A DNA stretch of 64,000 nucleotides from Methanosuratincola petrocarbonis. Its GTDB lineage: Archaea; Thermoproteota; Methanomethylicia; Methanomethylicales; Methanomethylicaceae. The position numbers and the translations under genes are program-made. Below the pieces are notes generated by a model. It was not told the origin of the DNA. It ran no database searches and was given only the letters and a program-made list of their open reading frames with translations. The stretch spans positions 442 to 64,441 of the forward strand of contig CP130488.1 of the NCBI GenBank assembly GCA_030522375.1. Reading direction: 5' to 3'. This document shows positions 1 to 64,000 of the stretch, piece by piece; position 1 is the first letter of the stretch, and each line of letters begins with the position of its first letter.

Positions 1-1946
1 CCCTTTGAGAGCGGAGGGGACGGGTAGTACAGCAGCGCATTGTAGCTCAGGTTGGCGAAGCCTTCCACAGCCACGCCGTCTATCAGGAGGCTGATCCGGT
101 CCAAGTCGACCCCGTAATTGTCCCCGAATCCGGCATAGACCGAGTCGTTGTAAGGCACTATCATCGCCCTCTCCGGGTGGAAGTAGGATATCGTGGGCGG
201 GGTGAGGTCGACCGTGAACGCCCACGTAAACGCGTATGCGTTGCCAACCCCGTCGAAGACCTCGATTGTGGCGTTGTAAGTGCCCTCTGTGAAGTTGAAC
301 GGGGGTGAGAAGTCTATCGTCTCGCCGGTGCTCGTCGTCGCATCCCATGAATTGATCGTCAGGGCAGCGTGGGAAACCCCGGAAAGGGCGTCCGTGAAGT
401 TGGCCGAGACCCTCGGCCTGGGATCCCCAACATATGAACCATTCAGTGGCAGGTAGCCTGCGACTTCCGGCGGCGTCGTGTCCACAGCGAGCCTCAGCGC
501 GACCACGGCAGTGTTGCCCAGCACATCGCTGACTGTAGCCGTGAATGTGTGCCACCCGTCGTCGAGCGCGCCCGCCGTCGCGTTCACCCAAAGCCCCCTA
601 GGGGACGCTGCCCCGAGCGCTGGGCTGGTCGCCGTGCCGTCGACCCTCAGGACGACGCCCGACTGTGACACCTCCGAGACTGCATCCCTCACGAGGATCC
701 CCACCGTCGGCGTCGGGTCGCCCGTGAATGCCCCTTCCCTCGGCTCGGAATAGGCTAAGTAGGGAGGGTCGCCGTCGGCGGTGTACTCCCCCATCCTGTC
801 GACCTCCAGAGCCAGGGTTCCCGATGTGGCATCCCAAGACAGGGATCTGACTGGTCCGCCCGAGCTCTGACCAGTCCTGACGGCTGGGCTCCCGTCGAAA
901 AGCACTCCGGGCTGGTTCTGGAAGATGAGCCCATACATGCTTATGTTGGCTGGGGCATCAAGCGCCGGGAGGGCCGAGACATTGACCCCTACCGTCCCCG
1001 CGCCGATCCGGATGTGCTCGTTCAACCCGAAAAGCGAATTCGCCGTTACCGGGTCGCAGAGGTTCAGGGCGCCGGCATATGCTATCCTCGCAACCGGATC
1101 GCTCCCACTGAAGAACTCGAGCACGATTCCTGAAGCGTTTGTGAAGTCCCTTATCCCCCTCCAGTCTGTGGTCGCGCCCCCGAGCCTGGCGTCATAGTCT
1201 GCCGGCTGGAAGTTGAGTACTGCCGTGAAGGACGTAGAGTTCAAGGTGATTGTCGGTCCAGCGGGGACTTTAATGTGTATGGGAGTCGAGAATATGCCCT
1301 TGGAGAGGAACCCTGATGGCACCGTGCGGTTCACCAAGAATGCGTACCAGCCCGATCCGTCGGGATTTGTCCCGTTCGCCCAAGTCCCGTTCCCAGCCGG
1401 CGAGAGGCTCAGCGTCCCGTACCCGAGCCAGCCAAGGTCGATCTCGGCGGACACGTGGTCGTTCGGCGCCGAGATGTTCACGATCATGCTCAAGACAGAG
1501 CCATTGAAGTAGTAGTAGGTGGGGACTTGGGTAGATAACTGCTCGCCGGTCTTTGAGACGGCGTAGCATGAGACCCTTCCGAACGGCTGGACCAGCCTGA
1601 AGGCTGCCTGGGCAGTGCCAGCCGTCCCATTCGCGGTGATGTTGTAGGATCCTGTGGGGAGCCCGACCGTGGAGACGTTGACAGTCAACGTCCCGGAAGA
1701 CCCGATGACGAGTGAGTCATTCCTGAACACCTCGCCTGAAGGTCCTGCGACCGCGACCGAGACGAACGATGGGGGCCCTGACACGCTTATGGAGACTGTC
1801 TCCCCCGCTGAGTAGAGGGAGGTGTCTGAATCGACCGTGATCGTCAGCCCGGCTGACAAGACCGAGGGAGAAGCGCAGAGTATGAGCGCGGTTAATAGGA
1901 GAGCTGCGGCAGCCCCCTTAAAAATTCTCAAAACTTTACACCACAA
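1..1946 (-). CDS. Large secreted cell-surface protein, 5'-partial in window (C-terminus lies beyond position 1). It has an N-terminal signal peptide and repeated Ig-like ~95-aa modules ending in VDxTPP. The start is probably a TTG at 1944-1946 or 1929-1931.
   Basis: Reverse-strand translation is open from ~1946 to position 1 with no stop. The N-terminus reads (M)WCKVLRIFKGAAAALLLTALILCASPSVLSAG, a signal-peptide-like sequence. The body contains repeated motifs AVDTTPPEV, TVDLTPPTI and 'DALSGVSH', as in the 51775-56877 protein, plus many N-x-S/T sequons. It is absent from the ORF track only because it runs off the window edge. Confidence 0.7.
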   Translation of the reverse strand, partial: MWCKVLRIFKGAAAALLLTALILCASPSVLSAGLTITVDSDTSLYSAGETVSISVSGPPSFVSVAVAGPSGEVFRNDSLVIGSSGTLTVNVSTVGLPTGSYNITANGTAGTAQAAFRLVQPFGRVSCYAVSKTGEQLSTQVPTYYYFNGSVLSMIVNISAPNDHVSAEIDLGWLGYGTLSLSPAGNGTWANGTNPDGSGWYAFLVNRTVPSGFLSKGIFSTPIHIKVPAGPTITLNSTSFTAVLNFQPADYDARLGGATTDWRGIRDFTNASGIVLEFFSGSDPVARIAYAGALNLCDPVTANSLFGLNEHIRIGAGTVGVNVSALPALDAPANISMYGLIFQNQPGVLFDGSPAVRTGQSSGGPVRSLSWDATSGTLALEVDRMGEYTADGDPPYLAYSEPREGAFTGDPTPTVGILVRDAVSEVSQSGVVLRVDGTATSPALGAASPRGLWVNATAGALDDGWHTFTATVSDVLGNTAVVALRLAVDTTPPEVAGYLPLNGSYVGDPRPRVSANFTDALSGVSHAALTINSWDATTSTGETIDFSPPFNFTEGTYNATIEVFDGVGNAYAFTWAFTVDLTPPTISYFHPERAMIVPYNDSVYAGFGDNYGVDLDRISLLIDGVAVEGFANLSYNALLYYPSPPLSK

Positions 1947-2057
1947 AATAACAATTTGGTATTAATCTCTTTATACTTATCTGAAATTAGCAAAACTTGG
2001 AGGTCCAGACCTATTAAAGATGGTTTATGCGGGACTGGTCGCATGAGGGGGATTTGG

Positions 2058-2882
2058 TCAGCCGCCCCTGGTGAGGAGTTCTTCCCTGTTGAAGTGCCTG
2101 ATCCCCAAGACCAGCACTACCGCATTAACCAGCGCGAACAACCCTATCATGAGGAGTATCATAAGCGGCCCGAAGACTATTGCGCCGCCGACCTCTGCGA
2201 AGACGAGCGCCAAGACTGGCGCGATCAGGATGGCGCTCATCTGCTGCGCCTCCCTGTAGCCCTTTACACGGAGCGAAATTATGACCGTGACCCCTATGCC
2301 CGCCAAGGCCACGAGCGGGGTGACTCCGAATATGAAGAGCATCCAGAGCGTATTGGGTAGCAGCAACTCCCCCCCGAAGTGGAGGACCGACGCAAGGTCC
2401 ACGACCAGGCAGTAGACCGCAAAGGAGGCGAAGGTAACGAGGATCGACGGTATGAACGAGACGAGAACCTTCCCCAGAAGCAGCTCCCCGTCCTTGAGCG
2501 GCGTAGCGAGCAGCGCCTCAAGGGTCTTCCTGTCCTTCTCGCCCGCAAAGCTGTCTGAGGCGAGGACGCTGGAGGCCATGATGGGTATTATGAGGAAGAA
2601 CGGGGCGAAGAAGTAGAGGGCGAATACGTAGACCATCGCCTCCTCCGCGCCCATCCCCGCTACCGCTGCCCTGACCTCCGGGGGGAGGTTCTCGAACATT
2701 GGTCCGATGAGCTGGAAAGCCGTGCCTGGCACCCCGACCACTGAGGGGACTAGGACTAGGATCAGCGGCAGCACGGTGGTGAAGACCAGGGGAACGAATA
2801 TGATCGGCGCCAGGACCTGGTAGTTCCTCCTGATCTCCTTCCAGTCCTTCCGGAATACCAGCATCGCGTTCCCGAAATTCAC
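2058..2882 (-). CDS. ABC-2 family transporter permease, a polytopic membrane protein.
   Basis: The 274-aa ORF is hydrophobic with multiple predicted TM helices. It is translationally coupled to the upstream ABC ATPase (start overlaps stop at 2879-2882). Confidence 0.7.
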   Translation of the reverse strand: MNFGNAMLVFRKDWKEIRRNYQVLAPIIFVPLVFTTVLPLILVLVPSVVGVPGTAFQLIGPMFENLPPEVRAAVAGMGAEEAMVYVFALYFFAPFFLIIPIMASSVLASDSFAGEKDRKTLEALLATPLKDGELLLGKVLVSFIPSILVTFASFAVYCLVVDLASVLHFGGELLLPNTLWMLFIFGVTPLVALAGIGVTVIISLRVKGYREAQQMSAILIAPVLALVFAEVGGAIVFGPLMILLMIGLFALVNAVVLVLGIRHFNREELLTRGG

Positions 2883-3818
2883 CCGCGCATCCCCTCAACT
2901 AACCTCAAGTAGGTCTCCTCGAGGGACGGCAGGAACGGCCTCACTGAGAGGACCTGGCCGCCCTCCTCGACGATCCTCCTGACAATGTCCGGGGTGATCA
3001 GCCCGGGATCCCCGGTACTGACGACCAGCTCCCCTCCATCCGCCTCGACCCCGGAGACGCCTGGGACGCCCTCGATCGAACCCACGAAGTCGGAGGCATC
3101 CCCCAGGACCCTGATCTCCACCTTTGCCTCCCCCGCAACCCTCCTCCTGAGCTCCTCAGGCGTGCCCGCGACCTTCAGCTCCCCCCTCAGTATTATCCCT
3201 ACCCTGTTGCAGATCCTCTCTGCATCCTCGAGCCGGTGGGTGGATATCATAATCGTCCTCCTCTCTATCCTGCTCAGCTTGAGTATGAGATCACGGATTA
3301 GCTTCGACGACTCGGGGTCCAGCCCTGACGTCGGCTCGTCCAGGAAGAGCACCGGAGGATCGTGAATGATCGCCCGGGCAATGGCGAGCTTTTGCTTCAT
3401 GCCCTTGGAGAAGACGGAGACCTTCTCCCCCCCTCCTCTCCCAAAGGTCGAAGAACTCGAGCAGCTCCCTTATCCTGGAGTGGATCCTTGCAGCGTTCCC
3501 CATCCCGTAAGCCTTGGCAAAGAACTCGAGGTTCTCCGACGCGGTCAGGCGCTCATAGAGGCTGGGGCTTTCGGTCTGTACGCCCACCAATGCCCTCACT
3601 GCCGAAGGGTCTCTGTTGATATCCTTCCCGAGGATCTCGGCCGTTCCCGAGGTGGGGGATATGATGCACGTGAGCATCCTGATCGTCGTGGTCTTGCCAG
3701 CGCCGTTCGGCCCGAGCAGTCCGAAGACCTCGCCCTCCTGAACCTCCAGGCTGAGCCCGTTCACTGCGGTGAAGGAGTTGAATTTCTTCGTTAGGCTCTG
3801 GGCAACGATCGCACTCAT
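2879..3818 (-). pseudogene. ABC transporter ATP-binding protein (ABC-2/NosF-like) split into two ORFs (3291-3818 and 2879-3400) by a +1 frameshift in a G7 homopolymer (C7 on + strand at 3427-3433).
   Basis: The upstream ORF has a Walker A motif GPNGAGKTT. The downstream ORF carries the ABC signature region (SKGMKQKLAIARAI) and Walker B (VLFLDEPTSGLD). Deleting one G from the run restores the continuous reading ...FDLWERRGEKVSVFSKGMKQKLAIARA..., matching ABC-2 ATPases. This is either a sequencing artefact or a genuine frameshift. Confidence 0.75.
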
Positions 3819-4045
3819 AACAGACCATTAAAAACGATATTACTCGTCAGAATTCTTAACTCTATTGGATTAAAACCCCGATGGTCTAGTTATATGATGT
3901 CGGATTGGGTTTACGCTGAAAGAACCAAAGCGCGCCTCGGCAGCTCGCGAAACCTAATGCCCGCCGTTACTGTGCCCATCAATCATGGCAAGCTTAAAAA
4001 GCAATATTCCTGTGCATACGGTTTTGTGAAGCGAAGTGGAGTGGT

Positions 4046-5362
4046 GTGGTCGGCGTGAGGTCTTGGGTTCTCTCCGAGTTGGCGATGGCGCTCCTCGCAG
4101 TGCTCTCGATACTCCTACTGCTGGTCGACTTTACCTTCCCCCTTGAGCCAGGATGGAGGCAACTCGTTTACCTCGCAGATCTACTGATATGCATCGTCTT
4201 CGCGGTCGACTTCGCCTTAGAGCTCAGGTCCGAAAAGGACAAGCTGGGGTACCTGAAGTGGCACTGGATCGACCTTCTGGCTATCGTGCCAGCCTATGCC
4301 TTTGTCTTTTTCGAGACCATCACGATCATAGGTGCCGGTCTGCGCTCCTTGCGGTTCATCAGGCTGGCTAGGTTCGTCGCAGTCGTGCTCAGGATGAGGA
4401 GGAGCAAAATGCTGTTGAGCGGGGAGAAGCCATCGAAGCGGAGCCTCCTGACTTACGCCTCAGCCGCAAGTCTCGTTTCGGTCTTATATTTGATATTCCT
4501 TCCAGAACTCGAGTCCCCACCCTACGGACAGTACTTAATCGAATCCATCCTCTCCATTCTAATCCTGCTGGTCGCCCTGGTACTCTCGGAGATAATCTAC
4601 GTCCTCCTGGTTTCAAAGATCGATGACCTCCATTCGAGGGTTTCCGTCGGGAGGCTTGTCAAGGTGTTATTCATCCTCCTGGCGATTGCCGCAATAATCT
4701 CCTTCATATTCAAAGAGCTGATCATCTTTGTGACCTCCTTTGGCATCATAGGTCTCATCCTCTCGTACTCGCTTGCCCCGGTGATATCGAACTTCTTCGC
4801 CTGGGTCTACATCAACGTCAGGAAGACCTATATGATCGGCGACAGCGTGAAGATAGGAGACGTCAGGGGGATAGTCACAGACATCGGATATCTCATGACT
4901 ACCCTGGTTGAGATAGGGGATGAGTCCTCCTTCTGGTCTGTGACCGGCAGGATGCTCATCATTCCCAACTCGACCGTCCTATCCGAAATAGTGGCAGTCT
5001 ACGGCAGCCGCCTCTCCCCTGTCAGAGTAGGCTCGGTGACCTTCAACCTCGCCTATGAGAGCGACCTCGGCGCGGTGAAGGAGATCTTAGTGAGGTGCGT
5101 CAGCGAGTACATCCGACCAGAGGTCGAAAGCATGCTAAAGGCGTGCGAGTCGAGCAACTGTGCTCCCATGTTCAGGAACCTCATCGAGGCGGGGCCACGG
5201 GTCATTTTCACGCCAGAGGCGAGCTGGATCAACGTTACGGTCCTCTACCCGTACCCTCCGTCGAAGCTGGTCAGGTCGATGAGCGATCTCACCGAGATCA
5301 TACTGAAGGAAATGAACAAGAACCCGGAGGTCGTGAAGTTCCCGATCGGCAGGAGCCGGTAA
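4046..5362 (+). CDS. MscS-family mechanosensitive channel with an N-terminal voltage-sensor-like (S1-S4 type) domain.
   Basis: The C-terminal half has the MscS beta-domain signature (IGDSVKIGDVRGIVTDIGYLMTTLVEIGDES...MLIIPNSTVLSEIV). The N-terminus has 4 TM segments, the last with regularly spaced basic residues LRSLRFIRLARFVAVVLRMRR, typical of an S4 helix. The true start may be the internal ATG near 4085. Confidence 0.65.
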   Translation: MVGVRSWVLSELAMALLAVLSILLLLVDFTFPLEPGWRQLVYLADLLICIVFAVDFALELRSEKDKLGYLKWHWIDLLAIVPAYAFVFFETITIIGAGLRSLRFIRLARFVAVVLRMRRSKMLLSGEKPSKRSLLTYASAASLVSVLYLIFLPELESPPYGQYLIESILSILILLVALVLSEIIYVLLVSKIDDLHSRVSVGRLVKVLFILLAIAAIISFIFKELIIFVTSFGIIGLILSYSLAPVISNFFAWVYINVRKTYMIGDSVKIGDVRGIVTDIGYLMTTLVEIGDESSFWSVTGRMLIIPNSTVLSEIVAVYGSRLSPVRVGSVTFNLAYESDLGAVKEILVRCVSEYIRPEVESMLKACESSNCAPMFRNLIEAGPRVIFTPEASWINVTVLYPYPPSKLVRSMSDLTEIILKEMNKNPEVVKFPIGRSR

Positions 5363-5449
5363 CCTCCCCTTCTTCCTCCCTCCAATCGCTCCCAAGCCGC
5401 GATAGAGTTAAAACTTCTCTCTCCACCACTACCTCTGTGGAATCCGCCT

Positions 5450-6523
5450 ATGAAGATCGCTGTGATCCTCGGAACCAGGCCCGAGATTATCAAGATGTCG
5501 CCGATCATAAGGGAGCTGGAGAAGAGGGAAATCGATCACTTTGTGCTACACACTGGGCAGCACTACTCGCATAACATGGACGGAGTCTTCTTCGAGGTTC
5601 TCAAGCTGAGCCCGCCGAAATACAACCTGGGAGTCGGATCCGGGACGCACGGCGAGGAGACTGGAAGGATGCTGATCGGTATCGAAAAAATCCTCGCTGA
5701 GGAGAAGCCCAGGTGCGTTCTAGTGGAGGGTGACACAAACACTGTACTCGCGGGAGCTTTGGCTGCCGCCAAGATGCATATCAAAGTCGGGCACGTCGAG
5801 GCGGGGCTGAGGAGCGGTGACATGTCGATGCCGGAGGAGGTGAACCGTATCGTGGCTGACCACATCTCTGACTATCTGTTCGCCCCGACCCAAGTCTCAG
5901 CGCAAAACCTGATCGGTGAAGGCATCGATATCAAGAAGATAGCAGTTACTGGGAACACCGTTGTGGATGCAGTGCAGCAGAGCCTCTTTCTGGTCGCGGG
6001 GAAGGATCCCAAGTCGATATTCGGATTGGACCGTTACTTGCTGGCGACCATCCACCGGCAGGAGAACGCCGACAACCCTATGAGACTGAGGAAGATCATA
6101 GAGGGGCTCAATCTCGTTTCCGAAGAACTCGGTCTGGAAGTGGTATACCCTGCCCACCCGCGTGCACGGAAAAGGCTTAACGATTTCGGGATACCTCTCG
6201 GGGGCAGGATAAGGGCGATCGACCCTGTGGACTACCTGGGATTCCTGGCTTTGGAAAAGGGCGCAGAGCTCATAATGACCGACTCTGGCGGCGTGCAGGA
6301 GGAGGCGTGCATCTTGGGTGTGCCTTGCGTCACCCTGAGGGACAACACTGAGCGCCCGGAGACTCTAGCGGTAGGCGCCAATATCCTTGCGGGTGCAGAC
6401 CCTTTGAGGATGCTCGAATGCGCGAGGGCAATGCTGCCCAGGAGGGGAGGCTGGGATAACCCCTACGGGGACGGGAGGTCAGCTGAGAGGATAGTCGGTA
6501 TTTTGGAAAATCAATACGCTTAG
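5450..6523 (+). CDS. wecB: UDP-N-acetylglucosamine 2-epimerase (non-hydrolysing).
   Basis: The sequence reads MKIAVILGTRPEIIKMSPI...HTGQHYSHNM...NLGVGSGTHGE...TNTVLAGALAAAKM, which are canonical WecB/MnaA motifs. Confidence 0.85.
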   Translation: MKIAVILGTRPEIIKMSPIIRELEKREIDHFVLHTGQHYSHNMDGVFFEVLKLSPPKYNLGVGSGTHGEETGRMLIGIEKILAEEKPRCVLVEGDTNTVLAGALAAAKMHIKVGHVEAGLRSGDMSMPEEVNRIVADHISDYLFAPTQVSAQNLIGEGIDIKKIAVTGNTVVDAVQQSLFLVAGKDPKSIFGLDRYLLATIHRQENADNPMRLRKIIEGLNLVSEELGLEVVYPAHPRARKRLNDFGIPLGGRIRAIDPVDYLGFLALEKGAELIMTDSGGVQEEACILGVPCVTLRDNTERPETLAVGANILAGADPLRMLECARAMLPRRGGWDNPYGDGRSAERIVGILENQYA

Positions 6524-6612
6524 CTTTGATGGGTTGAGGAAGCGAATAAACAGACTGGTGCCTAAACCCCTCAACCATAAGGTGAGGGTGTCAGTTGCAC
6601 TATTCGCCACAT

Positions 6613-7542
6613 TCATACCCTTGCCTTGTAGTACTCGATCGTCCTCCTTATCCCCTCGCGCAGCGGGACCCTGGCCCTGAAGCCCAGCCTTTCGGCTGCC
6701 TTGGTTGTGTCTGCGAGCGTGCGCCTGACATAGTTCCTGATCGGGTTCTCTACGTAGGTCGCCTTAATATCGACCCCCAGCTCCTCAGCGAGGATCTCGA
6801 CGACCCGGTTGAATGTGGTTTCCACCCCTGTCCCTACATTGAACACCTCCCCGCCCGCGCGGTCTGCATTTTCAATCGCCAGGAGGTTGGCTTCCACCAC
6901 ATCTTCCACGAATACAAAGTCCCTGGTCTGCGTCCCGTCGCCGTAGATGACTGGGCGCCTCCCCTTCATAATCTCCCAGGCGAACTGGGATATGTTGTTC
7001 GCGTACTTCCCCTTGAACTCTTCCCTCGGGCCGTAGACGCTGAAGTACCTAAGCCCGACTGCCCTTACCCCGTATAGCTCACGGTAGAGCCTAGCAGCCA
7101 TCTCCCTTGCCAGGAAAGAGTACTCGTAGAATGACCCTGGGACAACGTGCATATCCTCCCTGTGCGGGGGATCGCACCTGCTGTAAAGCGACGATGTCGA
7201 GGCGTACACGATGGGGAGGTCCCGCTTCCTGGCAGCCTCGAGGGCGTTAATGAACCCCATCACGTTGACCTCCACGCCTTCCCTCGGGTCCGGGTAGAAC
7301 ATCGGCGAGGAGCTCCTGGCGGCGTCGAAGAAGACCCCATCCGCCCTGCTGAACGCCCCCTCAAGGAGAGCCCTGTCCCTCACATCCCCTCTGATGAAAC
7401 TCATCCTCCCGCTCTCGGGCAGGTTATTCGGCTTCCCCAGGCTCGTGTCGTCGATGACCTCCACCTCGTCCCCTCTGGCGATGAGCCTCCAGACGATGTT
7501 CGAACCTATGAAGCCCGCCCCTCCAGTGACAAGAAACCTCAT
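6613..7542 (-). CDS. NAD-dependent nucleotide-sugar epimerase/dehydratase (short-chain dehydrogenase/reductase fold; UDP-hexose 4-epimerase-like).
   Basis: The N-terminus MRFLVTGGAGFIGSN is a Rossmann motif. A YxxxK catalytic pair lies in YASTSSLYS...; length is 309 aa. Confidence 0.75.
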   Translation of the reverse strand: MRFLVTGGAGFIGSNIVWRLIARGDEVEVIDDTSLGKPNNLPESGRMSFIRGDVRDRALLEGAFSRADGVFFDAARSSSPMFYPDPREGVEVNVMGFINALEAARKRDLPIVYASTSSLYSRCDPPHREDMHVVPGSFYEYSFLAREMAARLYRELYGVRAVGLRYFSVYGPREEFKGKYANNISQFAWEIMKGRRPVIYGDGTQTRDFVFVEDVVEANLLAIENADRAGGEVFNVGTGVETTFNRVVEILAEELGVDIKATYVENPIRNYVRRTLADTTKAAERLGFRARVPLREGIRRTIEYYKARV

Positions 7543-7582
7543 GGCTATACGCTAACATCTAAAAAAATAAAAATGCTTCTGT

Positions 7583-10093
7583 TCACTCCCTGAGAATCCT
7601 GGGCTCGATCAGTTTCCTCGCCTCGACCACCAGGAAGGCGAAAGCTGAGAACCCCGCGACGTACGCCCACTGCTCGAGCCCGAGCGGGACGGCACCGAAC
7701 ACCCCGGGCACCGCATAGATCGCGAAGAGCTGGAGGATCAGCCCGAGCCCAACCCCTGCGTATGCATACGGGTTGATCTGGAAGCTCCTCCTTACGTTCT
7801 TGAGGAACGGCTCCCTCTCCTTCTGTGCCTGTATCCCGTTGAACCACTGCGCTGCCGCCACGGCTGTGAATGTTACTGCGACCGCTGACTCGTACCCGTA
7901 CTCGTATGACAGGTACCTGAAGAGCACGAGGGCTGCCACCCCGCCGATGATTCCGAAGAACCCGATCCTGAAGACCTGGAACCTGTCGAAGAACTGGTCC
8001 TTGGGCTTCCGCGGCCTGCGACCCATCACGTCGCCCTCCTCCTTGGCGAACGGGAAGAACTTGTCCTGGACCCCGTCGGCCACTATGTTGATCCACAGGA
8101 TCTGTATCGGGAGCAGCGGGATTGGGTACCCTGCGAAGACGGCGAGCGCAAGGAGCACTATCTGCATCATGTTGGTCGAGAGGAGGTAGTAGATCACCTT
8201 CCTGATGTTGTCCGCGATCACCCTCCCTATCTTTATCGCGTCTACTATCACACTCAGGTTGCTGTCCAGGATGACCATCTTAGCGACGCTCTTGGCAGCC
8301 TCGCTCCCGGATCCCATCGCGATCCCCAGGTCCGCGACCTTGAGCGCAGGGACGTCGTTGACACCGTCGCCAGTCACGGCGACTATCTCGTTCCTTTCCT
8401 GCAGCGTCTTGACTATCCTGTACTTGGTCTCGGGCAGCGCCCTCGCCACCACGGTGGCACTCTTGAGGGCTTCGTACAGCGCGCCCCCGTCCATCGCGTC
8501 CACCTCCGCCCCGGTGAGGACCCTGTCCCCCTCGCGCCATATGCCGACCGCCCCGGCGATCGCCTTAGCCGTGAGCGGGTGATCCCCAGTGATCATCATC
8601 ACCCTGATCCCAGCCCTCTTGGCGGTAGCCACCGCATCCCTCACCCCTTCCTTCGGCGGGTCTAGGAACCCGACGAGGGCGACAACCCTGACCCTCCACT
8701 CCTCAGGGGAATTCGAGGTCCACTCCCCGGCGGCTATCGCGATTATCCTTAGCCCCCTCGAGGCCATCCCTTCCTCCTCCTTGGCGAGCCTCTCTGCCTC
8801 GCCTGCGTCAACCGAGATCTTCCTGATCTCCTCGAACGCCCCCTTGACGAATAGGACTTTGGTTCCCCGCACCTCGTTTGCGGTTGCCATCATCCTCCTC
8901 TTAGTGTCGAATGGGAATGCCCATAGCCTCCTGTGCTCCTCCCTCAGCCTGCAGTACCCCTCGCCGACCCACTTGCTCAGCGCAAGGTCTATCGGATCCC
9001 CTGTCTCCCCGTCGGAGTCGTTGCAGAGGGCTGCCCCGAGCCTGGCGAGCTCATCGTCCAGCACTACCGCCTCCTTGACCTCGAGCTTCCCCTCAGTAAT
9101 CGTCCCTGTCTTGTCAGAGGCTATGACCGTGGCGCTCCCGAGCGTCTCTACCGATGGCAGGTACTTGGTGAGCGTCTTCCTGCGGCTCAGGTTCAACGCC
9201 CCTACGACCATCACGATCGTGATCACGAGCGGCAGGCCCTCGGGCACGGCTGAGACCATCTGGGCTACGAGGAGGTACGCAAGGTTCCCGAGCTCGCGCC
9301 CCTGCGTGTAACCGACTATCCCGACGGCAACGAATACGGCGATGAGCAGGAAGACATACCTCTTGAAGAACTCCCTCACCGCGCATGTCAAGGGGCTGTC
9401 CGGAGAGCTCTCCTTCGCCCTCTCGGCGATCGATGCGAGGTACGTCGCCCTGCCTGTCCTGCAGACGTATCCAGTGCCCGACCCCCTCACCACCGCGGTC
9501 CCTGAGAAGAGCATGTTCGCCATGTCGTATGGCGGGGTGGAAGGATCAAGTACTGCCGTCTCGTCCTTGGAGGCGGGGACCGACTCCCCGGTTATCGTCG
9601 CCTCGTCCACCATGAGCCCCTCGCTCTCGAATAGCCTTATGTCGGCACTGACGACGTCCCCCTCACTGACGACCACCACGTCGCCCGGGACCAGCTCGGA
9701 GGACGGCACCACTGCCTCCTCGCCTCCCCTGACGACCGTCGCCCTGCTCTCTGCCATCTTCTTCAGCGCGCGGATCGATGCCTCAGCCTTCATCTCCTGC
9801 CAGAACCCGAGCACCCCGTTCAGCATCACGATCGATACTATGACGAAGAAGTCCTCAGTCTTGTCTAACACAAGGGCGATCACCGATGCGACGATCAGCA
9901 CGTAGATCAGTATGCTCTTGAACTGCCTTGCGAAGACCCTGAGCCTGGACGGCTTCTCCTCCTCAATCAGATTCTTGCCGTATGCCGCGAGCCTCCTGGC
10001 TGCCTCCTCCCGGGTCAGTCCTGCCCGAGACGTCCCAAGGATCCGCTCTATCTCCTCGATCGGCGCCGCGTGGGGGTGCTCCAGAAGTTCCAT
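7583..10093 (-). CDS. Cation-transporting P-type ATPase (type IIA/IIB-like, Ca2+/Mg2+ class).
   Basis: The 836-aa protein has a DKTGTIT phosphorylation motif, TGDHPLTA, and a GDGVNDVPALKVADLGIAMG hinge motif. An N-terminal cation-ATPase-N-like region and 10 TM segments are also present. Confidence 0.85.
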   Translation of the reverse strand: MELLEHPHAAPIEEIERILGTSRAGLTREEAARRLAAYGKNLIEEEKPSRLRVFARQFKSILIYVLIVASVIALVLDKTEDFFVIVSIVMLNGVLGFWQEMKAEASIRALKKMAESRATVVRGGEEAVVPSSELVPGDVVVVSEGDVVSADIRLFESEGLMVDEATITGESVPASKDETAVLDPSTPPYDMANMLFSGTAVVRGSGTGYVCRTGRATYLASIAERAKESSPDSPLTCAVREFFKRYVFLLIAVFVAVGIVGYTQGRELGNLAYLLVAQMVSAVPEGLPLVITIVMVVGALNLSRRKTLTKYLPSVETLGSATVIASDKTGTITEGKLEVKEAVVLDDELARLGAALCNDSDGETGDPIDLALSKWVGEGYCRLREEHRRLWAFPFDTKRRMMATANEVRGTKVLFVKGAFEEIRKISVDAGEAERLAKEEEGMASRGLRIIAIAAGEWTSNSPEEWRVRVVALVGFLDPPKEGVRDAVATAKRAGIRVMMITGDHPLTAKAIAGAVGIWREGDRVLTGAEVDAMDGGALYEALKSATVVARALPETKYRIVKTLQERNEIVAVTGDGVNDVPALKVADLGIAMGSGSEAAKSVAKMVILDSNLSVIVDAIKIGRVIADNIRKVIYYLLSTNMMQIVLLALAVFAGYPIPLLPIQILWINIVADGVQDKFFPFAKEEGDVMGRRPRKPKDQFFDRFQVFRIGFFGIIGGVAALVLFRYLSYEYGYESAVAVTFTAVAAAQWFNGIQAQKEREPFLKNVRRSFQINPYAYAGVGLGLILQLFAIYAVPGVFGAVPLGLEQWAYVAGFSAFAFLVVEARKLIEPRILRE

Positions 10094-10232
10094 GCTAAGT
10101 ATTCAGGATTGCGGAGAAATATCTTTTTCCGAATCAGTGCAAAATATTAATTGAGGGCTCCCGATCTCGAATAAGCCTTGAAAAGAGCCCAAAAAGTAGC
10201 CAGCAGCTGAAGGAAAAAAGGGTGCTGAAAGG

Positions 10233-11144
10233 GTGGCGGTGCCAAACTTGCCTGAAAGCCGGTACGAACACCTGGAGAGGGAACAGATCCTGCTCAGGGT
10301 GTCCGTTTTCCTCTTGCTTGGGATAGGCTCCGGCGAGGTGATCGCGGGGCTCTACTTCGGGAGCATCGCGCTCGTCGCCGACGGGGTCCATTCATTTGCG
10401 GACAGCGTAGTGTCGCTGCTAGTGCTCGCCGGGATAATGATCTCGAGGAGGCGCCCGGACAGGGCATTCAGCCACGGCTACGCGAGGGCTGAGAACCTCT
10501 TCGGGCTGCTCGCTGCAATGGTGATGATCGCCCTAGGCGGGGTGATGCTGTACGAGTCGTACCTCGCAGCCCTCGACCCTGCCCCGATCAGAAATGCCGC
10601 CCTGGCGATCGCAGTCGCAATCCTGGCAGGCACCACCTCCCTCGCGCTGGCAATTGCGAAGATAATGCTCGCCAAGAAATCTGGGTCGCTCGCCCTCAAG
10701 ATAGACGCCTACAACTCCACCAAGGACGGGCTCGCTTCCTTTGTCGTCGTCGGAGGGGTCGCCCTTTCTTCTTTGGGGCTGCTCTACTTCGACGCAGTAG
10801 CCGGCATAGCAATCTCGGCGATGATAATCGCGGTTGGCTTCGTCTCGATAAGGGAGTCCTCGGTAGTCCTGATGGACGGGTGCCTCTGCCCCGGACTGAT
10901 CGACCGGATATCTTCAATCGCCCTCGGCGTAGAGGGGGTCCAAGGGGTCAGGGACCTCCGCCTCAGGAAGGTCGGTCGGTCGATCGCGGGGCAGGCTAAA
11001 ATCCGCCTCGACGGAACGATTACTGTCGAGGAGGCGCACCGCATCGCAGAGGCCGTAAAGAAAAGAATCATTAATGAGTTCGGGGATATATCTGATATCA
11101 TGCTCGAGATCGAGCCCTCCAAAGGAACTCCATCCCGGGCTTGA
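10233..11144 (+). CDS. Cation diffusion facilitator (CDF) family metal efflux transporter.
   Basis: The protein has 6 TM segments with the HSFADSVVSLLVL motif and a C-terminal cytoplasmic domain. It is divergently arranged from the P-type ATPase. Confidence 0.8.
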   Translation: MAVPNLPESRYEHLEREQILLRVSVFLLLGIGSGEVIAGLYFGSIALVADGVHSFADSVVSLLVLAGIMISRRRPDRAFSHGYARAENLFGLLAAMVMIALGGVMLYESYLAALDPAPIRNAALAIAVAILAGTTSLALAIAKIMLAKKSGSLALKIDAYNSTKDGLASFVVVGGVALSSLGLLYFDAVAGIAISAMIIAVGFVSIRESSVVLMDGCLCPGLIDRISSIALGVEGVQGVRDLRLRKVGRSIAGQAKIRLDGTITVEEAHRIAEAVKKRIINEFGDISDIMLEIEPSKGTPSRA

Positions 11145-12167
11145 ATGCGATTTTGGGGGACATGTGTATTGGGGCTTAGCCGCGTCTACCTTGTCGACGC
11201 CTCCGGGAGCATGGGCGGGACCGTCGGCGTCGCCGATCTGGAAGTCCCGAAGATAGAGCTTGTGAAGGGGGAACTCAAGCAGCTTCTGGGCGAACCCTCG
11301 CACTTTGCCATGGACGACCGGGTGGCTTTGGTCGTCTTCAAGAACAGTAAGGGTAAGCCCCTGGTGAAGACCGTCCTCCCCTTCCAGTACGCGCGCGCGA
11401 TCGACGAGAACTATGCGCACCTTATCGGCGACATATCGACGATAAATGCTGAGGGCGGCACCCCGATCAGCGCGGGGATCAGGGAGGCGCTCTCACTCAC
11501 GGCCTCCGAGCACGGCGATCGCGAGATTCTACTCATCACCGATGCCGACTACAGCCTGGGGGAAGACCCGCGCATCCACATCTACGACGCGCTGATACAG
11601 CACGCCACGATAGATGTGATCTACCTCGGGACAAGCGAGAGGCTCGAGATGCTCGAGGAGCTCGTGCGCAAGACCGGGGGCTTATTGAGGATGGTGCGGC
11701 GGCCGGGGGACCTCCACAAGCACCTGTTCTACCCACCTGACCCGCCCCCTCTGGACCCAGCCACTGAGGAGCTCGTTTCGATGGCATCCTCAAAGATAAA
11801 GGAGTACGACTTGGCAATGTCTGGATTGGACAAGGGCGAGGGCGGCACAGGTGCAGCGCCTCCCCTGGAGCTCGCAAATGGACTCAAGGAGATGCGAACC
11901 AAGATCTTGAAGAGGTACGACAATCTCGGAAAGGAGCTGGCAGTCTTGACCTTGGACAGGCAGGAGCCTTTGCTCAAACTGACGGGGATCAGGCAGATGC
12001 TAGAGAGGCGGCAGATAAGCAAGAAAGAGTACCTTAAGCGGGCATCCGAGACCGAGGAGATCTTGGGCAACCTCGTGAGGGCTGCAAAATCGAAGAGGTA
12101 TGCCACACAGGTGCTTGAAGCCATAATCGCAGACTTGGACTCGAGGATCTGGAATGCAAAGAAGTAG
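11145..12167 (+). CDS. von Willebrand factor A (VWA) domain protein with a C-terminal coiled-coil region.
   Basis: A MIDAS motif LVDASGSMGG sits at the N-terminus. The start overlaps the CDF stop; the C-terminus is charged and helical. Confidence 0.7.
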   Translation: MRFWGTCVLGLSRVYLVDASGSMGGTVGVADLEVPKIELVKGELKQLLGEPSHFAMDDRVALVVFKNSKGKPLVKTVLPFQYARAIDENYAHLIGDISTINAEGGTPISAGIREALSLTASEHGDREILLITDADYSLGEDPRIHIYDALIQHATIDVIYLGTSERLEMLEELVRKTGGLLRMVRRPGDLHKHLFYPPDPPPLDPATEELVSMASSKIKEYDLAMSGLDKGEGGTGAAPPLELANGLKEMRTKILKRYDNLGKELAVLTLDRQEPLLKLTGIRQMLERRQISKKEYLKRASETEEILGNLVRAAKSKRYATQVLEAIIADLDSRIWNAKK

Positions 12168-12205
12168 CCTTTTAGTTTCTGAAACCAAACTTTTTACTTT
12201 ATAAA
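12168..12205. terminator. T-rich tract between convergent genes, a putative archaeal oligo-T terminator.
   Basis: The sequence ccttttagtttctgaaaccaaactttttactttat lies immediately after the VWA stop codon, in a 260-bp convergent intergenic region. Confidence 0.3.
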
Positions 12206-12434
12206 ATAAATCATGGGTGTGTTGGTCTCAGGGCGGATTCCGTAACAGCGCCGACAACCCTGTTAAAGGATGAGGCATGCGGAAGGTACGGCGTATTTGT
12301 GGCTGCCTACGCCCGCCTCTAGCCTCCTTCGCTGGGTTTGCGAACTGGGCGGCTGGAAGCTGAATGCGGATCTCGGAAAGATGAGAAAGAAAGAGAAAGG
12401 GAAAGAAGAAGGGGCAATTGCCCGCTCCTTCGGT

Positions 12435-13997
12435 TCAGACCTTCTTCGGGAATAACCTCGAGAGCCTCTCCTCCGGCACCGGCTTCGTCGCAAGGCTGAC
12501 CGCCACATAGACCGCTGCGCACCCGAGCATCAGCGTCAGCGCCCACACGCCCCAGTGCCCGAATGGCGGGACGAACTTGCCGTAGACGTTCGGGTGGAGC
12601 AGCGCGACCCCCATCCCGTACACTATGGTGGCGACTGCGCCCCACTTCGTAGCCCTCCTCCAGTACATCGAGACCGCCACGACGAAGAAGAATATGCCTG
12701 CCTGCGCGACGGCTGAACCGGACATGAACTCTGATAGCACCGGCGGGGGCGAGGTGTATGTCCACCAGAGCGGTATCAGCACGAACGGGATGACCAGCAG
12801 CCTCGAAAGCATGAGCTGGACCCTCGGGCTCACCTTCGGCGCCCCGTTCTGGATCAGGTCCCTGCTGACGTTCGTGGCCATGATCATGACCATCCCCGCG
12901 AGCGTCGAGACCGCTGCCGAGAAGACTGCCATCGAGAAGACCGCGGCCCCAGCCGAGCCGCCGATCGCCATGCTGACGAGCGATGCCGCTGCGTCGCCGT
13001 ATATCGGGCCCGAACCCATCAGGTCGGCGCCCCAGACCGCCCTCGCGGCGTAGCCCATCGCACCAACCATCAGCGGGGTGACGCAGTTGAGCGCGACAAT
13101 CAACATAATGACGCCGTACTCCTTCTTGGTCACCTTCCTCGTCCCGAGGAACCTTGCGATGTTCTGCGGGAACCCGGTCGCCATCAGCAGGAACATCACC
13201 ATCGCAGCCGTCACACCTAGCCAGTCGTAACCGGGGTAGGACGGGGCGATCGCCGCCGTGTAGCCGCCTATCGGCACCGGGGTTTCCACCCCGCCTGGCT
13301 TCACGAAGTTCGCGGCAGAGATCGCCTCAGCGACCTTCGCCGGTCCCCCTGCCCAGAATATCGAGGCTATCCCGAAAGCCCATCCGATCACCATGAATAT
13401 GCCGCCCTGCAGCGCAAGCGAGAACTGCGTGCCAGCGTACCCCCCGATCATTATGTAAGCCGCGCAGAGGATCGCCGTGATCAAGAGGCTCGCGAGCCAG
13501 TCAGTCCCCGTCGTGAGCTTCCAGACGGATGCCATCGCCTTGTACTGCCCCACGCTGTACACTATCAGCAGGATGACCATCGCCATGCCGGCCAGACCCT
13601 GGACCAGCCTGCTGTCGAACCTGAGCTTCGCCACCTCCGGGACCGTCCTCGCGCCCAGCGCCGCGTACCTCCTCATCCTGTAACCCAGGACGACGCAGAG
13701 CGAGAGCCCCATGAGGTTCATTGCGCCGATCAGCCAGGATCCGGACCAGCCGTAGGTGTAGCCGAGCCCAGCGTTCCCGAAGATCGCCCAGCCGCTGAGC
13801 CAGGTCGCCGTGAGCGCCAGCCCTGTAACCAGCGGACCGACGTCCCCGTGCCCTACTGCCCAGTCGTCGAAGCTCTTGCACCTCCTGTAGAAGTAGACCC
13901 CGATCCCTGCGCTGATCGCCAGCATTATCCCGACTGCAGCCGCCACTGCCACTGCGGACTCCGGCGTCGGGGTAGGTATTGGGACTGCTTCTGACAC
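12435..13997 (-). CDS. Sodium:solute symporter (SSS) family transporter.
   Basis: The 520-aa protein has ~13 TM segments with SSS-family organisation. It is translationally coupled to an upstream small membrane protein. Confidence 0.75.
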   Translation of the reverse strand: MSEAVPIPTPTPESAVAVAAAVGIMLAISAGIGVYFYRRCKSFDDWAVGHGDVGPLVTGLALTATWLSGWAIFGNAGLGYTYGWSGSWLIGAMNLMGLSLCVVLGYRMRRYAALGARTVPEVAKLRFDSRLVQGLAGMAMVILLIVYSVGQYKAMASVWKLTTGTDWLASLLITAILCAAYIMIGGYAGTQFSLALQGGIFMVIGWAFGIASIFWAGGPAKVAEAISAANFVKPGGVETPVPIGGYTAAIAPSYPGYDWLGVTAAMVMFLLMATGFPQNIARFLGTRKVTKKEYGVIMLIVALNCVTPLMVGAMGYAARAVWGADLMGSGPIYGDAAASLVSMAIGGSAGAAVFSMAVFSAAVSTLAGMVMIMATNVSRDLIQNGAPKVSPRVQLMLSRLLVIPFVLIPLWWTYTSPPPVLSEFMSGSAVAQAGIFFFVVAVSMYWRRATKWGAVATIVYGMGVALLHPNVYGKFVPPFGHWGVWALTLMLGCAAVYVAVSLATKPVPEERLSRLFPKKV

Positions 13998-13998
13998 C

Positions 13999-14325
13999 TC
14001 AGTCGCCCTCCCAGAACTCGGTTACCCGCAGCCAGAGCAGCACAGCCGCCCAGGCGCAGCTCAACAGTATGGCGCCCCAGTAGGCGTACCACCCGCCGAT
14101 GGTAGCCGCAATCAAGGGGACTGCAACGAAGCAGAGCGCCAGCGCAACTACCCCTGCCAGAAATTTCGCGGTCGGGCTCAAGCCTTCCCGACCTGCCTTC
14201 ATATTTGCATTGACGCCGCCGGGTCTTATGGAAGAACGAGGGCTAGAGCGCCATCGCCCAGCGGCTGAAAAAAGACTTCTTTCAAAGACGCCTGAAAAGG
14301 CACCCACCTTTGTAAAGACACTCAC
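13999..14325 (-). CDS. Small membrane protein partner of the SSS transporter (DUF4212/YjcH-like). The start may be the internal ATG at 14200-14202, giving MKAGREG...
   Basis: The C-terminal 67 aa form two TM helices (FLAGVVALALCFVAVPLIAATIGGWYAYWGAILLSCAWAAVLLWL). The gene ends 1 nt before the SSS start, a common small-subunit arrangement. Confidence 0.45.
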   Translation of the reverse strand: MSVFTKVGAFSGVFERSLFSAAGRWRSSPRSSIRPGGVNANMKAGREGLSPTAKFLAGVVALALCFVAVPLIAATIGGWYAYWGAILLSCAWAAVLLWLRVTEFWEGD

Positions 14326-14469
14326 CCATATGATAGACCTCCGATGAAAGAGAATGCTCTGGAATAAGCTTTAAGCATGCTGGGCAAGATCCATTGACCA
14401 GAAGCAAAGAACCCGCCGCATTGTGCTTGTTTCAGGAAATCTTAGAATCCATGCCGATCCGGACTAACT

Positions 14470-14516
14470 TTTTATAGTGAATGATCCTAATTTATAAGAA
14501 CTAAGGGGGGATCCTC
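14470..14516 (+). promoter_or_regulatory. Putative promoter and ribosome-binding site for the receiver gene: TATA-like ctaatttataag followed by a G-rich SD (aaggggggatcctc) ahead of the ATG at 14517.
   Basis: An AT-rich TATA-like element lies ~35 nt upstream of the ATG, with GGGGGG 7-12 nt upstream of the start. Confidence 0.35.
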
Positions 14517-14990
14517 ATGGGCGCCCAAGAATACAGCGTGCTTCTGGTTGACGACGATCTCGATCTGCTGGAAACGATGAAGGCAATCCTCGAAGGGAGG
14601 GGGTACCGAGTCGAAACGAGCCAGACTGGCGAGGACGCCCTCGAGAAGATAAAGGAGAAGTACTTCGATGTCATTGTACTGGACCTTGTGCTCCCCGGCA
14701 TATCCGGGATCGAGCTCCTGAGCCGTCTGGAGACGAACAGGATCCCACGGGTGAGGAAGATTATTCTGACTGGTCACTCCACACTCGAGAATGCAGTCCA
14801 AGCACTCAACCTGGGCGCGGACGCATACCTGATCAAGCCCGTCATGCCGGAGGATCTAGTGAAGGCGATCGCCGACCAGATCGATAAGCAGCAGCAGGAG
14901 ATCCTTCTGATCCAGGAGAAGATCAGGTATTTTGTTGAAAGGAATTCCGAAGAAAAGATAAGGCGCATTTCAGAGGAGAAATACCTTTAA
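14517..14990 (+). CDS. Single-domain response regulator (CheY-like receiver).
   Basis: The sequence LLVDDDLDLLETMKAILEGRGYRVETSQTGEDALEKIKEKYFDVIVLDLVLPGISGIELL carries the phospho-acceptor Asp and conserved receiver residues. Confidence 0.85.
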   Translation: MGAQEYSVLLVDDDLDLLETMKAILEGRGYRVETSQTGEDALEKIKEKYFDVIVLDLVLPGISGIELLSRLETNRIPRVRKIILTGHSTLENAVQALNLGADAYLIKPVMPEDLVKAIADQIDKQQQEILLIQEKIRYFVERNSEEKIRRISEEKYL

Positions 14991-15091
14991 ACCCCTCTGG
15001 AATTCCAGGTCTATTGGGTAAGTCCAGAAGCAAAATGTTATCTACTGGGCGCGAAAGATATTAAATATGCGCTGGGAGTTGGCGAGGTGCT

Positions 15092-17140
15092 TTGGGCATC
15101 TCCATGCCCCTTCAGCCCCCAAGTCCAAAACAGCCTCCTGCCAATCCCGTCGGCTGCAATCTCTATTCTGCCTTCCTGGAGGATCTTTACATGTGCACTA
15201 GCGACTGCGTGGAATTGAAATCCCTATTGGCAATCAGGGAGCGGCTGTTTGACATGCCAATCGATACATCGAAAGGGGAGCTCAACTTTTACGAAGAGCT
15301 CTGCAGGAAATTCTTGGGATCGGCAGAGACGGCAGTTTCTGTGTACCCGTCCGACCGTGGCGCAATCAAACCCCTCGCGTCTTCCGTGCCATTCGACCTG
15401 CTCGAGTACTTCGAAGAAACAGCCGCATCGGATCTGCTGCAAAGATCCTTGGATGGTGGACTAGTGAAGGCGACCGCCAGCCTCGCCAGCGCTCATTCCG
15501 GAAAGAGGGTCTTCGTGCTTTGCTGCATACGTGCCTTTAAGAAGCCTTCAGCCGTCCTCGTGCTATCCTCCCCATCCGATTTCGAGTACCTTGCCGAGTA
15601 CACAAAGTCGATCTCGCAGTATGCCTCGATCGCCATATCTCTGATAAGGACCGCCCATCTCGAGCAGACGCTGCTCGACACGATCCCCGCTTATGTCTAC
15701 ATTAAGGATCAATCCTTCAACCTCGTATACTACAACAGACACTTTTCGGAAACCTTCGGGTCCCCGGAGAACAAGAAGTGCTACCAAGCACTGAAGGGCG
15801 CCTCTAAGCAGTGCCCCTCGTGCCCGAGTCTCCAGGCGCTGAGCGGCGGAGAAACCGTGAGGAACGAATGGATTTCCCGCAGAGGGAAGGCATACTTGAG
15901 CATCCACCGGAAGATCCAGTTCCAGGGATCCGAGCATCTCCTCACCATCGGCATAGACGTTACGGATCTGAAGGTCCTAGAGGCGCAGCTGACCGACGCT
16001 CTTTCCGAACTCTCCGAGCTCGAGTTCATAATTAACAAGAGCCCTGCGGTGACCTTCCTCTGGAGAAATGAAGAGGGCTGGTCCGTCGAGTACGTTACGG
16101 AGAACACATCGGTCTTCGGATATTCCCCAAAGGACTTCATGCTTGGGGGGATCAAGTTCACTGAGATCGTCCACCCCGAGGACATTGCGAGGATCTCCTC
16201 GGAGGTTGCAGCACACTCGCTCAAGGGCGAGGACGCCTTCGAGCAGTCATACAGGATAATCACGAAGGACTGCAGGACGAGGTGGGTGAGGGACTACACC
16301 TGGGTGAGGCGTGACAACTCCGGCAAGATAACGCACTACCAGGGCATCTTACTCGACATAACCGATGAGGTGCTTGCGAAGGAGGTCCTGAAGGAGTACA
16401 CATTGAACCTGGAGAAGATCGTGCTCGAGCGGACGAAGGCGCTCCGGGAAGCTGAGAGGATGGCTGCGATCGGAGAGACCGCGCTGATGGTTGGGCACGA
16501 CCTCCGCAACCCGCTCCAGGTGATCGTGAACCTGGCTTACAGCATGCGCGAGAGTGTCCGCTCCTCAGGGATCGAGGAGGCTGAGCGCGCCAGGATCGAG
16601 AAGAGCCTCGACACCCTCGTGAACCAAACGGACTACATGAACAAGATAGTCTCGGACCTAACAGGCTACTCCCGCCCAGTGGAGCCGAAGGTCGAGAGGA
16701 TCGACCTGACCGACTTCCTAGAGAAGCTGGTCAGGGACGCGAAGATACCTCGGAGGATAAGGGTGTCCATCGCGGTCGAGGAGGGGGCTGGAGAGATCCG
16801 GTCCGACCCGTCGATGCTGAGGCGCGCGCTGACCAACCTCATCACGAACGCAGTCCAGGCGATGCCGGGCGAGGGGTGCCTGAGTATAGCTGCCCGCCCG
16901 ACACGGGAAGGGGGCACCGCGATCACCGTCTCGGACACCGGCACCGGGATCTCTCCCGAGATCATGGCGAGGATCTTCCAGCCCTTCGTGACCAGCAAGG
17001 CGAAGGGGATGGGACTCGGGCTTTCTGTGGTCAGCAGGTTCGTCGAGCTGCTCGGAGGCGAGGTCTCATGCGAGAGCGAGGTTGGGAGGGGGTCAAGCTT
17101 CACCGTCAGGCTGCCTCGCTCCGCACTTGGGGCGATTTAA
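15092..17140 (+). CDS. Cytoplasmic sensor histidine kinase with an N-terminal GAF-like region, two PAS domains, HisKA and HATPase_c domains.
   Basis: An H-box HDLRNPLQ is present. The C-terminus carries a G2 box GTGLGLSVVSRFVELLGGEV. No TM segments are predicted. The first PAS region contains the Cys cluster CYQALKGASKQCPSCPS. Start is TTG 15092 or ATG 15104. Confidence 0.8.
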   Translation: MGISMPLQPPSPKQPPANPVGCNLYSAFLEDLYMCTSDCVELKSLLAIRERLFDMPIDTSKGELNFYEELCRKFLGSAETAVSVYPSDRGAIKPLASSVPFDLLEYFEETAASDLLQRSLDGGLVKATASLASAHSGKRVFVLCCIRAFKKPSAVLVLSSPSDFEYLAEYTKSISQYASIAISLIRTAHLEQTLLDTIPAYVYIKDQSFNLVYYNRHFSETFGSPENKKCYQALKGASKQCPSCPSLQALSGGETVRNEWISRRGKAYLSIHRKIQFQGSEHLLTIGIDVTDLKVLEAQLTDALSELSELEFIINKSPAVTFLWRNEEGWSVEYVTENTSVFGYSPKDFMLGGIKFTEIVHPEDIARISSEVAAHSLKGEDAFEQSYRIITKDCRTRWVRDYTWVRRDNSGKITHYQGILLDITDEVLAKEVLKEYTLNLEKIVLERTKALREAERMAAIGETALMVGHDLRNPLQVIVNLAYSMRESVRSSGIEEAERARIEKSLDTLVNQTDYMNKIVSDLTGYSRPVEPKVERIDLTDFLEKLVRDAKIPRRIRVSIAVEEGAGEIRSDPSMLRRALTNLITNAVQAMPGEGCLSIAARPTREGGTAITVSDTGTGISPEIMARIFQPFVTSKAKGMGLGLSVVSRFVELLGGEVSCESEVGRGSSFTVRLPRSALGAI

Positions 17141-17239
17141 TCCGCTTTTTACTGCCGGAACGGCGGATTCCTCTACTTAAAGAGGTTTTTTTGCGGAAAA
17201 AATGCTTTGCATAAAAAAAAATGATGCATGATTGTACAA

Positions 17240-17296
17240 AAGGAAAACTTATAAACAGTTTCAAAACTAATATATCCGGTTGTTGGGGATATCGGA
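17240..17296 (+). promoter_or_regulatory. AT-rich promoter-like region with TATA-like elements (cttataaa at 17248-17255; ctaatatat at 17267-17275) directly upstream of the ATG at 17297. The transcript is probably leaderless.
   Basis: There is a sharp GC drop. The TATA-like box sits ~22-28 nt upstream of the start codon. Confidence 0.3.
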
Positions 17297-17677
17297 TTGC
17301 ATATGATCAAAACAATCGGCTACTCCGACTTGCTCTCGCTTTGGACGAGGGGCACCAGGAACGGTGCGCTGCGGCGGCTGGGCAGCCTAAAGAAGGGGCT
17401 ATTCAGGTGCGCGCTCGAGTACTGCAAAAGGCTCGGGCCAATCACCAATCCGAAGCTCATCGGCATGATCGAAGGGATAGCCGACCGGATAAGGAACACG
17501 ATCGGGCAAAGGATATGGAGGAGGGGGCTCGACCTCGCCCACCAGTGGATCAACGGCAAGGTATCCGCGATCTTCCCGAAGGTGAAGCAGTGGGTATGCG
17601 AGGACCCGTTCCTCTTCTGGCTCGGTACCGACGCCCTAGTGAACCACAGGTTCTGGATAATGGTCCAGCGGAAGTGA
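17297..17677 (+). CDS. Hypothetical small basic protein.
   Basis: The 126-aa ORF sits directly behind the promoter-like element. Its stop overlaps the next start (GTGA). Confidence 0.35.
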   Translation: MHMIKTIGYSDLLSLWTRGTRNGALRRLGSLKKGLFRCALEYCKRLGPITNPKLIGMIEGIADRIRNTIGQRIWRRGLDLAHQWINGKVSAIFPKVKQWVCEDPFLFWLGTDALVNHRFWIMVQRK

Positions 17678-18150
17678 CCGTGGATCGGCTCTCTCCCCTG
17701 CTCGGGCTCGCAATCGCAGCCCTCTTGGCGCTGTCCCCTTTCCTTATGGGTGCACTCTCACCAGCCGTCTCCTGCTCGCCTTCCTTAAGTGAGGATCAGG
17801 AGTCGCTGAAGGCTCGGATAGTGGAGGTCTTCCTCGCGCTCCAGTCAGCGGAGTCCAACGGCGCCAACATATCCGCCCCGCTCCGGATGCTGAACCAGGC
17901 GCTCGCACTCATCCAGGATGGCGACCCCGCGTCACTCGAGCAGGCGGGTTCGATCATCTCGGAAGTGAACGCCTCGATACCGCAGCTCGCCGCTGAGGGG
18001 GAGCAGATGCGCCTCGCCTCGTCAGCCTGGCTCTATTCCTCCTTGGTGATGCTTGCAGTGGTCGGCGTCCTTTCCTACCTGTACCTCCCGAGGCTGATAT
18101 GGCGTTCCTGGGTGAAGGCGAAGCGCAAGTGGGAGGTCGCCGCCAGCTGA
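17674..18150 (+). CDS. Hypothetical secreted or membrane-anchored protein with a signal-like N-terminus, a C-terminal TM helix and a basic tail.
   Basis: A GTG start overlaps the preceding stop. The N-terminus reads VTVDRLSPLLGLAIAALLALSPFLMGAL. The C-terminus reads WLYSSLVMLAVVGVLSYLYLPRLIWRSWVKAKRK. The upstream part of the track ORF (17221-) is low-complexity and overlaps 17297-17677. Confidence 0.35.
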   Translation: MTVDRLSPLLGLAIAALLALSPFLMGALSPAVSCSPSLSEDQESLKARIVEVFLALQSAESNGANISAPLRMLNQALALIQDGDPASLEQAGSIISEVNASIPQLAAEGEQMRLASSAWLYSSLVMLAVVGVLSYLYLPRLIWRSWVKAKRKWEVAAS

Positions 18151-18204
18151 CCGCTTCAGACGGCATACGCGCCAAGGGTTCGTGATAGAGGTGGAGGGGG
18201 AAAG

Positions 18205-18687
18205 ATGATAGACGAGGAGATAAGGGCGGTCGTCCTGGCGGTAATTGTGCTGGGAGCTGCCTTGGCGGTCTCGCAGGCGATCACCGCGGGCAGGGTCGCG
18301 GAGCCCTTCTCAGCCCTCGGCGTTCTCGGGCCGAACATGAAGATAGGCGACTACCCGAAGGAGGTCCTCGCGGGCGAGCCTTTCAGGCTCTACCTGTATG
18401 TCGAGAACCACGAGGGGAAGGCGATGTACTACCGCGTGCTCGAGAAGGTGGGTGACAACTCCACTGTGCTGAACGAGACCGTGCCGGCTGACCTGCCTGT
18501 TCTCGCTTCGTACGACGTCGTCCTGGCTCACGGCGAGAACGCGACAATCCCAGTTAACGTGACCCTTGCGACCCCCGCGCAGGGCGCCAAGCTGATATTC
18601 GAGCTCTGGGCGGTCGGGACGGGCGGCTCCCCATATTACACGGGCAGGTGGAACCACCTTTGGATCAACGTGACGTCGCCGCCGTGA
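18205..18687 (+). CDS. Membrane-anchored extracellular protein resembling the soluble domain of archaeal DUF1616 proteins.
   Basis: An N-terminal TM segment (VVLAVIVLGAALAVS) is followed by YPKEVLAGEPFRLYLYVENHEGKAMYYRVLEK and several N-x-T sequons. The family assignment is from motif recollection only. Confidence 0.4.
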   Translation: MIDEEIRAVVLAVIVLGAALAVSQAITAGRVAEPFSALGVLGPNMKIGDYPKEVLAGEPFRLYLYVENHEGKAMYYRVLEKVGDNSTVLNETVPADLPVLASYDVVLAHGENATIPVNVTLATPAQGAKLIFELWAVGTGGSPYYTGRWNHLWINVTSPP

Positions 18688-18724
18688 AAGAAAGAGTTAT
18701 TTTTGTAGACAAAGTATAATACTT

Positions 18725-20227
18725 ATGCAACAACTTTTTGTGGATCGGGAGGCGGAGCTCGGTTTCCTGGAGAGGAAGTACTCCGAGCAAGGGTCGCAGC
18801 TCATCGTGATATATGGGAGGAGGCGCGTAGGTAAGACTGCCCTCATAAAGAAGTTCCTCGAGGACAAACAGGGCGTCTACCTCATGTGCACCAAGGACAG
18901 CATGAGGGACAATGTGAACGAGCTGAAGAGGAGGTTGGCTGCGATGCTGGGGAAGGAATACCTCGCTTCGGTCGAGGCGAGATCCATCGGCGATGCCCTC
19001 AGCATCCTCGCGAAGGAGGCAGGCGGGCGGCGCCTCATCGTGGCGCTTGACGAGTTCCCTTACCTCATCGAGCTCGACCCTGGCGTCACCTCCAACCTCC
19101 AGCGGGCTTGGGACGAGGATCTCAGCAGGACTGGCATCCTCCTAATACTCTGCGGCTCGAGCGTCGGGATGATGGAGAGGGAGGTCCTGGGGGCACGGTC
19201 GCCCCTCTACGGGAGGCGCACCGGTGCCTGGGAGGTTACGCCGTTCCAGCCCGAGGACTTGCCGAAGATGTTCCCACGGGCAACAGCGGAGGATACAATC
19301 AAGATCTGGGCAGTCTTCGGGGGCACGCCCTTCTACCTCTCGCAGGTTGACCCAAGTGCGAGCTTGGAGGAGAGCATCCGCAGGAGGGTGCTCACCAAGG
19401 GCGAGGTCCTCTACGGGGAGCCCCTGATACTGCTCAGGGAGGAGTTCAGGGAGCCCGCGGTCTACCTCCAGGTGCTGAAGCACATCTCGCTCGGCTACGT
19501 TTCGCTGGGGGAGCTCAGCGGAGTCACTGGGCTCGACCGGGGGAACCTCTCCAAGTACCTCAGCGCCCTCGAGTCCACTAAGATCGTCAGGCACGTGCTC
19601 CCACTGGGGCAGCGCAAGCGCGGCCACTATATGATCGAAGATCCGTTCTTCTGCTTCTGGTTCAGGTTCGTCTACCCGAACATCAGCGACCTGGAGCTGG
19701 GGTTGGCTGACGAGGTGATGTGGAGGATAAGGTCGCGGCTGAGCCACCACTACGGCGAGATGTTCCACAGGGTGGTAATCCACCTGATCAGGAAGGGGGC
19801 AGTGCCGCTGCCATTCCGGCTCAGCGATGTGGGCGTTTGGTGGCACAAGGGCGTCGAGATAGACGTGGTTGGGAAGGGCGAGTCGGGGCAGCTCCTCTTC
19901 TGCGAATGCAAGTGGGAAGACGGGGTAGACCCGTGGAGGCTCGCAGGCTCGCTCCGCGAGAAGGCCGGCTACTTCTTGGGGGCGCGCAGGGTAGCCGTTT
20001 CCGCCTCAAATGCTGGGGCCGGGGAGAAGGACAAGCCCGGGGCAAGGGCAGGGGCTGGGGCTGGATCAGGGACAACGAAGGCTGACTCGCCCGAGGTGGT
20101 TTACTGCCTATTTGCCAAGAGCTTCAGGGATCGCCCGGCAAATGTCTCCACAGAGGGGCTGGGTGACGTGCTTCTTTTCGATCTGGTTGACCTTGGCAGG
20201 CTCGGGCTCGCCGCAGGGGCAGCTTAG
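18725..20227 (+). CDS. Archaeal ATPase family protein (PF01637-like AAA+ ATPase with a C-terminal DUF234-like domain).
   Basis: The N-terminus FVDREAELGFLERKY...LIVIYGRRRVGKTALIKKF carries a Walker A motif. A Walker B motif lies in LIVALDEFPYL. The 500-aa length matches the family. Confidence 0.75.
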   Translation: MQQLFVDREAELGFLERKYSEQGSQLIVIYGRRRVGKTALIKKFLEDKQGVYLMCTKDSMRDNVNELKRRLAAMLGKEYLASVEARSIGDALSILAKEAGGRRLIVALDEFPYLIELDPGVTSNLQRAWDEDLSRTGILLILCGSSVGMMEREVLGARSPLYGRRTGAWEVTPFQPEDLPKMFPRATAEDTIKIWAVFGGTPFYLSQVDPSASLEESIRRRVLTKGEVLYGEPLILLREEFREPAVYLQVLKHISLGYVSLGELSGVTGLDRGNLSKYLSALESTKIVRHVLPLGQRKRGHYMIEDPFFCFWFRFVYPNISDLELGLADEVMWRIRSRLSHHYGEMFHRVVIHLIRKGAVPLPFRLSDVGVWWHKGVEIDVVGKGESGQLLFCECKWEDGVDPWRLAGSLREKAGYFLGARRVAVSASNAGAGEKDKPGARAGAGAGSGTTKADSPEVVYCLFAKSFRDRPANVSTEGLGDVLLFDLVDLGRLGLAAGAA

Positions 20228-20417
20228 CTGGAGGGTCGCTTTGCCGCAGCCAAAGCCGAAAAATCCGAACCCTGCGCCGTCGAGGTGGCTGGAGAAGCTC
20301 AGCGGGAAGCCCAGCCCATCCGGGGGCGGGCGTGGGGAAGATGACGGCGAGCAGGAGGAGGGCGCCGACAGCGGGGATGCTTACGAGCCTGACGAGCTCG
20401 CCAAGAAGATCCTCAAC

Positions 20418-20999
20418 ATGATAAGGAACGGCGGGACGATGAATCTGGGGGAGGCAGTCCATGCGGCATCATCCGCCTTCGGCGCAAAGCCCGAGGAGGT
20501 CGCTAGGCGGATCTACGAGCTCAGCTCAGCCGGCTTGGTGGCGATCAGGGACCCCAACCCGCCGCGATCGCCACTTGGCTTCCTGAGGGATCCCGCCTAC
20601 TCCGCCTGGTACTGGGCGCTGATCGCGCTCGTCGCGGGCACGGTTGCCGTGGTCGCCGCTTCGCCGGGCGCCCCCCTGATCTACATCAGGTACGCACTCG
20701 GGTCGCTCTTCGTGCTCTACCTGCCGGGGGCCGCGCTCATCGAGCTCCTCTACCCGAGGAAGTCCGACCTCTCCCAGCTCGAGCGCCTTGCCCTCTCGCT
20801 GGGCCTCTCCCTGGCGCTGGTCCCGCTCATCGGGCTGGTCCTAAACTACACCCCGTGGGGGATAAGGCTCGAGCCGATCCTGGCTTCGGTCTCGCTGCTC
20901 ACCGTTGGTCTGGCCACCGGAGCACTCGTGAGGAAGCACTCTTATGTCAGGCTCCAAGCCGCCGCGCTCGGCTCATCCGCTGGGAGAGCCAATGCATAG
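20418..20999 (+). CDS. Membrane protein with an N-terminal winged-helix-like segment and a 4-TM region resembling the N-terminal membrane part of DUF1616 proteins. The start is uncertain; alternatives are TTG 20242 and ATG 20142.
   Basis: The track ORF starts at 20010 inside the preceding gene. The first in-frame ATG after that gene's stop gives MIRNGGTMNLGEAVHAA... The TM region reads LYLPGAALIELLYPRKSDLSQLERLALSLGLSLALVPLIGLVLNYTPWGIRL. Confidence 0.4.
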   Translation: MIRNGGTMNLGEAVHAASSAFGAKPEEVARRIYELSSAGLVAIRDPNPPRSPLGFLRDPAYSAWYWALIALVAGTVAVVAASPGAPLIYIRYALGSLFVLYLPGAALIELLYPRKSDLSQLERLALSLGLSLALVPLIGLVLNYTPWGIRLEPILASVSLLTVGLATGALVRKHSYVRLQAAALGSSAGRANA

Positions 21000-21762
21000 C
21001 ATGGCTGACCTGAACAGCGAGAGGGGCAACCCGTACGCAGCCGGGCTCGCCGCCTTCGGGGCGGGTCTCGCAGCCTTCTCCTGGTACCTCCTCCAGAGCA
21101 CGCCGATGACCGCGCTCGGGATAGGCGTTGCAGTCGTCGGTGCTTCGATCGCGATCACGCCGACCGCCCCGATCCCATCGAAAGCCGTGAGGAAGCTCCT
21201 CGAGGGATCCCTGGCGAACATTGAGGCCGTCCTCGAGGACACCGGGGCAGCGGGCAGGGGGTACTACGTCCCCGGGCCTGTAGGGGAGAGATCGGGAGAG
21301 GGCGGAGCCGACGCCAGCCCAGGGGCGGTCAGGGTCTTCGTGCCGATCGGCGGGGGCGGCGAAGCCGGATCCGGCAGCGGGGTTCCGCCTTCAAGGTGGG
21401 AGGCGAAGGGGCTCGTGTCCTCCCTGGACGGGAGGGATTACCTGGTCCTGTACCCGCCCGGGTCGTTCCTGGTCAGCAACGAGGGCATCTCGGGGGACCT
21501 CGAGTCGCTGCTGGGCGAGCTACTTGTCGAGGAGTCCGGCATCGTCGAGTCCGTGAAGGTTGTCGAGGACGGGCGATCCGTCGTCATAGAGCTCAAGCGC
21601 CCCAGGTCGGGGGCGGGCTACGGGAGGGTGAGGAGAGCGCTCGGGTCGCTCGAGGCTGGGACAGCCGCGGTCGTCGTTGCCGCCGCGAAGCGGAGGGTCG
21701 CAATGGTCGCCTCCGAGGAGGACCTAGGGGACAGGAAGAGGGTCGTGATCGACCTGATCTGA
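20992..21762 (+). CDS. Hypothetical membrane-anchored protein.
   Basis: The ATG overlaps the previous stop (ATGCATAG). Two N-terminal TM helices are followed by a Gly/Ser-rich linker and a soluble domain. Confidence 0.4.
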   Translation: MHSMADLNSERGNPYAAGLAAFGAGLAAFSWYLLQSTPMTALGIGVAVVGASIAITPTAPIPSKAVRKLLEGSLANIEAVLEDTGAAGRGYYVPGPVGERSGEGGADASPGAVRVFVPIGGGGEAGSGSGVPPSRWEAKGLVSSLDGRDYLVLYPPGSFLVSNEGISGDLESLLGELLVEESGIVESVKVVEDGRSVVIELKRPRSGAGYGRVRRALGSLEAGTAAVVVAAAKRRVAMVASEEDLGDRKRVVIDLI

Positions 21763-21850
21763 TTGGAGTTGGCTACGGGATCGCTGGTGATTGAAATGCG
21801 GCGCGAGGCATGCTGCATTGCGAACGCGCCCGGGATGGGCATCCGTTGAA

Positions 21851-22096
21851 ATGGACAGGAACGCGCTCTTCAATGCCACCCTCGCGTCCCTGGTCGCAGC
21901 CTCGGTTTGGGCGCTCTCCTCCCTGGGCGAGGCGAGGCTCGACGTCTACGTCAGCGTCCTCGCGCTCGTCTACTTCGTCTGCCTTGCGGTATTCAGGCCC
22001 TCGAGGGGCTTCTTCGACTTCCCGGCGGCTGCGCTGTTCCTGGCATTCGCCGCCATCGTCGCGATGAGGGTCATCAGCATACTCTACGGGGCGTGA
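21851..22096 (+). CDS. Small integral membrane protein (3 TM).
   Basis: The start is MDRNALFNATLASLVAASVWAL. Three hydrophobic segments follow, and the protein is 81 aa. Confidence 0.35.
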   Translation: MDRNALFNATLASLVAASVWALSSLGEARLDVYVSVLALVYFVCLAVFRPSRGFFDFPAAALFLAFAAIVAMRVISILYGA

Positions 22097-22181
22097 TTTA
22101 TTTGCTTAATCGCTTGTTTTCTTGCTCGATCTGCCTTCCAGATCCGCTTCAAATTGAGGACCCGCCCGTTCGTCGAAGAGG

Positions 22182-24158
22182 TTGAGGCGTGATCTTGCTG
22201 TCCTGATCGGCACGATGGCGTTGGTCGCAACGATACTCGGCGGGGCGTCCCTCCTCCCGGCTGCGGAGCGCGCGATGAGGCACTCGGACGCGAAGGCTGC
22301 GCAGCCCGAGCTCCCGTCCCCTGCAGCCCTCCTCTCGGGGTACTCGACTGTCTTCTCGGCAGTCCTCATGGGCGGGTACTCGGACGCATCCGAGCTGATC
22401 CCGTACCTGAACTCGTCGTACGTGCCGGAGAACATTAGGTACATATTCGGGAGGTTCAACTCGCTCCTCGCCTCGGCGGTCTCGGATCTCAACCAGACCG
22501 AGATCCTAGTCGGGGAGGCGCGGGCGGCGATCGGCGTAGGCATGGTCGCTGAGGCGCGGGCGCTCGCCGGCAACGCCTCGGTGAGCCTGTGGAGGGCTAA
22601 CTCCACCGCCTCCCAGCTCAGGGACTCCTCGGCGACCTTGGCTTCGCAGCTGAAGGTGCCCCAGCTCCGCGCGGGGGTGTCGTCGGTCGAGGCGCGGATC
22701 GCGCACCTTTCGCAGGAGCTCTCTGAGGTCCGGTCCGAGATAGCCAGGGTCGAGGCTGGCGAGCTGGCGGGGACGGAGATCACGATCGCGCTCGACAGGG
22801 CTGAGGCGTGGGTCGGGTCCCCTGTCACAGCCTCTGGCTTCCTGTCGGCAGAGGGAAGATCCCCGATCGCCGGCGTCGTGGTGAAGGTGGCGGTCGAGGG
22901 TTCCCCCGCGGAGTACTCTGCGGTGACCGGCGCGGACGGCAGCTACTCCGTGACCTTCCCGGCGCCGTCAACGTACGCAGAGTCCGCCGCTGTATACGCT
23001 TACTTCCCAGCCTCGGGCGGATACGCAGGCTCAAGGTCCTCCGAAGCCAGCCTCAGGCTCCTATGGCTTCAGCCCGTGCTCGGAGCCACGCTGAACGCGA
23101 CGAGTGCGAAGCCTGGCGACTGGATCCTCGTCTCCGGGAGCACCGGGCTCGGAGATGCGCGCGGCGGGACGGTACGGGTCTCAGCCTTCGGGAGAAGCTT
23201 CACGGTGGATCCGTCGGGCGGCGCCTTCTCGCTCGCGGTCCAGGTCCCAGCCAGCGCGCCCAGCGGGCGGAACGCGATCACTGTTAGTGTAGTGCCGTCC
23301 GGGGTCGTCGGTCCCGGCTCCGCGACAGCCTACCTGGAAGTGTACAGGCTGCCGACCGCGGTGACCCTCAGCCTCCCTCCAGCCTCGATATCCGGGACCA
23401 ATTTGACCGTCAACGGGAGGGTGGTCTCGCCCTCCGACGGGGAGCCGGTGCCGAACGCGGCCGTCTCGATCAGGGTGCCAGGCGGCGTGTATGCAGGCGT
23501 CTCGGGCGAGGACGGTTCGTTCCGGGTTGATGTGCCGGTTGGGCTGGCTGTCCCGACAGGCTGGTTCGAGGTGATCGCGACGGCATACCCAGCAGCGGCA
23601 GCCTACCAGCAGTCCTCCGCTTCTTCAGGGCTCTACGCCGTGAACCCGTCCATTGCGGCGATCCCGGTTGCTGCGCTCGCGATCGCGTACTCGGCTGCAG
23701 GCAGGCTCAGGGGTGCCAAGGGCGGGACCAACAAGCCCCAAGGATTGGCGGGGCTCGGCGTTGGGGCTGGATCGGATGGCAAGGCGAGGGCTGGGGCAAT
23801 GAGCGCGGTCGTCTCAGCCTACCACAGGGCAGCGGCTGCAATCGGGCGTCTCCTGGGATCTGCGATCGGGAGGGGCGAGACCCTCCGGGAGTTCCTCCGG
23901 CGGGTGCGCGTGAGGGCTGGCAAGGAGACCGCGGATCCCTTCGGGGAGCTGACTAGAATGGCTGAGGAGGAGCTCTACGCCGGGAGGGTGCACGAGGCAG
24001 CCAGGGCGGAGTCTCTCCTCCATAGGGTGATCTCATCCCTCTCCGCGCTCGGGGGGATCATCACGGGCGCCGCAGATCATGCGGGCGGGGAGGCTGATGG
24101 CTCCGCTGAGGGCGATGCGGGCGGAAAGGGAGCCGGGAATAGGGATGGCGGGGCATGA
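22182..24158 (+). CDS. Large membrane protein with an N-terminal TM, an extracytoplasmic coiled-coil and carboxypeptidase-regulatory/Ig-like domains, a second TM, and a C-terminal cytoplasmic DUF4129-like domain.
   Basis: The extracytoplasmic part contains VNGRVVSPSDGEPVPNAAVSIRVPGGVYAGVSGEDGSFRVDVP, a CarbopepD_reg-like motif. The second TM is AIPVAALAIAYSAAG. The C-terminal region ETLREFLRRV...FGELTRMAEEELYAGR matches the DUF4129 signature. This is the first gene of a 4-gene overlapping operon. Confidence 0.6.
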   Translation: MRRDLAVLIGTMALVATILGGASLLPAAERAMRHSDAKAAQPELPSPAALLSGYSTVFSAVLMGGYSDASELIPYLNSSYVPENIRYIFGRFNSLLASAVSDLNQTEILVGEARAAIGVGMVAEARALAGNASVSLWRANSTASQLRDSSATLASQLKVPQLRAGVSSVEARIAHLSQELSEVRSEIARVEAGELAGTEITIALDRAEAWVGSPVTASGFLSAEGRSPIAGVVVKVAVEGSPAEYSAVTGADGSYSVTFPAPSTYAESAAVYAYFPASGGYAGSRSSEASLRLLWLQPVLGATLNATSAKPGDWILVSGSTGLGDARGGTVRVSAFGRSFTVDPSGGAFSLAVQVPASAPSGRNAITVSVVPSGVVGPGSATAYLEVYRLPTAVTLSLPPASISGTNLTVNGRVVSPSDGEPVPNAAVSIRVPGGVYAGVSGEDGSFRVDVPVGLAVPTGWFEVIATAYPAAAAYQQSSASSGLYAVNPSIAAIPVAALAIAYSAAGRLRGAKGGTNKPQGLAGLGVGAGSDGKARAGAMSAVVSAYHRAAAAIGRLLGSAIGRGETLREFLRRVRVRAGKETADPFGELTRMAEEELYAGRVHEAARAESLLHRVISSLSALGGIITGAADHAGGEADGSAEGDAGGKGAGNRDGGA

Positions 24159-25273
24159 ACGCCAGGGGGGCAGCCGCGCTCGGGGCGTTCTTGGCGCTGA
24201 CATCAGCCGTGGGGATCATGTTGGCTGTGCCGTCCGTTGACGACTTCTCGCTGGATAACCCGTACTGGAACGGGATGTCCTCGGCTGCTGCGGGGCTCGG
24301 GATCTCGGCTCTCCCCCCGGGGGTCGAGCCCGATCCAGCTGGGGACGTGCTGCTGATCGCGGGGCCGGACATGCCGTTCTCCCAGGGAAGGGTCTCCGAG
24401 GTCGCGTCTTTCCTCGAGTCTGGCGGCGTGGTGGTGCTGATGGACGACTTCGGCGAGGGTAACTCGCTCCTGGAGGGGCTCGGCGCCCCGGTCAGGATAA
24501 ATGGGTCGCCCCTGCTCGACCCGCTGTTCATGGAGAAGTCGAGGCATTACCCGAGGGTCTCCGCGCCTGGAGGCTCGGACGCGGACGGCGGCGTGGAGGT
24601 AACGATGGACTATGCCTCCGCCCTCGAGATCGTGCCGGGGGCTGGGCAACACGGGGTTAGGGTGCTGCTCGAGTCGTCAGCCTTCAGCTACCTGGACGCA
24701 GACGGGGACGGCGAGCACGACGCGGGCGAGCCGCAAGGCCCGCTCCCTGTGGCTGCAGAGGTGCCCTACGGCAAGGGGAGGCTCGTCGTGGTCTCGGACT
24801 CGAGCATCCTGATCAACTCGGTCTGTGGCATCTCGGGAGGGAACGCCGAGTTCGTCAGGGCAATCGCCGGAGCCGGAAAGAGGGCTATCCTGATCGACTA
24901 CGGGAACAACGAGGCTTCGCCCTACGGCTCGCTGAGGTCCGGGCTGATCTCGGTTGTGGGCGCGGTCGGCGAGTACCCTGAGCTGAGGTACCTCCTGGCG
25001 GTCCTGGGGGCTTGGGCGATATTCGCGGCTGACCCCCTAAGGCTGCTCTCCAGGCGAGCCGCCGGGGGCTCGAGGGCTTTTGCGGGGGAGGGCGATGAGC
25101 TCATGAGGGTCGCCGAGGCGCACCCGGGGTGGGACTTATCCCTGCTCAGGAGGACGTGGGAGGAAAGGGCGAGATGCGGATCCGGCGCTTCGAGCCGGGC
25201 TGCGGGATCGGGCAGCAAGCATCCGGAGGCAGCCTCCAAATTCCAAGAGGGTGACGGAGGGCAAGCGAAATAA
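24155..25273 (+). CDS. DUF4350-like protein with an N-terminal TM and a C-terminal TM, flanking an extracytoplasmic domain.
   Basis: The start overlaps the previous stop. The segment GGVVVLMDDFGEGNSLLEGLGAPVRINGSPLLD...GKGRLVVVSDSSILIN resembles the DUF4350 core. The protein is in a conserved neighbourhood with MoxR/DUF58. Confidence 0.55.
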   Translation: MNARGAAALGAFLALTSAVGIMLAVPSVDDFSLDNPYWNGMSSAAAGLGISALPPGVEPDPAGDVLLIAGPDMPFSQGRVSEVASFLESGGVVVLMDDFGEGNSLLEGLGAPVRINGSPLLDPLFMEKSRHYPRVSAPGGSDADGGVEVTMDYASALEIVPGAGQHGVRVLLESSAFSYLDADGDGEHDAGEPQGPLPVAAEVPYGKGRLVVVSDSSILINSVCGISGGNAEFVRAIAGAGKRAILIDYGNNEASPYGSLRSGLISVVGAVGEYPELRYLLAVLGAWAIFAADPLRLLSRRAAGGSRAFAGEGDELMRVAEAHPGWDLSLLRRTWEERARCGSGASSRAAGSGSKHPEAASKFQEGDGGQAK

Positions 25274-25308
25274 GGGCTGCCTGGTGAGGATACGGGAGAT
25301 CTTATCTT

Positions 25309-26292
25309 ATGGTGATTGAGATGGAACCAACCAACTTGCTGAATACAAGAGACCCTTCCATGATCAAGGTTCCGCCGGTCTCGGACCTGGTTAAGGAAGT
25401 CAGGGCATACGTCGTCGGGATGGACGAGCAGCTGTGGCTCTCCTGCGTCGCGCTCCTCTCGGGCGGTCACCTGCTGATCGAGGGACCTCCCGGGGCTGGC
25501 AAGACGCTACTCGCGAAGAACTTCACGAGCGCGATCGGCGGCGAGTTCCGCAGGATACAGATGACCCCGGACCTCCTCCCCTCGGACATAGTCGGTGTCA
25601 ACACCTACAACATCGCGACGGGTGGCTGGAGCGTCAGGAAGGGGCCGATATTCGCGAACGTCGTGCTCCTGGACGAGATGAACAGGGCTACGCCGCGCAC
25701 GCAGTCCGCGCTACTCGAGGCGATGCAGGAGGGGCGGGCGACGATAGAGGGCGTCTCCTACGACCTGCCGAAGCCGTCTTTCTTCATCGCCACCCAGATG
25801 GGGGAGGGGTCCGAGGGGACCTACCCGCTGACCGACGTGCAGGTCGACAGGTTCGCCTACAGCACCCTTGTGGATAACCCTAACAGTGACGAAGAGATGG
25901 AAATACTCTCGAGGGTCGACCTGAACGAGGCCTCCCTGGCGAGGCAGGTCACGGACCCGAAGGAGATCGCGTCGCTGCTCGAGGCTGTGAGGAGGGTCCA
26001 CGTCTCCGACAGGGTCAAGGGTTACATCGTCTCGCTGGTGAACGCGGTCAGGGAGATGAGGGAGCTCAGGTGGTCGCCCGGGGTCAGGGCATCCGTAGCG
26101 CTCTACAAGGGCAGCAGGGCTGTGGCTTTCCTCGAGGGGCGTGACTACGTCATCCCTGACGACGTGAAGGCGGTAGCCCCGAGCGTGCTGAGGCACAGGA
26201 TGGTGTTGAGGATGGAGGCTCTCGCAGAGGGGATCACGCCGGAGTCGCTGATCGAGAGGGCGCTCTCGGAGACGCCCGTCCCGAAGGAATGA
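25309..26292 (+). CDS. MoxR-family AAA+ ATPase.
   Basis: A Walker A motif HLLIEGPPGAGKTLLAKNF is present. A Walker B and sensor region VVLLDEMNRATPRTQSALLEAMQEG follows. The 327-aa length is typical of MoxR (AAA_3). Confidence 0.85.
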   Translation: MVIEMEPTNLLNTRDPSMIKVPPVSDLVKEVRAYVVGMDEQLWLSCVALLSGGHLLIEGPPGAGKTLLAKNFTSAIGGEFRRIQMTPDLLPSDIVGVNTYNIATGGWSVRKGPIFANVVLLDEMNRATPRTQSALLEAMQEGRATIEGVSYDLPKPSFFIATQMGEGSEGTYPLTDVQVDRFAYSTLVDNPNSDEEMEILSRVDLNEASLARQVTDPKEIASLLEAVRRVHVSDRVKGYIVSLVNAVREMRELRWSPGVRASVALYKGSRAVAFLEGRDYVIPDDVKAVAPSVLRHRMVLRMEALAEGITPESLIERALSETPVPKE

Positions 26293-27968
26293 GCGGCGCA
26301 CCCGCCCGTCCAGGCTTTGGTCGTGCGGTCGTCGGCGATGCCAGCGTCAGCGCTGAAAGTGTATGGGGAGAACAAGATAGGGTAAGGATTGAGCGGGAAG
26401 ATGATGGGAGTATCCGCCTGAAGATGGTCCGCCTACGCCTGGCTGGGAAGAAGCCCTTCGCGACGAGGAGGGGAACCTCCGCAGCCTGCTCCGGCGCCTT
26501 CCTGGCTGCGCTCGCCGGCATCTCGGGGGACCCTATCCTGGCTGCGGCTGGGGCTTCTGTTCTCGCAGGGTCAGCCGCCGACCTCGCGATCATGCTCTCC
26601 AGGCTTGCGAAGAAGGAAAAAGGAGCGCGTGCAGGGGTCGGAACCGTAGGGTCGGGGGGCAAAGCAGGATTATCGCTGACCTCCATCGCAGGGGAGTCGG
26701 TCGATTTCTTGGTCGATATCGAGGCCCCGGGATTGGGCGAGGTGGAGTCGTTCGCAGCCGATCCGCCGTTCGAGGTGCTCGGGCACTCCAGGGTTGGGGG
26801 CGGGTACAGGGTGGAGCTGCGGGCAAAGCCGGAGCTCTACGGCGACTACGCCCTGGGCGGGATTGAGGCTGTGACCAGGTCGAGGGCGGGATTCTTTGGG
26901 GCGAGGGCAGCCCTTGTGCCCGCCAGGGAGGTTGGAGAGGTTGGCGGTGGGCTGGCTGAGGGGACGGCGCAGCCCGAGAGGGGCGTAGACGTGGGCACAA
27001 TCGAGGCGCGAAGCGAGGGCGGAGCCGGAGCCGGAAAAACGAGCAGAAAAGAAATCGAGACGGCGGTTGATGAGGGGGAGCAGGGTTCAAACGGAAGCTC
27101 AAGCGTGAACGCACCGTGGATCGCGAGGCTGAGGGTCTACCCGAGGTTCTACCCGCTCATGATCGAGGCGCTGTCGCTGCTGGGCGAAGGTCCGTTGGAG
27201 GGAGATGTGGCTGCGGCGGGGAAGAGAAGGATCAGCAGGGGGGCGGAGTACGCTTGGTCGAGGGAGTACGAGCCCTGGGACTCGCCCCGGTTCATAGACT
27301 GGAAGGCCACCGCGAGGAGGGGGAGGCTCTCGGTGAAGGAGTTCTTCGAGGACCAAGGCGGGAGGGGGGCGGTCGTCTTCTTCGACGGTAGGGCGCCCGG
27401 GAGGATCTCGGCGGACGAGATGGCGAGGGACCTGCTCTCGGCGCTCCTGGGGCTGGCTGGCGCCGGGCAGAGGGTCACGCTCTTCCTGAGCCGCGGGGGG
27501 GCGTGCAGGAGGGTTGAGGGCGGTGCGGAGGAGGCTCTGAGGGCAGCCCTCGCGGAGGTCTTCGAGGTGGTGGTGGGCGCGGACCCGGAGGTATTCGCGC
27601 TTATCCCGCCCGCGGTGAGGTCGTCGCTGCTCGGGATGATAAGAAGGGGGAGAGGTGGCGCCGGCAGCGGACTCCCGGAGGACGAGGCTGGCAGGGAAGT
27701 AGTAGCAATGTCGAGGTCGGGCAGGGTCGGCGACTTTGTCTACATCGGGTGCCCGCTCTACGGGGCTTCAGGGGCGCTGGGGATGATCTCCGAGGTCGCC
27801 TCGCACGGCGCCCGGGTCAGGGTACTCCTGCCAACGAGGCCGTGGCTCGACGCCCCGACCCTGGAGAAGGCTTACGAGGTGCGGGTGAGCTGGTGGAAAA
27901 TTTCCAATTTTTTAGCACAATCTAATGTCGCAGAAACGGCGAATCCTATTTTTTCTCTGTTGACTTAA
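26289..27968 (+). CDS. DUF58-domain protein (vWA-like MoxR partner) with an extended N-terminal membrane-associated region.
   Basis: The start overlaps the MoxR stop. The DUF58 signature is AEYAWSREYEPWDSPRFIDWKATARRGRLSVKEFFED. Confidence 0.7.
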   Translation: MSGAPARPGFGRAVVGDASVSAESVWGEQDRVRIEREDDGSIRLKMVRLRLAGKKPFATRRGTSAACSGAFLAALAGISGDPILAAAGASVLAGSAADLAIMLSRLAKKEKGARAGVGTVGSGGKAGLSLTSIAGESVDFLVDIEAPGLGEVESFAADPPFEVLGHSRVGGGYRVELRAKPELYGDYALGGIEAVTRSRAGFFGARAALVPAREVGEVGGGLAEGTAQPERGVDVGTIEARSEGGAGAGKTSRKEIETAVDEGEQGSNGSSSVNAPWIARLRVYPRFYPLMIEALSLLGEGPLEGDVAAAGKRRISRGAEYAWSREYEPWDSPRFIDWKATARRGRLSVKEFFEDQGGRGAVVFFDGRAPGRISADEMARDLLSALLGLAGAGQRVTLFLSRGGACRRVEGGAEEALRAALAEVFEVVVGADPEVFALIPPAVRSSLLGMIRRGRGGAGSGLPEDEAGREVVAMSRSGRVGDFVYIGCPLYGASGALGMISEVASHGARVRVLLPTRPWLDAPTLEKAYEVRVSWWKISNFLAQSNVAETANPIFSLLT

Positions 27969-27981
27969 AGGAGTGAGAAAT

Positions 27982-28953
27982 ATGGACGTTGGCGTAATTG
28001 GCGTAGGTGTGATGGGCAAAAACCATCTAAGAATATACTCTGAAATGAGAGGAGTTGGCGAAGTCTATGCTTACGATGTTGACAAGAATTCCTTGATGAA
28101 GGCTTGCAATGTAACTAATGCAACTCCATGCGACAGCCTGAAATCATTATTGAGGAAAGTTGATGCAGTAAGCATATGCGTCCCTACAAAATATCATTTC
28201 GAAACCGCGAAGAAAGTCTTTGAGTCCAACATCAATTTTCTGCTCGAAAAGCCAGTCACTATGACATTAAAAGAAGGTCTTGAGTTAGTGAAAATGGCAG
28301 AAAGGCTTAGCCATGTTGTTGTAGGGGTAGGGCACATAGAACGCTTTAATCCCATAGTGTCTGAAATAAAGAGCCTTATCGATCAGCCAAAATTAATTGA
28401 GATAAAGCGCCATAATCCGGCATCATCAAGAATAACCGATTCGGACATAACGTCCGATTTGATGATCCATGATATCGACATCATTTGGAATTACTTATTC
28501 GAGAAAAAACAAGAAAAACAACTCCATTCCGTTGGAAACCAGGACGTCAGGAAAGTTGTCGCAGAGTTTGACGACTGCATAGTATCTCTCTCCGCTAGCC
28601 GAATCTCTTGCAAAAAAATCAGAAACATAGTAGTCGAGTGCGACAAATTTACTATTGAGGGCGACTTTATGACTCAGGAGGTCTACCTTTATAAGAAGCC
28701 TGGCAAGTACCAGCAGGATACTACAAAATACACGCAGGAAAACATCATTGAAAAAGTGCTAATCAACAAAGTCGAACCTCTGAAAGAAGAGCTTAAGGTA
28801 TTTTTAGATTCCGTAAGAAATAGCAAAGCGTTCCCTGTGACATTGGAACAAGGCGTATCAAACATTTATTTGGCGAAGAAAATAGAGGGCGGTTCATCGT
28901 TCGCAAATGAAGTTATTCCAAGCCAAAGCCTCATAACAAAGTGCTTTGACTAA
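27982..28953 (+). CDS. Gfo/Idh/MocA-family NAD-dependent oxidoreductase, a WbpB-like UDP-sugar 3-dehydrogenase candidate.
   Basis: The N-terminus MDVGVIGVGVMGKNHLRIYSEM is a Rossmann motif, followed by the EKP motif (FLLEKPV). SD AGGAGTGA lies 8-14 nt upstream of the ATG. This is the first gene of the low-GC block, which starts abruptly at ~27970. Confidence 0.75.
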   Translation: MDVGVIGVGVMGKNHLRIYSEMRGVGEVYAYDVDKNSLMKACNVTNATPCDSLKSLLRKVDAVSICVPTKYHFETAKKVFESNINFLLEKPVTMTLKEGLELVKMAERLSHVVVGVGHIERFNPIVSEIKSLIDQPKLIEIKRHNPASSRITDSDITSDLMIHDIDIIWNYLFEKKQEKQLHSVGNQDVRKVVAEFDDCIVSLSASRISCKKIRNIVVECDKFTIEGDFMTQEVYLYKKPGKYQQDTTKYTQENIIEKVLINKVEPLKEELKVFLDSVRNSKAFPVTLEQGVSNIYLAKKIEGGSSFANEVIPSQSLITKCFD

Positions 28954-28987
28954 TAATTCTATGAGTATACAGAATGGGGAAATTCTA

Positions 28988-30169
28988 ATGGACATTTCAG
29001 TAATAGGCTTAGGAAAAGCAGGGCTGCCTCTTGCTGCAATAATTGCAGACAGTGGCTTTAATGTAACTGGAATAGACCTTGACAGCAAAAAGTGCGAGCT
29101 GATAAACTCTGGTGAAAATCCAATACCCGAAGAACCGGGTCTAGAATCTCTTATAAAAAAATATGGCGGCAAGTCGCTTCGTGCATTTACAGATTACTGT
29201 TCGGCGTCAAATTGTAAGGCATACATAATAATCGTTCCACTTTTCATCAATGAGTTTCGGGAGCCTGACTTCAGGACTCTGAAGGGTGCCGTGAAGAGCG
29301 TAGGAAAGATGCTGAAGAAAGGAGACTTGGTGGTTGTGGAAACCACAGTGCCTCCTCTGACCACAGAGGAACTTGTACTCCGCTGGCTGGAGGAGGAGAG
29401 TGGCATGCATTTAGGCGAATTCTATCTTGCTCACTCGCCAGAAAGAATTATGAGCGGCAATTGCATATCCCGCCTCCGCGAATTTCCGAAGGTTATTGGT
29501 GGCGTTGACAAGAAAAGCGGAATTGTGGCTTTCGAAATGTATAGGAAGTTCATACCAAATCTACATTTAGTCTCCTCGGCTAGGGTGGCTGAGTTCGTAA
29601 AAAATATCGAAGGTTGCTATAGAGATGTAAACATCGCGCTTGCAAATGAACTCTACAAAATAGCCGAAGAGCTGGGCATTGAATTCTACGAATCGCGGGA
29701 GCATGCTAACCACGAGTATTGCCACTTGCTTTTGCCGTCAACGGGCGTAGGGGGGCACTGCATCCCAGTTTATCCTTGGTTTCTGATAAAAGAGATGGAG
29801 CGAAAAGGAAAGGACGAGTTTGCCGACTTGCTCCGGAAATCAAGGGAAATAAACGATAAAATGATTGAATATTGGGCAAATAAAATCGTCATTGCGTGCT
29901 TAAAGATCGATAAACCGTTGAACAAAATCACGATATGCATAAAGGGAATTACTTACCGAAAAGGGGTCAAGGAGCTTTTCCACAGCCGGAACCTGGCACT
30001 CGCAAAACTTTTGGCAGACAAGGGTTTCAGGATCTCCATCTATGACGAAATGTTCACCAGAGAAGAAATTGAAAAGCTTGGCCTTGCATGGGGCGACCCA
30101 GATTTAGCCGACTTGACATTCGATCCATTTGATTTGAAGATTAAACTGAATGCGCAAAAAAATGTATAA
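28988..30169 (+). CDS. UDP-sugar 6-dehydrogenase family protein, a WbpA/WecC-like UDP-N-acetylhexosamine dehydrogenase candidate.
   Basis: The N-terminus MDISVIGLGKAGLPLAAIIADSGFNVTGIDLD is NAD-binding. The catalytic Cys region is STGVGGHCIPVYPWF. An alternative ATG lies at 28961. Confidence 0.75.
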   Translation: MDISVIGLGKAGLPLAAIIADSGFNVTGIDLDSKKCELINSGENPIPEEPGLESLIKKYGGKSLRAFTDYCSASNCKAYIIIVPLFINEFREPDFRTLKGAVKSVGKMLKKGDLVVVETTVPPLTTEELVLRWLEEESGMHLGEFYLAHSPERIMSGNCISRLREFPKVIGGVDKKSGIVAFEMYRKFIPNLHLVSSARVAEFVKNIEGCYRDVNIALANELYKIAEELGIEFYESREHANHEYCHLLLPSTGVGGHCIPVYPWFLIKEMERKGKDEFADLLRKSREINDKMIEYWANKIVIACLKIDKPLNKITICIKGITYRKGVKELFHSRNLALAKLLADKGFRISIYDEMFTREEIEKLGLAWGDPDLADLTFDPFDLKIKLNAQKNV

Positions 30170-30914
30170 AGGTTTCAGAATCGGGGTTTCGGTACCGGCT
30201 TATAACGAAGAAAATTTGATCTTGAAAACTCTCCAAGGGATCCCCAGTTTTGTAGACAAAATCTATGTCGTAGATGATGCCTCAACGGACAGAACCTCCG
30301 AAAAAGTAAAAAACTACGCCGATAGCCGAGTCGTTTTATTGAAACACAGCAGGAATAAGGGGGTAGGCGGTGCCATCGTCACTGCATGGAAGATGGGGTT
30401 GAACGAGGTTGACATTCTTGCAGTGATGGCAGGTGATAACCAGATGGATCCTGGCGATCTTCCTTCTCTCTTGGACCCAATCGTGGAAGGGAAAGTGGAC
30501 TTCACAAAGGGTAACCGGTTTATGAAAAAATATGATTTGAAAATGAGTGCTTGGAGGCGGTTTGGAACAGCGGTTTTGACGGTTTTGAATAAAATAGCGA
30601 CAGGCTATTGGAATATCGGTGACCCCCAAAATGGGTATGTTGCCATTTCTTCCTCCGCACTAAAGAAGATTGATTTAGACGAACTTTACAAGGGATATGC
30701 TTTTGAGAATGACCTGTTGTTGAAGGCTAAGATAGCAGGACTGAGGGTTGTAAGCGTTCCCGTTACGATAAGATACAAAATAGGGGAACAATCGAAAATT
30801 AAATATTCCAAATTCATAGCAAAAATATCTTGGTATATGCTGAGGTCATTCTTATGGCGCATCTATGTCCAGCATTTCAGGAATCTTAAAACTCGGGAAT
30901 ACGATATCATTTAA
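30150..30914 (+). CDS. Family 2 glycosyltransferase (Dpm1-like, polyprenyl-phosphate sugar transferase type).
   Basis: The N-terminus IGVSVPAYNEENLILKTL is followed by VVDDASTDRT (a DxD-type motif) and DAD-like residues. The protein is 254 aa. Confidence 0.75.
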   Translation: MRKKMYKGFRIGVSVPAYNEENLILKTLQGIPSFVDKIYVVDDASTDRTSEKVKNYADSRVVLLKHSRNKGVGGAIVTAWKMGLNEVDILAVMAGDNQMDPGDLPSLLDPIVEGKVDFTKGNRFMKKYDLKMSAWRRFGTAVLTVLNKIATGYWNIGDPQNGYVAISSSALKKIDLDELYKGYAFENDLLLKAKIAGLRVVSVPVTIRYKIGEQSKIKYSKFIAKISWYMLRSFLWRIYVQHFRNLKTREYDII

Positions 30915-30939
30915 AAAATAAAAGCATAATGATCGACCA

Positions 30940-32043
30940 ATGAAACGAATAGCAATCTTTGTGAACACCCCAGCACAGCTGCATTTCTATCGAAACATAG
31001 CCAAGAGGCTTGAGCAAAAAGGAAACCAAGTCAATATGCTGTTCAGGGATTACGGAGAGACTCTGCGATTAGCTCAAGAATTTGGTTTTAATCCACTAAT
31101 CTTCTCAAAACAGCGACCCACTTCGCTACAAAAAATGATTTTTTTCCCAGTCGACATTATGCGTTCGGTTAGGATTTTTCGCGGGCAAAATCCAGATGTC
31201 GTAACAGGATTCGGCATCGACAGCGTATATGCTTCCGCATTTGCTGGATCTAAAAGCATTGTCTTCAGTGATTCCGAGCCTAGATCGCATCGTCTACTGC
31301 ATTTTCAATACGATCTTTTCAAACCCTTAACGGATGTGATTATTACGCCTTCTTCATTCTTGGATGACCTGGGGAGCAAACATATCCGAGTGAACAGCTA
31401 TAAGGAACTCGCCTACTTGCACCCAAATTGCTTTCAACCAAGCAACGACATATTCGATCTCTTGGGCATTTCAAGAAACGAAGACTTCGCTATCCTTAGA
31501 TTCAATGCTTTCGATGCTGTGCACGATCTACAAATCTCAGGCTTCAATTCAGAGCAAAAAGTGAAGCTCGTTGAAACTCTTGACCGTCACGCCCATGTCT
31601 TCGTCTCTGCCGAAGGGAGCGTTCCAAAGCGAATCGAAAAGAACGTCCTCAAAATCCCCAAGAGAAGAATACATGACCTCCTATACTACGCCAAGCTTTT
31701 CGTTACCGATACGCAAACTATGGCTACAGAGGCAGCCATTCTTGGCACGCCCACAATCCGAAGCAACAATTTTGTAGACGAAAAAAGGGAAATGGGTAAC
31801 TTCCTTGAGCTAGAAAAAAAATACGGGCTTCTGTTTAGTATTTGCGATAGAAATAGAGCGATTTCCTTGGCAGAGGAATTGATAAAGTATGATGGTCTGA
31901 AAAAGGAATGGACAAGAAGGCGCGAGGTTTTATTGAAGGATAAAATTGACATTTCGTCGTTCATGACTTGGTTTATCGAAAACTATCCCGAAAGCTGCAA
32001 GGAAATCAAATCCGATTCGAAAATCCAGTTCAAATTCAGGTAA
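30940..32043 (+). CDS. DUF354-family protein, a predicted glycosyltransferase/epimerase-fold enzyme.
   Basis: The N-terminus MKRIAIFVNTPAQLHFYRNIAKRLEQKGNQVNMLFRDYGETLRLAQEFGF matches the DUF354 N-terminal pattern. The 367-aa length also fits. Confidence 0.55.
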   Translation: MKRIAIFVNTPAQLHFYRNIAKRLEQKGNQVNMLFRDYGETLRLAQEFGFNPLIFSKQRPTSLQKMIFFPVDIMRSVRIFRGQNPDVVTGFGIDSVYASAFAGSKSIVFSDSEPRSHRLLHFQYDLFKPLTDVIITPSSFLDDLGSKHIRVNSYKELAYLHPNCFQPSNDIFDLLGISRNEDFAILRFNAFDAVHDLQISGFNSEQKVKLVETLDRHAHVFVSAEGSVPKRIEKNVLKIPKRRIHDLLYYAKLFVTDTQTMATEAAILGTPTIRSNNFVDEKREMGNFLELEKKYGLLFSICDRNRAISLAEELIKYDGLKKEWTRRREVLLKDKIDISSFMTWFIENYPESCKEIKSDSKIQFKFR

Positions 32044-32044
32044 A

Positions 32045-33124
32045 ATGCGGGTTGCGACTGTGGTAGGGGCACGCCCTCAATTCATCAAGATGGCACCCTT
32101 GTCAAGGGAGCTCCGAAAATATTTCGAGGAGATCGTAATACACACAGGTCAGCACTACGATTACGAGATGGACCGCATATTCTTCGAACAGCTAAACATA
32201 CCTCCCCCAGATTACAACCTGGGCGTTGGGTCAGGCTTTCATGGCTACCAAACAGGTGAGATGCTCAAACGAATAGAGGATGTGTTGATAAAGGAAAGCC
32301 CAGATCTGGTCATTGTCTATGGCGACACCAACTCGACGCTGGCAGGTGCCCTTGCGGCCGCGAAGCTTCGAATAAGGGTAGCGCATGTAGAGGCTGGCTT
32401 GAGGTGTTTTGATAGAACGGTTCCTGAGGAAGTAAATAGGGTTCTTACAGATCATATTAGTGATTTGCTATTCGTTCCTACTGAGCGTGCCGTAAAAAAC
32501 CTCTACAACGAGGGAATAAAAAACGGTGTTTATCTGACAGGCGACGTCATGCTTGACGCTTTATTGCATAACATAACAATCGCTGAAAAAGAATCTAAAA
32601 TAATTCAAGAACTTGGCGTTGAGGCGAAATCTTATTTGCTTGTAACAGTTCATAGAGCAGAAAATACTGATAATAGAGCAAGACTTGAAAACATAATTGA
32701 ATGCTTGGTAAAGTGCAAAAGAAAAACAATCTTCCCGATCCATCCGAGGACTAAAGCATTTTTAGAAAAGTATAGCCTGCTTGATAAACTAAAAAACGCG
32801 GATCACATAATCTTGACGAAACCCCTAAGCTATTTTGACATGCTTGTTCTGGAAAAAAACGCAAGACAAATCATAACAGATTCAGGCGGCGTCCAAAAGG
32901 AGGCTTACTCTTTTAAAACGCCATGCATAACTCTTAGAAAAGTGACTGAGTGGCCAGAGACAGTTGAAGACGGGTTGAACATCTTAGTGGGTGATGATTA
33001 CGACCTCTTATTGGATATGATTTGGAAATTTGAGCCAGTCGGCGGGACTTACAGCTTCAGGTTTGGACATGGGGACGCAAGCTCAAGGGTTGTGCAAATT
33101 ATGAAAAATATTTTATGCGCTTGA
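32045..33124 (+). CDS. wecB: UDP-N-acetylglucosamine 2-epimerase, second copy and island paralog of 5450-6523.
   Basis: Motifs MRVATVVGARPQFIKMAPL...HTGQHYDYEMD...NLGVGSGFHG...TNSTLAGALAAAKL are present. SD AGGT lies upstream. Confidence 0.85.
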   Translation: MRVATVVGARPQFIKMAPLSRELRKYFEEIVIHTGQHYDYEMDRIFFEQLNIPPPDYNLGVGSGFHGYQTGEMLKRIEDVLIKESPDLVIVYGDTNSTLAGALAAAKLRIRVAHVEAGLRCFDRTVPEEVNRVLTDHISDLLFVPTERAVKNLYNEGIKNGVYLTGDVMLDALLHNITIAEKESKIIQELGVEAKSYLLVTVHRAENTDNRARLENIIECLVKCKRKTIFPIHPRTKAFLEKYSLLDKLKNADHIILTKPLSYFDMLVLEKNARQIITDSGGVQKEAYSFKTPCITLRKVTEWPETVEDGLNILVGDDYDLLLDMIWKFEPVGGTYSFRFGHGDASSRVVQIMKNILCA

Positions 33125-33305
33125 CTAAGCGTAATTTTATGCGCGCGCAATTGTATGCGATTTGCCAAGATGAAAAGGTTAAAGCTATTGAGTCTCAAAA
33201 TACTTCAGTACTCTATACTCTTTGTGTATAGATTGGTTTTCAAATAAAAATGTTTGATATAAAACTAAACTATGATTATAGTAATAAATAGTAAATAATT
33301 GGAAT

Positions 33306-34511
33306 ATGGGGTGTGTTTATAAAAGCAAAATTATTAAGAAATCTATTTATAATTTATATAATTATGTAAAAAAAGAAAATCATATTGGATTTGATCCTTA
33401 TGATGGCTTAAGCGGAAAAATGCAACGATATTATAATATAAAATATTTAAATATAATTTTATTACAATTTAATTTATATTCATTTGTAAATTTACGAAAA
33501 ATACTTGGCATAAAAAAGGGTTGTGCAAACAAGGCTTTAGCCATTTTTTCAAGATCCTACTTTTTACTATATCTAATTACAAAAGAAAAGGAATTTCTTG
33601 ATAATGCAATTAAATTGTTCGATATTTTAAAGGAAAGAAATCTTTTAAATAATAAAGATAATTATACGTGCTCAAGTCATTATTTTACATACCTTGCACC
33701 AGGCCATTATTTGACCACCTCTGTACCTGACATTATCTGTACCACGGAGTTTGTTAAATCTTCAGTTTTGGCATATGAAGTATTGGGAAAGTCTCAATAC
33801 CTTGAATATGCAGAAAAGGGAATTAATTACTTATTTTACAATTTATTGACTTCAAAAACTGGATATGGTTGTTACTTTAAGTACACTCCATATGAGGAAA
33901 CTAAAATTGTACTGAATGCGTCAGCTGTGGCGCTAGATGCTTTTTCTTATTTTTACAAGCATAGCCAAAATAAGAAATTTTTAGAGCTTGGGAAAAAAGT
34001 TGCAAGAACTCTTCTGCATTACCAGCGTGAAGATGGTGCATGGCCTTATTCTATTTACTTTAAAAATAATTTGCAATATTGGCAGGTCGACTTCCATCAA
34101 GGCTACATTATTGATGGGTTGATACATTTTTTTGATTGCGTGGCAGAATCAGATCTAACCTCAAAAATGAAGACAGCACTAGGAAAAGGAATTGATTTTT
34201 ACTGTCAAAAGCAATACCGAGGCAATGGGACTTTCTATTATAGGTATCCTATTAAGTACCCAATTGACATTCATAATCAAGCGCAAGGCATAATTACATT
34301 TGCCAATCTCTTTGACTTTACTGGAGATTATAAATACTTAGAACTCGCTGAAAGAGTTGCATTATATACTATTGAAAAAATGCAAGATGATGAAGGATAC
34401 TTCTACACGCACAAATATCCTTTATTTACGAATAAAATACCTTACATGCGTTGGGGACAGGCGTGGATGATGTTGGCTTTAACAAATCTTCTAATGGCAC
34501 TAAAAAAATGA
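33306..34511 (+). CDS. Hypothetical protein (401 aa) in the glycan island, possibly a glycan-modifying enzyme. It lies in the lowest-GC part of the island (~27 % GC).
   Basis: The ORF is long, uninterrupted and soluble. No motif could be assigned with confidence. Its context suggests a glycan-related function. Confidence 0.4.
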   Translation: MGCVYKSKIIKKSIYNLYNYVKKENHIGFDPYDGLSGKMQRYYNIKYLNIILLQFNLYSFVNLRKILGIKKGCANKALAIFSRSYFLLYLITKEKEFLDNAIKLFDILKERNLLNNKDNYTCSSHYFTYLAPGHYLTTSVPDIICTTEFVKSSVLAYEVLGKSQYLEYAEKGINYLFYNLLTSKTGYGCYFKYTPYEETKIVLNASAVALDAFSYFYKHSQNKKFLELGKKVARTLLHYQREDGAWPYSIYFKNNLQYWQVDFHQGYIIDGLIHFFDCVAESDLTSKMKTALGKGIDFYCQKQYRGNGTFYYRYPIKYPIDIHNQAQGIITFANLFDFTGDYKYLELAERVALYTIEKMQDDEGYFYTHKYPLFTNKIPYMRWGQAWMMLALTNLLMALKK

Positions 34512-35593
34512 AAGTCTTAATGATCGCACCAATTGGAAAAGCAGGTGGTGTTTCGACTCATTCTCAAGAATTGGTGAGAGAACTTCGGGGTTTAGGGATA
34601 ATGGTTGAAGTCTATAATGTAACGACTTCTATAAAACCAAGATTTATTGCTAATTTTATTAAATTTTATAAAAGAAGTTTCGGGGTCTTCATCAATATTT
34701 TCATTCGTAGGGGTTTTGATATAGTTCATGTACAAGCATCCGGTCCTATGGGTGGTTTCTTGCCTGCAATAAGTGCAGCAATTGTTAGAAAAATCGTAAA
34801 TTTTCCTTTAGTAGTGACTTTTCATTATTCTCGAACATCTGAATTTATTATAAAAAATAAATTTTTTAAATTTGTAATGGAATCATCAAAATTTTTTATT
34901 GTTGTATCTAAAAATCAGAAAAATATCATAATTAATGAAATAAATTATATAGAAAAAGTTAAAGTTATATCAAATGGTTTCAATCCAAAAAATCTTTTCC
35001 CAATTGACTGCATTTTTGCAAGGAAATATTTGAGTCTACCCTATAATAAAAAAGTAATTTTTCATGTTAGTAATCTTCTTCCTGTAAAAGGTCAAAAATA
35101 TTTAATTATAGGAATGAAGAAGATTTTAGAAAAACGCAAAGATGTGCTGCTTTTTATCGGTGGGAAAGGCCCATTAAAACACGAGCTTCAAAAACAAATT
35201 ATCGCACTGAAACTTGAAGATAACATTAAGCTTTTGGGTTTCATTCCAGATGATAAACTGGCACTATGGATGAATGCTGCCGATCTGTTTGTTTTACCTA
35301 GCCTGAGTGAGGGCAACCCCACAGTCATGTTCGAAAGCCTCGGTGTCGGCCTCCCCTTCGTGGGCACAAGGGTCGGCGGAGTGCCTGAGATAATAACCTC
35401 GGACGAATACGGCCTCCTGGCTGAGCCAGGCAACCCCGACGACCTGGCGGAGAAGATATTGGTCGCTCTTGAGAAGGAATGGGACCGTGAGAAGATTCGT
35501 GATTACGCCAGGCAGTTCACTTGGGAAAACATAGCCAAGCAGCTGATTAAAGTGTACGAGGAAGTCCTGAGCAAAAGTCCTTCTGGTGAGTAA
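34508..35593 (+). CDS. Family 4 (GT-B) glycosyltransferase. The last ~100 codons switch to host-like high GC.
   Basis: The ATG overlaps the previous stop (ATGA). A C-terminal EX7E-like region reads SLSEGNPTVMFESLGVGLPFVGTRVGGVPEII. A GC jump occurs near 35290. Confidence 0.75.
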   Translation: MKVLMIAPIGKAGGVSTHSQELVRELRGLGIMVEVYNVTTSIKPRFIANFIKFYKRSFGVFINIFIRRGFDIVHVQASGPMGGFLPAISAAIVRKIVNFPLVVTFHYSRTSEFIIKNKFFKFVMESSKFFIVVSKNQKNIIINEINYIEKVKVISNGFNPKNLFPIDCIFARKYLSLPYNKKVIFHVSNLLPVKGQKYLIIGMKKILEKRKDVLLFIGGKGPLKHELQKQIIALKLEDNIKLLGFIPDDKLALWMNAADLFVLPSLSEGNPTVMFESLGVGLPFVGTRVGGVPEIITSDEYGLLAEPGNPDDLAEKILVALEKEWDREKIRDYARQFTWENIAKQLIKVYEEVLSKSPSGE

Positions 35594-36290
35594 GATGCTC
35601 TTTATATCGAAAAAAGCAAAGGTGTCAGGGTCAATCGAGGGGGAAGCAGTGGTATTGGGCCCCTCCGAGGTGGGCGGTGGATCCGTGATAGGGAACAACG
35701 TGGTCATCGGCTATCCCATCCGTAGAAAGATCCTCCAGGTGCCCAATGCATCGTTTCTGGAGTACGACGCCGCAAGTTCTGGCGCAAAGGTAGGTCCCCG
35801 CTGCATAGTCAGATCCAACTCCACGATATACGAAGGCTCTTCGCTTGAGGAGGCGGTTGAGCTCGGGCACGGAGTCCTTGTGAGGGAAAAATGCGAGATC
35901 GGCGCAGGAGCTAGGATAGGGACTTTTGCTGTAGTCGACGGGAGCGTCTGCATTGGGAGCAGGTGCAGCATCCAGACTGGAGTCTACTTGCCGCCCGGTA
36001 CTGTGGTTGGCTCCGATGTGTTCATGGGTCCTTACGTGACCGTGACCAACGACCGATACCCTCCTTCGCCGAAGACCTCCGGAGTTGTGATCGAGAGCGG
36101 CGCCGTGATAGGGAGCCGTGCCGTCCTGATCGCCGGGATCCGTGTTGGCTCCGGAGCTGTTGTAGGGGCGGGCGCTGTGGTGACGAGGGATGTGCCCCCG
36201 GGCGACGTAGTTCTGGGCGTACCCGCGAGGAGGGTAATGGGAAGGGACGAATATGACAGGAAGCAAAAGGACTTCGTTTCCTTAAAGTAG
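35586..36290 (+). CDS. Left-handed beta-helix (hexapeptide-repeat) acyltransferase, a WbpD/PglD-like sugar N-acetyltransferase candidate.
   Basis: Repeated [LIV]G-x4 hexapeptides occur (VIGNNVVIG, RIGTFAVVDGSVCIGSRCSI, VIGSRAVLIAGIRVGSGAVVGAGAVV). The gene is high GC. Confidence 0.75.
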   Translation: MSKMLFISKKAKVSGSIEGEAVVLGPSEVGGGSVIGNNVVIGYPIRRKILQVPNASFLEYDAASSGAKVGPRCIVRSNSTIYEGSSLEEAVELGHGVLVREKCEIGAGARIGTFAVVDGSVCIGSRCSIQTGVYLPPGTVVGSDVFMGPYVTVTNDRYPPSPKTSGVVIESGAVIGSRAVLIAGIRVGSGAVVGAGAVVTRDVPPGDVVLGVPARRVMGRDEYDRKQKDFVSLK

Positions 36291-36305
36291 CAGGGTGGAA
36301 TTCGT

Positions 36306-37406
36306 ATGATACCGATAAACAAGCCGATTCTGGGGAAGGAAGAGATCGAGGCTGTCGCGAAGGTGATCGAGAGCGGCGCCCTCACCAACCCCGCCCCCGA
36401 GGGGGGGTCAGTCTGCAGGGCGTTCGAGCAGGAGCTTGCCTCTTACTGCAATGCGAAGCACGCTGTCGCATGCAACTCCGGTACCGCCGCGCTCCAGATG
36501 GCGCTTATGGCTGCTGGAGTCGGTCCAGGGGACGAGGTGATCGTCCCGTCCTTCACATTCGTGGCGACCGCAAGCTCCGTGCTCCTGGTTGGCGCCAGGC
36601 CGGTCTTTGTCGACATCGATCCGGATACATACAATATGGACCCAGAGCAATTCAGGAGGGCGATCACCCCGAGGACGAAGGCAGTGGTCCCCGTTGACCT
36701 GTACGGGCTGCCCGCTGCCATGGACGAGATAAAAGAGATCGCCCGCCAAAGTGGCATAATTGTCATAGAGGATGCCTGCCAGGCGCAAGGGGCTTCCTAC
36801 AAGGGCAAGATGGCGGGGACGCTTGGGGACATGGGGTGCTTCAGCTTCTACCCCGGGAAGGTAATGACTACGGGGGAGGGCGGGGCTGTGATCACGGACG
36901 ACGATGAGCTGGCAGAGCGCCTCCGCAGGATTAGGACCCACGGGCAGGTCAAGGGTTACGACTCCGTGATGCTCGGGGGAAACTTCAGGATGACCGAGAT
37001 GGCGGCTGCGATAGGCAGAGTCCAGCTAAAGCGCCTCCCGGGCTTCCTCTCTGTTAGGGAAAAGAACGCGGCGCAGCTTCTGGAGCTGCTTGATGGATCG
37101 AGCCTAAAACTGCCTGAGGTGCCTGGTAGATACAAGCACAACTGGTATTTGTTCACCGTAAAATGCAAAACAAATAAAGAAAGAGAATCCCTAAAATCCT
37201 CGCTGCTCGAGGCGGGTTTTGGAGTTGCCGTCTACTATCCAATTCCGTTGCACAAAATTCCTTTATTTAATGATTATTCGGATGATTTTATCAAAACTGC
37301 TGAACGCTGTTCTGAAGATGTTCTTTCGTTGCCAGTTAATCCTGCAGTTAGTTATGATGATATTATTAATATGGTTAATATAGTAAAATTTAAAGTAATA
37401 TTGTAA
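36306..37406 (+). CDS. DegT/DnrJ/EryC1/StrS-family PLP-dependent sugar aminotransferase (WbpE-like). The 3' ~250 nt revert to AT-rich composition.
   Basis: Family motifs are MIPINKPILGKEEIEAVAKVIESGAL and FSFYPGKVMTTGEGGAV. A PLP lysine context is present. SD GGGTGGA lies upstream. Confidence 0.8.
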   Translation: MIPINKPILGKEEIEAVAKVIESGALTNPAPEGGSVCRAFEQELASYCNAKHAVACNSGTAALQMALMAAGVGPGDEVIVPSFTFVATASSVLLVGARPVFVDIDPDTYNMDPEQFRRAITPRTKAVVPVDLYGLPAAMDEIKEIARQSGIIVIEDACQAQGASYKGKMAGTLGDMGCFSFYPGKVMTTGEGGAVITDDDELAERLRRIRTHGQVKGYDSVMLGGNFRMTEMAAAIGRVQLKRLPGFLSVREKNAAQLLELLDGSSLKLPEVPGRYKHNWYLFTVKCKTNKERESLKSSLLEAGFGVAVYYPIPLHKIPLFNDYSDDFIKTAERCSEDVLSLPVNPAVSYDDIINMVNIVKFKVIL

Positions 37407-37428
37407 TAAAAATTTTTAATTAATAAAT

Positions 37429-39163
37429 ATGAAAAATAGAATTTTATACTTATACATATTAATTAGTTGTACATTTATATTCTTCATTTATGAATCAACT
37501 TTTTTACCACAAAAGTTACCCACTCATGTCTTCTATTTAATTGCCATAATACTTTCATTATCTATTGTTTTATTTGCATTCTTTTCAAAAAATATAATTG
37601 GTTATGTGCTTACAATTTCTTTTATTTCTTTTTTAATAAAAGAAGCATTTTTATCTGTGGTCCCTCCATCAATTATTTCTTTATATTTAGATAATTATGT
37701 TATCTACCAAGTTGCAAATGGTATCGCTACTTATTCTCGTATCCCTCCTATAGATTATTACTCTAATGCTGCAATTTTTGTTGCAAAGCAACCTGTGGCC
37801 CCCGTATTCTCTGTTATTTTTTCAGGGATAACTGGCGTTCCATTAGAATTAAGTCTAAGACATTTAGGCTGCGTTATTGGAGGATTGATTATTCCTATTG
37901 TGATTTGTCTCCTTTATAACCCGCTGGAAAAACAATTTGGTTATCAGTCTTTCAAATTTAGTCACTTGTCTCTATTATTTTCTCCTTGGATAGTTTTCTT
38001 TTTGATATGGGGTCACTATTCAATTTATAGTATCACATATTTTGCAATTATGAGTTTTATAATATTAAGGTATCTCATTATAGAAAGAAGAATTGGTGTA
38101 GGATGCATAATTTTATGGTCAATAACCTCCATTGCGATTTCATTTGCGCATGTTTATTTATCTGTTATTGCATTAGCAATTTTTGGGTTGACGCTGTTTT
38201 GCTTTATTATATTATTGTATGGTGCGAATTACACGAGAAGATTTTTTAACCTTTTATGTATTTATTCGATCAACCTAATCATATATGTTTTGTTTTTTTT
38301 TTGAGGAAACTATAACTTCAATACTGTTTAGTTTAGCATTACTTTTTGAAGCAATAGTTATCGGAGACCCGTCTCGGGGAATCAACTTCTACTTTGCGGG
38401 TGGAGGAATTGAGGTGCCGTTTTATGTTAGGTTTTTGAGATGGGCTGGGGCAATTTCTTGGGCTTTATTGACAGCATTTTCTTTTATTTTGCTCTTAAGA
38501 AAATACCGAAATTCGAGAAAATTTTTAGCATACATAATGTATCTTAGTGTAGGCACGATAGGGTTTATTACTGCTCTACCCTATATTTTGGATCCAAAAT
38601 ATGGAACAGATCTGTTTAATCGATCTCTTTATTTCTTTGGTCTAATGTGTGCAGCCCCGTTTGTAGGTTTTATTTCCAAACATTTTTCAGGAAAATTGAA
38701 GAAAGTAATATATTTCATATTTTTAACTCTGATTATAAATTTTGGAATCACAATGACTCCTGTTGATTTCCAAAGCTGGAATTATCCCATAAGAGGTGGA
38801 GAAGACATTCGTCTTTATCCATCTGAGTGGGCGGCAGCAGGCACATTTACATTAAATTATGCTGATAGCTTGAGTTCGGCCTGCGGTCTTAGGCAAGGTT
38901 TGTCAACAATTGGTTATTTTAGTAGGATAAATTACTATGAAATACAACCGTCTGCCTCAAATCAACTTGTTTTTATTCCACCAGATGAATGGGATGAACT
39001 AAAAAATTATTGGACGGATTGTTGCTTTTTAAGAAAAAGTATTACAAAATACGAGGAAGTGCCGGGATATGTGGTTCAAAATTCTACATTTGATGAGCTG
39101 ATTAGTTCTGTCAAAATTGTTTATACTTGCACTGATGTGTTTATGATTTATTATAGAAATTAA
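37429..39163 (+). CDS. Polytopic membrane protein with ~9-11 TM segments and a C-terminal soluble domain, GT-C-like glycosyltransferase or polymerase candidate. It is split into ORFs 37429-38304 and 38285-39163 by a +1 frameshift in a T10 run (38293-38302).
   Basis: Removing one T fuses the frames to give ...YVLFFFEETITSILFSL.... Both halves are very AT-rich and hydrophobic. A GT-C-like architecture is inferred from the TM domain plus periplasmic-type C-terminal domain. Confidence 0.5.
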
Positions 39164-39164
39164 T

Positions 39165-40277
39165 ATGAAGATTCTTATTATTGGTAATAACATTTCTAAG
39201 CCTTACTTGGGTCCTTCAGCAGTTTTAAACAACACATTAAAAGGTTTTTATAAAATAGATAAAAAACTTGAAAAATATGGTATAAAACTAACTTTTATGT
39301 CAATAAATGAAAATGTTGACAAACTGCTTAGTGAAAATATTAAAATAGTGGGCGTGAAGAGATATCGCTATCCTTTTGTTACTGTCACATATGAAATTCA
39401 GTCTTTATTGTTTTCTCCAAAAGAAAAATTTAATGCCGTTCACTCGCATATATTGTATGAGATTTTTCCTTGGATAATTAAGTTTCCAACATTTTTTACA
39501 CTTCATGGAATTTTTTGGAAAGAAAAGAAATATATGAATAATAAATTTTTATCCGAATATTCAAATTTAGTAAACACTCTAAGACTTACTTTTTACTCTA
39601 GTCATATTGCTGCACTTGTAGCAGTTTCTCCATATGTTATTGAAGAGCTCGAAGCGATGGGATTTGATATCAAAAAGGCGGTAGTGATAGAAAATCCTGT
39701 TTCGGACGAGTTCTTCGAAATAGAGAAAGAACAAGACGATATGATCCTATATCCTGCAGCCCTAAATGCAAGAAAGAACCAACTTGGCTTCCTTAAGGCT
39801 TTCGCTTCAGTTAAGAATGAGCTTAAAGGGTACAAGTTAGTTTTTACAGGCTCCGGGGATTCCGGTTATTATGCAACGCTCAGGCATTTCGCGGAAAAGC
39901 ATGGCTTGAATGCAGCGTTCCTCGGTAAAGTCCCCTATAAAGAAATGGTGCGCCTTTACTCCAGAGCTTCCTTCGTGGCCTTAACTTCATTCCAGGAGAC
40001 GCTCCCAATGGCGGTTCTTGAATCCCTGGCATCCGGCACTCCCGTTCTCGCCTCGCGGGTCGGAGGCTTGCCCTACGTCATCGAAGATAACATTAACGGT
40101 CTTCTAGTGAATCCGTTCAACCATCTAGAAATAGCGGAGAAAATTATCGCTTTGACAGACAAGAGTCTTCGCGAAAAATTGGCTGCAAATGCTAAAAGAA
40201 CTGCCGAAAAATACAGAAGTGATGTGGTCGCAAAAAAGCTTCTTGAATTGTATCTAACTAGAGTAAATATGTATTAA
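39165..40277 (+). CDS. Family 4 glycosyltransferase. Its C-terminal 213 aa are identical to the next gene.
   Basis: The GT-B C-terminal domain reads ...FTGSGDSGYYATLRHFAEKHGLNAAFLGKVPY...ETLPMAVLESLASGTPVLASRVGGLPYVIEDNINGLLV. The N-terminal domain is diverged from that of 40280-41377. Confidence 0.75.
   Translation: MKILIIGNNISKPYLGPSAVLNNTLKGFYKIDKKLEKYGIKLTFMSINENVDKLLSENIKIVGVKRYRYPFVTVTYEIQSLLFSPKEKFNAVHSHILYEIFPWIIKFPTFFTLHGIFWKEKKYMNNKFLSEYSNLVNTLRLTFYSSHIAALVAVSPYVIEELEAMGFDIKKAVVIENPVSDEFFEIEKEQDDMILYPAALNARKNQLGFLKAFASVKNELKGYKLVFTGSGDSGYYATLRHFAEKHGLNAAFLGKVPYKEMVRLYSRASFVALTSFQETLPMAVLESLASGTPVLASRVGGLPYVIEDNINGLLVNPFNHLEIAEKIIALTDKSLREKLAANAKRTAEKYRSDVVAKKLLELYLTRVNMY
39615..40253 (+). 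repeat. Copy 1 of a perfect ~639-bp direct repeat (copy 2 at 40724-41362).
   Basis: Nucleotide-for-nucleotide identity was checked by eye across the whole segment. The antisense track ORFs 39602-39835 and 40705-40944 are near-identical over the shared segment. Confidence 0.9.
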
Positions 40278-40279
40278 AT

Positions 40280-41377
40280 ATGACGATTCTTATAATAGGG
40301 TCAAAAATTTCTAACCCTTATCTTGGTCCTTCAACAGTCCTTAGCAATACTTTGAAGGGATTTTTAAAAATCCAGAAAGAACTTGAGAAATATGGTGTTA
40401 AAATAACTTTTCTATCACTTAATGACAATATTAATAAAAAATTTTCAAAATATATCCGAGTAATCAGCTATAGAACTTACCCTCCAATTACCTTTACAGG
40501 GGAACTCCAAGCAGTGGTTAACAAATCTAAAGAGACGTTCGATATAGTACACGCTCACGGGATTTACGACCTTTTTCCATACATCTTTTCTAATACGCCA
40601 ACCATTTTTACCCTTCATGGAATCTTTTGGAAAGAGATCTTTTTCAAAAGCAAACTGTACTCAAAACTATACCTAAAGCTTGGGGAGTTGCGACTGAGGT
40701 TTTATTACCCAAAGATTACAAGGTTTGTAGCAGTTTCTCCATATGTTATTGAAGAGCTCGAAGCGATGGGATTTGATATCAAAAAGGCGGTAGTGATAGA
40801 AAATCCTGTTTCGGACGAGTTCTTCGAAATAGAGAAAGAACAAGACGATATGATCCTATATCCTGCAGCCCTAAATGCAAGAAAGAACCAACTTGGCTTC
40901 CTTAAGGCTTTCGCTTCAGTTAAGAATGAGCTTAAAGGGTACAAGTTAGTTTTTACAGGCTCCGGGGATTCCGGTTATTATGCAACGCTCAGGCATTTCG
41001 CGGAAAAGCATGGCTTGAATGCAGCGTTCCTCGGTAAAGTCCCCTATAAAGAAATGGTGCGCCTTTACTCCAGAGCTTCCTTCGTGGCCTTAACTTCATT
41101 CCAGGAGACGCTCCCAATGGCGGTTCTTGAATCCCTGGCATCCGGCACTCCCGTTCTCGCCTCGCGGGTCGGAGGCTTGCCCTACGTCATCGAAGATAAC
41201 ATTAACGGTCTTCTAGTGAATCCGTTCAACCATCTAGAAATAGCGGAGAAAATTATCGCTTTGACAGACAAGAGTCTTCGCGAAAAATTGGCTGCAAATG
41301 CTAAAAGAACTGCCGAAAAATACAGAAGTGATGTGGTCGCAAAAAAGCTTCTTGAATTGTATCTTTCCTGCGGTTGA
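40280..41377 (+). CDS. Family 4 glycosyltransferase, tandem paralog with an identical C-terminal half.
   Basis: The same C-terminal GT-B domain is present. The N-terminus MTILIIGSKISNPYLGPSTVLSNTLKGF is ~65-70 % identical to MKILIIGNNISKPYLGPSAVLNNTLKGF. Confidence 0.75.
   Translation: MTILIIGSKISNPYLGPSTVLSNTLKGFLKIQKELEKYGVKITFLSLNDNINKKFSKYIRVISYRTYPPITFTGELQAVVNKSKETFDIVHAHGIYDLFPYIFSNTPTIFTLHGIFWKEIFFKSKLYSKLYLKLGELRLRFYYPKITRFVAVSPYVIEELEAMGFDIKKAVVIENPVSDEFFEIEKEQDDMILYPAALNARKNQLGFLKAFASVKNELKGYKLVFTGSGDSGYYATLRHFAEKHGLNAAFLGKVPYKEMVRLYSRASFVALTSFQETLPMAVLESLASGTPVLASRVGGLPYVIEDNINGLLVNPFNHLEIAEKIIALTDKSLREKLAANAKRTAEKYRSDVVAKKLLELYLSCG
40724..41362 (+). repeat. Copy 2 of the perfect ~639-bp direct repeat.
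   Basis: Identical to 39615-40253; the offset is 1109 bp. Confidence 0.9.
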
Positions 41378-41893
41378 ATTTAGCCACTTCCGTTCCACTA
41401 GTCTATTTTCCTTTAAGTTAAAAATCCGAATTACATCAATATAGAATGCCTAGTTTTGGTGTGATTTGACATTTAATGTGACATAACATCTTCCTTGGAG
41501 AAAAGTTTTCAGCCGCAAAGACTAAGAAATCGTTCCCCCTCCTTTGAATCTGGAATTCCTTTTTATGTAAAGCTTGGATGAACCACTCAGTTTAGGCATT
41601 GGCTTTACTTGGGTATTAGATGCGCCCCCTTCGTCTAGCGAACTATTTTTCGGGATCGAAAGAACAGCTAGGAAAATCAATCAAAACGAAAGATAAGGTG
41701 CCAATGTATGAAATCATCTGCAGTTCGTGGATGCGGTGTTGAGAACTTGGCAACTATCTCGAAACGCACATTTCCACTCGGAACGAAATCAGGGGCATGG
41801 ACGGATCAAATCACATCTGTAGGATCGAATTTACTTTAGAGGCATCGGTTATAAAGCCCGGCCCACAAAACCTTCTGCAATCAGGTGCCCGCG

Positions 41894-42646
41894 AATGAAA
41901 CGCCTGGACCGGAGGGAGAGGAACCGCCTGAAGGGCGAGCGCTTCGAGGAGCTCGTCGAGCTTCTCTTCAGGTCGATGGGTACGCCACGAAGATGAAGAC
42001 CGGCGACAACTTCGTCCAGACAAAGGACTTCGACAAGTTGCAGATCGACATCATCGCCGAGAAGCCAGGCGACAGGGTGCTGGTCGAGTGCAAGAACTAC
42101 TCCCTTTACCCGATCTCGCAGAAGGAAATCCACTACTTCTACTCCGCCCTGGAGGCCGCCGGCAGCGGCTAGAGGGGCGTCTACGTCACGTGGAACGCCT
42201 ATGAGGATCCAGTAAAGAGGAACGCGCATGGCAAGCCGATCGATCTCTGGTACATGTCGACGCTGATGGAGCACGCGAAGCGCAACCCGGAGTTCTTCAA
42301 GGACCTTTTGTCACTCTCCGCCGACGGGCTGGTCGAGCGGTACCGCAACGACCATGCCTTCATCGACACGGTCCTGACACTCGCCGCTGGCAGGGACCCC
42401 CGCTTCGAGGCGCTGAGCCAGACCGAGGAGGAGCTGCCCGCCCCCGAGAACTTCAGCAAGGAGGGCTGGAGGAAGGCGGTCGAATTCGAGGCGTATTGCA
42501 GGGGCCTCTTCAGCAGGAAGTACTTCGAGATAGTGATGTACACGAAGGACCTCCAGGGCGAGGGTGCGGAGAGCGTGGACCGCCTCTACTACCCGGACTA
42601 CGTAATCGAGTATAAGCCGACCAGGGAGAGGTTCAGCGTCGAGTGA
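41894..42646 (+). pseudogene. Decayed Mrr-like (PD-(D/E)xK) restriction endonuclease-domain gene. It has a -1 frameshift near 41975 and an in-frame TAG at 42170-42172.
   Basis: Frame 1 reads MKRLDRRERNRLKGERFEELVELLFRSMG..., an Mrr_cat N-terminus. After the shift the sequence reads YATKMKTGDNFVQTKDFDKLQIDIIAEKPGDRVLVECKNYS, a PD-DxK core. After the TAG stop the same frame continues RGVYVTWNAYEDPV... into ORF 42254-42646. Confidence 0.55.
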
Positions 42647-42661
42647 AAATACCGATCGAAC

Positions 42662-42913
42662 ATGCCAGAAGACGATTCGTCCATCGAATGGACCAGCCAG
42701 AGGCGACTCGAGCAGTACCTGGAGTTCTCAGAGAAGGAGGATTTCCCGCTCTTCGTCGTGATCGGGGTCGGCGGGACGCCCTCTTCCCCGGAGCGGATGT
42801 TCTGCCTGCCCCTCGACGAGGCGGACTCGCCGACAATCGACGCCTGCGTCTACCTCAACAGGGAGCGCGACCCTGCAAAGATGTTCTATTGGAAAGACGG
42901 GTGCCTTGAGTGA
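42662..42913 (+). CDS. Hypothetical small protein, possibly a remnant of the same decayed locus.
   Basis: The ORF is 83 aa and its composition resembles the neighbouring degraded gene. No motif was recognised. Confidence 0.2.
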   Translation: MPEDDSSIEWTSQRRLEQYLEFSEKEDFPLFVVIGVGGTPSSPERMFCLPLDEADSPTIDACVYLNRERDPAKMFYWKDGCLE

Positions 42914-43125
42914 GGACGCCTCGAGGAGAGCAGTTACTGCTGGACTCTTGTGCCTAACAACGGTCTATGCCTGACCAAAAAAGGCTCATAAATCCATGTA
43001 ATACAAACCTCCCAAAGAATCAGCCAACTTCAGTGCTCAATCCTCCCTTGCATTTTCAATACCGCGCAAGGCGCCAACTTTCATATATACTCTAAACCAC
43101 TACTTTGATCCGAGGAGTGCCCCAA

Positions 43126-44184
43126 ATGAAAGCCCTCGTCCTCTCTGGCGGCAAAGGCACGCGCCTCCGCCCCCTGACCTTCACGATAGCGAAGCAGCTC
43201 ATCCCGGTGGCGAACCGCCCAATCCTCGGCTACGTCCTCGACCAGGTGGTCCAGGCGGGGATAAGGGAAGCCGGCATAATCATCGCCCCCGAGACCGGGC
43301 AGTACGTGAAGGAATACGTGAAGGATGGCTCCGAGTGGGGTCTCTCCGTGGAGTACATCCCCCAGGAGCCACTCGGCCTCGCCCACGCGGTGAAGACCGC
43401 CCAGCCGTTCCTCGGAGATTCGGACTTCGTGATGTGCCTCGGGGACAACCTGCAGGGGAAGGGCATCGCTGGGCTCGTCAGGCGCTTCCGCGACGAAAAA
43501 CTGGACTGCCTCATCCTCCTCAAGGAGGTCGCAGAGCCGCAGCGCTTCGGGATCGCAGCCCTATCACCGGACGGGCGCGTCATCAGGGTCGTCGAGAAGC
43601 CCAAGGACCCGCCGAGCAACCTCGCAGTAGTCGGCACCTATGTCTTCTCCCCCAGGGTCCACGAAGCCATAACGCGGATAAAGCCCTCCTGGCGCGGCGA
43701 GCTCGAGATCACGGACGCGATCCAGGCGATGATCGACATGGGTCTCCGGGTCGGCGCAGAGGTCCTTGACTCCTGGTGGCTCGACACGGGCAAGAAGGAC
43801 GACATCCTCACCGCGAACTCGATCGTCCTCGACGAGTACCTGGAGCGCCGGGTCGAGGGCGAAGTCATCGACAGCGTTGTGGAAGGCAGGGTGCGCATAG
43901 CGCCTGGCGCCAAGGTCATCGGCAGCAGGGTCAGGGGCCCGTCGGTGATAGGAAAGGGGGCGGTCGTGGAGCGGTCCTGCGTCGGTCCCTACTCGAGCAT
44001 CGGCGACGGGGCGAGGGTGGCGGACTCCTGCGTCGAGAATGTGGTTCTGATGGAGTGCTCCTCGGTCGAGGGCGTGGAGCGCCTGGAGGACAGCCTCGTC
44101 GGGAAGCACTCGAGGATCAGGAAGAACTGCCGGGGGAGGTCCGTGAAGGTCACGGTGGGGGACTACTCAGAGGTTGATGTTTAA
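43126..44184 (+). CDS. rmlA: Glucose-1-phosphate thymidylyltransferase, long archaeal form with a C-terminal hexapeptide-repeat domain.
   Basis: The N-terminus MKALVLSGGKGTRLRPLTFTIAKQLIPVANRPIL is a sugar nucleotidyltransferase motif. The C-terminus has LbH repeats. SD GGAGTG lies upstream. Downstream are rmlD, rmlC and rmlB. Confidence 0.85.
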   Translation: MKALVLSGGKGTRLRPLTFTIAKQLIPVANRPILGYVLDQVVQAGIREAGIIIAPETGQYVKEYVKDGSEWGLSVEYIPQEPLGLAHAVKTAQPFLGDSDFVMCLGDNLQGKGIAGLVRRFRDEKLDCLILLKEVAEPQRFGIAALSPDGRVIRVVEKPKDPPSNLAVVGTYVFSPRVHEAITRIKPSWRGELEITDAIQAMIDMGLRVGAEVLDSWWLDTGKKDDILTANSIVLDEYLERRVEGEVIDSVVEGRVRIAPGAKVIGSRVRGPSVIGKGAVVERSCVGPYSSIGDGARVADSCVENVVLMECSSVEGVERLEDSLVGKHSRIRKNCRGRSVKVTVGDYSEVDV

Positions 44185-44213
44185 TAATTTACTGTTGGCG
44201 GGCTGGTTCTCTG

Positions 44214-45152
44214 ATGAGGTTTCTGATCTCTGGCGCGGGCGGTCTGCTGGGCTCAAAGCTCGCCGAGGTCGCGATCGCCGCAGGTCATGTTGTCTTCGCC
44301 GGGTACTCCAGCGCCCCGCCTCCCTGCGGCACCCCGGTCCGCCTGGACCTGACCGACCCAGATTCAATCAAGAGCGCCCTGCGCGCATCCGCCCCCGACG
44401 TGGTCTTCCACTGCGCGGCTCTTACGGATGTGGACAGGTGCGAAGCTGAGAGGGAGCTCGCCCTGAGGATCAATGCGGAGGGGACCGAGCGGTTCGCGAA
44501 ATCCGCCTCCGAATTCGCCCCGCTCTTCGTCTACGTCTCCACCGATTACGTTTTCGACGGATCCCGCGGGATGTACTCCGAGTCTGACCAGGTCAGCCCT
44601 GTCAACTTCTACGGGTACACGAAGCTGCTGGGGGAGAGGCACGCCCTCTCCTGCTCGAAAAAAGCCCTGGTGGCGCGCACGAGCGTGATTTACGGCGCCT
44701 GCCCCTCGAGGGGGAAAGTGAACTTCGCCCTCTGGATAACCGAATCCCTCCTCCAATCGAGACCCGTCGCCCTGCTCACCGATCAGTGGGTCTCTCCGAC
44801 CCTGAACTCCAGCCTCGCCAGGATGCTCCTCGAAGCCGCTGAGCGCGGTCTGACTGGGGTCTATCACCTGGCAGGAGCCTCGCGCGTCTCCAGGTACGAA
44901 TTCGGCCTCTCCTTGGCCAGGGCGTTTGGCTTCAAGTTGGGACTAGGGGGGATCAACGGGGGAGGGGACTCGGCGCTTAAGCCGGCACTCATGTCTGACT
45001 TTGTCGGCAAGTGGGTCGCGAGGCGCCCCAGGGACTCTTCGCTGGACGTTTCGAAGGCTTCATCCACCCTCGACGAGAAGCCGCTCCCCTTGGGGCTGTC
45101 AATTGAAGAGTTTAAAAAGGAATACTTGCAGATAAAGCGTGGTGTTCCCTGA
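44214..45152 (+). CDS. rmlD: dTDP-4-dehydrorhamnose reductase.
   Basis: The N-terminus MRFLISGAGGLLGSKL is a Rossmann motif and YGYTK carries the catalytic Tyr/Lys. The gene is in the operon position. Confidence 0.75.
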   Translation: MRFLISGAGGLLGSKLAEVAIAAGHVVFAGYSSAPPPCGTPVRLDLTDPDSIKSALRASAPDVVFHCAALTDVDRCEAERELALRINAEGTERFAKSASEFAPLFVYVSTDYVFDGSRGMYSESDQVSPVNFYGYTKLLGERHALSCSKKALVARTSVIYGACPSRGKVNFALWITESLLQSRPVALLTDQWVSPTLNSSLARMLLEAAERGLTGVYHLAGASRVSRYEFGLSLARAFGFKLGLGGINGGGDSALKPALMSDFVGKWVARRPRDSSLDVSKASSTLDEKPLPLGLSIEEFKKEYLQIKRGVP

Positions 45153-45656
45153 ATGCTTCCTGGCATCGTTGTGAAGCCCCTCAGCCGGCATGTGGACGAG
45201 CGGGGAAACTTTACAGAGATCTTCCGATCGGACATGAAGGATATCTTGGGAGACGACACAATCGTCCAGTCGAACCTCTCCTATTCCTACCCGGGCGTGA
45301 AGAGGGCCTGGCACAGGCACGAGCGGGGTCAGGTCGACTACTTCGTCTGCATAGGTGGGGCAATAAAGATCTGCGCTTACGACGACGCGACCGCCGAGCT
45401 CGACGAGATCGTCTCCTCCGCAGCTTCCCTCCAGGTCGTGAGGATCCCGGGTCATTACTGGCACGGCTTCAAGGTGGTGGGGAGCGAGCCAGCCACGCTG
45501 GTCTACTTCACGACCAGGCTCTACGACTACAAGTCGCCTGACGAGCTGAGGCGCCCTTGGGATGACCCGACCGTTGTCCCGAAGTCGATAAACGGGAAGG
45601 TCAACGACCCCCGCGTCGGGAAGCCCTGGGACTGGGACTTCGTTCTGTACAAGTGA
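45153..45656 (+). CDS. rmlC: dTDP-4-dehydrorhamnose 3,5-epimerase (cupin).
   Basis: The protein is 167 aa. It carries the motif DERGNFTEIFR, a His-containing active-site region (WHRHE) and RIPGHYWHGF. Confidence 0.8.
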   Translation: MLPGIVVKPLSRHVDERGNFTEIFRSDMKDILGDDTIVQSNLSYSYPGVKRAWHRHERGQVDYFVCIGGAIKICAYDDATAELDEIVSSAASLQVVRIPGHYWHGFKVVGSEPATLVYFTTRLYDYKSPDELRRPWDDPTVVPKSINGKVNDPRVGKPWDWDFVLYK

Positions 45657-45670
45657 CGGGCGTGAGTCGC

Positions 45671-46672
45671 ATGCGGCTGCTGGTCACCGGGGGTCTTGGA
45701 TTCATAGGCAGCAACTTCATAAGGCTCTGCCTCCGGATCCCGGAGTGCGAAGTCATAAACCTCGACAACCTCTCATACGGGTCGAATGAGTCCAACCTGA
45801 GGGAGCTCGCCGGCGATCCCCGCTACACATTCGTGAGGGGAGACATCTGCGACCCAAACTCGATCCGCCGGGCTTTGGTCATGGGCGTTGAAGCGGTGGT
45901 CAACTTCGCCGCCGAGACCCATGTGGACAGGAGCATCTCCGACCCCCTTAGGTTCTACAGGACGAACGTGGGCGGGGTTCTGAACATCCTTGAGTGCATA
46001 AGGGAGTGCGGTCGCGACATCCGCTTTCTACAGGTAGGGACTGACGAGAGCTACGGCGACATCCTCGAAGGCTCCTTCTCAGAGGGCGATCGCCTGTCCC
46101 CATCCTCGCCATACTCTGCCTCGAAGGCTTCCGCGGACCTCTTTGTCCTCGCGTACCGACGCACCTATGGTTTGGATGCCCTGGTGACGAGGTGCACGAA
46201 CAACTTCGGCCCGTTCCAGTTCCCGGAGAAGCTTGTCCCCAAGACGATCATACGTGCGCTCAATGGGCTCAAGATACCTATTTACGGCTCCGGGAGGAAC
46301 GTGAGGGACTGGATCTTCGTCGAGGACCACTGCGAGGCGGTCATGGTTGCACTTTTGCGCGGGAAGCCCGGGGAGATCTATAATGTCTCTGCAGGGAACG
46401 AACTCGACAACCTCTCCCTGGTCAAGAAGATCCTCTGCATCCTTGGTCGTGGCGAATCGCTGATAGAGCATGTTGAGGACAGGCCCGGCCACGACCTACG
46501 TTACAGCCTTGACTCATCAAAGGCTAGAAGGGATCTGGGGTGGCATCCGCGCCACGGCTTCGATGAAGCCCTCAAAAAGACTGTGGAGTGGTATGTGAAT
46601 AACGAGTGGTGGTGGCGCCCGCTCGCTGACGAGAGGATGCTCAGCCCTGCGCCTTGGAAATTGAAATGGTGA
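45671..46672 (+). CDS. rmlB: dTDP-glucose 4,6-dehydratase.
   Basis: Motifs MRLLVTGGLGFIGSNFIR and YSASKASAD (YxxxK) are present. The TDE catalytic triad is represented by VGTDESYG. Confidence 0.85.
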   Translation: MRLLVTGGLGFIGSNFIRLCLRIPECEVINLDNLSYGSNESNLRELAGDPRYTFVRGDICDPNSIRRALVMGVEAVVNFAAETHVDRSISDPLRFYRTNVGGVLNILECIRECGRDIRFLQVGTDESYGDILEGSFSEGDRLSPSSPYSASKASADLFVLAYRRTYGLDALVTRCTNNFGPFQFPEKLVPKTIIRALNGLKIPIYGSGRNVRDWIFVEDHCEAVMVALLRGKPGEIYNVSAGNELDNLSLVKKILCILGRGESLIEHVEDRPGHDLRYSLDSSKARRDLGWHPRHGFDEALKKTVEWYVNNEWWWRPLADERMLSPAPWKLKW

Positions 46673-47092
46673 TTGCGAGTTACAAATGACTTTCTACAAT
46701 TGATGGTATGCTATCTTAAAGACGAGCGTTCTCGCAATTTTCATACCGATTGAAAAGCGCCGTTTGGTGCCTGTTGCGTCGCGTGCCGCTGCGAGTGCTC
46801 TTGGTTCGAGTTCGCTGTGCAATATTGAGATTTCTGGTCAAGAAATTTCTCCGAGTATCAGTCCTAGTCAACATATCCGACAAAGGCAAGGCGTCCCGCT
46901 TACTCGGCACTATCGAGCAACAAGCTGGGGAGATGGGGCATAGAGATGCCCCACTAGATGCCTCACTGGAGGGACGCCCTCCGCCGCTACCTGGAAGAGA
47001 AAGGGCACTTGAAGCCTCTTTCTGTCGCTTGATCCCTTCCGAAAGCCTCGGGCACCGTTCGTTTTTTAAGAGGGTCGCCCTCTACATTTTTT

Positions 47093-48130
47093 ATGGCGCA
47101 GCCCAAAGTCTCTGTACTGTGGGTCAACTACAACGGCATGCACATTCGGGACATCCTGCTGGAGTCCTTGCAAGCCATAGACAGTTTGAATTACGAAAAC
47201 TATGAGCTCATCGCAATCGACAACGGGTCCAATGACGGAAGCTACGTGCTTATACGCGACCAGTTCAAAAGGATGCGCTGCGAAAGGCGGTTGATCAGGC
47301 TCGACAGGAACCTAGGTTTCACGGGAGGGAACAATGTTGCCTACAGGGCACGATCGCCCGAAACAAAGTACGTCCTGCTCGTGAACAACGACGCCGTGGC
47401 TTACCCGGACAGCCTTCGCGAGATCGTAGAGAGGATGGACTTAGACAGCACGGTCGGAGCAGCCCAGGGCATCACGGTGGACTACTCCACAGGCGCCGTC
47501 GACACGGCGGGCGAGATGGTGGATGAGGTCTTGGAGGTCCATTCTCTTTTCAACGGCTGTCCGCCAGGATCCGTCAAGTCAGCTATCGAGATCACTTATA
47601 CCAATGGCGCCTTCGCAGTCTACCGCGTGTCGTCTGTACATGCGGCGCAGGGCGACCGACTATTCGACAATATCTTTGCATACTACGATGACAACCTCCT
47701 GGGGTTGAAACTATGGAACTGCGGCTTCAAGTCGGTCTCCTTCCCAGTCTTAGCCGCCAGGCACAGGAAGAGCTCCTCTTTCAGGAGATACAGCGAGGCA
47801 ATGATTTATTTGACGATAAGGAATTGCCTCTTTCTCAATGAGATAGCCAACAGCAGGTACCGCAAATTGAACCGGCTCTTCCCGCTGAAAATCATGCTGA
47901 AGCATATTGGTGGCAACCCTTCTGAGACTTTTTCCCTCTCTTTCAAGGCAGCAAGGGACGGCTTTTTAATGGGCAAGAAAACATTATCGGAGGAAGGCAT
48001 GGTGGACCTATACAAGGCGCCAATCGTGAGCCTTGAGCCCCCTCTGGCACTTTTGCGCCTCCTTCTTCCAGGAAGGTTCACAAGAGGGATCCTGGAAAGG
48101 AGAATAAAAGAAACAATCAATAGCTCATAA
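47093..48130 (+). CDS. Family 2 glycosyltransferase.
   Basis: The N-terminus VSVLWVNYNGMHIRDILLESL...LIAIDNGSNDGS matches the GT2 N-terminal fold, with a DxD-like YYDDN. Confidence 0.7.
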   Translation: MAQPKVSVLWVNYNGMHIRDILLESLQAIDSLNYENYELIAIDNGSNDGSYVLIRDQFKRMRCERRLIRLDRNLGFTGGNNVAYRARSPETKYVLLVNNDAVAYPDSLREIVERMDLDSTVGAAQGITVDYSTGAVDTAGEMVDEVLEVHSLFNGCPPGSVKSAIEITYTNGAFAVYRVSSVHAAQGDRLFDNIFAYYDDNLLGLKLWNCGFKSVSFPVLAARHRKSSSFRRYSEAMIYLTIRNCLFLNEIANSRYRKLNRLFPLKIMLKHIGGNPSETFSLSFKAARDGFLMGKKTLSEEGMVDLYKAPIVSLEPPLALLRLLLPGRFTRGILERRIKETINSS

Positions 48131-48191
48131 ATAACATGAATCCAAATTGTTTCAACCAAACTTAAAATATAAGTTTTACTAATTCTCTGCC

Positions 48192-50136
48192 ATGTTGAAT
48201 CCGCTTGCACGGTTTTTCCCTAGACTCTACGCTTACATCCCGATCTTTTCGAGCATAGGATTTTCAGGCGCAATTCTCTTATTGGCAAAAATCTCTCAGG
48301 CGGCCTCGATGGACTGGTACGCCCTTATCGCGATTGACTATCTTGTTTGGGTAACGGCTGCATTCTCTTTCATTTCAATATATCTTGACTACTCCCGTTT
48401 TTACAATGAATATGGATTCGGTTCGACGCTTTCTCTGAATGTAATCGCCCTTGCCTTGATAATTCTGGGCAGGTTTTCCTCAATCATCCACAGCATGATC
48501 TATACTGGTTTCAAAACCCCATTGATCGGCGGCTGCGCCGCAAGTGCCGAATCTGTTGCCCTGGCTTCCCCGGTCATTTTAGGTGGAATTCTAGCATTCG
48601 TGGTGACAATCGCCCATGCTCTGTTGAAGAAGCCTCTGGTGCTTGCTCACGGGCCAAGCTTTGGCTCGCTCCACGCCTCCATAAAGATTCTTTTTTCAAG
48701 AGCAATTGAATTTATTTCAAGTCATTACCTCGCATTCGCTTTTTTGACATGCTTCATCTTCAGGCTAATCCCAGAGTTGCGTTACCCAGATTTTCCAATC
48801 GGCTACGACACGGTTGAATACATAGCATACCTTCGGGACTATGCACTTTCGCTCAACCCATTCCAGACCTACAACGGAAGGAATGCCCCGCCACTCATGC
48901 CAATCCTCATGACGCCTTTCTTGGCGGCGACGGATCCATGGAACCTCATGAAGGCATGGGGCCCTCTGATGTGCGGTCTTTCTGGGCTTCTCTCGGCTCT
49001 GGTCGCCAGGCGGGTCTTCGGGTTGAGCCGGGGAGTTTCGCTTTTGGCTGGGCTCGTGGGGGGGTTGAACATTATTGCCATCGGCTCTACCCAACAATGG
49101 CACAGGCACATGCTCGGGGTGGTTTTCCTCCTCGCATACATCGCTTCAAATGCCGGCAGTTCGAACATATTCAGGCTTACAACGCTGTTTGGCATGGCGA
49201 TGGCTTACGAGCCCACTGCCGCCATATCGGTCGCCCTCTCGACCTATCATGCTGCCAAGTCCAAAAAAAGGCGTCCGGCTTGCATACATTGCCGTCCTAG
49301 CCCTCTCCTTAATCTTGCTGATCTGGTACATGCGTAGGCCAATCGTGACTAGCCCTATCACAGGCATAAGCGTTGCCGGGATCATTGATTCGGGCTTTCC
49401 CAACACAACAGTCGACCTGATGGTCTGGTGCTGTGTTTTCCTGCTCCCCCTCGCCCCTGCACTCCTGGTTCTCAAGCGAATGCCAGGCGGCTACAGGTTC
49501 TTGTTGCTCATACTCGCGTTGGCAGTAATCCAGCCAGCCCTGATGCCATACACATCGCTGCTCGAGCAGCACAGGTGGGCTTCGATGCTCGTATTCGCCC
49601 TAATCCCTGCCGCCACAGCTGGATACATCATGATCGATCGGAAGTTGCTGAGCGCCTTTTCGGTAGTCGCGCTGCTCATAGGCGCAGTCTATGTAGTCGT
49701 CCCGAATAGCAACTTTTACCTGTCGCCCCTCTCAGGAGCTTGGGAGTACCGATATCAGCAGGGATTTCCTTGGGAGCTAGAACCTGCCTTGAGCGCATAC
49801 GAATACCAGAACCTGAGGGAGATCTCTGCGAAGTTGCAGGAAATAGACGGACCAACTCTAATGTCGATCGGTGTTTACCCTTGGATTCACTTGGACATAC
49901 GCAATCCGAAAAACTTGTTCTGTTTGGGCTATGAGCCCTGCATAGACGATGTTGCAAGATATATGAATCGCAGCGGTGCCAGGAGTGTTTATGTAGTAAC
50001 CGGTGTTGACTTGGATAAAAACATGAAGAATATTCTTAGTCTGAACTTGACATATTCTGAGCTGATCGTGCAAATCAAGTTGGAAACCATTGTACACGGA
50101 TCTCGTGCTCTCTACCATGTATATCTGGAAGAGTGA
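48192..50136 (+). CDS. Large polytopic membrane protein with a C-terminal soluble domain, a GT-C-like glycosyltransferase candidate. It is split into ORFs 48192-49337 and 49075-50136 by a +1 frameshift in an A7 run (49263-49269).
   Basis: Removing one A gives the continuous reading ...STYHAAKSKKGVRLAYIAVLALSLILL.... It has more than 12 TM segments. No WWDYG oligosaccharyltransferase motif was found. Confidence 0.5.
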
Positions 50137-50775
50137 AAACATCAAATTTTTTAGCTATATTTTTAATTTTTCCATAAAAATTTTATACTTAAAAAAATTC
50201 ATTAAGTGCGCTGAATATAATCTTATGTCGATTAAGCAATTTCCCGTTATGTTACAGGTAGAATTTTCATCAAAAACATTCCATTAGCCATATTAATTCC
50301 AAGCTTGGCAGATCTTCAGGCTTATTCGAATCCCAATTTGTACTCCAAGACTCTGCGGCCATCTCGACTTTATCTTTAGCTCAGGCGCCGCAGGTTGCCC
50401 TTTTTTGTTCAGCCACTCTTTCTTGCTTGTGCTTCATTCTTTTCCAAACCAAGTTAAAATTATTAAATTAGTTAAATTTATTAACTAAATTATAATTAAA
50501 TATCCTGGCAGCGAGTTCCTTTCAGGAGGCTAGAAAATGGCTAATGGTCCAAATTTGCTGTTTGAGGGCAATTGCCTTCCTGAGGACGAGTGGTTCCCGC
50601 CCGAGTTGCTACATCGTTTCGGCTATCCTTTTTTGCCGATTCGCGAGTCGCAGTATGAGCCGTGGGGCTAGGGCCCGTGGGCTGAAGAGATCGATTACGA
50701 GTTGGGAGGGCTGATCGAGGATAGTGTTGACCGCAAAAGGGGCGATCCTCCGAAGACATCGACTATCGTGGGGCC

Positions 50776-51480
50776 GTGGAGGATCCGCTGGCCTACTATG
50801 TCCCATACCCGTCTGACGCCTCGAGCCGCAAAGGGTTTGGGATATATTTCAGGGTCAAAAAGATGCTCAGCGACTTCAAGCGGTTCCATTCCAAGCTCCC
50901 GAGGTTCATCCCGCCCGATTTCTCCTGGCGCGTCTATGTGACGACCGTGTTCTGGCACGAGATGGCGCACCATGTGGTCCAAGATGCCTGGCTGATCCAG
51001 GAAGGGAACAAGAGCCAGCGTTCCTCCTCCTCTCCTTCCTCTTCATCCCCTTCAGACTACTCCGGGTACACTCTCATGCCCCGCCAGGACGAGGAAGGGT
51101 TCTGCGAGTACATGGCGTTCACGGCGGTCGAGAGGAACTTGGGTCTGCCCCCGAAGGTAATTCGCAACATCCCGATGCGGCACATGCTTTACGCCAGGAT
51201 CTTCTACCCGCATCCAAGGCCGAAGATCCCCCTGCTCCCCGGGAGGTCGCCGATGAAGCCCGATTACTTCCGCATATACGCCCTCTGCGCCCTGTACGAT
51301 CACTGGGGGAGGGGCTCGGATCCCGTCTATCGCCCTTGCGTCACCAGGACCGCCTCGGGAGCCGTCGGCCCGCTGTGGAACCCGCTGTGGGAAGCCCACC
51401 AGCGCGGAGCCCCGGTTATAACATTGGGGCCGGGCGAAGGGGACCTCATCTGGGACAGGATCTTCGTGACAGAGCGTTGA
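50776..51480 (+). CDS. Hypothetical protein with an HExxH motif (WHEMAHH), a putative metallopeptidase-like protein. Upstream frames (50537-50775) look like decayed 5' sequence.
   Basis: The ORF is 234 aa and has a GTG start. The HEMAHH motif follows a hydrophobic stretch. The near-repeats EEIDYELGGLIED and EDIDYRGAVEDP occur in different frames upstream. Confidence 0.3.
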   Translation: MEDPLAYYVPYPSDASSRKGFGIYFRVKKMLSDFKRFHSKLPRFIPPDFSWRVYVTTVFWHEMAHHVVQDAWLIQEGNKSQRSSSSPSSSSPSDYSGYTLMPRQDEEGFCEYMAFTAVERNLGLPPKVIRNIPMRHMLYARIFYPHPRPKIPLLPGRSPMKPDYFRIYALCALYDHWGRGSDPVYRPCVTRTASGAVGPLWNPLWEAHQRGAPVITLGPGEGDLIWDRIFVTER

Positions 51481-51730
51481 TATCCCCCCATGGCCAGCGC
51501 CTCGCCCAGGCAAGGAGCGTCGAGGAGATCGTCTATATCGAGCCCGCTCATGATCCCATAAAGCGCATCTACCAAGTGATCAGGTCCCCCTCAGACATTC
51601 GACCACCTTGAGGGTGGGATGTTGGGGTCTATGGCGTGGTGGGGCAGAGAGGGGACGGTCTCGAGCCTGGGCGCGGCGTCCCGCATTCGAAGTTGGCTCA
51701 AATAAAAACTAATCAAATCCATATCATAAT

Positions 51731-51774
51731 TTTTAAAAACTGTGAATACTATATTTTTATTGCAGTTGATTGAT
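51731..51774 (+). promoter_or_regulatory. AT-rich promoter-like region (ttttaaaaa / tactatatttttattg) immediately upstream of the giant surface-protein gene.
   Basis: Local GC collapses here. The TATA-like element lies ~20-25 nt before the ATG at 51775, consistent with a leaderless archaeal mRNA. Confidence 0.3.
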
Positions 51775-54700
51775 ATGGATAATTTTTCTCGAAATCTTAG
51801 ACTTTTATGCATTGCTCTTCTTGTTATCGTCGCCTTGTCCGCTTCTTCCCCATCGCCTCTCAAGGCAGGCACCATAGTCGTGGAGGACTACGGGTATTGG
51901 GATGCGGATGGGGTCTACCATAGTTCCTCCACCCCGATCCAGTCCGCAATAAATTCGGCATCATCGGGGGATGTGATCCTGCTGGTGGGCGCCTCTTACA
52001 CAGAGAATGTTGAGGTCAACAAGACAGTCACCATCCGCGGGGCATCTTCCCATGTGATTAGCCCTGCCAACCCGAGCCTGCCCACCTTCAACATCTCTTC
52101 AGCCAACTCGATTCTGTACGATCTGTATGTGAATGGAGGTAGCGTCGCCTTCGCAGTGTGGGGCAACTCCATAACACTCACAAACAACACCGCCATAGGT
52201 GGCGACGTCGGCTTCTACGTGGCGCCTTTTAATACTGGCAACTGCACCCTCACCAACAACAGGGCTTTCAACTCCACCACTACGGGATACCAAGTGTGGA
52301 GCCCAAACAACACCCTCATAGGCAACAACGCCACCTGGTGCAACTACTCCTTCTCGGTCTACAACGACAACACCCTCATAGGCAACCTGGCTGATCAATG
52401 CGAGCACGGCTTCTTTATCTATCAAGGCAGCTCAACACTCACAAACAACACCGCCATAGGTGGCGACGTCGGCTTCTACGTGGCGCCTTTTAATACTGGC
52501 AACTGCACCCTCACCAACAACAGGGCTTTCAACTCCACCACTACGGGATACCAAGTGTGGAGCCCAAACAACACCCTCATAGGCAACAACGCCACCTGGT
52601 GCAACTACTCCTTCTCGGTCTACAACGACAACACCCTCATAGGCAACCTGGCTGATCAATGCGAGCACGGCTTCTTTATCTATCAAGGCAGCTCAACACT
52701 CACAAACAACACCGCCATAGGTGGCGACGTCGGCTTCTACGTGGCGCCTTTTAATACTGGCAACTGCACCCTCACCAACAACAGGGCTTTCAACTCCACA
52801 TACGCCGGCTACTATATCTCTAGCATAAACAACACCCTCAACTCAAATGAGGCTTCTTGGGGAGCGGGGGTCGGCTTCTTCCTGAACCAGTCGATTAACA
52901 ACACCGTCACTATGAATTATGCCTCAGGCAACTCGGGAGGAGGCGTCCGGCTGGAGAACTGCTCCGGCAACGCATTGACATGGAACGACTTTATAAATCC
53001 CCTCAACTCTTACGACGACTCCCTCAACCTGTGGGATTGGAACTACTTCAGCGACTACTCGGGCGTCGACAGGGACGGCGACGGGGCGGGCGACACCCCC
53101 TACAGCGTGCCTGGGGGCTCCAACCTTGATCTGCACCCGCGGATCCATGACAATGACCTCCCAACCGTCGACTCCGTCTTGCCTGCGAACGGGTCCTTCC
53201 ACCCTTACGTCAGCACGATCTCAGCCCAGTACTTTGATACGACCTCCAATGTCAACTTCTCGCTGTGCAGGCTCATCCTGGACAATGTGGATGTAACTCT
53301 GAACGCCTCGTTTGCCACCTACAGCATGTCATTCTCGGGCACCCTGGGTGAGGGCACCCACTCCGTAAGGATGTATCTCGAGGACTTTTATGGGAACGCG
53401 ATGTGGCACAACTGGTCATTTGGAGTCGACGCAACACCCCCCTCCATCCATCCCCTGTCCCCTACGAACGGCACTCTTGTCGCGGATAGCACCCCGGCAC
53501 TGTGTTTTTGCTACTCCGACAGCCTCTCAGGGATCTCCCCCCTGTCCGTAAGGCTGTTCCTCGACGGGGTCAATGTCACTTCTTCTGCGTCGATCAATGG
53601 CACCATCGCATGCTACCTGCCTTCATCCCCTCTAAGCGACGGGTCGCACAACGCCACGATCTCCGTTGCCGACGCCGTAGGCAATAACGCCTCCTCGATC
53701 GTCTTCTTCACCGTGGATGCCACTCCGCCTTCAATTTCCCTGATCTCGCCCACGAACTCCGCCTACCCATCAACCCCTCTCATCAACTCATCAGTTACGG
53801 ATGCCCTCTCCGGCGTCCACACGGTCCTCGCAGAGATCGACGGCTCCTACAACCTCACCCTCGCGCTAGCAGGGGGCTTCTACACCGCCCTTCTCGACCT
53901 GCCCGACGGCCACCACTACGTCCGCATCATAGCCAACGACACCGTAGGTAACACTGCGTCCAGCCCCTCGGTCCACTTCACCGTCGACACCACCCCGCCC
54001 TCGATTGCGATAGCCTACCCCCAGAACTTGACCTATGGTTGCTCGTCAATGAAAATAAATGCCTTGGTCTCGGACGCCTTAAGCCCAGTCCACACCGTCC
54101 TCGCAGAGATCGACGGCTCCTACAACCTCACCCTCGTCCTCGATGACGACTTTTATGTCTCTGCAGATGTCGAACTCGCTGACGGCGTGCACTGCGTCCG
54201 GGTGATCGCAAATGACACGCTTGGGAATGTCGACAGCACCACGCTGGTGTACTTCACTGTGGACACGACCCCTCCGTCAATTGATATCAATCACCCGATC
54301 CCCTCATCTCTGTACTATGGCTCAGCCGAAATGCTGATAAACGCCTCTGTCTCGGATGCCCTCTCCGGCGTCCACACGGTCCTCGCAGAGCTGAACGGGG
54401 CTCAGAATGTCACCCTGCTTCCGGAAGGCGCCTTCTTCGTCTCGAAAGTCACCCTCGCCGAGGGCAATTATACCCTGATGATCATAGCCAACGATACGGT
54501 GGGCAACACTGCCCAGGCTGATTATTGCGGCGTCTTCTACATAGACCTCACACCGCCTTCTATCGCTGTGGAGGCGCCTGCCAACGCCACCTACGCCTCA
54601 AATCAAATAACCATTAACGCCTCCGCATACGATCCTATCTCGGGCACCCATACCGTGATCGCCGAGGTCGACGGGTCGCATAACTACACGATGCTCGTGA

Positions 54701-56877
54701 GCAGCCCACACTACACCGCCCTTCTCGACCTGCCCGACGGCCACCACTACGTCCGCATCATAGCCAACGACACCGTAGGTAACACTGCGTCCAGCCCCTC
54801 GGTCCACTTCACCGTCGACACCACCCCGCCGTCTGTAACCATCAACGCCCCTTCAGACTCGGCTGTCTACGCAAGCAGCGAGGTGCTGATAAACGTCACA
54901 GCGACCGACAGCCTGTCCGCAATCCACGCCGTGGTCGCAGAGCTGAACGGTGATCAGAACGTCACCCTGCTTCCGGACGGTACTGCATTCGTAGGATCGT
55001 GCTCCCTTTCAGATGGAGCGCACGTCCTCCGCATTTACGCGAACGACACCGCCGGAAACACCGACTCCACCCAGTCCGTAAGCTTCGCAATAGACACTGC
55101 GCCACCCTCGGTCTCGATCATCTCTCCGGCAAGCGGCTCGTCCTACCCGTTCTTGCCAAAGATAGGTGTGGTGGCTGACGATGCCTTCTCCGGCGTCCAC
55201 ACCGTCCTCGCAGAGATCGACGGCTCCTACAACCTCACCCTCGCGCTAGCAGGGGGCTTCTACACCGGATCTATACCGCCTCCGCTCCCAGACGGCCACC
55301 ACTACGTCCGCGTGATAGCCAACGACACCGTAGGGAACACTGCTGTCGAGTCTTCTGCATTCTTGCTAGATGCCTCGCCACCAACGCTCACCGTCACTTC
55401 TCCCTCGCCCGCATCGTGCTCGGGGAATGGCTCAGTCACCATATCCGCAACATTCTCGGACGGGGTTTCTGCCGTGTCAGTTGCGAGCATCAGTCTGGAC
55501 GGGACCGAGCTGAGGCCCAGTGCGTCCGTCACGGCTACCGATCTATCAATAGAGGTCGCGCTGAGCGACGGCCAGCATGACCTGTCAATCACAGTCACGG
55601 ATGCGCTCGGGAACTCTGCGACCGCCTCTTTCCGATTCTGCGTCGACACCTGCCCTCCCGTCCTCGCGTCAACCTCGCTTGAAAACGGGACCTTCGTAAG
55701 AGACCAGAATGTCACCATCGACTTCGCGTTCCAGGACGCGGTCTCTGGGGTAGACGGATCGACCGCCTCCGCCTCGATCGACGGCTATCCGGCGGCTCTG
55801 GTCGTAGAGGGAACGCCAGGGGGCGCCAACCTCTCCTTGTCTGCCCTCCTCGATGAAGGCGAGCATCTGATCGAGGTTTCCGTCGCCGACGCTGCCGGGA
55901 ACCGCGCCACCGCCGCCCTAAGGATAACCGTCGACCTATCCCCGCCCCAAGTGGTCGCCCTACAGCCCGAAGCAGGGACGGTTGTCAGCGGGTTCTCTGT
56001 GATATCGGCTGAGTTCATTGATGACCATGGGGTTGACCCGCGCTCGGTGAGGGTTTTTGTAGATGGACTGGACTTGACGACCTTCTGTTTTGCATCCCCG
56101 TCTGGGTTCAGCCTCAACACGGTGCTTCCAGATGGGGAGCACCGTGTGCGAGTGGCGGCAGGCGACCTGGCTGGCAATATCGTATACGAAGAATGGTCCT
56201 TCACTATAGATGCCACGCCCCCCTACGTCTCCATTCTCTCCCCCTTGAACAACACTGCCACCAACAACACCCCCCTGATCTCCTTCTCATTCCACGACAG
56301 CGTTTCCGGAATCAACGCCTCATCTGCATCCCTCTTCCTCGACGGCGCTGATCTGACCCAATACGCCAACATCTCGAGCTCCGCGATCTCGTACGCGCCA
56401 TCCCTGCCACTCTCAGAAGGTATGCATCAAGTGCTCTTCGAGATCAGCGACCTCGCTGGAAACACCAAATCTGTCATGGTCGTTTTTGCAGTGGACACTA
56501 TCCCGCCAGCCCACCCCACCTCCGCCTTGTCAAACTACTCGGCTGTATCGGCTGGCCATTTCCAGTTCACTGCCTCGCTGCCAGGGGAGGCAACCCCGGT
56601 GAATCTCTCCCTGTATGTCGATGGCGTTGACTGCACGCCGAGCGCAGTAGTGGAAGGCGATCGGATCATCTGTACCATCGATCTGACCGAGGGTATCCAC
56701 AGTATTACGCTTGAAGTGGAGGACGCAGCTGGCAATGCCGCCTCCTCGACCTGGATCGTCAATGCAGTATCCCCGACATTCGGATCGGGTCTTGGTCAGC
56801 TCGCTATAGCCGCTGCTGTCGTGGTAGCTGCCGCAATGGGGGCGGTCGCATTGCTGCGGCTGAGGCACAAGAAATAG
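51775..56877 (+). CDS. Giant secreted surface (S-layer or adhesin-like) glycoprotein. It has a signal peptide, NosD-like parallel beta-helix repeats, ~14 Ig-like VDxTPPS modules and a C-terminal TM anchor with a basic tail.
   Basis: The N-terminus is MDNFSRNLRLLCIALLVIVALSASSPSPLKA. PbH1-type repeats read NNTAIGGDVGFYVAPFNTGNCTLTNN. Modules of ~95 aa are each bounded by F(T)VDTTPPS. The C-terminus is LAIAAAVVVAAAMGAVALLRLRHKK. N-x-S/T sequons occur at ~5 per 87-aa repeat. Confidence 0.8.
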   Translation: MDNFSRNLRLLCIALLVIVALSASSPSPLKAGTIVVEDYGYWDADGVYHSSSTPIQSAINSASSGDVILLVGASYTENVEVNKTVTIRGASSHVISPANPSLPTFNISSANSILYDLYVNGGSVAFAVWGNSITLTNNTAIGGDVGFYVAPFNTGNCTLTNNRAFNSTTTGYQVWSPNNTLIGNNATWCNYSFSVYNDNTLIGNLADQCEHGFFIYQGSSTLTNNTAIGGDVGFYVAPFNTGNCTLTNNRAFNSTTTGYQVWSPNNTLIGNNATWCNYSFSVYNDNTLIGNLADQCEHGFFIYQGSSTLTNNTAIGGDVGFYVAPFNTGNCTLTNNRAFNSTYAGYYISSINNTLNSNEASWGAGVGFFLNQSINNTVTMNYASGNSGGGVRLENCSGNALTWNDFINPLNSYDDSLNLWDWNYFSDYSGVDRDGDGAGDTPYSVPGGSNLDLHPRIHDNDLPTVDSVLPANGSFHPYVSTISAQYFDTTSNVNFSLCRLILDNVDVTLNASFATYSMSFSGTLGEGTHSVRMYLEDFYGNAMWHNWSFGVDATPPSIHPLSPTNGTLVADSTPALCFCYSDSLSGISPLSVRLFLDGVNVTSSASINGTIACYLPSSPLSDGSHNATISVADAVGNNASSIVFFTVDATPPSISLISPTNSAYPSTPLINSSVTDALSGVHTVLAEIDGSYNLTLALAGGFYTALLDLPDGHHYVRIIANDTVGNTASSPSVHFTVDTTPPSIAIAYPQNLTYGCSSMKINALVSDALSPVHTVLAEIDGSYNLTLVLDDDFYVSADVELADGVHCVRVIANDTLGNVDSTTLVYFTVDTTPPSIDINHPIPSSLYYGSAEMLINASVSDALSGVHTVLAELNGAQNVTLLPEGAFFVSKVTLAEGNYTLMIIANDTVGNTAQADYCGVFYIDLTPPSIAVEAPANATYASNQITINASAYDPISGTHTVIAEVDGSHNYTMLVSSPHYTALLDLPDGHHYVRIIANDTVGNTASSPSVHFTVDTTPPSVTINAPSDSAVYASSEVLINVTATDSLSAIHAVVAELNGDQNVTLLPDGTAFVGSCSLSDGAHVLRIYANDTAGNTDSTQSVSFAIDTAPPSVSIISPASGSSYPFLPKIGVVADDAFSGVHTVLAEIDGSYNLTLALAGGFYTGSIPPPLPDGHHYVRVIANDTVGNTAVESSAFLLDASPPTLTVTSPSPASCSGNGSVTISATFSDGVSAVSVASISLDGTELRPSASVTATDLSIEVALSDGQHDLSITVTDALGNSATASFRFCVDTCPPVLASTSLENGTFVRDQNVTIDFAFQDAVSGVDGSTASASIDGYPAALVVEGTPGGANLSLSALLDEGEHLIEVSVADAAGNRATAALRITVDLSPPQVVALQPEAGTVVSGFSVISAEFIDDHGVDPRSVRVFVDGLDLTTFCFASPSGFSLNTVLPDGEHRVRVAAGDLAGNIVYEEWSFTIDATPPYVSILSPLNNTATNNTPLISFSFHDSVSGINASSASLFLDGADLTQYANISSSAISYAPSLPLSEGMHQVLFEISDLAGNTKSVMVVFAVDTIPPAHPTSALSNYSAVSAGHFQFTASLPGEATPVNLSLYVDGVDCTPSAVVEGDRIICTIDLTEGIHSITLEVEDAAGNAASSTWIVNAVSPTFGSGLGQLAIAAAVVVAAAMGAVALLRLRHKK
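52180..52800 (+). repeat. Perfect tandem 261-bp (87-aa) repeat inside the surface-protein gene: two identical copies and a partial third.
   Basis: Segments 52180-52440 and 52441-52701 are identical by eye. The third copy begins at 52702 and diverges at ~52800. Antisense track ORFs 52099-52425 and 52432-52686 translate identically. Confidence 0.9.
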
Positions 56878-57168
56878 CCCCCCTTTTTTCCGTCCGGGAG
56901 CGAGCCCTCCGGCAAGAAGCCTGCTGGGGGCGCTCCCCATCGCCTTCCGGTTCCAGGTTGCCGTGCCGAGCGCTCACGCGCCTCCTTTTAAACTGCCTGG
57001 CGTCCCATTCATGCATCCTGTAAGTGTGCTTCGCCTCTCAGGCCCACCGGGGATAGGGTGCAAGGCTCCGCGATTTGCTTGAGCCCCCGCAAGGGATCCT
57101 CCCTCAATTCTGCCCTCCTCCTTCTGGACCGGCGCCTGCTTTAAGAGACCCTCTCGTTCATTGTCCTT

Positions 57169-57750
57169 ATGGGATTGGAACTGCTCGGAGGTCTGTCCTT
57201 GGGTAAGCGTGTATTCCTGATCACGGGCTCGCCTGGGATAGGCAAGACTACCGCCCTCAGGCGGGCTGTCGATCTCGTCAGGGGGCAGGGGTTCGCTGTC
57301 GGGGGGATGGTCACTCAGGAGGTCCGAGGAGCTGGCGGCGAGAGGGTGGGCTTTGAGATCCTTGACCTCTCCACGGGGATCCGGGGGTGGCTAGCCCGAG
57401 CCTGCCAGGGACCAGGTCCGAGGATTGGGAGGTACATCGTGGACATCGGGGCGCTGGAGCGAATAGGCGCAGCCAGCATCCTGGGCGCGGTCGCCAGCTC
57501 GGACGTGATCGCAATCGACGAGATCGGCCCTATGGAGCTCCTCTCCGAAGGGTTCAGGGCAGCCGTGCTGAGGGCAGTCGGCTGCGGGAAGCCCGTTGTA
57601 GCCACCGTCCACTTCAGGTCCAGCGACCCGCTCGTCGGATCCGTCAAGGCGAGGGAAGACTCGTCACTCTTCGTGCTGAGTGCTGAGAACCGTGGCTCGA
57701 TCCCGGGCGTGATCTTGGGGCAGGTCCTCTCCGCCCTAAGGGGCTTCTGA
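57169..57750 (+). CDS. THEP1/NTPase_1-family nucleoside-triphosphatase.
   Basis: A Walker A motif VFLITGSPGIGKTTALRR is present and a Walker B motif VIAIDEIGPMEL follows. The protein is ~190 aa. Confidence 0.7.
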   Translation: MGLELLGGLSLGKRVFLITGSPGIGKTTALRRAVDLVRGQGFAVGGMVTQEVRGAGGERVGFEILDLSTGIRGWLARACQGPGPRIGRYIVDIGALERIGAASILGAVASSDVIAIDEIGPMELLSEGFRAAVLRAVGCGKPVVATVHFRSSDPLVGSVKAREDSSLFVLSAENRGSIPGVILGQVLSALRGF

Positions 57751-57977
57751 TTCCCTCTTTTCCCGCTCATTAAGCCCTATCCTGACAACAAGGGCTCCGC
57801 AGTCCAACCTCTGGATGGTCATAAGCGGTTGGGCAACCCCTCGATGCTGCATTCGTCGAGTTCCAGAAATCGCCTCTATGCTTCAGGGGTTTTCTTAAAT
57901 GCTGAACGCCCGCATGGAGAGCTTCATTTTTACCCAAGATGGCGCAGAAAGCCCGCGCCCTTCAGCGGTGGGCTGTG

Positions 57978-58607
57978 TCACTGGCTGGTCGCCTCCTCGA
58001 GTTCCTTCTCAAACCGCTCTTTAAAGAGTTTGACTTTCCTGAGGTCGGTCATCCCAATGGACGCATACTCCGTACCCCCCCTCTGCACAATCCTCTCCAA
58101 GAAGTCAATATAGCTTTCAAGGGCGTGGCGCTTGCATAAGGAAACGAGCTCGCTGAGGCTCACTGCCCCAGTCGCCAGCAATGCCAATATGTCAATCCTG
58201 TCCTTCTCCCCTTTGACCGACAGCTCGCGGTCCATTGCCGCCCTTAGCTTCAGCACTAGTAGGAGCTCTGGGGCGAGCACCCTAAAGCCCTCGATGCTTC
58301 GGACATTCATGCTAATCAGGTTCGCTGGGATCCCAAAATCCGAATAGTGGAGCACGTATATGTCAACATCCGTAAATCCTTGCTTCAACTCGTATTTTTT
58401 TAAGCGGGGGTTTTTTGCGACCGGGTGCTCTCTCCTGAGCCGGGCGAGCTCCTCGAAGTCGACTATTATATCGATGTCCTTCGACTTGAGCGCCCTCGTG
58501 TAGAGCCAGACCGCCCACCCGCCGATCAGTATGAATGAGTGCTTTCTTCTCAGTTCCAGAAGCACTCTCCAACTTTCCTCTGTTATGTTTGGGTGGTAGA
58601 ATGCCAT
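57978..58607 (-). CDS. Minimal nucleotidyltransferase-fold protein (AbiEii/DUF1814-like).
   Basis: The motif FILIGGWAVWLYTRALKSKDIDIIV matches G[GS]x9-13DxD of the nucleotidyltransferase fold. The gene lies immediately downstream of, and abuts, an HTH gene (58608 vs 58607). Confidence 0.5.
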   Translation of the reverse strand: MAFYHPNITEESWRVLLELRRKHSFILIGGWAVWLYTRALKSKDIDIIVDFEELARLRREHPVAKNPRLKKYELKQGFTDVDIYVLHYSDFGIPANLISMNVRSIEGFRVLAPELLLVLKLRAAMDRELSVKGEKDRIDILALLATGAVSLSELVSLCKRHALESYIDFLERIVQRGGTEYASIGMTDLRKVKLFKERFEKELEEATSQ

Positions 58608-59183
58608 TTAGGTCATCCTGTCTAGCTCGTTGATGAACTCTTGCGCATACCAGGCTGGTATGTTCCAGAGGTCAACATATATCTGCGCTAGGGTTGCCCT
58701 GCCCAGCTTTTTCAGGTGCACGTCTGGCTCCATCACGATCAAGTTGCACCTTTCTTTTGGCGGAGAAGGCTCTCCGAACCTCGATATGAATTGCCCTGCG
58801 TCGCCGTAGACGTAGACTTCGCTATAGTCAGCCGGAACATATCCGAAGCGGAGCTTGAAGGCAGTGAAGGCAGTGAAGATAGCTTCGGGAGGGACCATAC
58901 CTTCTATCTCTTGGACTGGCATCTGAAGACTTTTCCGGTAAACCACTTGCGGTTCTAGCCGCCTGATGCTGCACCAGAAGAGAAGGATCTTTTTCGGGTT
59001 TTTTATATTGATCCCCTTGCGACTAATGTCTATCGCCCCCATCTCCTTAAGCGGCCTCAGGCTATGGCTGACGGTACTGGAAGGTACACCGGTCGCCTCG
59101 GAGAGCGATCTCACATTAAAATGGTAGGCCTTTTCCTCGAAGACCTTCTCCAGGATCTCCCTAAAGACGGGCTCTCCTTTCAT
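58608..59183 (-). CDS. Winged-HTH domain protein, a putative AbiEi-like partner or transcriptional regulator.
   Basis: The N-terminus FNVRSLSEATGVPSSTVSHSLRPLKEMGAI reads as an HTH. The protein is 191 aa and is translationally adjacent to the nucleotidyltransferase-fold gene. Confidence 0.45.
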   Translation of the reverse strand: MKGEPVFREILEKVFEEKAYHFNVRSLSEATGVPSSTVSHSLRPLKEMGAIDISRKGINIKNPKKILLFWCSIRRLEPQVVYRKSLQMPVQEIEGMVPPEAIFTAFTAFKLRFGYVPADYSEVYVYGDAGQFISRFGEPSPPKERCNLIVMEPDVHLKKLGRATLAQIYVDLWNIPAWYAQEFINELDRMT

Positions 59184-59584
59184 AAGTAACCAAAAAAATT
59201 GGACAATATATAAACCTATCTGTTATAAAATTGGACACATTTTTCGAACGTCACTCGTGCCGATGGGCTCTTTTGGACAACCCATATCTCAACCTCAGTT
59301 AGAGACAAAGCGGTCTGTTCTGGTGCAGCTCGTCAAAAGTGCGGCAATTCTTAATGTCCCATGCCCACTTTTTCCGATAACCGCCAATTCTTATTCCCAA
59401 CATAGTCTGGATGCCCTCCTTTCCTCTGGAGGAGAGTCAACTCTGAGCTTTTGGCAACATCTGTTTGCTCTAAGAGCTTTCAGGATCGATTGCGGTCTTC
59501 AGCTTGCTTAATGGGCGTGCATCCAGGCGTCCGTAGCCCTCTAGCATTTATTATAGCTCTTCGAATCAATATCGTGGATAGGCG

Positions 59585-60469
59585 ATGCCCAAATACCTGA
59601 TCTTCTACACATTCCACAGGCTGGACTCCCTCTCGATCAACCGATTGAGGCAGATCTCGGCGCTCAACCCTGGTGCAATAGTCGTCCCATGCTTCGGCGC
59701 AGGTGTGCGCCTGCCCCGCTCCCGGATGCCTCGAAGGATTGCTCTCGAGATCCTGATGCGGCTCCTCCAGTCGTCTGGCTTTGAGTCGGCAATTTCGGAA
59801 CGGAGCCGGAGAATGCTGGGGGATGAAGCCCTGAGGGTGCGGGGTGCGATCCGCGATCTGGGGCTCGAGCCTTACTTCGACTTCACCCCGATGGGCTACT
59901 ACAACCAGGACGAGGTTCTTGCCAATTGGTTCAGGACCGTGGGCAAGAACCAGGACTTTGACTACTTGGTGTACTTGGAGTACGACGTCTTCCTGACCAA
60001 GCCCGTAAACGAGATCTATTCTCCATACACGAACCGCGACGCCTCGTTTGTGAACTTCCGGGAGATCGATCCGTCGGTCTCTTACTGGAAGTGGATCCGT
60101 GCCCCGATAGGGGTCAAAAAGAATTTCGAGAAGTGGCTCCGGGTTAGGGGTTATGAGACCAGGCTATACCTCTGCTTCTTCCCGGGTCTGATCATCTCTA
60201 GATCTGCAATTGAGGCAATATCCTCGGTAAAGTTCCCATCAGCCTTCTGCGAACTCAGGCTGCCGACACTCGTCAAGGCAATGGGCTTCTCGTGCGGGAG
60301 GCTCGAATTCCCATATGTGCGCTTCGAGGGCATCCCGAGGAGCATGATAGTCGAAAATCCTTCGCACGGGATCTTCCACTCGGTCAGGTACGATCTCCCA
60401 CTGGAGGGGGTTCTCAGCTGCGCGCCCCACAGTCCTGGCGAGCCATCCCCAATGAATGCCGCGCCTTGA
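59585..60469 (+). CDS. Hypothetical protein (294 aa), possibly nucleotide-diphospho-sugar transferase-like.
   Basis: The ORF is long and clean. An acidic DYLVYLEYDVF segment is present. No firm assignment is possible. Confidence 0.3.
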   Translation: MPKYLIFYTFHRLDSLSINRLRQISALNPGAIVVPCFGAGVRLPRSRMPRRIALEILMRLLQSSGFESAISERSRRMLGDEALRVRGAIRDLGLEPYFDFTPMGYYNQDEVLANWFRTVGKNQDFDYLVYLEYDVFLTKPVNEIYSPYTNRDASFVNFREIDPSVSYWKWIRAPIGVKKNFEKWLRVRGYETRLYLCFFPGLIISRSAIEAISSVKFPSAFCELRLPTLVKAMGFSCGRLEFPYVRFEGIPRSMIVENPSHGIFHSVRYDLPLEGVLSCAPHSPGEPSPMNAAP

Positions 60470-60760
60470 TCTCGAATCCTGCCCGTCCCAAGAGCGCACT
60501 CCCCTGCCCTTCCCGACACGCCTGGTCCTGTTCTAGCCCCCTGCTTAGTCCTTGGCATTGAAATGCACGCCCTCCGTTATGGGCCCCATCGAAATTTCCC
60601 TTGTGGGTGATCCATCCCTTGAGGCTTGCCCGACCATTGAGGGATATATGGGCTTTGTTTTCGAAACGTGGTCCTGTCAGCCCCCTGGCATATGAATCCA
60701 TGCTGTGCGGCTCGCCGGCTCACACCGGATCGGCTACTGGTTCAAATCGGGCCTTTTCCG

Positions 60761-62101
60761 CTAGCCTCCCCTTCCGGTCCTCTGCCCTCGCACCAGGAGC
60801 CACTTCCACAGCGGCACGAGCCTGACTGTTCGCCCCCCGACGTCCTCCTCCCCCTCGTAGTCCCATGTGATCACGAGTAGGCTCTTGCAGGAGAGTTCCT
60901 CGGAAGCCCTGATCAGCGCCTCGATCTCCCTCCCCATGATCTCATCCCTCGCAGTGGCATATGTCACCTGGATAAGCTCCTCCACTCTTGTGCCTCGCCT
61001 CATAACGAAGTCGACCTCCCTCCCTGCATAGTCTCTCCAGTAGAAGGCCTCGCTTCCCCCGGAGAACTTCTCCCTGAATGTTTCGACAGCCACAGCGCAT
61101 TCCATCAAGACTCCCAAGTCCTCCGAGAACCTCGTGTATATCCCGTAGATGCCGGGGTCGATGGGGTAAACCTTCTTGGGCTGGAGCACCCTTTCCCTCG
61201 CCTTGTTGCCCATCTTCTCCACCGTGAAGAGGAAGAACGCCGACTCGAAGTACCTGAGGTACTCGCTCAGCGTCCTCTTGCTCTTCTTGATCCCCGCAGA
61301 CCTGAAGGACTTCTCCGCCTTGGAGATCGAGAACGCCTTGCCTAGGCTCTCGCCGAGCATCCTAGAGAATGCTTCCAGGGATGAGACATCCCTGACCCTG
61401 AACCTGTCCACCACGTCCCTGTAGAATATCGTGTCCCTGTAGACCCTCAGCAGCTCAGCCTTCCTGTCCTCCCCTGCCGCCTTCGCCACGTCAGGGAACC
61501 CTCCCCACCTCAAGTACTCCCTCAGGAGGCGCAGGATCCTGCCGCGCCCCTCTGGTGTTGATATTGCAGTGGGATCTGTGGGCTCCCCCTTGAGCCGGAG
61601 GAACTCTCTGAAGGAGAAGGGCAGGACCAGCCTGGGGATGTACCTCCCCCTGAGCTGCGTCGCTATCTCGGCAGTCGAGAGCCTCGAGGATGACCCTGTG
61701 ACCGCAATCCAGTACTTCCCGAAGTTGTGGAGCGTCCTGACCCATGACTCCCACCCCTCGACCCTCTGGATCTCGTCCAGCAGGAGCACGATCTTCCTAT
61801 CCCCCTCCTTCTCCTCCAAATGCTCGCTGATCGATTTGAGGAAAACCGAGAAGTGACTGGACCCAAGGCTGCCTAGCCTCACGTCCTCGAAGTCAATGTA
61901 AGCGAGGTTCCTCCTGTTGTACCCCTCCCTCAAAAGCCTCTTTGCCACCTGGTATAGGAGGCTGGTCTTGCCTGCGCGCCTCGGACCAACGAGCGCCACG
62001 ACTTGCCCTCCCTCGATTGGCACATCCATTTCGCGTTCGACCAGCTCCGGAAGGTCCTTGGCAAACCATTCCGAGAGAATCTCGCCAATTGCCTTCTCCA
62101 T
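60761..62101 (-). CDS. COG1373-type AAA+ ATPase (AAA_14 plus DUF4143 architecture).
   Basis: A Walker A motif VVALVGPRRAGKTSLLYQ is present and a Walker B motif VLLLDEIQRV follows. The protein is 446 aa. Confidence 0.7.
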   Translation of the reverse strand: MEKAIGEILSEWFAKDLPELVEREMDVPIEGGQVVALVGPRRAGKTSLLYQVAKRLLREGYNRRNLAYIDFEDVRLGSLGSSHFSVFLKSISEHLEEKEGDRKIVLLLDEIQRVEGWESWVRTLHNFGKYWIAVTGSSSRLSTAEIATQLRGRYIPRLVLPFSFREFLRLKGEPTDPTAISTPEGRGRILRLLREYLRWGGFPDVAKAAGEDRKAELLRVYRDTIFYRDVVDRFRVRDVSSLEAFSRMLGESLGKAFSISKAEKSFRSAGIKKSKRTLSEYLRYFESAFFLFTVEKMGNKARERVLQPKKVYPIDPGIYGIYTRFSEDLGVLMECAVAVETFREKFSGGSEAFYWRDYAGREVDFVMRRGTRVEELIQVTYATARDEIMGREIEALIRASEELSCKSLLVITWDYEGEEDVGGRTVRLVPLWKWLLVRGQRTGRGG

Positions 62102-62925
62102 ATGTATTATCCAGAAAACATTTTTGCTTAAATTTGTTTCCTATGTTATGTTTAGATCCCTATCCCAAAAGCGCAGAGCGTTACCTGTCCAACAAGAGGT
62201 GCAGCGAAGCGCCTGCCCTATAGTTCGCCTCCCCTCCATCCACCTGGAGAAACATCCCCGGCAGCCGCGCCGCCACTTGAGCGCGAGGGGATGTGCGGGC
62301 ACCTCGTAGATGAGGCGGTAAGCAAGCCCGCGTCGTTGAGACACATACGCGCCAAGATCTCAAAAAGCATTTGCCCTGTCCGGGCTCATTACATGTTGTC
62401 TGTAGGGCTTCTGTAGATGCCGAGGGAAGGCGTTTGGTCGCCTCGACTCCTGGCGACCTGCCTAATCCAACCCGTCGTCGTTGCCCCTGCTAGGGCAGTG
62501 GATGGATTGAAGGTAAGCAAGCCTGAAGGTTTACTCGAGAGCCTTCACAACTTTGAGCAGGAATCAGGCCGCCCTCCTTGTTCTCCTAGTCCTTGCAATC
62601 GGAGCGATCTTTGTGAGCTGTGCCGGATACGGCTCCTTCCTGAATGACCCGCTGACGCTTTAGCGCTGTCGACATGCCGCCTGGCTCGAGCACCTCCAAC
62701 TCATGCCGATCCTCTCAATAAGCCTTCCAGGGCGCCCACTGCGGTTGTTTATATAAGCCGAAAGCCCCTTTCACTTGCAAATGCTGCCCTATGTCAACGG
62801 CGTAGCGCGCCAAATTGACCTGGAACGAATTTTTTGGGAATCTATAAATACGAAAAAAAATTATTTTTTTTATAATCTATAGAGGTGCTTCCAAATTCCA
62901 GACTGTAAAAAATCTATTTTTGCCT

Positions 62926-64000
62926 GACTCTCGCGCTACTGATCGCCTTCCAGCTGCCGCCCGGCGCTGTTGCCGCCCCTGCTTCTCTCCAGTACCACAG
63001 CCCAATCGAGATCGTAGGCAACTCTGCCTTCACCTCAGCCAACGGCGTGGTCGGGGGCAGCGGGACAGCCAGCGATCCCTACATAATCGAAGGTTATGCT
63101 ATAAGCGCAAACCTAACCCCGGGGATCGCCATATCAAACACTAACGCCTACTTCGTGATCAGGAACTGCAACATACAGGGCACTTGGCTCTACTCAGGGA
63201 TAATGCTTCAGAACGCCACAAACGGGAGGGTGGAGAACAACACCATCACGGGGTGCCTCGACGGGATTATGATCTACTATTCCTCGAAGATTGACGTCCT
63301 GAACAACTCGGTCTCAGACAGCTCCTACGGCGTCCGGTCCGAGTATTCGGGGAACAACACGATCTCAGGGAACACTTTCACTGACAACGCAATAGGCATC
63401 TTCCTTTCGTCAACAAGCAGTGGTAGCAACGTCTCTTATAATGTGTTTACGAACAGCTCGCAGGGAGTCTACCTCTTCTCGTCAGGCAGCAACACCGTCT
63501 CAAACAACAGGTTGACCTACACTGACGAAGGGATCTCCCTCTTCTACTCGGACAACAACGCTGTCAAAAACAACCTGCTCGTCAGCACAACCGAGGGCAT
63601 CTCCCTCTTCTTCTCCTCCAACAACATAGTGACTGGGAACACCATAGTCGAGGGGCCGAAATCGATCAATGTTGATCCCCTATCGACCGGAAACACTATC
63701 AACAACAACACGTTCTTGGACGAGCTGGTCAAGCAGAACGCGTCCCTTTCACTGCAGTCATCCGCAGCCTCAACGGGCGTGGGGACCGCGGTGACGCTCA
63801 GCGGTTCGCTGGTTCCCGCCCAGGCTGGAACAGTCTCGATCTACTTCTCGATCAACGGATCCGCTGCGACCTTCCTAGCGAATGCGACGCTCTCCGGGGG
63901 TTCCTTCTCCAAAACATTAAACCTTAGCCAGGTAGGCACATACTCGTTTTATGCCTACTGGGCTGGCAACGATAACTACAACCCTGCGACCTCCCCGACG
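62926..64000 (+). CDS. Secreted parallel beta-helix (NosD/PbH1-repeat) surface protein, 3'-partial (continues beyond the window). The start codon is unclear: no in-frame ATG/GTG/TTG, and a TTG lies at 62920 in the +1 frame.
   Basis: The frame is open from 62914 to the window end. A signal-like region reads LTLALLIAFQLPPGAVAAPA. Repeated ...NNTI(T/S)GN... beta-helix turns occur with very many N-x-S/T sequons. An AT-rich TATA-like region lies at 62840-62900. Confidence 0.65.

Follow-up and report, generated by a model that had tools for sequence, protein, structure and literature searches.

Three modular candidate envelope proteins with different evolutionary histories in a 64-kb stretch of Methanosuratincola petrocarbonis

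Introduction

Methanosuratincola was among the first methanogens to be cultured outside the Euryarchaeota, and to our knowledge none of its envelope proteins has been assigned so far. A 64-kb stretch of DNA from Methanosuratincola petrocarbonis (Thermoproteota), an oil-field methanogen, here called the window, carries three genes (genes 1, 2 and 3) that a first-pass annotation described as a clustered, lineage-specific family of sequon-rich, modular envelope proteins trading cassettes, the third of them possibly hiding an indel at its start. Do these genes form one family, what kinds of protein do they encode, and how is the irregular start of the third to be read?

Results and discussion

Three separate membrane-anchored surface proteins

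Translation of the window confirmed all three open reading frames (Table 1). Each encoded protein has a signal-peptide-like N-terminus and, at the other end, a C-terminal transmembrane (TM) helix with a basic tail; none of the three gave an NCBIfam match (E <= 0.01) to a PGF-CTERM/archaeosortase C-terminal signal. The sequon-richness seen at first reading was borne out by density: genes 1, 2 and 3 contain 3.1, 3.5 and 3.3 N-x-S/T motifs per 100 aa, respectively, versus 0.41 in 48 other ORFs, an eight-fold excess over the neighbouring ORFs. Measured against composition-matched shuffles, the excess was confined to gene 1 (20 vs 5.6 ± 2.0) and gene 2 (60 vs 25.5 ± 4.2), with gene 3 not above its shuffles (12 vs 10.0 ± 2.3). 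In the modules of gene 2 the sequons recur at four alignment columns; in the beta-helices, many of the NxT motifs belong to the Asn-ladder repeat and possibly face inwards. Sequon enrichment in an exported protein is what characterizes archaeal N-glycoproteins, and attached glycans are predicted here from sequence. No STT3/AglB oligosaccharyltransferase was found among the window ORFs scanned.

We consider it likely that the three genes encode separate type-I membrane-anchored, probably N-glycosylated surface proteins built from a common archaeal domain toolkit. The chain would be exported via a Sec-type signal peptide, its sequons would be glycosylated outside the cell, and the protein would be retained in the membrane by the single C-terminal helix and its basic tail. 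Cells of the type strain aggregate and are lysed in 0.01% SDS (PMC12244365), which is consistent with an envelope made of protein and with adhesive proteins at the surface; adhesion itself, like the selective reason for the variability described below, is something we infer. The window thereby supplies three concrete envelope-protein candidates for Methanosuratincola.

Table 1. Features of the window, with coordinates counted from its first nucleotide
Feature	Coordinates	Strand	Description
Gene 1	1..1931	-	TTG start at 1931, alternative TTG at 1946; window holds the first 643-648 of 803 aa
Gene 1, mature N-terminal ~370 aa	747..1853	-	All-beta array of beta-sandwich domains, no Pfam family
Gene 1, Big_13-type Ig modules	1..752	-	468-752 and 195-467 complete; 1-194 is the start of a third
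Glycan-biosynthesis gene block	27973..48130	+	Pfam matches; GC 0.34-0.47 versus ~0.6 elsewhere
Strain-variable island holding gene 2	46788..57154	.	From comparison with other assemblies of the species
Gene 2	51775..56877	+	1700 aa; start at ATG 51775 agrees with the N-terminal end of allele P0122
Gene 2, right-handed parallel beta-helix head	51871..53154	+	aa ~33-460; NCBIfam para_beta_helix
Gene 2, beta-helix unit, 261-bp (87-aa) tandem	52173..52955	+	Two copies 100% identical, third 62%
Gene 2, stalk	53158..56769	+	12 Big_13/Big_7 modules, each ~92 aa with VDxxPP at its end, and a degenerate 13th
Gene 2, C-terminal transmembrane anchor and basic tail	56779..56874	+	Ends ...LLRLRHKK; hydrophobicity scan
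Gene 3, upstream region	62838..62908	+	TATA-like GGAATCTATAAATAC at 62838-62852, then in-frame GTG at 62885 running into TAA at 62906-62908
Gene 3	62909..64000	+	Open from 62909, runs past the window end; signal-peptide-like segment from 62921
Gene 3, lost start codon	62918..62920	+	TTT here, TTG in the sister species (alignment A1)

Shared domains without a shared family

Gene 2 starts with a signal peptide, which is followed by a NosD-type beta-helix and then by 12-13 Ig modules, the C-terminal TM helix and the basic tail. Its helix scored 76.8 bits against Pfam NosD (PF05048; cut-off 23.6) and 55.2 bits against Beta_helix (PF13229; cut-off 25.9), and its modules scored 228 bits in 9 stretches against Big_13 (PF19077; gathering cut-off 27) and, in NCBIfam, 110 bits against Ca_tandemer (cut-off 50) and 117 bits against barrel_OmpL47 (cut-off 40). 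As in an adhesin-like protein, the stalk of 12-13 Ig modules would hold the NosD-type head away from the cell. Gene 1 contains modules of the same Big_13 type (46.1 bits for the part in the window and 61.7 bits at full length; gathering cut-off 27), which end in VDTTPP and VDLTPP, one of them with DALSGV, and gave no Pfam match to NosD or Beta_helix. Gene 3 encodes a smaller beta-helix surface protein (Pfam NosD, 110.1 bits, cut-off 23.6; Beta_helix, 99.5 bits, cut-off 25.9) with two Big_3_5 Ig domains, and shows neither VDxxPP/DALSGV modules nor a Pfam Big_13 match.

The ~92-aa Ig modules with VDxxPP and DxxSGV motifs are common to genes 1 and 2 at 30-35% identity. Gene 2 has 12 VDxxPP module ends, against 2 in the portion of gene 1 that lies in the window; for DxxSGV-type motifs the counts are 8 and 1, respectively. 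This likeness reflects true homology rather than compositional bias, as judged from hhalign (probability 99.6%, E 4e-24) and from a BLAST score of 154 bits versus 23 ± 3 for shuffled sequences. Genes 2 and 3 have only the distant NosD-type beta-helix in common (27% identity, pairwise E 3e-4), genes 1 and 3 gave no significant alignment and have nothing alignable in common, and the Big_3_5 domains of gene 3 matched the modules of genes 1 and 2 with an hhalign probability below 2%. The claim of shared building blocks therefore holds pairwise, for the Ig modules of genes 1 and 2 and the beta-helix of genes 2 and 3, but no single block is common to all three, since gene 3 lacks VDxxPP modules and gene 1 lacks a beta-helix.

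At the DNA level, blastn returned a single inter-gene match, in which genes 1 and 2 agree at 86% over 29 nt, and gene 3 gave no match; with no meaningful DNA similarity between the genes, exchange of cassettes among them is unsupported. A lineage-specific paralog family of envelope proteins trading module cassettes would account for the homologous modules with the same motifs in genes 1 and 2, for the NosD-type helices of genes 2 and 3 and for one architecture recurring three times within 64 kb. We nevertheless regard it as very improbable, given inter-gene protein identities of only 27-35%, the near-absence of DNA matches and the lack of any alignable domain between genes 1 and 3. Moreover, the domains are widespread in archaea, the same combination occurring in Methanococcus, Methanococcoides, Thermoplasmata, Asgard and Bathyarchaeia, and a module identity of 30-35% is ordinary for the widespread Big_13 family. 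The genes also follow different evolutionary courses, gene 1 being conserved, gene 2 either hypervariable or missing, and gene 3 diverging at the background rate. The proposal of a clustered, lineage-specific paralog family thus fails, and what stands of it is that these are modular envelope proteins. Their likeness is one of shared domain superfamilies and architecture, not of recent paralogy or inter-gene cassette traffic, and all three are ordinary archaeal adhesin-like or envelope proteins.

Gene 2 varies by internal repeats within a strain-variable island

Exchange of cassettes, unsupported between the genes, is found inside gene 2. TRF reported 2.4 copies of the 261-bp unit in its beta-helix at 100%, and the unit was also found by the repeat search (family D1). 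Its copy number is strain-variable, with one copy fewer in L011-L014; a perfect tandem of this kind could in principle be an assembly artefact. In the stalk, positions 53880-54002 and 54711-54833 are 99% identical over 123 nt, and positions 53800-53887 and 55180-55267 are 98% identical over 88 nt, whereas the modules around these two tracts are otherwise 60-75% identical. A tandem together with conversion tracts standing above the background is the pattern of intragenic repeat expansion with concerted evolution, and the sequence of gene 2 most likely changes through duplication in tandem and through conversion between repeats of the same gene.

The gene lies in an island that differs among strains, next to a flank (57155-64000) that is 99.3-99.97% identical within the species. 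On the complete chromosome OZ337362.1, the segment corresponding to 46.8-51.4 kb is 79% identical and that of 51.4-57.15 kb, with gene 2, is missing, the flanks being 99.3% identical; in L011 and L012, the segment of 50.5-52.6 kb is 88% identical. Gene-2 alleles occupying the same locus are 91, 83 and 54% identical. No mobile-element genes were identified inside the island in the window. A divergent gene-2 allele locus, L021, carries ParE/RHH, PLD and trypsin-like genes.

The island adjoins a glycan-synthesis block that was probably imported. The low-GC part of the block (28-42 kb) encodes a UDP-Glc dehydrogenase, a GT2, a DUF354 protein, a UDP-GlcNAc 2-epimerase, three GT1/GT4 proteins, an acetyltransferase and a DegT aminotransferase, and is followed by rml-like dTDP-sugar genes and then another GT2. 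With gene 2 in a strain-variable island beside such a block, strains are expected to differ in their surface. Gene 2 encodes a hypervariable giant adhesin-like protein that could serve as a strain marker and is a plausible virus receptor or aggregation factor.

Pectate lyases and many glycanases also fold as right-handed parallel beta-helices. The heads of genes 2 and 3 might accordingly be read as enzymes, polysaccharide lyases or glycosidases acting on extracellular glycans, instead of adhesive or binding modules, a reading with which the adjoining glycan-synthesis genes and a weak Pel9A-like_beta_helix match in one split allele fragment would agree. We find it quite improbable: the Pfam matches are to the non-catalytic NosD and Beta_helix repeat models, no family of lyases or hydrolases reached its threshold, and a helix made of recently duplicated identical units, as in gene 2, suits a scaffold more than an active site that must stay fixed.

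Gene 1 is conserved across the lineage

Gene 1 behaves in the opposite manner to the hypervariable gene 2. The full-length protein of 803 aa is present in L005-L010, where it is identical across the part covered by the window, and near-full-length relatives of 801-803 aa with 57-100% identity occur across Methanosuratincola and Methanomethylicaceae. We conclude that gene 1 encodes a conserved all-beta-sandwich envelope protein of the lineage.

This constancy of length across genus and family, together with the signal peptide, 22 sequons and the C-terminal TM anchor, raises the question of whether Methanosuratincola uses the gene-1 product, singly or together with a partner, as its S-layer or S-layer anchor, and hence as part of a structural lattice and not as an adhesin. 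Lysis by SDS at 0.01% would be expected of a protein envelope and agrees with such a role. Against it, the structural matches are to generic single Ig or macroglobulin sandwiches, with domains of complement C3 and alpha-2-macroglobulin scoring better than S-layer chains, and S-layer family HMMs gave no match. On balance we hold the lattice role to be rather unlikely and retain gene 1 as a conserved all-beta-sandwich protein that is a possible S-layer component.

A substitution removed the start codon of gene 3

The reported absence of a canonical start codon in gene 3 is real: there is no in-frame ATG, GTG or TTG between the TAA at 62906-62908 and a GTG at 63047, and the TTG one frame off at 62920 is likewise present. 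The indel suspected at 62910-62930 is not what distinguishes this gene from that of the sister species, whose protein P0002 begins MCLTLALL; at the annotated start the two differ by a substitution of G by T, with TTT in place of TTG. Nor is it a sequencing error, since six other, independent assemblies, among them a 1.49-Mb chromosome, agree with the window in all 220 bases surrounding the start. From the alignment, we read the ancestral TTG start as having been mutated to TTT.

Gene 3, having no canonical start, might not be made at all, and its recent inactivation in M. petrocarbonis through loss of the start codon, leaving a pseudogene, deserves consideration. The signal-peptide-like segment is preceded by no ATG, GTG or TTG, and the upstream GTG ends at a TAA; the sister species keeps TTG at the mutated codon and, as we read alignment A1, has the same upstream GTG in frame without the stop. 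On identical DNA, moreover, automatic annotation placed the start in four ways, giving proteins of 464, 476, 478 and 509 aa. The longest frame in other strains comprises 509 codons to the stop, counted from the ATC at 62912 (the first sense-codon start call). Yet all six strains keep the frame open over 507 codons, from the TGC at 62921 to the stop, and differ only by synonymous changes, in a comparison where within-species diversity is too low to show relaxed selection. The dN/dS of 0.19 versus the sister species indicates that the body of the gene is under constraint, the TATA-like element is retained, its columns invariant in A1, and a non-canonical start, such as the ATC at 62912 or a CTG at 62924, is possible. 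We therefore view inactivation as somewhat doubtful and keep gene 3 among the three candidates as a beta-helix protein whose start codon has been mutated.

A bolder reading takes gene 1, whose 803-aa all-beta-sandwich product has a trio of N-terminal domains restricted to the lineage, as the S-layer or S-layer-anchor glycoprotein of the class Methanosuratincolia and, separately, gene 3 as possibly functional without a canonical start. Gene 3 may then be made by initiation at ATC or CTG, or by re-initiation after the 7-codon upstream ORF, and would be kept in every sequenced strain by purifying selection. We judge this reading unlikely.

Comparison with known systems

The value of these assignments lies in annotation and strain typing, not in a new mechanism, as variable surface islands and modular adhesin-like proteins are already a familiar pattern. 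A close parallel is with the adhesin-like proteins (ALPs) of the methanogens Methanobrevibacter smithii and Methanosphaera stadtmanae (PMC11532034), which consist of the same three parts (a helix that anchors the protein in the membrane, a right-handed beta-helix and archaeal Big/Ig domains in repeats) and which are likewise multi-copy, with strain-variable surface repertoires. Genes 2 and 3 combine all three parts, and gene 1 is without the beta-helix. The TM helix of ALPs usually lies at the N-terminus (PMC11532034), whereas here it is C-terminal, behind a cleavable-looking signal peptide; the Big domains of ALPs mostly escape Pfam (PMC11532034), whereas the Ig modules described here are clear Big_13/Big_7 matches; and the hosts are gut Methanobacteriota in the one case and a thermophilic oil-field member of the Thermoproteota in the other. 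Adhesive function is a presumption for both.

Archaeal Ig-like S-layer glycoproteins (Haloferax volcanii csg, 7ptp; Nitrosopumilus SLP, 8c8k; Sulfolobus SlaB, 8qox) have no family match at the sequence level to the proteins of the window, where the structural likeness is that of a generic single sandwich and the PGF-CTERM/archaeosortase signal is absent. With NosD, a protein of N2O-reductase maturation (structure 7o0y), genes 2 and 3 share the same type of periplasmic right-handed beta-helix repeat, and both gave weak phmmer matches to that structure; their scores of 63.8 and 78.9 bits, respectively, fall far below the 300-bit cut-off for true NosD (NCBIfam TIGR04247), there is no nos gene context here, and these proteins have Ig stalks and a TM anchor. 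The modules of gene 2 exceed the cut-offs of both models for bacterial Ca2+-stabilised repeat adhesins and Big_13-Big_3_3 stalk proteins (NCBIfam NF033510 'Ca_tandemer' and OmpL47), and its long tandem stalk follows the same logic as that of giant RTX-type adhesins. Gene 2 differs from these bacterial repeat adhesins in being archaeal, anchored by a TM helix and devoid of a type-I secretion signal.

Finally, a known island in another phylum and habitat is likewise strain-variable and holds surface-glycoprotein genes together with envelope and glycan biosynthesis genes; it has been diversified by recombination, which was interpreted as virus escape, whereas the variable protein here is encoded by a single giant beta-helix/Ig gene with intragenic conversion.

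Architecture and relationships of the three surface proteins

Each of the three proteins has a hydrophobic signal-peptide-like N-terminus and, at the C-terminus, one hydrophobic helix with a basic tail behind it, and none carries an archaeosortase-type C-terminal signal. Pfam recognises Big_13 in gene 1, NosD/Beta_helix followed by ~12 Big_13/Big_7/Big_3_3 modules in gene 2, and NosD/Beta_helix followed by Big_3_5 in gene 3. Sequence searches of the PDB matched genes 2 and 3 only weakly, to NosD, and gene 1 not at all. The helices of genes 2 and 3 are not true NosD (64–79 bits versus a cut-off of 300), and the Ig modules score above the cut-offs of Ca2+-stabilised adhesin repeat models. The part of gene 1 beyond the window was taken from related contigs, whose overlap with the window part is identical.

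Features of the sequence, in window coordinates
Feature	Position	Strand	Description
Gene 1	1931 to 1	minus	N-terminal 643 aa of an 803-aa protein
Gene 1, N-terminal region	747–1853	minus	conserved LGGxTTDWxxIxDFTN...NLCD motif (alignment A3 of this region)
ABC-transporter ATPase	2879–3818	minus	broken into two overlapping ORFs, 173 and 175 aa
Mechanosensitive channel	4046–5362		whole, 438 aa
UDP-GlcNAc 2-epimerase	5450–6523		additional to the copy in the low-GC block
VWA protein	11145–12167		apart from the MoxR-type cluster
DUF1616 piece	18205–18687		profile positions 153–307
Archaeal ATPase	18725–20227		ATPase_2 + DUF234
DUF1616 piece	20010–20999		profile positions 2–119
MoxR-type cluster	22182–27968		CarboxypepD_reg + DUF4129 protein, DUF4350, AAA_3 MoxR ATPase, DUF58 protein
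Low-GC block	27973–41377		GC 0.34–0.47; full of glycosyltransferases and sugar-nucleotide enzymes
Glycan biosynthesis genes	28–48 kb		UDP-glucose dehydrogenase; GT2; three GT1/GT4; second UDP-GlcNAc 2-epimerase; acetyltransferase; DegT aminotransferase; rml-like genes
Interval between last GT4 and rmlA-like genes	41400–43100		~1.7 kb; short ORFs only (≤141 aa)
Gene 2	51775–56877	plus	1700 aa; ATG 51775 fits the N-terminus seen in a related allele
Gene 3	open from 62909, runs beyond the window	plus	509 codons from ATC 62912 in other strains

When the modules of genes 1 and 2 were cut at their VDxxPP ends and compared all against all, identities were 30–35%, and profile–profile comparison matched the modules with a probability of 99.6% across 91 columns. 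Whole-protein BLAST of genes 1 and 2 gave E = 4e-26. Because the uncorrected BLAST score (154 bits) lies far above the mean of 100 shuffles (23 ± 3), and given the profile match, the likeness is true homology rather than a mere similarity of composition, the alternative against which the first-pass annotation had asked for the modules to be checked. The beta-helices of genes 2 and 3 are 27% identical (pairwise E = 3e-4; 57.8 bits versus 26.8 ± 3.9 for shuffles), a real but distant link. No similarity of the gene-3 Ig domains to genes 1 and 2 was detected by sequence or profile comparison, the N-terminal 370 aa of gene 1 had no match in gene 2, and no block common to all three genes was found. 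The sole DNA match among the three is a trivial 29 nt at 86% between genes 1 and 2, with none involving gene 3, and there is no indication of recent exchange between them. The first-pass annotation, which had proposed a clustered, lineage-specific family swapping module cassettes, was thus largely right gene by gene; genes 1 and 2 share modules and genes 2 and 3, distantly, a helix, but the single family with a common block and the exchange between genes did not hold up, and only the exchange within gene 2 survives.

The density of N-x-S/T sequons is 3.1, 3.5 and 3.3 per 100 aa in genes 1, 2 and 3, respectively, versus 0.41 across the window's 48 other ORFs. Compared with shuffles of their own composition, sequons are enriched in gene 1 (20 versus 5.6) and gene 2 (60 versus 25.5) and not in gene 3 (12 versus 10.0), where the count results from a beta-helix composition rich in Asn, Ser and Thr. 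In the repeat module of gene 2, sequons fall repeatedly at four columns of the alignment, so that much of the count is inherited via duplication.

Methanogen adhesin-like proteins combine a membrane anchor, a right-handed beta-helix and repeated Big domains (PMC11532034). Genes 2 and 3 are built in the same way, although their anchor is C-terminal rather than N-terminal. The three proteins are new examples of an already familiar type of archaeal surface protein.

Repeat turnover in gene 2 and its variable surroundings

A 261-bp unit of gene 2, which encodes 87 aa of beta-helix, occurs as a tandem repeat with 100% identity. Other strains have one copy fewer, and more distant alleles carry their own, independently duplicated units. 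In the Ig stalk, a 123-nt tract (99%) and an 88-nt tract (98%) are nearly identical between non-adjacent modules that are otherwise 60–75% identical. Judged from these repeats, cassette dynamics are real only inside gene 2.

The window DNA, with a GC content of about 0.6, is also present in many assemblies, including the GCA_0396306xx-9xx series and the complete 1.49-Mb chromosome OZ337362.1, and in the databases, relatives of genes 2 and 3 have as their source Candidatus Methanosuratincola petrocarbonis, described as aggregating cocci lysed by 0.01% SDS with a genome of 1.54 Mb (PMC12244365). No exact copy of gene 2 was found in public assemblies, so the allele of the window is as yet unrecorded; of the 52 pattern matches from a scan of genome contigs with gene 2, none was confirmed. 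Among relatives assigned to this species, identity to gene 2 is 91%, 83% and 54%; the 54% allele occupies the corresponding locus, with the rml-like genes on one side and the NTPase gene on the other. Gene 2 is absent from OZ337362.1. This chromosome is 99.3% identical to the window over 57155–64000 and only 79% identical over 46.8–51.4 kb. With such diverged or missing alleles, next to a conserved flank on one side and variable DNA on the other, gene 2 sits within a hypervariable island. The window contains no tRNA genes, which leaves the island without an obvious site of integration. At the locus of the 54% allele (L021, 13756–17761), additional genes separate gene 2 from the NTPase gene, among them those for a trypsin-like protease, a PLD-like protein, a ParE/RHH toxin-antitoxin pair and a Na/H exchanger, consistent with an island gathering accessory and mobile-type genes.

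Upstream of gene 2 lie the glycan biosynthesis genes, an arrangement that parallels the Haloquadratum cell-wall island, in which glycan genes are coupled with a surface glycoprotein (PMC4535781). The low-GC block (28–42 kb) was probably acquired horizontally, as a glycan island. The interval downstream of the last GT4 gene coincides with the GC shift from this island back to ~0.6 and may mark a junction or be a remnant.

The start of gene 3

Between TAA 62906–62908 and GTG 63047, gene 3 has no in-frame ATG, GTG or TTG, and TTG 62920 is out of frame, as the first-pass annotation had noted; automatic annotation of the same DNA has produced four different starts. A sequencing indel at 62910–62930, which had been suspected, is rejected, since the 220 bases around the start are identical across six other assemblies. 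A relative of gene 3 has 75% protein identity; we rejected the view that it is a divergent allele, because the entire 9.3-kb syntenic flank is only 82% identical at the DNA level, and the relative therefore comes from another, sister species. In alignment A1 of the start region, the window reads TTT TGC CTG and the sister species TTG TGC CTA, with its protein annotated from MCLTLALL. In place of a hidden indel, there is a substitution of the start codon (TTG to TTT), fixed in the species.

Twelve codons further upstream, the sister species has another GTG that is in frame and open, and translation from it would give MFPILNCKKFYLCLTLALL, a more typical signal peptide. From the same GTG in the window (62885), a TAA is reached after seven codons; on re-reading the two sequences by hand, a pair of compensating 1-nt indels explains this difference, a pair not displayed in A1, which is a gap-free alignment. 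Over 507 codons, from TGC 62921 to the stop, the body of gene 3 is intact in all six strains, with synonymous differences only, and dN/dS against the sister species is 0.19. Gene 3 either uses non-canonical initiation or has been silenced recently.

One assembly, the MAG GCA_039630705.1, holds both a contig 99.9% identical to the window species (L010) and one from the 82%-identical sister species (L020), and looks mixed.

A rare N-terminal region in gene 1

Gene 1 is found in Methanosuratincola and Methanomethylicaceae assemblies with 57–100% identity and a nearly constant length of 801–803 aa, one partial call of 779 aa set aside. Its N-terminal ~370 aa match no Pfam family and have only 68 relatives among 1.84 billion representative proteins, in which the region is joined to NosD helices, PKD, Ig or beta-propeller domains. 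The region constitutes a rare, unnamed set of domains. Once distant relatives were included, AF2 modelled it confidently as all-beta (pLDDT 95.8), compared with a pLDDT of only 41 from a 9-sequence alignment; Foldseek against the PDB returned generic multi-sandwich matches only (TM 0.2–0.26). A role as S-layer or anchor protein is possible but unproven, and full-text searches found no paper that joins S-layer or tomography with Methanosuratincola.

Other features of the window

GCA_039630665.1 shows the same split of the ABC-transporter ATPase, while the gene is intact (312 aa) in at least four other assemblies; the frameshift reflects either a polymorphism between strains or an error that both sequences share. 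The mechanosensitive-channel gene is split in GCA_039630735.1 and GCA_039630765.1 into pieces of 237–240 and 193 aa. The two DUF1616 pieces flank the archaeal ATPase gene with the C-terminal-type piece ahead of the other, and the 160-aa piece is likewise sequon-rich (3.1 per 100 aa).

Follow-up and report, generated by a model that had tools for sequence, protein, structure and literature searches.

Can a voltage-sensor domain (VSD) and an MscS-type channel be carried on one archaeal polypeptide, and if so, what would such a sensor do to such a pore? The question is raised by an open reading frame of Methanosuratincola petrocarbonis, whose genus is represented in culture by an isolate (PMC12244365). 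The gene is located at positions 4046..5362 of the window, i.e., the whole stretch of 64,000 nucleotides that was analyzed (all features given below lie on its plus strand), and the preliminary description of this DNA had read it as an MscS channel preceded by four transmembrane (TM) helices resembling a voltage sensor.

Gene Structure and Domain Organization of the Fusion Protein

According to the open reading frame list, the gene begins with GTG and codes for a protein of 438 aa, in which the Pfam domains Ion_trans and MS_channel_2nd were both found. An alternative GTG start at 4055 would yield a protein of 435 aa and fits the M[RK]S beginning of most homologs. A TATA-like element, GCTTAAAAAGC (3992..4002), identified by reading the sequence, is present ∼45–55 nt 5′ of both candidate GTG codons and represents a putative archaeal promoter. 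It is probable that the fusion gene has its own promoter owing to its divergent orientation relative to the upstream ABC-transporter genes. The fusion loci of Methanosuratincola matched the gene order of the window, and the neighbors were shared within the genus; no conserved operon partner was found among the compared loci. In the case of a 47%-identical ortholog, only the upstream ABC-type ATPase gene was common to its neighborhood and that of Methanosuratincola.

The protein was found to contain eight TM helices, i.e., the four helices of the VSD followed by four more and not three, the latter comprising an extra helix (residues 132–155) and MscS TM1–TM3 (residues 161–259). The loop charges, inspected visually in the sequence along with the segment table, were distributed in a way compatible with an N-in/C-in orientation. 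The analysis showed that one polypeptide harbors a complete KvAP-type VSD (S1–S4), a short basic linker, an extra TM helix, and an MscS core (TM1–TM3 pore, beta domain, and a predicted alpha/beta domain). The possibility that the N-terminus represents the ordinary TM1–TM3 of MscS was ruled out as these helices map to residues 161–259. The full-length monomer modeled with AF2 showed a pLDDT of 66 and a pTM of 0.34, a confidence too low for placing the VSD against the pore. The least confident parts of both this model and that of the VSD were S3b–S4 and the linker, with block means of 36–53 (full-length) and 49–68 (VSD model).

The N-Terminal Region Is Homologous to the Voltage Sensor of KvAP

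The VSD spans residues 8–126 (4067..4423), with S1 at ∼9–30, S2 at ∼38–61, S3 at ∼72–90, and S4 at ∼97–120, in agreement with the four N-terminal helices and the periodic arginines of the fourth that had been described earlier. A profile check of residues 1–150 against PF00520 (Ion_trans) gave 40 bits as compared to a cut-off of 25, and the KvAP VSD (1ORS) was matched with an E-value of 1.5e-10. Structure modeling and fold search predicted a four-helix antiparallel bundle. Among the matches listed, Kv channels were the nearest non-fusion relatives of the VSD.

The S4 helix (4334..4405) contains R100, R103, R106, R109, R116, and R119, with a spacing of 3, 3, 3, 7, and 3, in addition to R118. 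The spacing is the same as what we take to be that of KvAP R117/120/123/126/133/K136 (numbering from the 1ORS alignment and the literature). The six arginines were invariant in the 14 aligned family members and at the 12 genome loci, and the same positions were occupied by Arg in 43–53 of the 53 Kv relatives. In one divergent member, P0042, Arg was retained at just three of the periodic S4 positions. The counter-charge position in S1 is occupied by D28 (4127–4129), while the counter-charge/charge-transfer region of S2–S3 (4157..4315) includes D45, F52, D55, and F56 in S2, D76 in S3a, as well as P82 and E90. Alignment with KvAP equated D28 with E45, D45 with D62, F52 with L69, D55 with D72, D76 with E93, P82 with P99, and E90 with E107. 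The acidic residues D/E28, D45, D55, and D/E76 along with F52, which is present at the position of the charge-transfer center, were kept in all 13 fusion members, except for one Gly at position 55, and P82 was invariant in the fusion family. The counter-charges, F52, and P82 were likewise conserved in the 53 Kv relatives. Two positions deviated: position 59 is E/D/S in the fusions vs. Arg in 51 of the 53 Kv sequences, whereas at position 112 the fusions have Ala in place of the large hydrophobic residue of the Kv relatives. Hence, the sensor has possibly been retuned.

The arginine-periodic string quoted in the preliminary description, LRSLRFIRLARFVAVVLRMRR (residues 99–119), is by itself a weak criterion. 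When the protein was shuffled, a run of four or more (R/K)xx units was obtained in 574 of 20,000 shuffles (2.9%). Reliance on this chance-prone RxxR motif was therefore dropped, and homology was used as evidence instead. The identity as a voltage sensor is upheld by sequence homology, fold, and the retention of the canonical charge positions. Judging from the alignments, the resemblance of the VSD to KvAP is not due to chance, and the VSD is apparently functional.

The C-Terminal Half Contains an MscS Core

The assignment of the C-terminal half to MscS held up on both profile and structural comparison. The MscS beta domain (PF00924, MS_channel_2nd), comprising residues 246–315 (4781..4990), scored 42–43.5 bits, the cut-off being 20.2. 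Residues 168–353 were matched to E. coli MscS (2VV5) with an E-value of 9e-8. Foldseek analysis of the whole model retrieved MscS-family structures only (E ∼1e-11), the matches spanning ∼280 columns with low TM-scores. Alignment to residues 35–211 of E. coli MscS (2VV5) placed TM1 at residues 161–187, TM2 at 195–221, and the pore-lining TM3a/b at 223–259 (together 4526..4822). A TM1–TM2 hairpin is thus followed by a TM3 that has a Gly/Ala-rich TM3a, a hydrophobic gate, and a kink between TM3a and TM3b. The gate motif G233-x-x-G236-L237 is followed by Y241, and P245 is located at the kink. The corresponding E. coli MscS residues are G101 (G233), G104 (G236), L105 (L237), L109 (Y241), G113 (P245), N117 (N249), and G133 (G265). 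S231, G233, G236, L237, S240, S242, L243, P245, S248, and N249 were invariant in the family. The cytoplasmic alpha/beta domain at the C-terminus (residues 336–438; 5051..5359) was divergent from that of E. coli MscS, its match to PF21082 being weak (E = 0.069; 14 bits, under the 21-bit cut-off), and was modeled with a pLDDT of 74–94 for residues 331–430, a confident alpha/beta domain being predicted at residues 336–425.

The K+ selectivity filter T[VI]G[YF]G was found in none of the 13 fusion members vs. 49 of the 53 Kv relatives, and PF07885 was absent in the Pfam analysis of the protein. Owing to the absence of an S5–P–S6 filter, the protein is not a Kv channel, though its sensor comes from one.

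The Linker and the Extra Helix Are Weakly Conserved

The VSD and the MscS core are connected by a basic cytoplasmic S4–TM5 linker and the extra helix TM5. The linker, identified by alignment at residues 120–131 (SKMLLSGEKPSK; 4403..4438), varies in length from 12 to 17 residues, with a pLDDT below 50, and was the least conserved segment, with a mean identity of 0.42. TM5 (residues 132–155; 4439..4510), predicted as a helix at ∼131–156, runs in-to-out and joins the VSD to TM1 of MscS. Between the two deep branches of the family, linker and TM5 were the least conserved, with an identity of 0.32. The S4–S5 linker of Kv channels, on the other hand, is strongly conserved and transmits force. The weak conservation of linker and TM5 thus counts against a tight, Kv-like mechanical coupling.

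TM5 could originate from either the "TM0" of MscS or the S5 of Kv channels. The best scores of an HMM of the TM5 segment were 7.8 bits among the MscS-only proteins and 0.6 bits among the Kv proteins, both of them nonsignificant. The closest MscS-only relatives among the best 150 of 9661 matches (P0044, P0047, and P0053), whose alignments begin at profile positions 119–129, possess a fourth N-terminal TM helix. With four TM helices in its nearest MscS-only relatives, the evidence leans toward an MscS origin.

The Fusion Is Conserved Across an Archaeal Class

A survey of homologs identified the same fusion in no fewer than 33 clusters (90% identity), whose sequences come from independent assemblies of NCBI, JGI, ENA, and Logan. 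The genomes of 12 GTDB species also carry it. Full-length orthologs shared 45–89% identity. Among the matches listed, all carriers belonged to the Methanomethylicia or close relatives, indicating a small and phylogenetically narrow family. A profile search of 1.84 billion representatives revealed no other two-domain match among the best 150 of 9661, and a Pfam scan of six long MscS proteins (449–482 aa) detected no Ion_trans at E ≤ 0.01. The absence of PF00924 from the matches of the VSD-profile search is uninformative since the full-length fusions themselves are absent from them. Weaker-scoring, independent VSD–MscS fusions may exist in other lineages. The surmise that the architecture is not well characterized agrees with the full-text literature searched, in which no description of a VSD–MscS fusion was found, subscription-only papers being outside its scope.

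Could the gene be an artifact, i.e., two adjacent genes (one for a Kv fragment, the other for MscS) joined by an assembly or frameshift error, or an ordinary MscS with TM helices rich in Arg by coincidence? The RxxR periodicity arising by chance in ∼3% of shuffles would favor such a reading, as would the separate VSD and MscS open reading frames of some metagenomic copies (L008, L089, and L090). The split copies, however, occupy syntenic loci, and the neighbors of L090 are also fragmented, which indicates sequencing error. The intact fusion is present in dozens of independent assemblies, including the complete chromosome CP186953.1, where the reading frame is likewise uninterrupted; a K+ filter was found in none of 13 members, and the TM1–TM3 of MscS are assigned to another part of the protein. 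The VSD showed a dN/dS of 0.07–0.18, with the MscS parts in the same range, and an identity of 0.51 between the two deep branches vs. 0.46–0.56 for the MscS parts. As the fusion has been conserved under purifying selection across an archaeal class, it is not an assembly chimera, and we give practically no credence to an artifact. Four proteins considered in the course of the survey were set aside: P0190, P0191, and P0192 come from syntenic loci and are copies split by a frameshift, not genuine stand-alone VSD genes, and P0193 is a separate S1–S5 protein unrelated to MscS and not a split form.

Possible Role of the Voltage Sensor in Channel Gating

By analogy with characterized channels, we consider it somewhat probable that the protein is an MscS-type valve whose gating by tension is biased by the membrane potential through seven peripheral VSDs. 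As in all solved MscS-family channels, it would assemble as a heptamer with one central pore lined by TM3. The seven VSDs would be placed on the lipid-facing periphery, at the location of the extra helices of the "sensor paddle" in YnaI and MscK. As in Kv channels, S4 would respond to the membrane potential by moving, and its movement would be relayed via the linker, TM5, and the TM1–TM2 paddle, or via shared annular lipid, altering the tension needed for opening or inactivation of the pore. The result would be an osmotic/ionic release valve responding to both membrane potential and tension, in line with the coupling of potential to osmotic release that was suggested in the preliminary description. 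The sign of the voltage dependence is not predictable from sequence. In E. coli MscS, inactivation depends on voltage, whereas activation is practically independent of it (gating charge, ∼+0.8; PMC2217495). Since E. coli MscS already shows this voltage-dependent inactivation, an added sensor could plausibly act on the gating cycle of the family.

The balance between the two stimuli could also be shifted toward voltage, such that the protein is a voltage-gated channel without meaningful mechanosensitivity, in which the seven VSDs form the primary gate of a large pore of weak selectivity, contributed by the MscS core. In a methanogen with a limited energy supply, for example, such a channel could be a relief valve opened by extreme potentials. 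In favor of this reading, nothing is missing from the VSD signature, and its conservation equals that of genuine Kv channels. The second gate ring consists of aromatic residues (Y/F241 at L109) and the kink carries a proline (P245 at G113), suggesting that the gating energetics differ from those of E. coli MscS. A precedent is also available, as the MscS superfamily includes members that are not mechanosensitive, e.g., the bCNG channels as cited in one source (PMC6833973). The tension-sensing TM1–TM2 paddle and TM3, however, are all present and conserved, and the poorly conserved linker speaks against a strong obligatory coupling. We therefore regard gating primarily by voltage as unlikely. 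The only difference from the valve biased by membrane potential is how much each stimulus contributes.

At the other extreme, the VSD may be a co-opted structural module without a voltage role, which extends the sensor paddle with lipid-facing helices, as in YnaI and MscK, and tunes tension sensitivity or membrane localization. In favor of this reading, extra N-terminal TM helices are common in the MscS family (the core could be aligned with YnaI and MscK), the fourth helix already exists in the closest MscS-only relatives among the best 150 of 9661 matches, position 59 has changed from Arg to an acidic residue, and position 112 is invariably Ala. Buried charges are, however, costly unless used, and six buried arginines, four buried acidic residues, and the charge-transfer-center Phe have been kept invariant in lineages only 45% identical at a dN/dS of ∼0.1, which makes a purely structural module more doubtful still. 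It is highly improbable that the VSD acts independently of the MscS pore, either by conducting on its own (Hv1-like proton or omega-current pore) or by signaling to another partner. Its closest relatives among the matches listed are ordinary Kv sensors and not Hv1, and F52, the hydrophobic plug, is intact along with all four of the outer arginines, residues that block VSD conduction in Kv sensors; as to a partner, no conserved neighboring gene hinting at one was found in the compared loci. Considering these alternatives, the tension-gated valve biased by membrane potential is the reading we favor. Quite possibly, though we advance it tentatively, it would represent a voltage-gated channel with a seven-fold pore other than a P-loop pore, the first such channel in nature, in which seven KvAP-type sensors are coupled to one MscS-type pore through lipid or paddle in place of the canonical S4–S5 linker lever, and potential and tension are integrated in a single molecule.

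VSDs are seen as portable modules, yet to our knowledge their natural effectors are few: tetrameric P-loop pores, the VSP phosphatase, a single family of transporters, and the proton path of the domain itself. MscS is the textbook tension-gated valve, and ever since its first structure there has been debate on how it depends on voltage. The conserved fusion poses the testable question of whether the motion of S4 gates a heptameric, lipid-gated pore, and through which coupling. If so, it would constitute a fourth natural class of VSD effector after P-loop pores, phosphatases, and transporters, a natural experiment on a VSD gating a pore of mismatched symmetry with a bearing on electromechanical coupling and force-from-lipid gating, and a scaffold for engineering large-conductance, voltage-opened pores. 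It could also explain how an energy-limited methanogen avoids a collapse of its membrane potential through an emergency valve. The protein is tractable, being small and from a thermophile, and the standard patch-clamp assay for MscS in E. coli spheroplasts is suited to it.

Comparison With Known Voltage-Sensor and MscS Proteins

KvAP-type Kv channels (PF00520 and PF07885; 1ORS, 1ORQ, 2A0L, and 6UWM) have a homologous S1–S4, and uncultured Kv channels of ∼270 aa share 36–48% identity with the S1–S4 of the fusion. The S4 charge pattern, the counter-charges, the charge-transfer-center Phe, and the S3 proline are Kv-like. Unlike Kv channels, the fusion has neither an S5–P–S6 pore nor a TVGYG filter, its effector is an MscS core (presumably heptameric) and not a tetrameric K+ pore, and position 59 is acidic instead of Arg. 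It departs from the Kv sequence right after the S4-terminal RMRR, where the S4–S5 linker helix of Kv channels begins. VSDs with effectors other than a P-loop pore are found in Ci-VSP (a phosphatase), Hv1 (a VSD-only proton channel), and SLC9C1 (a Na+/H+ exchanger). We know of none among these or plant Hv1 that joins a VSD to an MscS-type pore or a seven-fold assembly. The plant Hv1 is mechanically primed (PMC10657467).

On the side of the MscS family (TC 1.A.23; PF00924), E. coli MscS and its larger paralogs YnaI and MscK share with the fusion TM1–TM3, the GxxGL motif, N249 (N117), and the beta domain, and a cytoplasmic alpha/beta domain is predicted for the fusion as well. As compared to E. 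coli MscS, the fusion has Y/F at L109, Pro at G113, and a divergent C-terminal domain (PF21082 under cut-off). YnaI and MscK likewise contain additional TM helices before TM1, whereas the extra helices of the fusion form a recognizable VSD and not anonymous paddle helices. The same evolutionary logic, by which the MscS pore is conserved and a regulatory module is added to it, is seen in the bCNG channels (MscS core and a cyclic-nucleotide-binding domain, PF00027), representatives of which were present among the distant matches (P0271, P0273, and P0275). In bCNG channels the module is soluble, C-terminal, and ligand-binding, whereas in the fusion it is membrane-embedded, N-terminal, and a putative sensor of the electric field.

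Domain architecture and topology

The ORF at 4046..5362 (+) is unbroken and encodes 438 amino acids from a GTG start. Most annotated orthologs begin with M[RK]S, which matches a second in-frame GTG at 4055; a TATA-like GCTTAAAAAGC was read in the sequence at 3992-4002. It is practically certain that this one polypeptide carries a complete Kv-type voltage-sensor domain (VSD, S1-S4) and a complete MscS core. Both Pfam calls exceeded the curated cut-offs of their families: Ion_trans (PF00520) matched residues 11-148 with 40 bits (cut-off 25) when the N-terminal 150 residues were scanned alone, and MS_channel_2nd (PF00924) matched residues 246-315 with 42 bits (cut-off 20.2). Among all PDB sequences, residues 8-126 matched the isolated VSD of the K+ channel KvAP (1ORS, 2KYH) and full-length KvAP (1ORQ, 2A0L, 6UWM) with E=1.5e-10 to 4e-10, and residues 168-353 matched E. 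coli MscS (2VV5 and others, E ~1e-7) and YnaI. The preliminary description of a C-terminal MscS half joined to a voltage-sensor-like domain of four transmembrane (TM) helices was thus borne out. Alignment to E. coli MscS placed its TM1, TM2, and TM3 at residues 161-259 and gave the pore equivalences G233=G101, G236=G104, L237=L105, Y241=L109, P245=G113, N249=N117, and G265=G133. As the MscS helices map there, the reading of the N-terminus as ordinary MscS TM1-TM3 with incidental basic residues, against which profile and structure searches had been proposed, was excluded.

The N-terminal half agreed with a VSD in every sequence and fold feature considered, and the P-loop pore that defines a Kv channel was absent from the protein. 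The MscS half showed the testable features of its family apart from the C-terminal domain, for which the Pfam match was weak. Pfam revealed no hidden VSD in six long MscS proteins (449-482 aa). The string of Arg/Lys at every third position, earlier taken as the hallmark of S4, lies at residues 99-119; the pattern is present and the VSD homology solid, but the motif by itself is only mildly unusual, as a run of at least four (R/K)xx repeats arose in 574 of 20000 shuffles of the protein. The case therefore rests on homology and not on the motif.

Secondary-structure prediction and hydropathy indicated eight TM helices: S1 (residues ~9-30), S2 (~38-61), S3 (~72-90), S4 (~97-120), an extra helix TM5 (132-155), and the MscS helices TM1 (161-187), TM2 (195-221), and TM3 (223-259). 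As read from the sequence, basic loops (59-72, 116-133, and 190-201) alternate with acidic or neutral ones (30-37, 90-97, and 154-162), a pattern that fits an N-in/C-in topology, the sole one suiting both the VSD (N-in) and the MscS core (C-in). A model of residues 1-160, built from a 69-sequence alignment, reached a pLDDT of 70.8 (80-88 in S1-S3a, 54-68 in S3b-S4) and a pTM of 0.58; Foldseek ranked 1ORS, 2KYH, and 6UWM on top, with the weak E-values usual for helical membrane domains. The full-length monomer model was poor (pLDDT 66, pTM 0.34) and unfit for placing the VSD relative to the pore; it retrieved MscS-family structures only (Foldseek, E ~1e-11).

Conservation of the sensor residues

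In the PDB-search alignment to KvAP, whose residue numbers come partly from the literature and partly from the alignment, the S1 acid D28 corresponds to E45, the S2 outer acid D45 to D62, F52 at the charge-transfer-centre position (Phe in Shaker-type channels) to L69, the S2 inner acid D55 to D72, the S3a acid D76 to E93, the S3 proline P82 to P99, and E90 at the end of S3b to E107. The S4 basic residues R100, R103, R106, R109, R116, and R119 show a 3,3,3,7,3 spacing identical to that of KvAP R117/R120/R123/R126/R133/K136, HMMER's own register being one turn off through an alignment choice within the gapped S3-S4 loop.

When 13 fusion proteins were compared with 53 Kv relatives, the sensor positions were kept in both groups; Arg at all six S4 positions, F52, D45, and P82 were each present in 13/13 fusion proteins. 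The S4 consensus is essentially the same in the fusion family (GLRSLRxxRLxRFxAVxxRMRR) and the Kv relatives (GLRSLRLIRVIRVxxxxARMRR). Systematic differences were few: the fusion family has E/D/S at position 59 versus R in 51/53 Kv relatives (KvAP R76), E at position 90 versus G in 41/53, and A at position 112 versus L/F/I. After RMRR, where the S4-S5 linker helix of Kv channels begins, the fusion family sequence diverges completely. Codon 59 (4220-4222) lies at the cytoplasmic end of S2, and its charge reversal, present in all fusion proteins, coincides with the emergence of a strongly basic S4-TM5 linker; speculatively, the two may form a new, fusion-specific intramolecular salt-bridge pair.

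Distribution, selection, and origin

The proposed survey of homologs recovered the same architecture in at least 33 clusters at 90% identity among 5.8 billion proteins (NCBI, JGI, ENA, and Logan assemblies), 45-100% identical to the window protein and named Ca. Methanosuratincola, Methanomethylicaceae, Methanomethylicia, or Verstraetearchaeota. Partial proteins with 99-100% identity carry the truncated source name Ca. Methanosuratincola 'petr…', taken as M. petrocarbonis. In a pattern-seeded, non-exhaustive scan of 185,579 species-representative genomes, 12 loci matched over nearly full length, all in Methanomethylicia/Methanomethylicota or in MAGs loosely labelled Thermoproteota or Nitrososphaerota, and including the complete chromosome of Ca. 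M. verstraetei; the remaining matches covered the MscS half only. An exhaustive hmmsearch of 1.84 billion representatives at 50% identity with the full-length family profile gave 9661 matches, and among the best 150 both halves were matched by three proteins (P0032, the truncated P0033, and the divergent P0042). The other 147 covered profile positions ~115-439 (MscS proteins) or ~1-153; the latter were mostly ~270-aa proteins, P0068, P0090, P0152, and P0178 being Kv channels with TVGYGD filters. As far as the matches listed show, the distribution is narrow.

Compared with seven orthologs, the window gene gave Nei-Gojobori dN/dS values of 0.07-0.18 in the VSD, 0.08-0.23 in linker plus TM5, 0.04-0.26 in TM1-TM3, and 0.07-0.14 in the cytoplasmic part; identity between two deep family branches was 0.51, 0.32, and 0.46-0.56 for the VSD, linker plus TM5, and MscS parts, respectively. 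Hence, selection holds the VSD as strongly as the channel core.

Two loci of the Thermoproteota MAG JZ_65_OP_bin_38 (L014 and L017) carry fusion copies that share 83% and 71% identity with the window protein, either paralogs or the product of a mixed bin. On three metagenomic contigs (L008 4001-5307; L089 3001-4113; L090 3001-4017), the gene is split at the syntenic position into a VSD ORF and an MscS ORF. Because the neighbouring genes on L090 are fragmented as well, the splits probably stem from sequencing frameshifts; genuine pseudogenisation may nevertheless have occurred in some populations.

Among the matches listed, the nearest relatives of the VSD are Kv channels of uncultured prokaryotes, such as a Chloroflexota 'ion transporter' (P0068), and those of the MscS half are MscS-only proteins of ~300-365 aa. 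Some of the latter (P0044, P0047, and P0053) contain four TM helices with the N-terminus in the cytoplasm, and their alignments start at profile positions 119-129; this favours a putative junction of S1-S4 with a four-TM MscS. The alternative, S1-S5 with a three-TM MscS, is equally permissible in topology, and P0193 is a natural example of an S1-S5-only protein. For residues 118-160, a segment HMM scored insignificantly against both MscS-only (<=7.8 bits) and Kv proteins (<=0.6 bits). P0193 (160 aa; L006 4001-4483 / L007 1830-2312), found on four contigs beside unrelated genes (HEAT-repeat protein, DUF3795), comprises a Kv-type VSD, S4-S5 linker, and S5, stops directly after S5 without a pore, and could be either a Kv channel cut short or a VSD protein in its own right. 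In P0153 (313 aa; 2.3-kb JGI metagenome contig), a closely related VSD (profile E=2e-21; S4 RSLRLVRVVIVFARMRR) is fused to the regulatory domains NRD1/2 (PF01995, 191 bits) of NrpR, the archaeal nitrogen repressor sensing 2-oxoglutarate; it is a further unreported VSD-effector fusion, encountered only once.

Genomic context

At the Methanosuratincola locus, the fusion gene is flanked on one side by a divergently transcribed pair of ABC-transporter genes and on the other by a UDP-GlcNAc 2-epimerase gene; a P-type cation ATPase is encoded close by. The 47%-identical ortholog again has an ABC-type ATPase gene upstream, of a different kind and orientation, and its other neighbours (12TM_1 membrane protein and PvlArgDC genes) are not those of Methanosuratincola. 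No conserved partner gene was evident between these loci, and the protein looks self-contained. The upstream ABC-transporter ATPase (2879-3818, -) consists of two overlapping ORFs, 3291..3818 (Walker A) and 2879..3400 (signature and Walker B), and its Ca. M. subterraneus ortholog is one intact 312-aa gene; the split is a frameshift around 3291-3400, which marks a pseudogene or stems from an error in sequencing. A 14-kb block at ~28000-42000 (G+C 0.34-0.47 versus 0.55-0.67 in the flanks) is a glycan-biosynthesis cluster with several GT1/GT2/GT4 glycosyltransferases, UDP-glucose/GDP-mannose dehydrogenase, DegT aminotransferase, GFO/IDH oxidoreductase, and a second UDP-GlcNAc 2-epimerase (32045-33124; the first at 5450-6523), and resembles a surface-polysaccharide island gained by horizontal transfer. 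ARAGORN found no tRNA genes within the 64-kb window.

Proposed mechanism and comparison with known channels

The topology is consistent, residues of both the sensor and the pore are conserved, and purifying selection acts on the gene as a whole. A voltage-modulated valve is the mechanism we somewhat favour. The protein would assemble as a heptamer, as in each solved MscS-family channel among the PDB and Foldseek matches, with seven VSDs at the periphery, where YnaI and MscK bear extra helices. S4 would respond to voltage by moving, and transmission of this motion to the TM1-TM2 paddle would let membrane potential bias tension-dependent opening or inactivation. In E. coli MscS, tension activation is essentially voltage-independent (gating charge about +0.8) and inactivation strongly voltage-dependent (PMC2217495); the gating cycle of the family is thus already weakly field-coupled, and a dedicated sensor could amplify that coupling.

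A primarily voltage-gated pore, to which the intact set of S4 arginines might point, is unlikely; the paddle and pore helices by which MscS senses tension are present and conserved. Co-option of the VSD as a purely structural module, comparable to the added helices of YnaI and MscK, is quite improbable, the charged sensor positions being those kept in the Kv relatives. A VSD acting independently of the channel is very improbable, its closest relatives being ordinary Kv sensors. The chief reservation about the valve mechanism concerns the S4-TM5 linker: short and basic, it differs in length among members and shows poor conservation, unlike the conserved lever of Kv channels; coupling may therefore use helix packing or annular lipid, or be loose. 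The probability of an artefact is negligible; split copies occur on three contigs, and the intact architecture recurs across the 33 clusters. Since Methanosuratincola petrocarbonis LWZ-6 has been isolated (PMC12244365) and standard MscS assays apply, voltage modulation is a directly testable hypothesis.

In agreement with the earlier view that the architecture is not well characterised, no description of a natural VSD-MscS fusion was found in the freely available full-text literature searched. The databases name the fusion proteins only 'mechanosensitive ion channel', and precomputed Pfam shows both domains for some members. Among known MscS variants, YnaI and MscK carry extra TM helices that are anonymous, and bCNG channels, examples of which were among the homologs found, add soluble ligand-binding domains. 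The known non-canonical VSD proteins act on a phosphatase or a transporter, or have no coupled effector. In plant Hv1, voltage gating goes together with mechanical priming (PMC10657467). Beside these systems, the window protein is a predicted channel of the MscS family whose sensor module belongs to a new class.

Follow-up and report, generated by a model that had tools for sequence, protein, structure and literature searches.

Related systems in archaea and bacteria

The closest described system is the neighbourhood of arCOG01314 (DUF4350), which Makarova, Galperin and Koonin (Biochimie, 2015) predicted to be a secretion or membrane-remodelling system (PMC5898192). It includes a membrane-anchored DUF4350 protein, a MoxR AAA+ ATPase (COG0714), an Ig+vWA protein (DUF58), an Ig-like envelope protein, a DUF1616/COG4743 protein, and small proteins with two to three transmembrane (TM) segments. 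The locus analysed here lies in a window of 64,000 nt and, judged by its sequence, is very probably the Candidatus Methanosuratincola copy of this module. Its components correspond one by one with Table 2 and section 3.2 of PMC5898192, and its phyletic breadth among archaea is equal. The published description predates the Methanosuratincola genomes and is silent on the DUF4129 tail that the Ig-like protein has in the cytoplasm. Moreover, it regards the Ig+vWA protein as "likely secreted", whereas this protein is predicted here to be cytoplasmic and membrane-tethered. In the Methanosuratincola lineage, DUF1616 is split in two and an ATPase_2/DUF234 gene is inserted. The first-pass annotation had stated that a four-gene architecture at this locus has no experimentally defined function. 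Literature searches likewise found no experimental study of the module, although the framing as four genes does not hold, the full module having been described computationally in 2015.

Bacterial clusters show partial resemblance. The actinobacterial cluster Rv3689-Rv3695 (M. chelonae BB28_RS01875-01900) is a co-regulated block in which, compared by description, a DUF4350-MoxR-DUF58 string is flanked by membrane proteins; the mycobacterial genes Rv3691-Rv3693 are co-regulated, with a DUF4129 or ectodomain protein beside MoxR-DUF58 (PMC8191103). In this bacterial block, SpoIIM-like and RDD proteins replace DUF1616, DUF7982 and DUF8044. From Pfam architectures, we take PA2875 of Pseudomonas aeruginosa to be MoxR-like, PA2874 to be a DUF58 protein and TgpA to end in DUF4129. 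The three genes PA2875-PA2874-tgpA (PA2873) are co-transcribed, and tgpA is essential (PMC3507681). The product of the last gene in this operon is a membrane protein whose large periplasmic domain is a transglutaminase where the archaeal protein has Ig-like domains, and a DUF4350 partner is missing. In the PFNA cluster of Bifidobacterium (pkb2-fn3-MoxR-duf58-tgm; PMC8430577), the gene for an Ig-like (FN3) surface protein adjoins MoxR and DUF58. Unlike the archaeal module, this cluster encodes a Ser/Thr kinase and a transglutaminase, lacks DUF4350 and DUF1616, and is confined to one genus.

Individual components also have known counterparts. In NorQ-NorD, RavA-ViaA and related pairs, a MoxR AAA+ ring is paired with a VWA adaptor, and in NorQD a VWA finger inserts into the pore and the linker is remodelled (PMC13036017). 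Structurally, the model of the DUF58 protein in the window matches NorD best. However, NorD/ViaA-type adaptors are soluble, keep their MIDAS and serve metalloenzyme maturation, while the DUF58 protein is membrane-anchored, lacks DxSxS and has its linkage with envelope proteins. With GldG, an accessory protein of the gliding-motility ABC transporter, and with the GIFT domain of IFT52, the DUF4350 protein shares the arrangement of a large outside domain between two TM segments as well as weak sequence similarity in that domain; the scores are under family thresholds, and GldA/GldF-type ABC transporter genes are not adjacent.

Organisation of the gene block

Four ORFs occupy positions 22182-27968, all on the + strand. 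The first-pass annotation took them for a special version of the MoxR-DUF58 pair; they are in fact the 3' half of a larger, conserved cell-envelope module, which has nine genes here and seven to nine generally. The colinear block spans from ~17.6 kb to 27968 in the order small 2-TM protein, split DUF1616, DUF7982-like, DUF8044-like, Ig/DUF4129, DUF4350, MoxR and DUF58. The module's seven to nine co-oriented genes, many of them translationally coupled, are co-inherited, and five or six of them encode membrane proteins. Overlapping junctions had been claimed for the four genes, and ATGA stop/start overlaps are indeed present at 24155-24158 (Ig/DUF4129 to DUF4350) and 26289-26292 (MoxR to DUF58). 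DUF4350 and MoxR are separated by a 35-nt spacer without overlap, so only two of the three junctions are coupled. Orthologous loci, among them L001, L005 and L009, have identical 4-nt overlaps. PADLOC lists the ATPase_2/DUF234 gene inserted within the module as a candidate defence gene. At 17170-17192, 3' of a histidine kinase gene and 5' of the 2-TM gene, lies a hairpin with T7 after it.

The first gene (17221-18150, + strand, a 309-aa ORF) encodes a small membrane protein with two TM segments (152-178 and 271-293), an outside helical loop of ~100 aa and no Pfam match. In 14 loci, its homologues directly precede the gene for the C-terminal part of DUF1616; they align solely to residues ~160-309. 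As only these C-terminal ~150 aa are conserved, the real start probably lies near 17650-17700. The C-terminal part of DUF1616 (18205-18687, + strand; 59.4 bits, profile positions 153-307) consists of one TM segment (8-26) and an outside Ig-like domain rich in N-glycosylation sequons (five in 134 outside residues), and has homologues in 38 loci. The N-terminal part (20010-20999, + strand; 98 bits) combines a cytoplasmic winged-helix-like segment with four TM segments, profile positions 2-119 matching residues 206-311, and is syntenic in 43 loci. Since 218 nt are shared between this ORF and the preceding gene, the real start of the ORF is probably 3' of 20227. Its stop codon overlaps the ATG at 20992 (ATGCATAG) of the DUF7982-like gene (20992-21762, + strand), whose product has an N-terminal TM hairpin and a probably cytoplasmic soluble domain of ~200 aa. 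The protein of the window found no match in the Pfam copy searched; in L003, L069 and L070, its orthologues are assigned to PF25939 by precomputed annotation, and an iterated HMM recovered the family in 47 loci. The DUF8044-like protein (21851-22096, + strand) is an 81-aa membrane protein with three hydrophobic segments, found in 53 loci and annotated as PF26161 DUF8044 in L070. In an alignment of 38 sequences, F66 is invariant and an F-x2-IV-x2-(R/K)-V motif is conserved.

The four 3' proteins

The domain assignments of the first-pass annotation (CarboxypepD_reg-like Ig domains with a DUF4129-like tail, a DUF4350-like protein with two TM segments, a MoxR AAA+ ATPase and a vWA-like DUF58 protein) are borne out by HMM searches, in which every call for DUF4129, DUF4350, DUF58 and AAA_3 passes its gathering score. 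The envelope-exposed domains it had placed in the first two proteins agree with the topology obtained from hydropathy and AlphaFold2.

The Ig-like/DUF4129 protein (22182-24158, + strand, 658 aa, TTG start) scores 40.9 for CarboxypepD_reg (gathering score 32.3) and, marginally, 25.2 for DUF4129 over residues 546-614 (gathering score 24.8). The marginal call holds at the family level because 35 of 42 orthologues match DUF4129. Transglut_core, also from Pfam, gave no match. The protein is bitopic-like: a TM segment (2-22) and an outside helical bundle (47-192) are followed by three tandem Ig/macroglobulin-like beta-sandwich domains (198-487), a second TM segment (489-507), a disordered linker and the cytoplasmic helical DUF4129 domain (542-628). 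Six N-X-S/T sequons lie in the outside part and none in the tail. A search of 1.84 billion representatives returned 300 matches at E<=1e-30; among the best 150 of these, most are 600-660 aa long and colinear along the full length. Conservation of the tail's DUF4129 domain extends across phyla: all 42 sequences compared have E595, and T567 and E570 are near-invariant.

The DUF4350 protein (24155-25273, + strand, 372 aa) places a GldG/GIFT-like ectodomain between TM segments 7-25 and 280-298 and scores 55.9 against a gathering score of 30.4. ABC_transp_aux reaches 27.7 bits, below its gathering score of 34.7, and the DUF4350 profile weakly matches the IFT52 GIFT domain (5FMR, E=0.029). The cytoplasmic tail carries a conserved HPxW(D/R) motif, which is missing from the orthologues of Dehalococcoidia and Methanomicrobia.

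The MoxR ATPase (25309-26292, + strand, 327 aa) exceeds the gathering scores of AAA_3 (163.4) and AAA_lid_2 (71.6), and its Walker A (GPPGAGKT) and Walker B (LLDE) motifs are intact. Its best solved relative is 2R44 (E=1.3e-62), and close relatives are named "MoxR family ATPase" by NCBI. It also matches bpMoxR (31, gathering score 27), far below the AAA_3 score.

The DUF58 protein (26289-27968, + strand, 559 aa) matches its profile only marginally, over residues 324-356 (28.0, gathering score 23.4); here, too, the call holds at the family level, as 35 of 36 orthologues match. It consists of a TM hairpin (60-115) with basic residues on either flank, a beta-sandwich (128-211), a disordered stretch (219-271) and an alpha/beta domain (279-544). 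This vWA-like domain is without the DxSxS MIDAS motif (FFD366GRAPG). Since the MIDAS serines are missing, ligand binding of the classical vWA kind appears doubtful.

Conservation across genomes

Scanning genome contigs with DUF4350 patterns yielded 64 loci from Thermoproteota, Thermoplasmatota, Halobacteriota and Dehalococcoidia; owing to this mode of collection, the co-occurrence counts describe this DUF4350 subfamily only. Of 55 assessable loci, 48 have a gene of the Ig-like/DUF4129 type directly 5' of DUF4350; MoxR follows DUF4350 directly in 36 of 57, across phyla and often with overlapping codons, and 34 of 48 contain DUF58. The complete set of seven families occurs in 16 of the 28 loci having at least 5 kb on either side. 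Independent precomputed Pfam annotation gives the same gene order in L001, L003, L069, L070 and L071. The module is thus conserved across archaeal phyla, recurring in Thermoproteota, Thermoplasmatota and Halobacteriota, and in Dehalococcoidia without DUF1616. Several Thermoplasmata loci (for example L027, L037, L042 and L044) keep the membrane genes and lack MoxR/DUF58 within 10 kb, for which reason the pair may be dispensable, act in trans or merely assist assembly. The first-pass annotation had also suggested nearby DUF1616-like proteins as clients. The link itself stands, as DUF1616 genes are syntenic in most related loci and behave like a co-inherited subunit, their role as substrate being putative. 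Maturation of the neighbouring surface proteins, another suggestion of the first-pass annotation, is likewise hypothetical: beyond a few lineages, neither the glycosylation island downstream nor the large surface protein is a conserved neighbour.

Alternative explanations

The best explanation overall, held with slightly more than even confidence, is the known archaeal envelope module centred on DUF4350 with a MoxR-driven mechanism. Makarova et al. preferred a secretion system (PMC5898192), in which MoxR would power the export of large surface proteins through a conduit formed by the membrane subunits. The components are mostly membrane-bound or extracellular, DUF4350 shows kinship with GldG from the gliding/T9SS-associated ABC transporter (PMC5898192), and the window contains a 1711-aa surface protein and glycosylation genes. 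The 27.7 bits for ABC_transp_aux point the same way, yet stay under the gathering score of 34.7, and ABC transporter genes are not adjacent. With one to four TM segments per subunit, no polytopic channel-forming subunit is evident; characterised MoxR ATPases are remodelling or metal-insertion chaperones rather than translocases, and no conserved candidate cargo gene adjoins the module. Secretion is accordingly considered unlikely. Improbable, too, is a link to glycans, with the GIFT/GldG-like DUF4350 domain handling glycans or glycoproteins together with the adjacent glycosylation island. Sugar-nucleotide and glycosyltransferase genes do flank the module in the window, L001, L003, L069 and L070, the ectodomains are rich in sequons, and DUF4350 weakly resembles the IFT52 GIFT domain. 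However, GT-type neighbours occur in only ~15 of 68 loci, a count without background control, and the GC content of the island in the window is 36-47% compared with 60-67% in the flanks. Several island genes are without counterpart in related loci, so that the island looks like a later, strain-specific insertion.

An integrin-like receptor or adhesion device with transmembrane signalling, whose Ig and GldG-like ectodomains would bind an external ligand or glycan while MoxR/DUF58 set or read its state, would suit the similarity of the tandem Ig/MG-like domains to adhesin and macroglobulin repeats, the response regulator and PAS histidine kinase immediately 5' of the module, and the Bifidobacterium PFNA cluster, which joins MoxR, DUF58 and a kinase to a surface protein with FN3 domains. 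It nevertheless has little probability: the two-component genes accompany only the closest relatives L001 and L005, an output domain is absent, and broad, apparently vertical conservation over archaeal phyla suggests a housekeeping envelope role. That the pair is a generic chaperone for an unrelated client, for example cytoplasmic or a metalloenzyme, with incidental envelope adjacency, is very improbable. Known MoxR-vWA pairs do have very different clients, and the pair is not beside membrane genes in some Thermoplasmata loci; against this stand the frequent, often overlapping position of MoxR directly after DUF4350, the membrane anchor of DUF58 itself and the recurrence of the DUF4129/MoxR/DUF58 linkage in bacteria. 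That the module is a MoxR-vWA ternary system acting against phages or in another biological conflict is extremely improbable. The bpMoxR match and the PADLOC candidate inside the module would fit such a system, but a beta-propeller or effector partner is missing, PADLOC returns no more than P-loop-level matches for MoxR and none for the other components, AAA_3 far outscores bpMoxR, and, unlike defence islands, the module keeps its gene order from phylum to phylum.

Proposed working model

For the favoured envelope module, the mechanistic part is more tentative and falls somewhat short of even confidence. An outside location is predicted for the helical bundle and the three Ig-like domains of the DUF4129 protein, for the GldG-like domain of the DUF4350 protein and for the Ig-like part of DUF1616. 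These domains carry clustered N-glycosylation sequons (1.3-3.7 per 100 aa where the chain is predicted to lie outside, versus ~0.2 where it is predicted to be cytoplasmic), and in Haloferax, N-glycosylation of the DUF1616 protein HVO_2173 depends on AglB (PMC8241124). MoxR, which has no TM segment or signal peptide, would form a cytoplasmic AAA+ ring tethered to the membrane through the DUF58 TM hairpin. DUF58 would sit at the inner membrane face; because basic residues flank the hairpin on both sides, its beta-sandwich and vWA-like domains are placed in the cytoplasm, a placement suggested by the positive-inside rule and the hairpin model, where they could serve as a MoxR adaptor. This role would parallel that of NorD with NorQ, a VWA finger entering the AAA+ pore and the linker being remodelled. 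The adaptor would engage cytoplasmic handles of the membrane subunits, chiefly the DUF4129 tail, and possibly also the HPxW(D/R) tail of DUF4350 and the DUF7982-like soluble domain. ATP hydrolysis would then power assembly or a conformational switch of an outside scaffold, proposed to be a complex of glycosylated Ig-like and GldG-like ectodomains. Transport through a channel is a less likely output; most likely, the module would assemble, anchor or remodel a cell-surface structure of S-layer-associated glycoprotein.

A module predicted in archaeal envelopes

The four genes between positions 22182 and 27968 belong to a module that was predicted some ten years before, and the locus is its member in a recently cultured methanogen lineage, Methanosuratincola petrocarbonis. 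The neighbourhood predicted by Makarova, Galperin and Koonin in 2015 (PMC5898192, section 3.2 and Table 2), here called the arCOG01314-associated system, combines a DUF4350 protein (arCOG01314, GldG-like), a MoxR AAA+ ATPase and an Ig+vWA protein. It further includes Ig-like 'S-layer' proteins, the DUF1616/COG4743 family (arCOG02884) and small membrane proteins, and it was proposed to form a novel secretion system or a membrane-remodelling complex. The first-pass annotation of the DNA had read the domains correctly; the four-gene architecture it described is not new, being part of this module. It had also stated that no function is defined experimentally, in agreement with literature searches by arCOG number, DUF name and Haloferax locus tag, which returned no functional study. 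arCOG02884 was still classed as dark matter in a 2019 review, and the sole experimental datum found concerns the Haloferax DUF1616 protein HVO_2173, which is N-glycosylated.

The four-gene core

Four plus-strand ORFs of 658, 372, 327 and 559 aa are present, as first annotated: g1 (22182-24158, Ig/DUF4129), g2 (24155-25273, DUF4350), g3 (25309-26292, MoxR) and g4 (26289-27968, DUF58). The reported ATGA stop/start overlaps at 24155 and 26289 are borne out by the sequence; the latter joins the MoxR and DUF58 genes, and identical 4-nt overlaps are seen again at orthologous loci. g2 and g3 do not overlap, the MoxR start lying 35 nt past the DUF4350 gene. The G+C content is 65-67% over g1-g4 and falls to 42% directly past the last stop codon.

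All domain assignments of the earlier reading (DUF4129, DUF4350, MoxR, DUF58 and CarboxypepD_reg) score above the curated Pfam thresholds. In g1, CarboxypepD_reg reaches 40.9 bits (gathering score 32.3) and DUF4129, at residues 546-614, 25.2 bits (24.8). DUF4350 in g2 scores 55.9 bits (30.4), while g3 matches AAA_3 with 163.4 bits (27) and AAA_lid_2 with 71.6 bits (22.7). The DUF58 match in g4 (28.0 bits; 23.4) covers only a 33-residue stretch, residues 324-356. The two marginal calls, DUF4129 in g1 and DUF58 in g4, hold across the orthologue families. A search of the four proteins against NCBIfam gave no further specific assignment; public records from Candidatus Methanosuratincola petrocarbonis list proteins of the window as 'DUF4350 domain-containing protein' and 'MoxR family ATPase'.

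At the beginning of the 85-nt spacer that precedes g1 (22097-22181) stands TTTATTT (22098-22104), which may be a TATA-like element of the archaeal type and could also provide g1-g4 with a promoter of their own. The start codon of g1 is TTG, and its first 11 residues are kept in homologues. A scan for bacterial promoters and terminators gave counts close to shuffle expectation, the bacterial models being uninformative for an archaeal host.

The Ig/DUF4129 envelope protein

Hydropathy and an AlphaFold2 model, built from only 11 sequences and with a mean pLDDT of 73, predict an N-terminal TM helix in g1 (residues 2-22), an outside bundle of long helices (47-192), three beta-sandwich domains (198-487) and a second TM segment (489-507). 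A disordered basic linker follows, leading to a helical DUF4129 domain (542-628) C-terminal of the last TM segment. The structural matches of the beta-sandwich array are macroglobulin domains and bacterial adhesin repeats, which indicates a generic tandem Ig-like fold. Across 42 g1 orthologues, Pfam finds DUF4129 in 35 and CarboxypepD_reg or Big_3_5 in many; within the DUF4129 tail, Glu595 is invariant and T567 and E570 are nearly invariant.

TgpA-like enzymes were considered as a possible identity of g1. The DUF4129 tail is present, but the outside transglutaminase core is absent: Transglut_core has no Pfam match in g1 or in any of the 42 orthologues, and g1 is therefore not a TgpA-family enzyme. 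Searching 1.84 billion representatives yielded 300 hits at E<=1e-30, and among the 150 best hits listed most are 600-660 aa long and colinear over their full length. Judged by these searches, the g1 architecture is a populated family of its own.

The DUF4350 protein

In g2, the TM segments predicted from hydropathy (residues 7-25 and 280-298) flank the DUF4350 domain. The protein thereby has the N-terminal signal or anchor, large outside domain and C-terminal TM segment of its counterpart in the arCOG01314-associated system. Past the second TM segment, the predicted cytoplasmic tail of g2 (window 25100-25273) carries a short motif, (H/N)P-x-W-(D/R)-x3-L. This HPxW(D/R) motif is conserved in Thermoproteota and Thermoplasmatota (loci L001-L060 of the numbered related loci) and missing from the DUF4350 orthologues of Dehalococcoidia and Methanomicrobia. 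A profile search of solved structures with DUF4350 gave one weak match, IFT52. Membership of g2 in the GldG gliding-motility ABC accessory proteins was rejected, as its ABC_transp_aux score of 27.7 bits lies below the Pfam gathering score of 34.7 and the module contains no ABC transporter genes of the GldA/GldF type.

The MoxR and DUF58 proteins

Both Walker A (GPPGAGKT) and Walker B (LLDEMNR) are intact in g3, and the nearest solved structure is the MoxR protein 2R44 (E=1.3e-62). Its AAA_3 core, Walker motifs and AAA lid, and the DUF58 gene that follows it directly, are features of an MRP-type MoxR. It also corresponds to the MoxR/GvpN-type AAA+ ATPase (COG0714) that neighbours DUF4350 in the arCOG01314-associated system.

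The AlphaFold2 model of g4 (pLDDT 78, pTM 0.72) shows a TM hairpin (60-115), a beta-sandwich (128-211), a disordered insert (219-271) and an alpha/beta domain (279-544). VWA domains are the best structural matches of the alpha/beta domain, though weak; with this putative vWA domain next to its beta-sandwich, g4 corresponds to the Ig+vWA protein predicted in 2015. DUF58 is matched in 35 of 36 g4 orthologues; within its signature R-x-Y-x-x-G-D...IDW, W338 is invariant and R325 and D331 are nearly invariant. The MIDAS motif DxSxS is absent from g4, which reads FFD366-G-R-A-P-G there, and D-C-S-P-S is seen only in Thermoplasmata orthologues. A profile search of solved structures with DUF58 returned nothing useful. 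Both flanks of the TM hairpin are rich in Arg and Lys, and the two ends of g4 are accordingly predicted to lie in the cytoplasm, on MoxR's side. The motor-adaptor pair of MoxR and DUF58 is probably cytoplasmic.

Extent of the module and neighbouring genes

The real unit is larger than the four genes reported, comprising 7-9 genes and about 17.6 kb to 27968 in the window. In g1 relatives with 46-54% identity, the order is DUF1616, DUF1616, DUF7982, an 80-aa protein, g1, DUF4350, MoxR and DUF58. The window likewise has two DUF1616 genes (18205-18687 and 20010-20999), and its 81-aa 3-TM and 2-TM proteins, together with g1, correspond to the small membrane proteins and the extra Ig-like envelope protein of the predicted system. 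Precomputed Pfam annotation at metagenomic loci labels the small 3-TM protein DUF8044. It also names DUF7982, a family that the local Pfam copy left unrecognised in all 39 orthologues of the DUF7982-like protein. The Thermoproteota block is preceded by an additional 2-TM protein and the split DUF1616.

The split of DUF1616 is in permuted order, 18205-18687 matching profile positions 153-307 and 20010-20999 positions 2-119. Other Thermoproteota loci are also split; euryarchaeal loci carry one gene of ~330-350 aa. A gene for a 500-aa ATPase_2 and DUF234 protein (18725-20227) interrupts the module between the two DUF1616 genes. It occupies the same position in M. verstraetei (L005) and L007, and is absent from L001, L003 and L069. 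It hits PDC-S27, a candidate defence family in PADLOC (E=9e-45), and was probably inserted without being a component of the module. In the 309-aa ORF, the first ~150 codons (17221-17680) are basic, of low complexity and conserved in no homologue; the true start probably lies further downstream than annotated. The module is directly preceded by genes for a response regulator and a PAS histidine kinase (14517-17140), conserved in the closest relatives L001 and L005 only, after which comes a hairpin plus T7 (17170-17192).

Downstream, a low-GC island (27970-42000; 34-47% vs 60-67% in the flanks) begins at most 14 nt past the DUF58 stop. Its genes encode, among others, a GFO_IDH_MocA oxidoreductase, a UDP-sugar dehydrogenase, a GT2, a DUF354 protein and a UDP-GlcNAc 2-epimerase, and for four of them (35586-39163) none of the related loci has a homologue. 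The island appears to be a glycosylation cluster specific to the strain and gained by horizontal transfer. Further along, 51742-56877 encodes a predicted surface protein of 1711 aa that combines a NosD/right-handed beta-helix region with numerous Ig-like repeats of the Big_13, Big_7 and Big_3 types; no conserved link between it and the module was seen.

The distribution of N-X-S/T sequons supports the predicted topology. Six lie in the g1 ectodomain, four of them invariant among 11 homologues, and five in the 134-residue outside portion of the DUF1616 C-part protein, compared with about two in roughly 1100 residues predicted to be cytoplasmic.

Conservation across genomes

A contig scan with a narrow DUF4350 alignment returned 64 loci, in which the families were called with HMMs iterated from the window proteins. 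The loci come from Methanosuratincola, Bathyarchaeia, Nitrososphaeria, Sulfolobales, Desulfurococcaceae, Methanodesulfokora and many Thermoplasmatota, as well as from Halobellus, Methanocellaceae, Methanoperedens, Methanospirillum, Geoglobus and the bacterial Dehalococcoidia. The conservation of gene neighbourhood, suggested as a check on the operon, is evident: each family occurs in one copy per locus and the order is nearly constant. With several phyla represented, the module is conserved across distant archaea, as is the arCOG01314-associated system. DUF4350 has a g1-type gene as its immediate upstream neighbour in 48 of 55 assessable loci and MoxR immediately downstream in 36/57; DUF58 is present in 34/48. 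All seven families occur together at 16 of the 28 loci for which 5 kb or more can be seen on each side. Three further metagenomic loci, with independent precomputed Pfam annotation, give the same picture. Dehalococcoidia loci are without DUF1616, and several Thermoplasmata loci keep the membrane genes with no adjacent MoxR/DUF58 pair.

Proposed mechanism and alternatives

Several bacterial gene sets parallel the module: the co-regulated DUF4350-MoxR-DUF58 string Rv3691-3693 of mycobacteria, the co-transcribed operon PA2875-PA2874-tgpA of P. aeruginosa with its essential tgpA, and the Bifidobacterium PFNA cluster. A structural mechanism is available for a single MoxR-VWA pair, NorQD: a finger of the VWA domain inserts into the AAA+ pore, and a linker in the adaptor is remodelled by ATP hydrolysis (PMC13036017). 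Like the NorQD adaptor, g4 has a long disordered linker, placed by the model between two folded domains.

From the composition, predicted topology and co-inheritance of the module, we infer the following mechanism. MoxR would assemble into an AAA+ ring in the cytoplasm, with DUF58 docking it at the membrane. The most plausible targets of the pair would be cytoplasmic elements of the membrane subunits, namely the DUF4129 tail of g1 (Glu595, T567, E570), the HPxW tail of DUF4350 and the soluble domain of the DUF7982-like protein. Binding or force at these handles would control the conformation or assembly of a glycosylated outside scaffold. DUF4129 is the likely handle for the motor-adaptor pair. 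The Thermoplasmata loci without the ATPase pair suggest that the core consists of the membrane proteins, with MoxR/DUF58 as an accessory for assembly or regulation.

A role in the assembly or remodelling of a surface structure is favoured over that of a translocase because no polytopic channel subunit is evident in the module, no cargo gene is conserved nearby and characterised MoxR proteins are remodellers. A secretion system, one of the two proposals of 2015, is the less likely reading. A receptor or adhesion device is possible, but the two-component genes upstream, which would fit signalling at the surface, are lineage-specific. A glycan-related role is suggested by the sugar genes that neighbour the module at several loci; however, these occur at a minority of the loci, and the island in the window is foreign in base composition, so that a conserved functional tie to the island was rejected. 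Defence is unlikely as well. PADLOC gives MoxR two hits, both weak and at P-loop level (mad8, 21.5 bits; DolB, 20.2 bits), and no match for the other module components. A MoxR-vWA-beta-propeller ternary conflict system was rejected, as there is no propeller or effector and the bpMoxR model scores 31 bits on g3, far under AAA_3 at 163 bits.

A more far-reaching reading is quite improbable as a whole. The module might be an ATP-driven trans-envelope machine of an uncharacterised kind, in which the MoxR ring, via membrane-tethered DUF58, pulls or twists the DUF4129 tails. Glycosylated Ig-like ectodomains would thereby be moved or polymerised, giving a new archaeal surface-assembly or secretion apparatus. 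In this reading the apparatus would be ancient in archaea, and Dehalococcoidia would share it, as would Actinobacteria in reduced form.

Significance

The locus brings little that is new in kind and would not surprise a specialist, yet the family is still a real question. The analysis sharpens three points: the extent of 7-9 genes, the probably cytoplasmic position of the motor-adaptor pair and the likely use of DUF4129 as its handle. The module is among the more widely conserved uncharacterised archaeal envelope gene sets, and learning its role would close a gap in the understanding of how archaeal surfaces are made or maintained. The large MoxR-DUF58 and DUF4129 families, among them the essential Pseudomonas operon and the mycobacterial cluster, would at the same time gain a first defined client.
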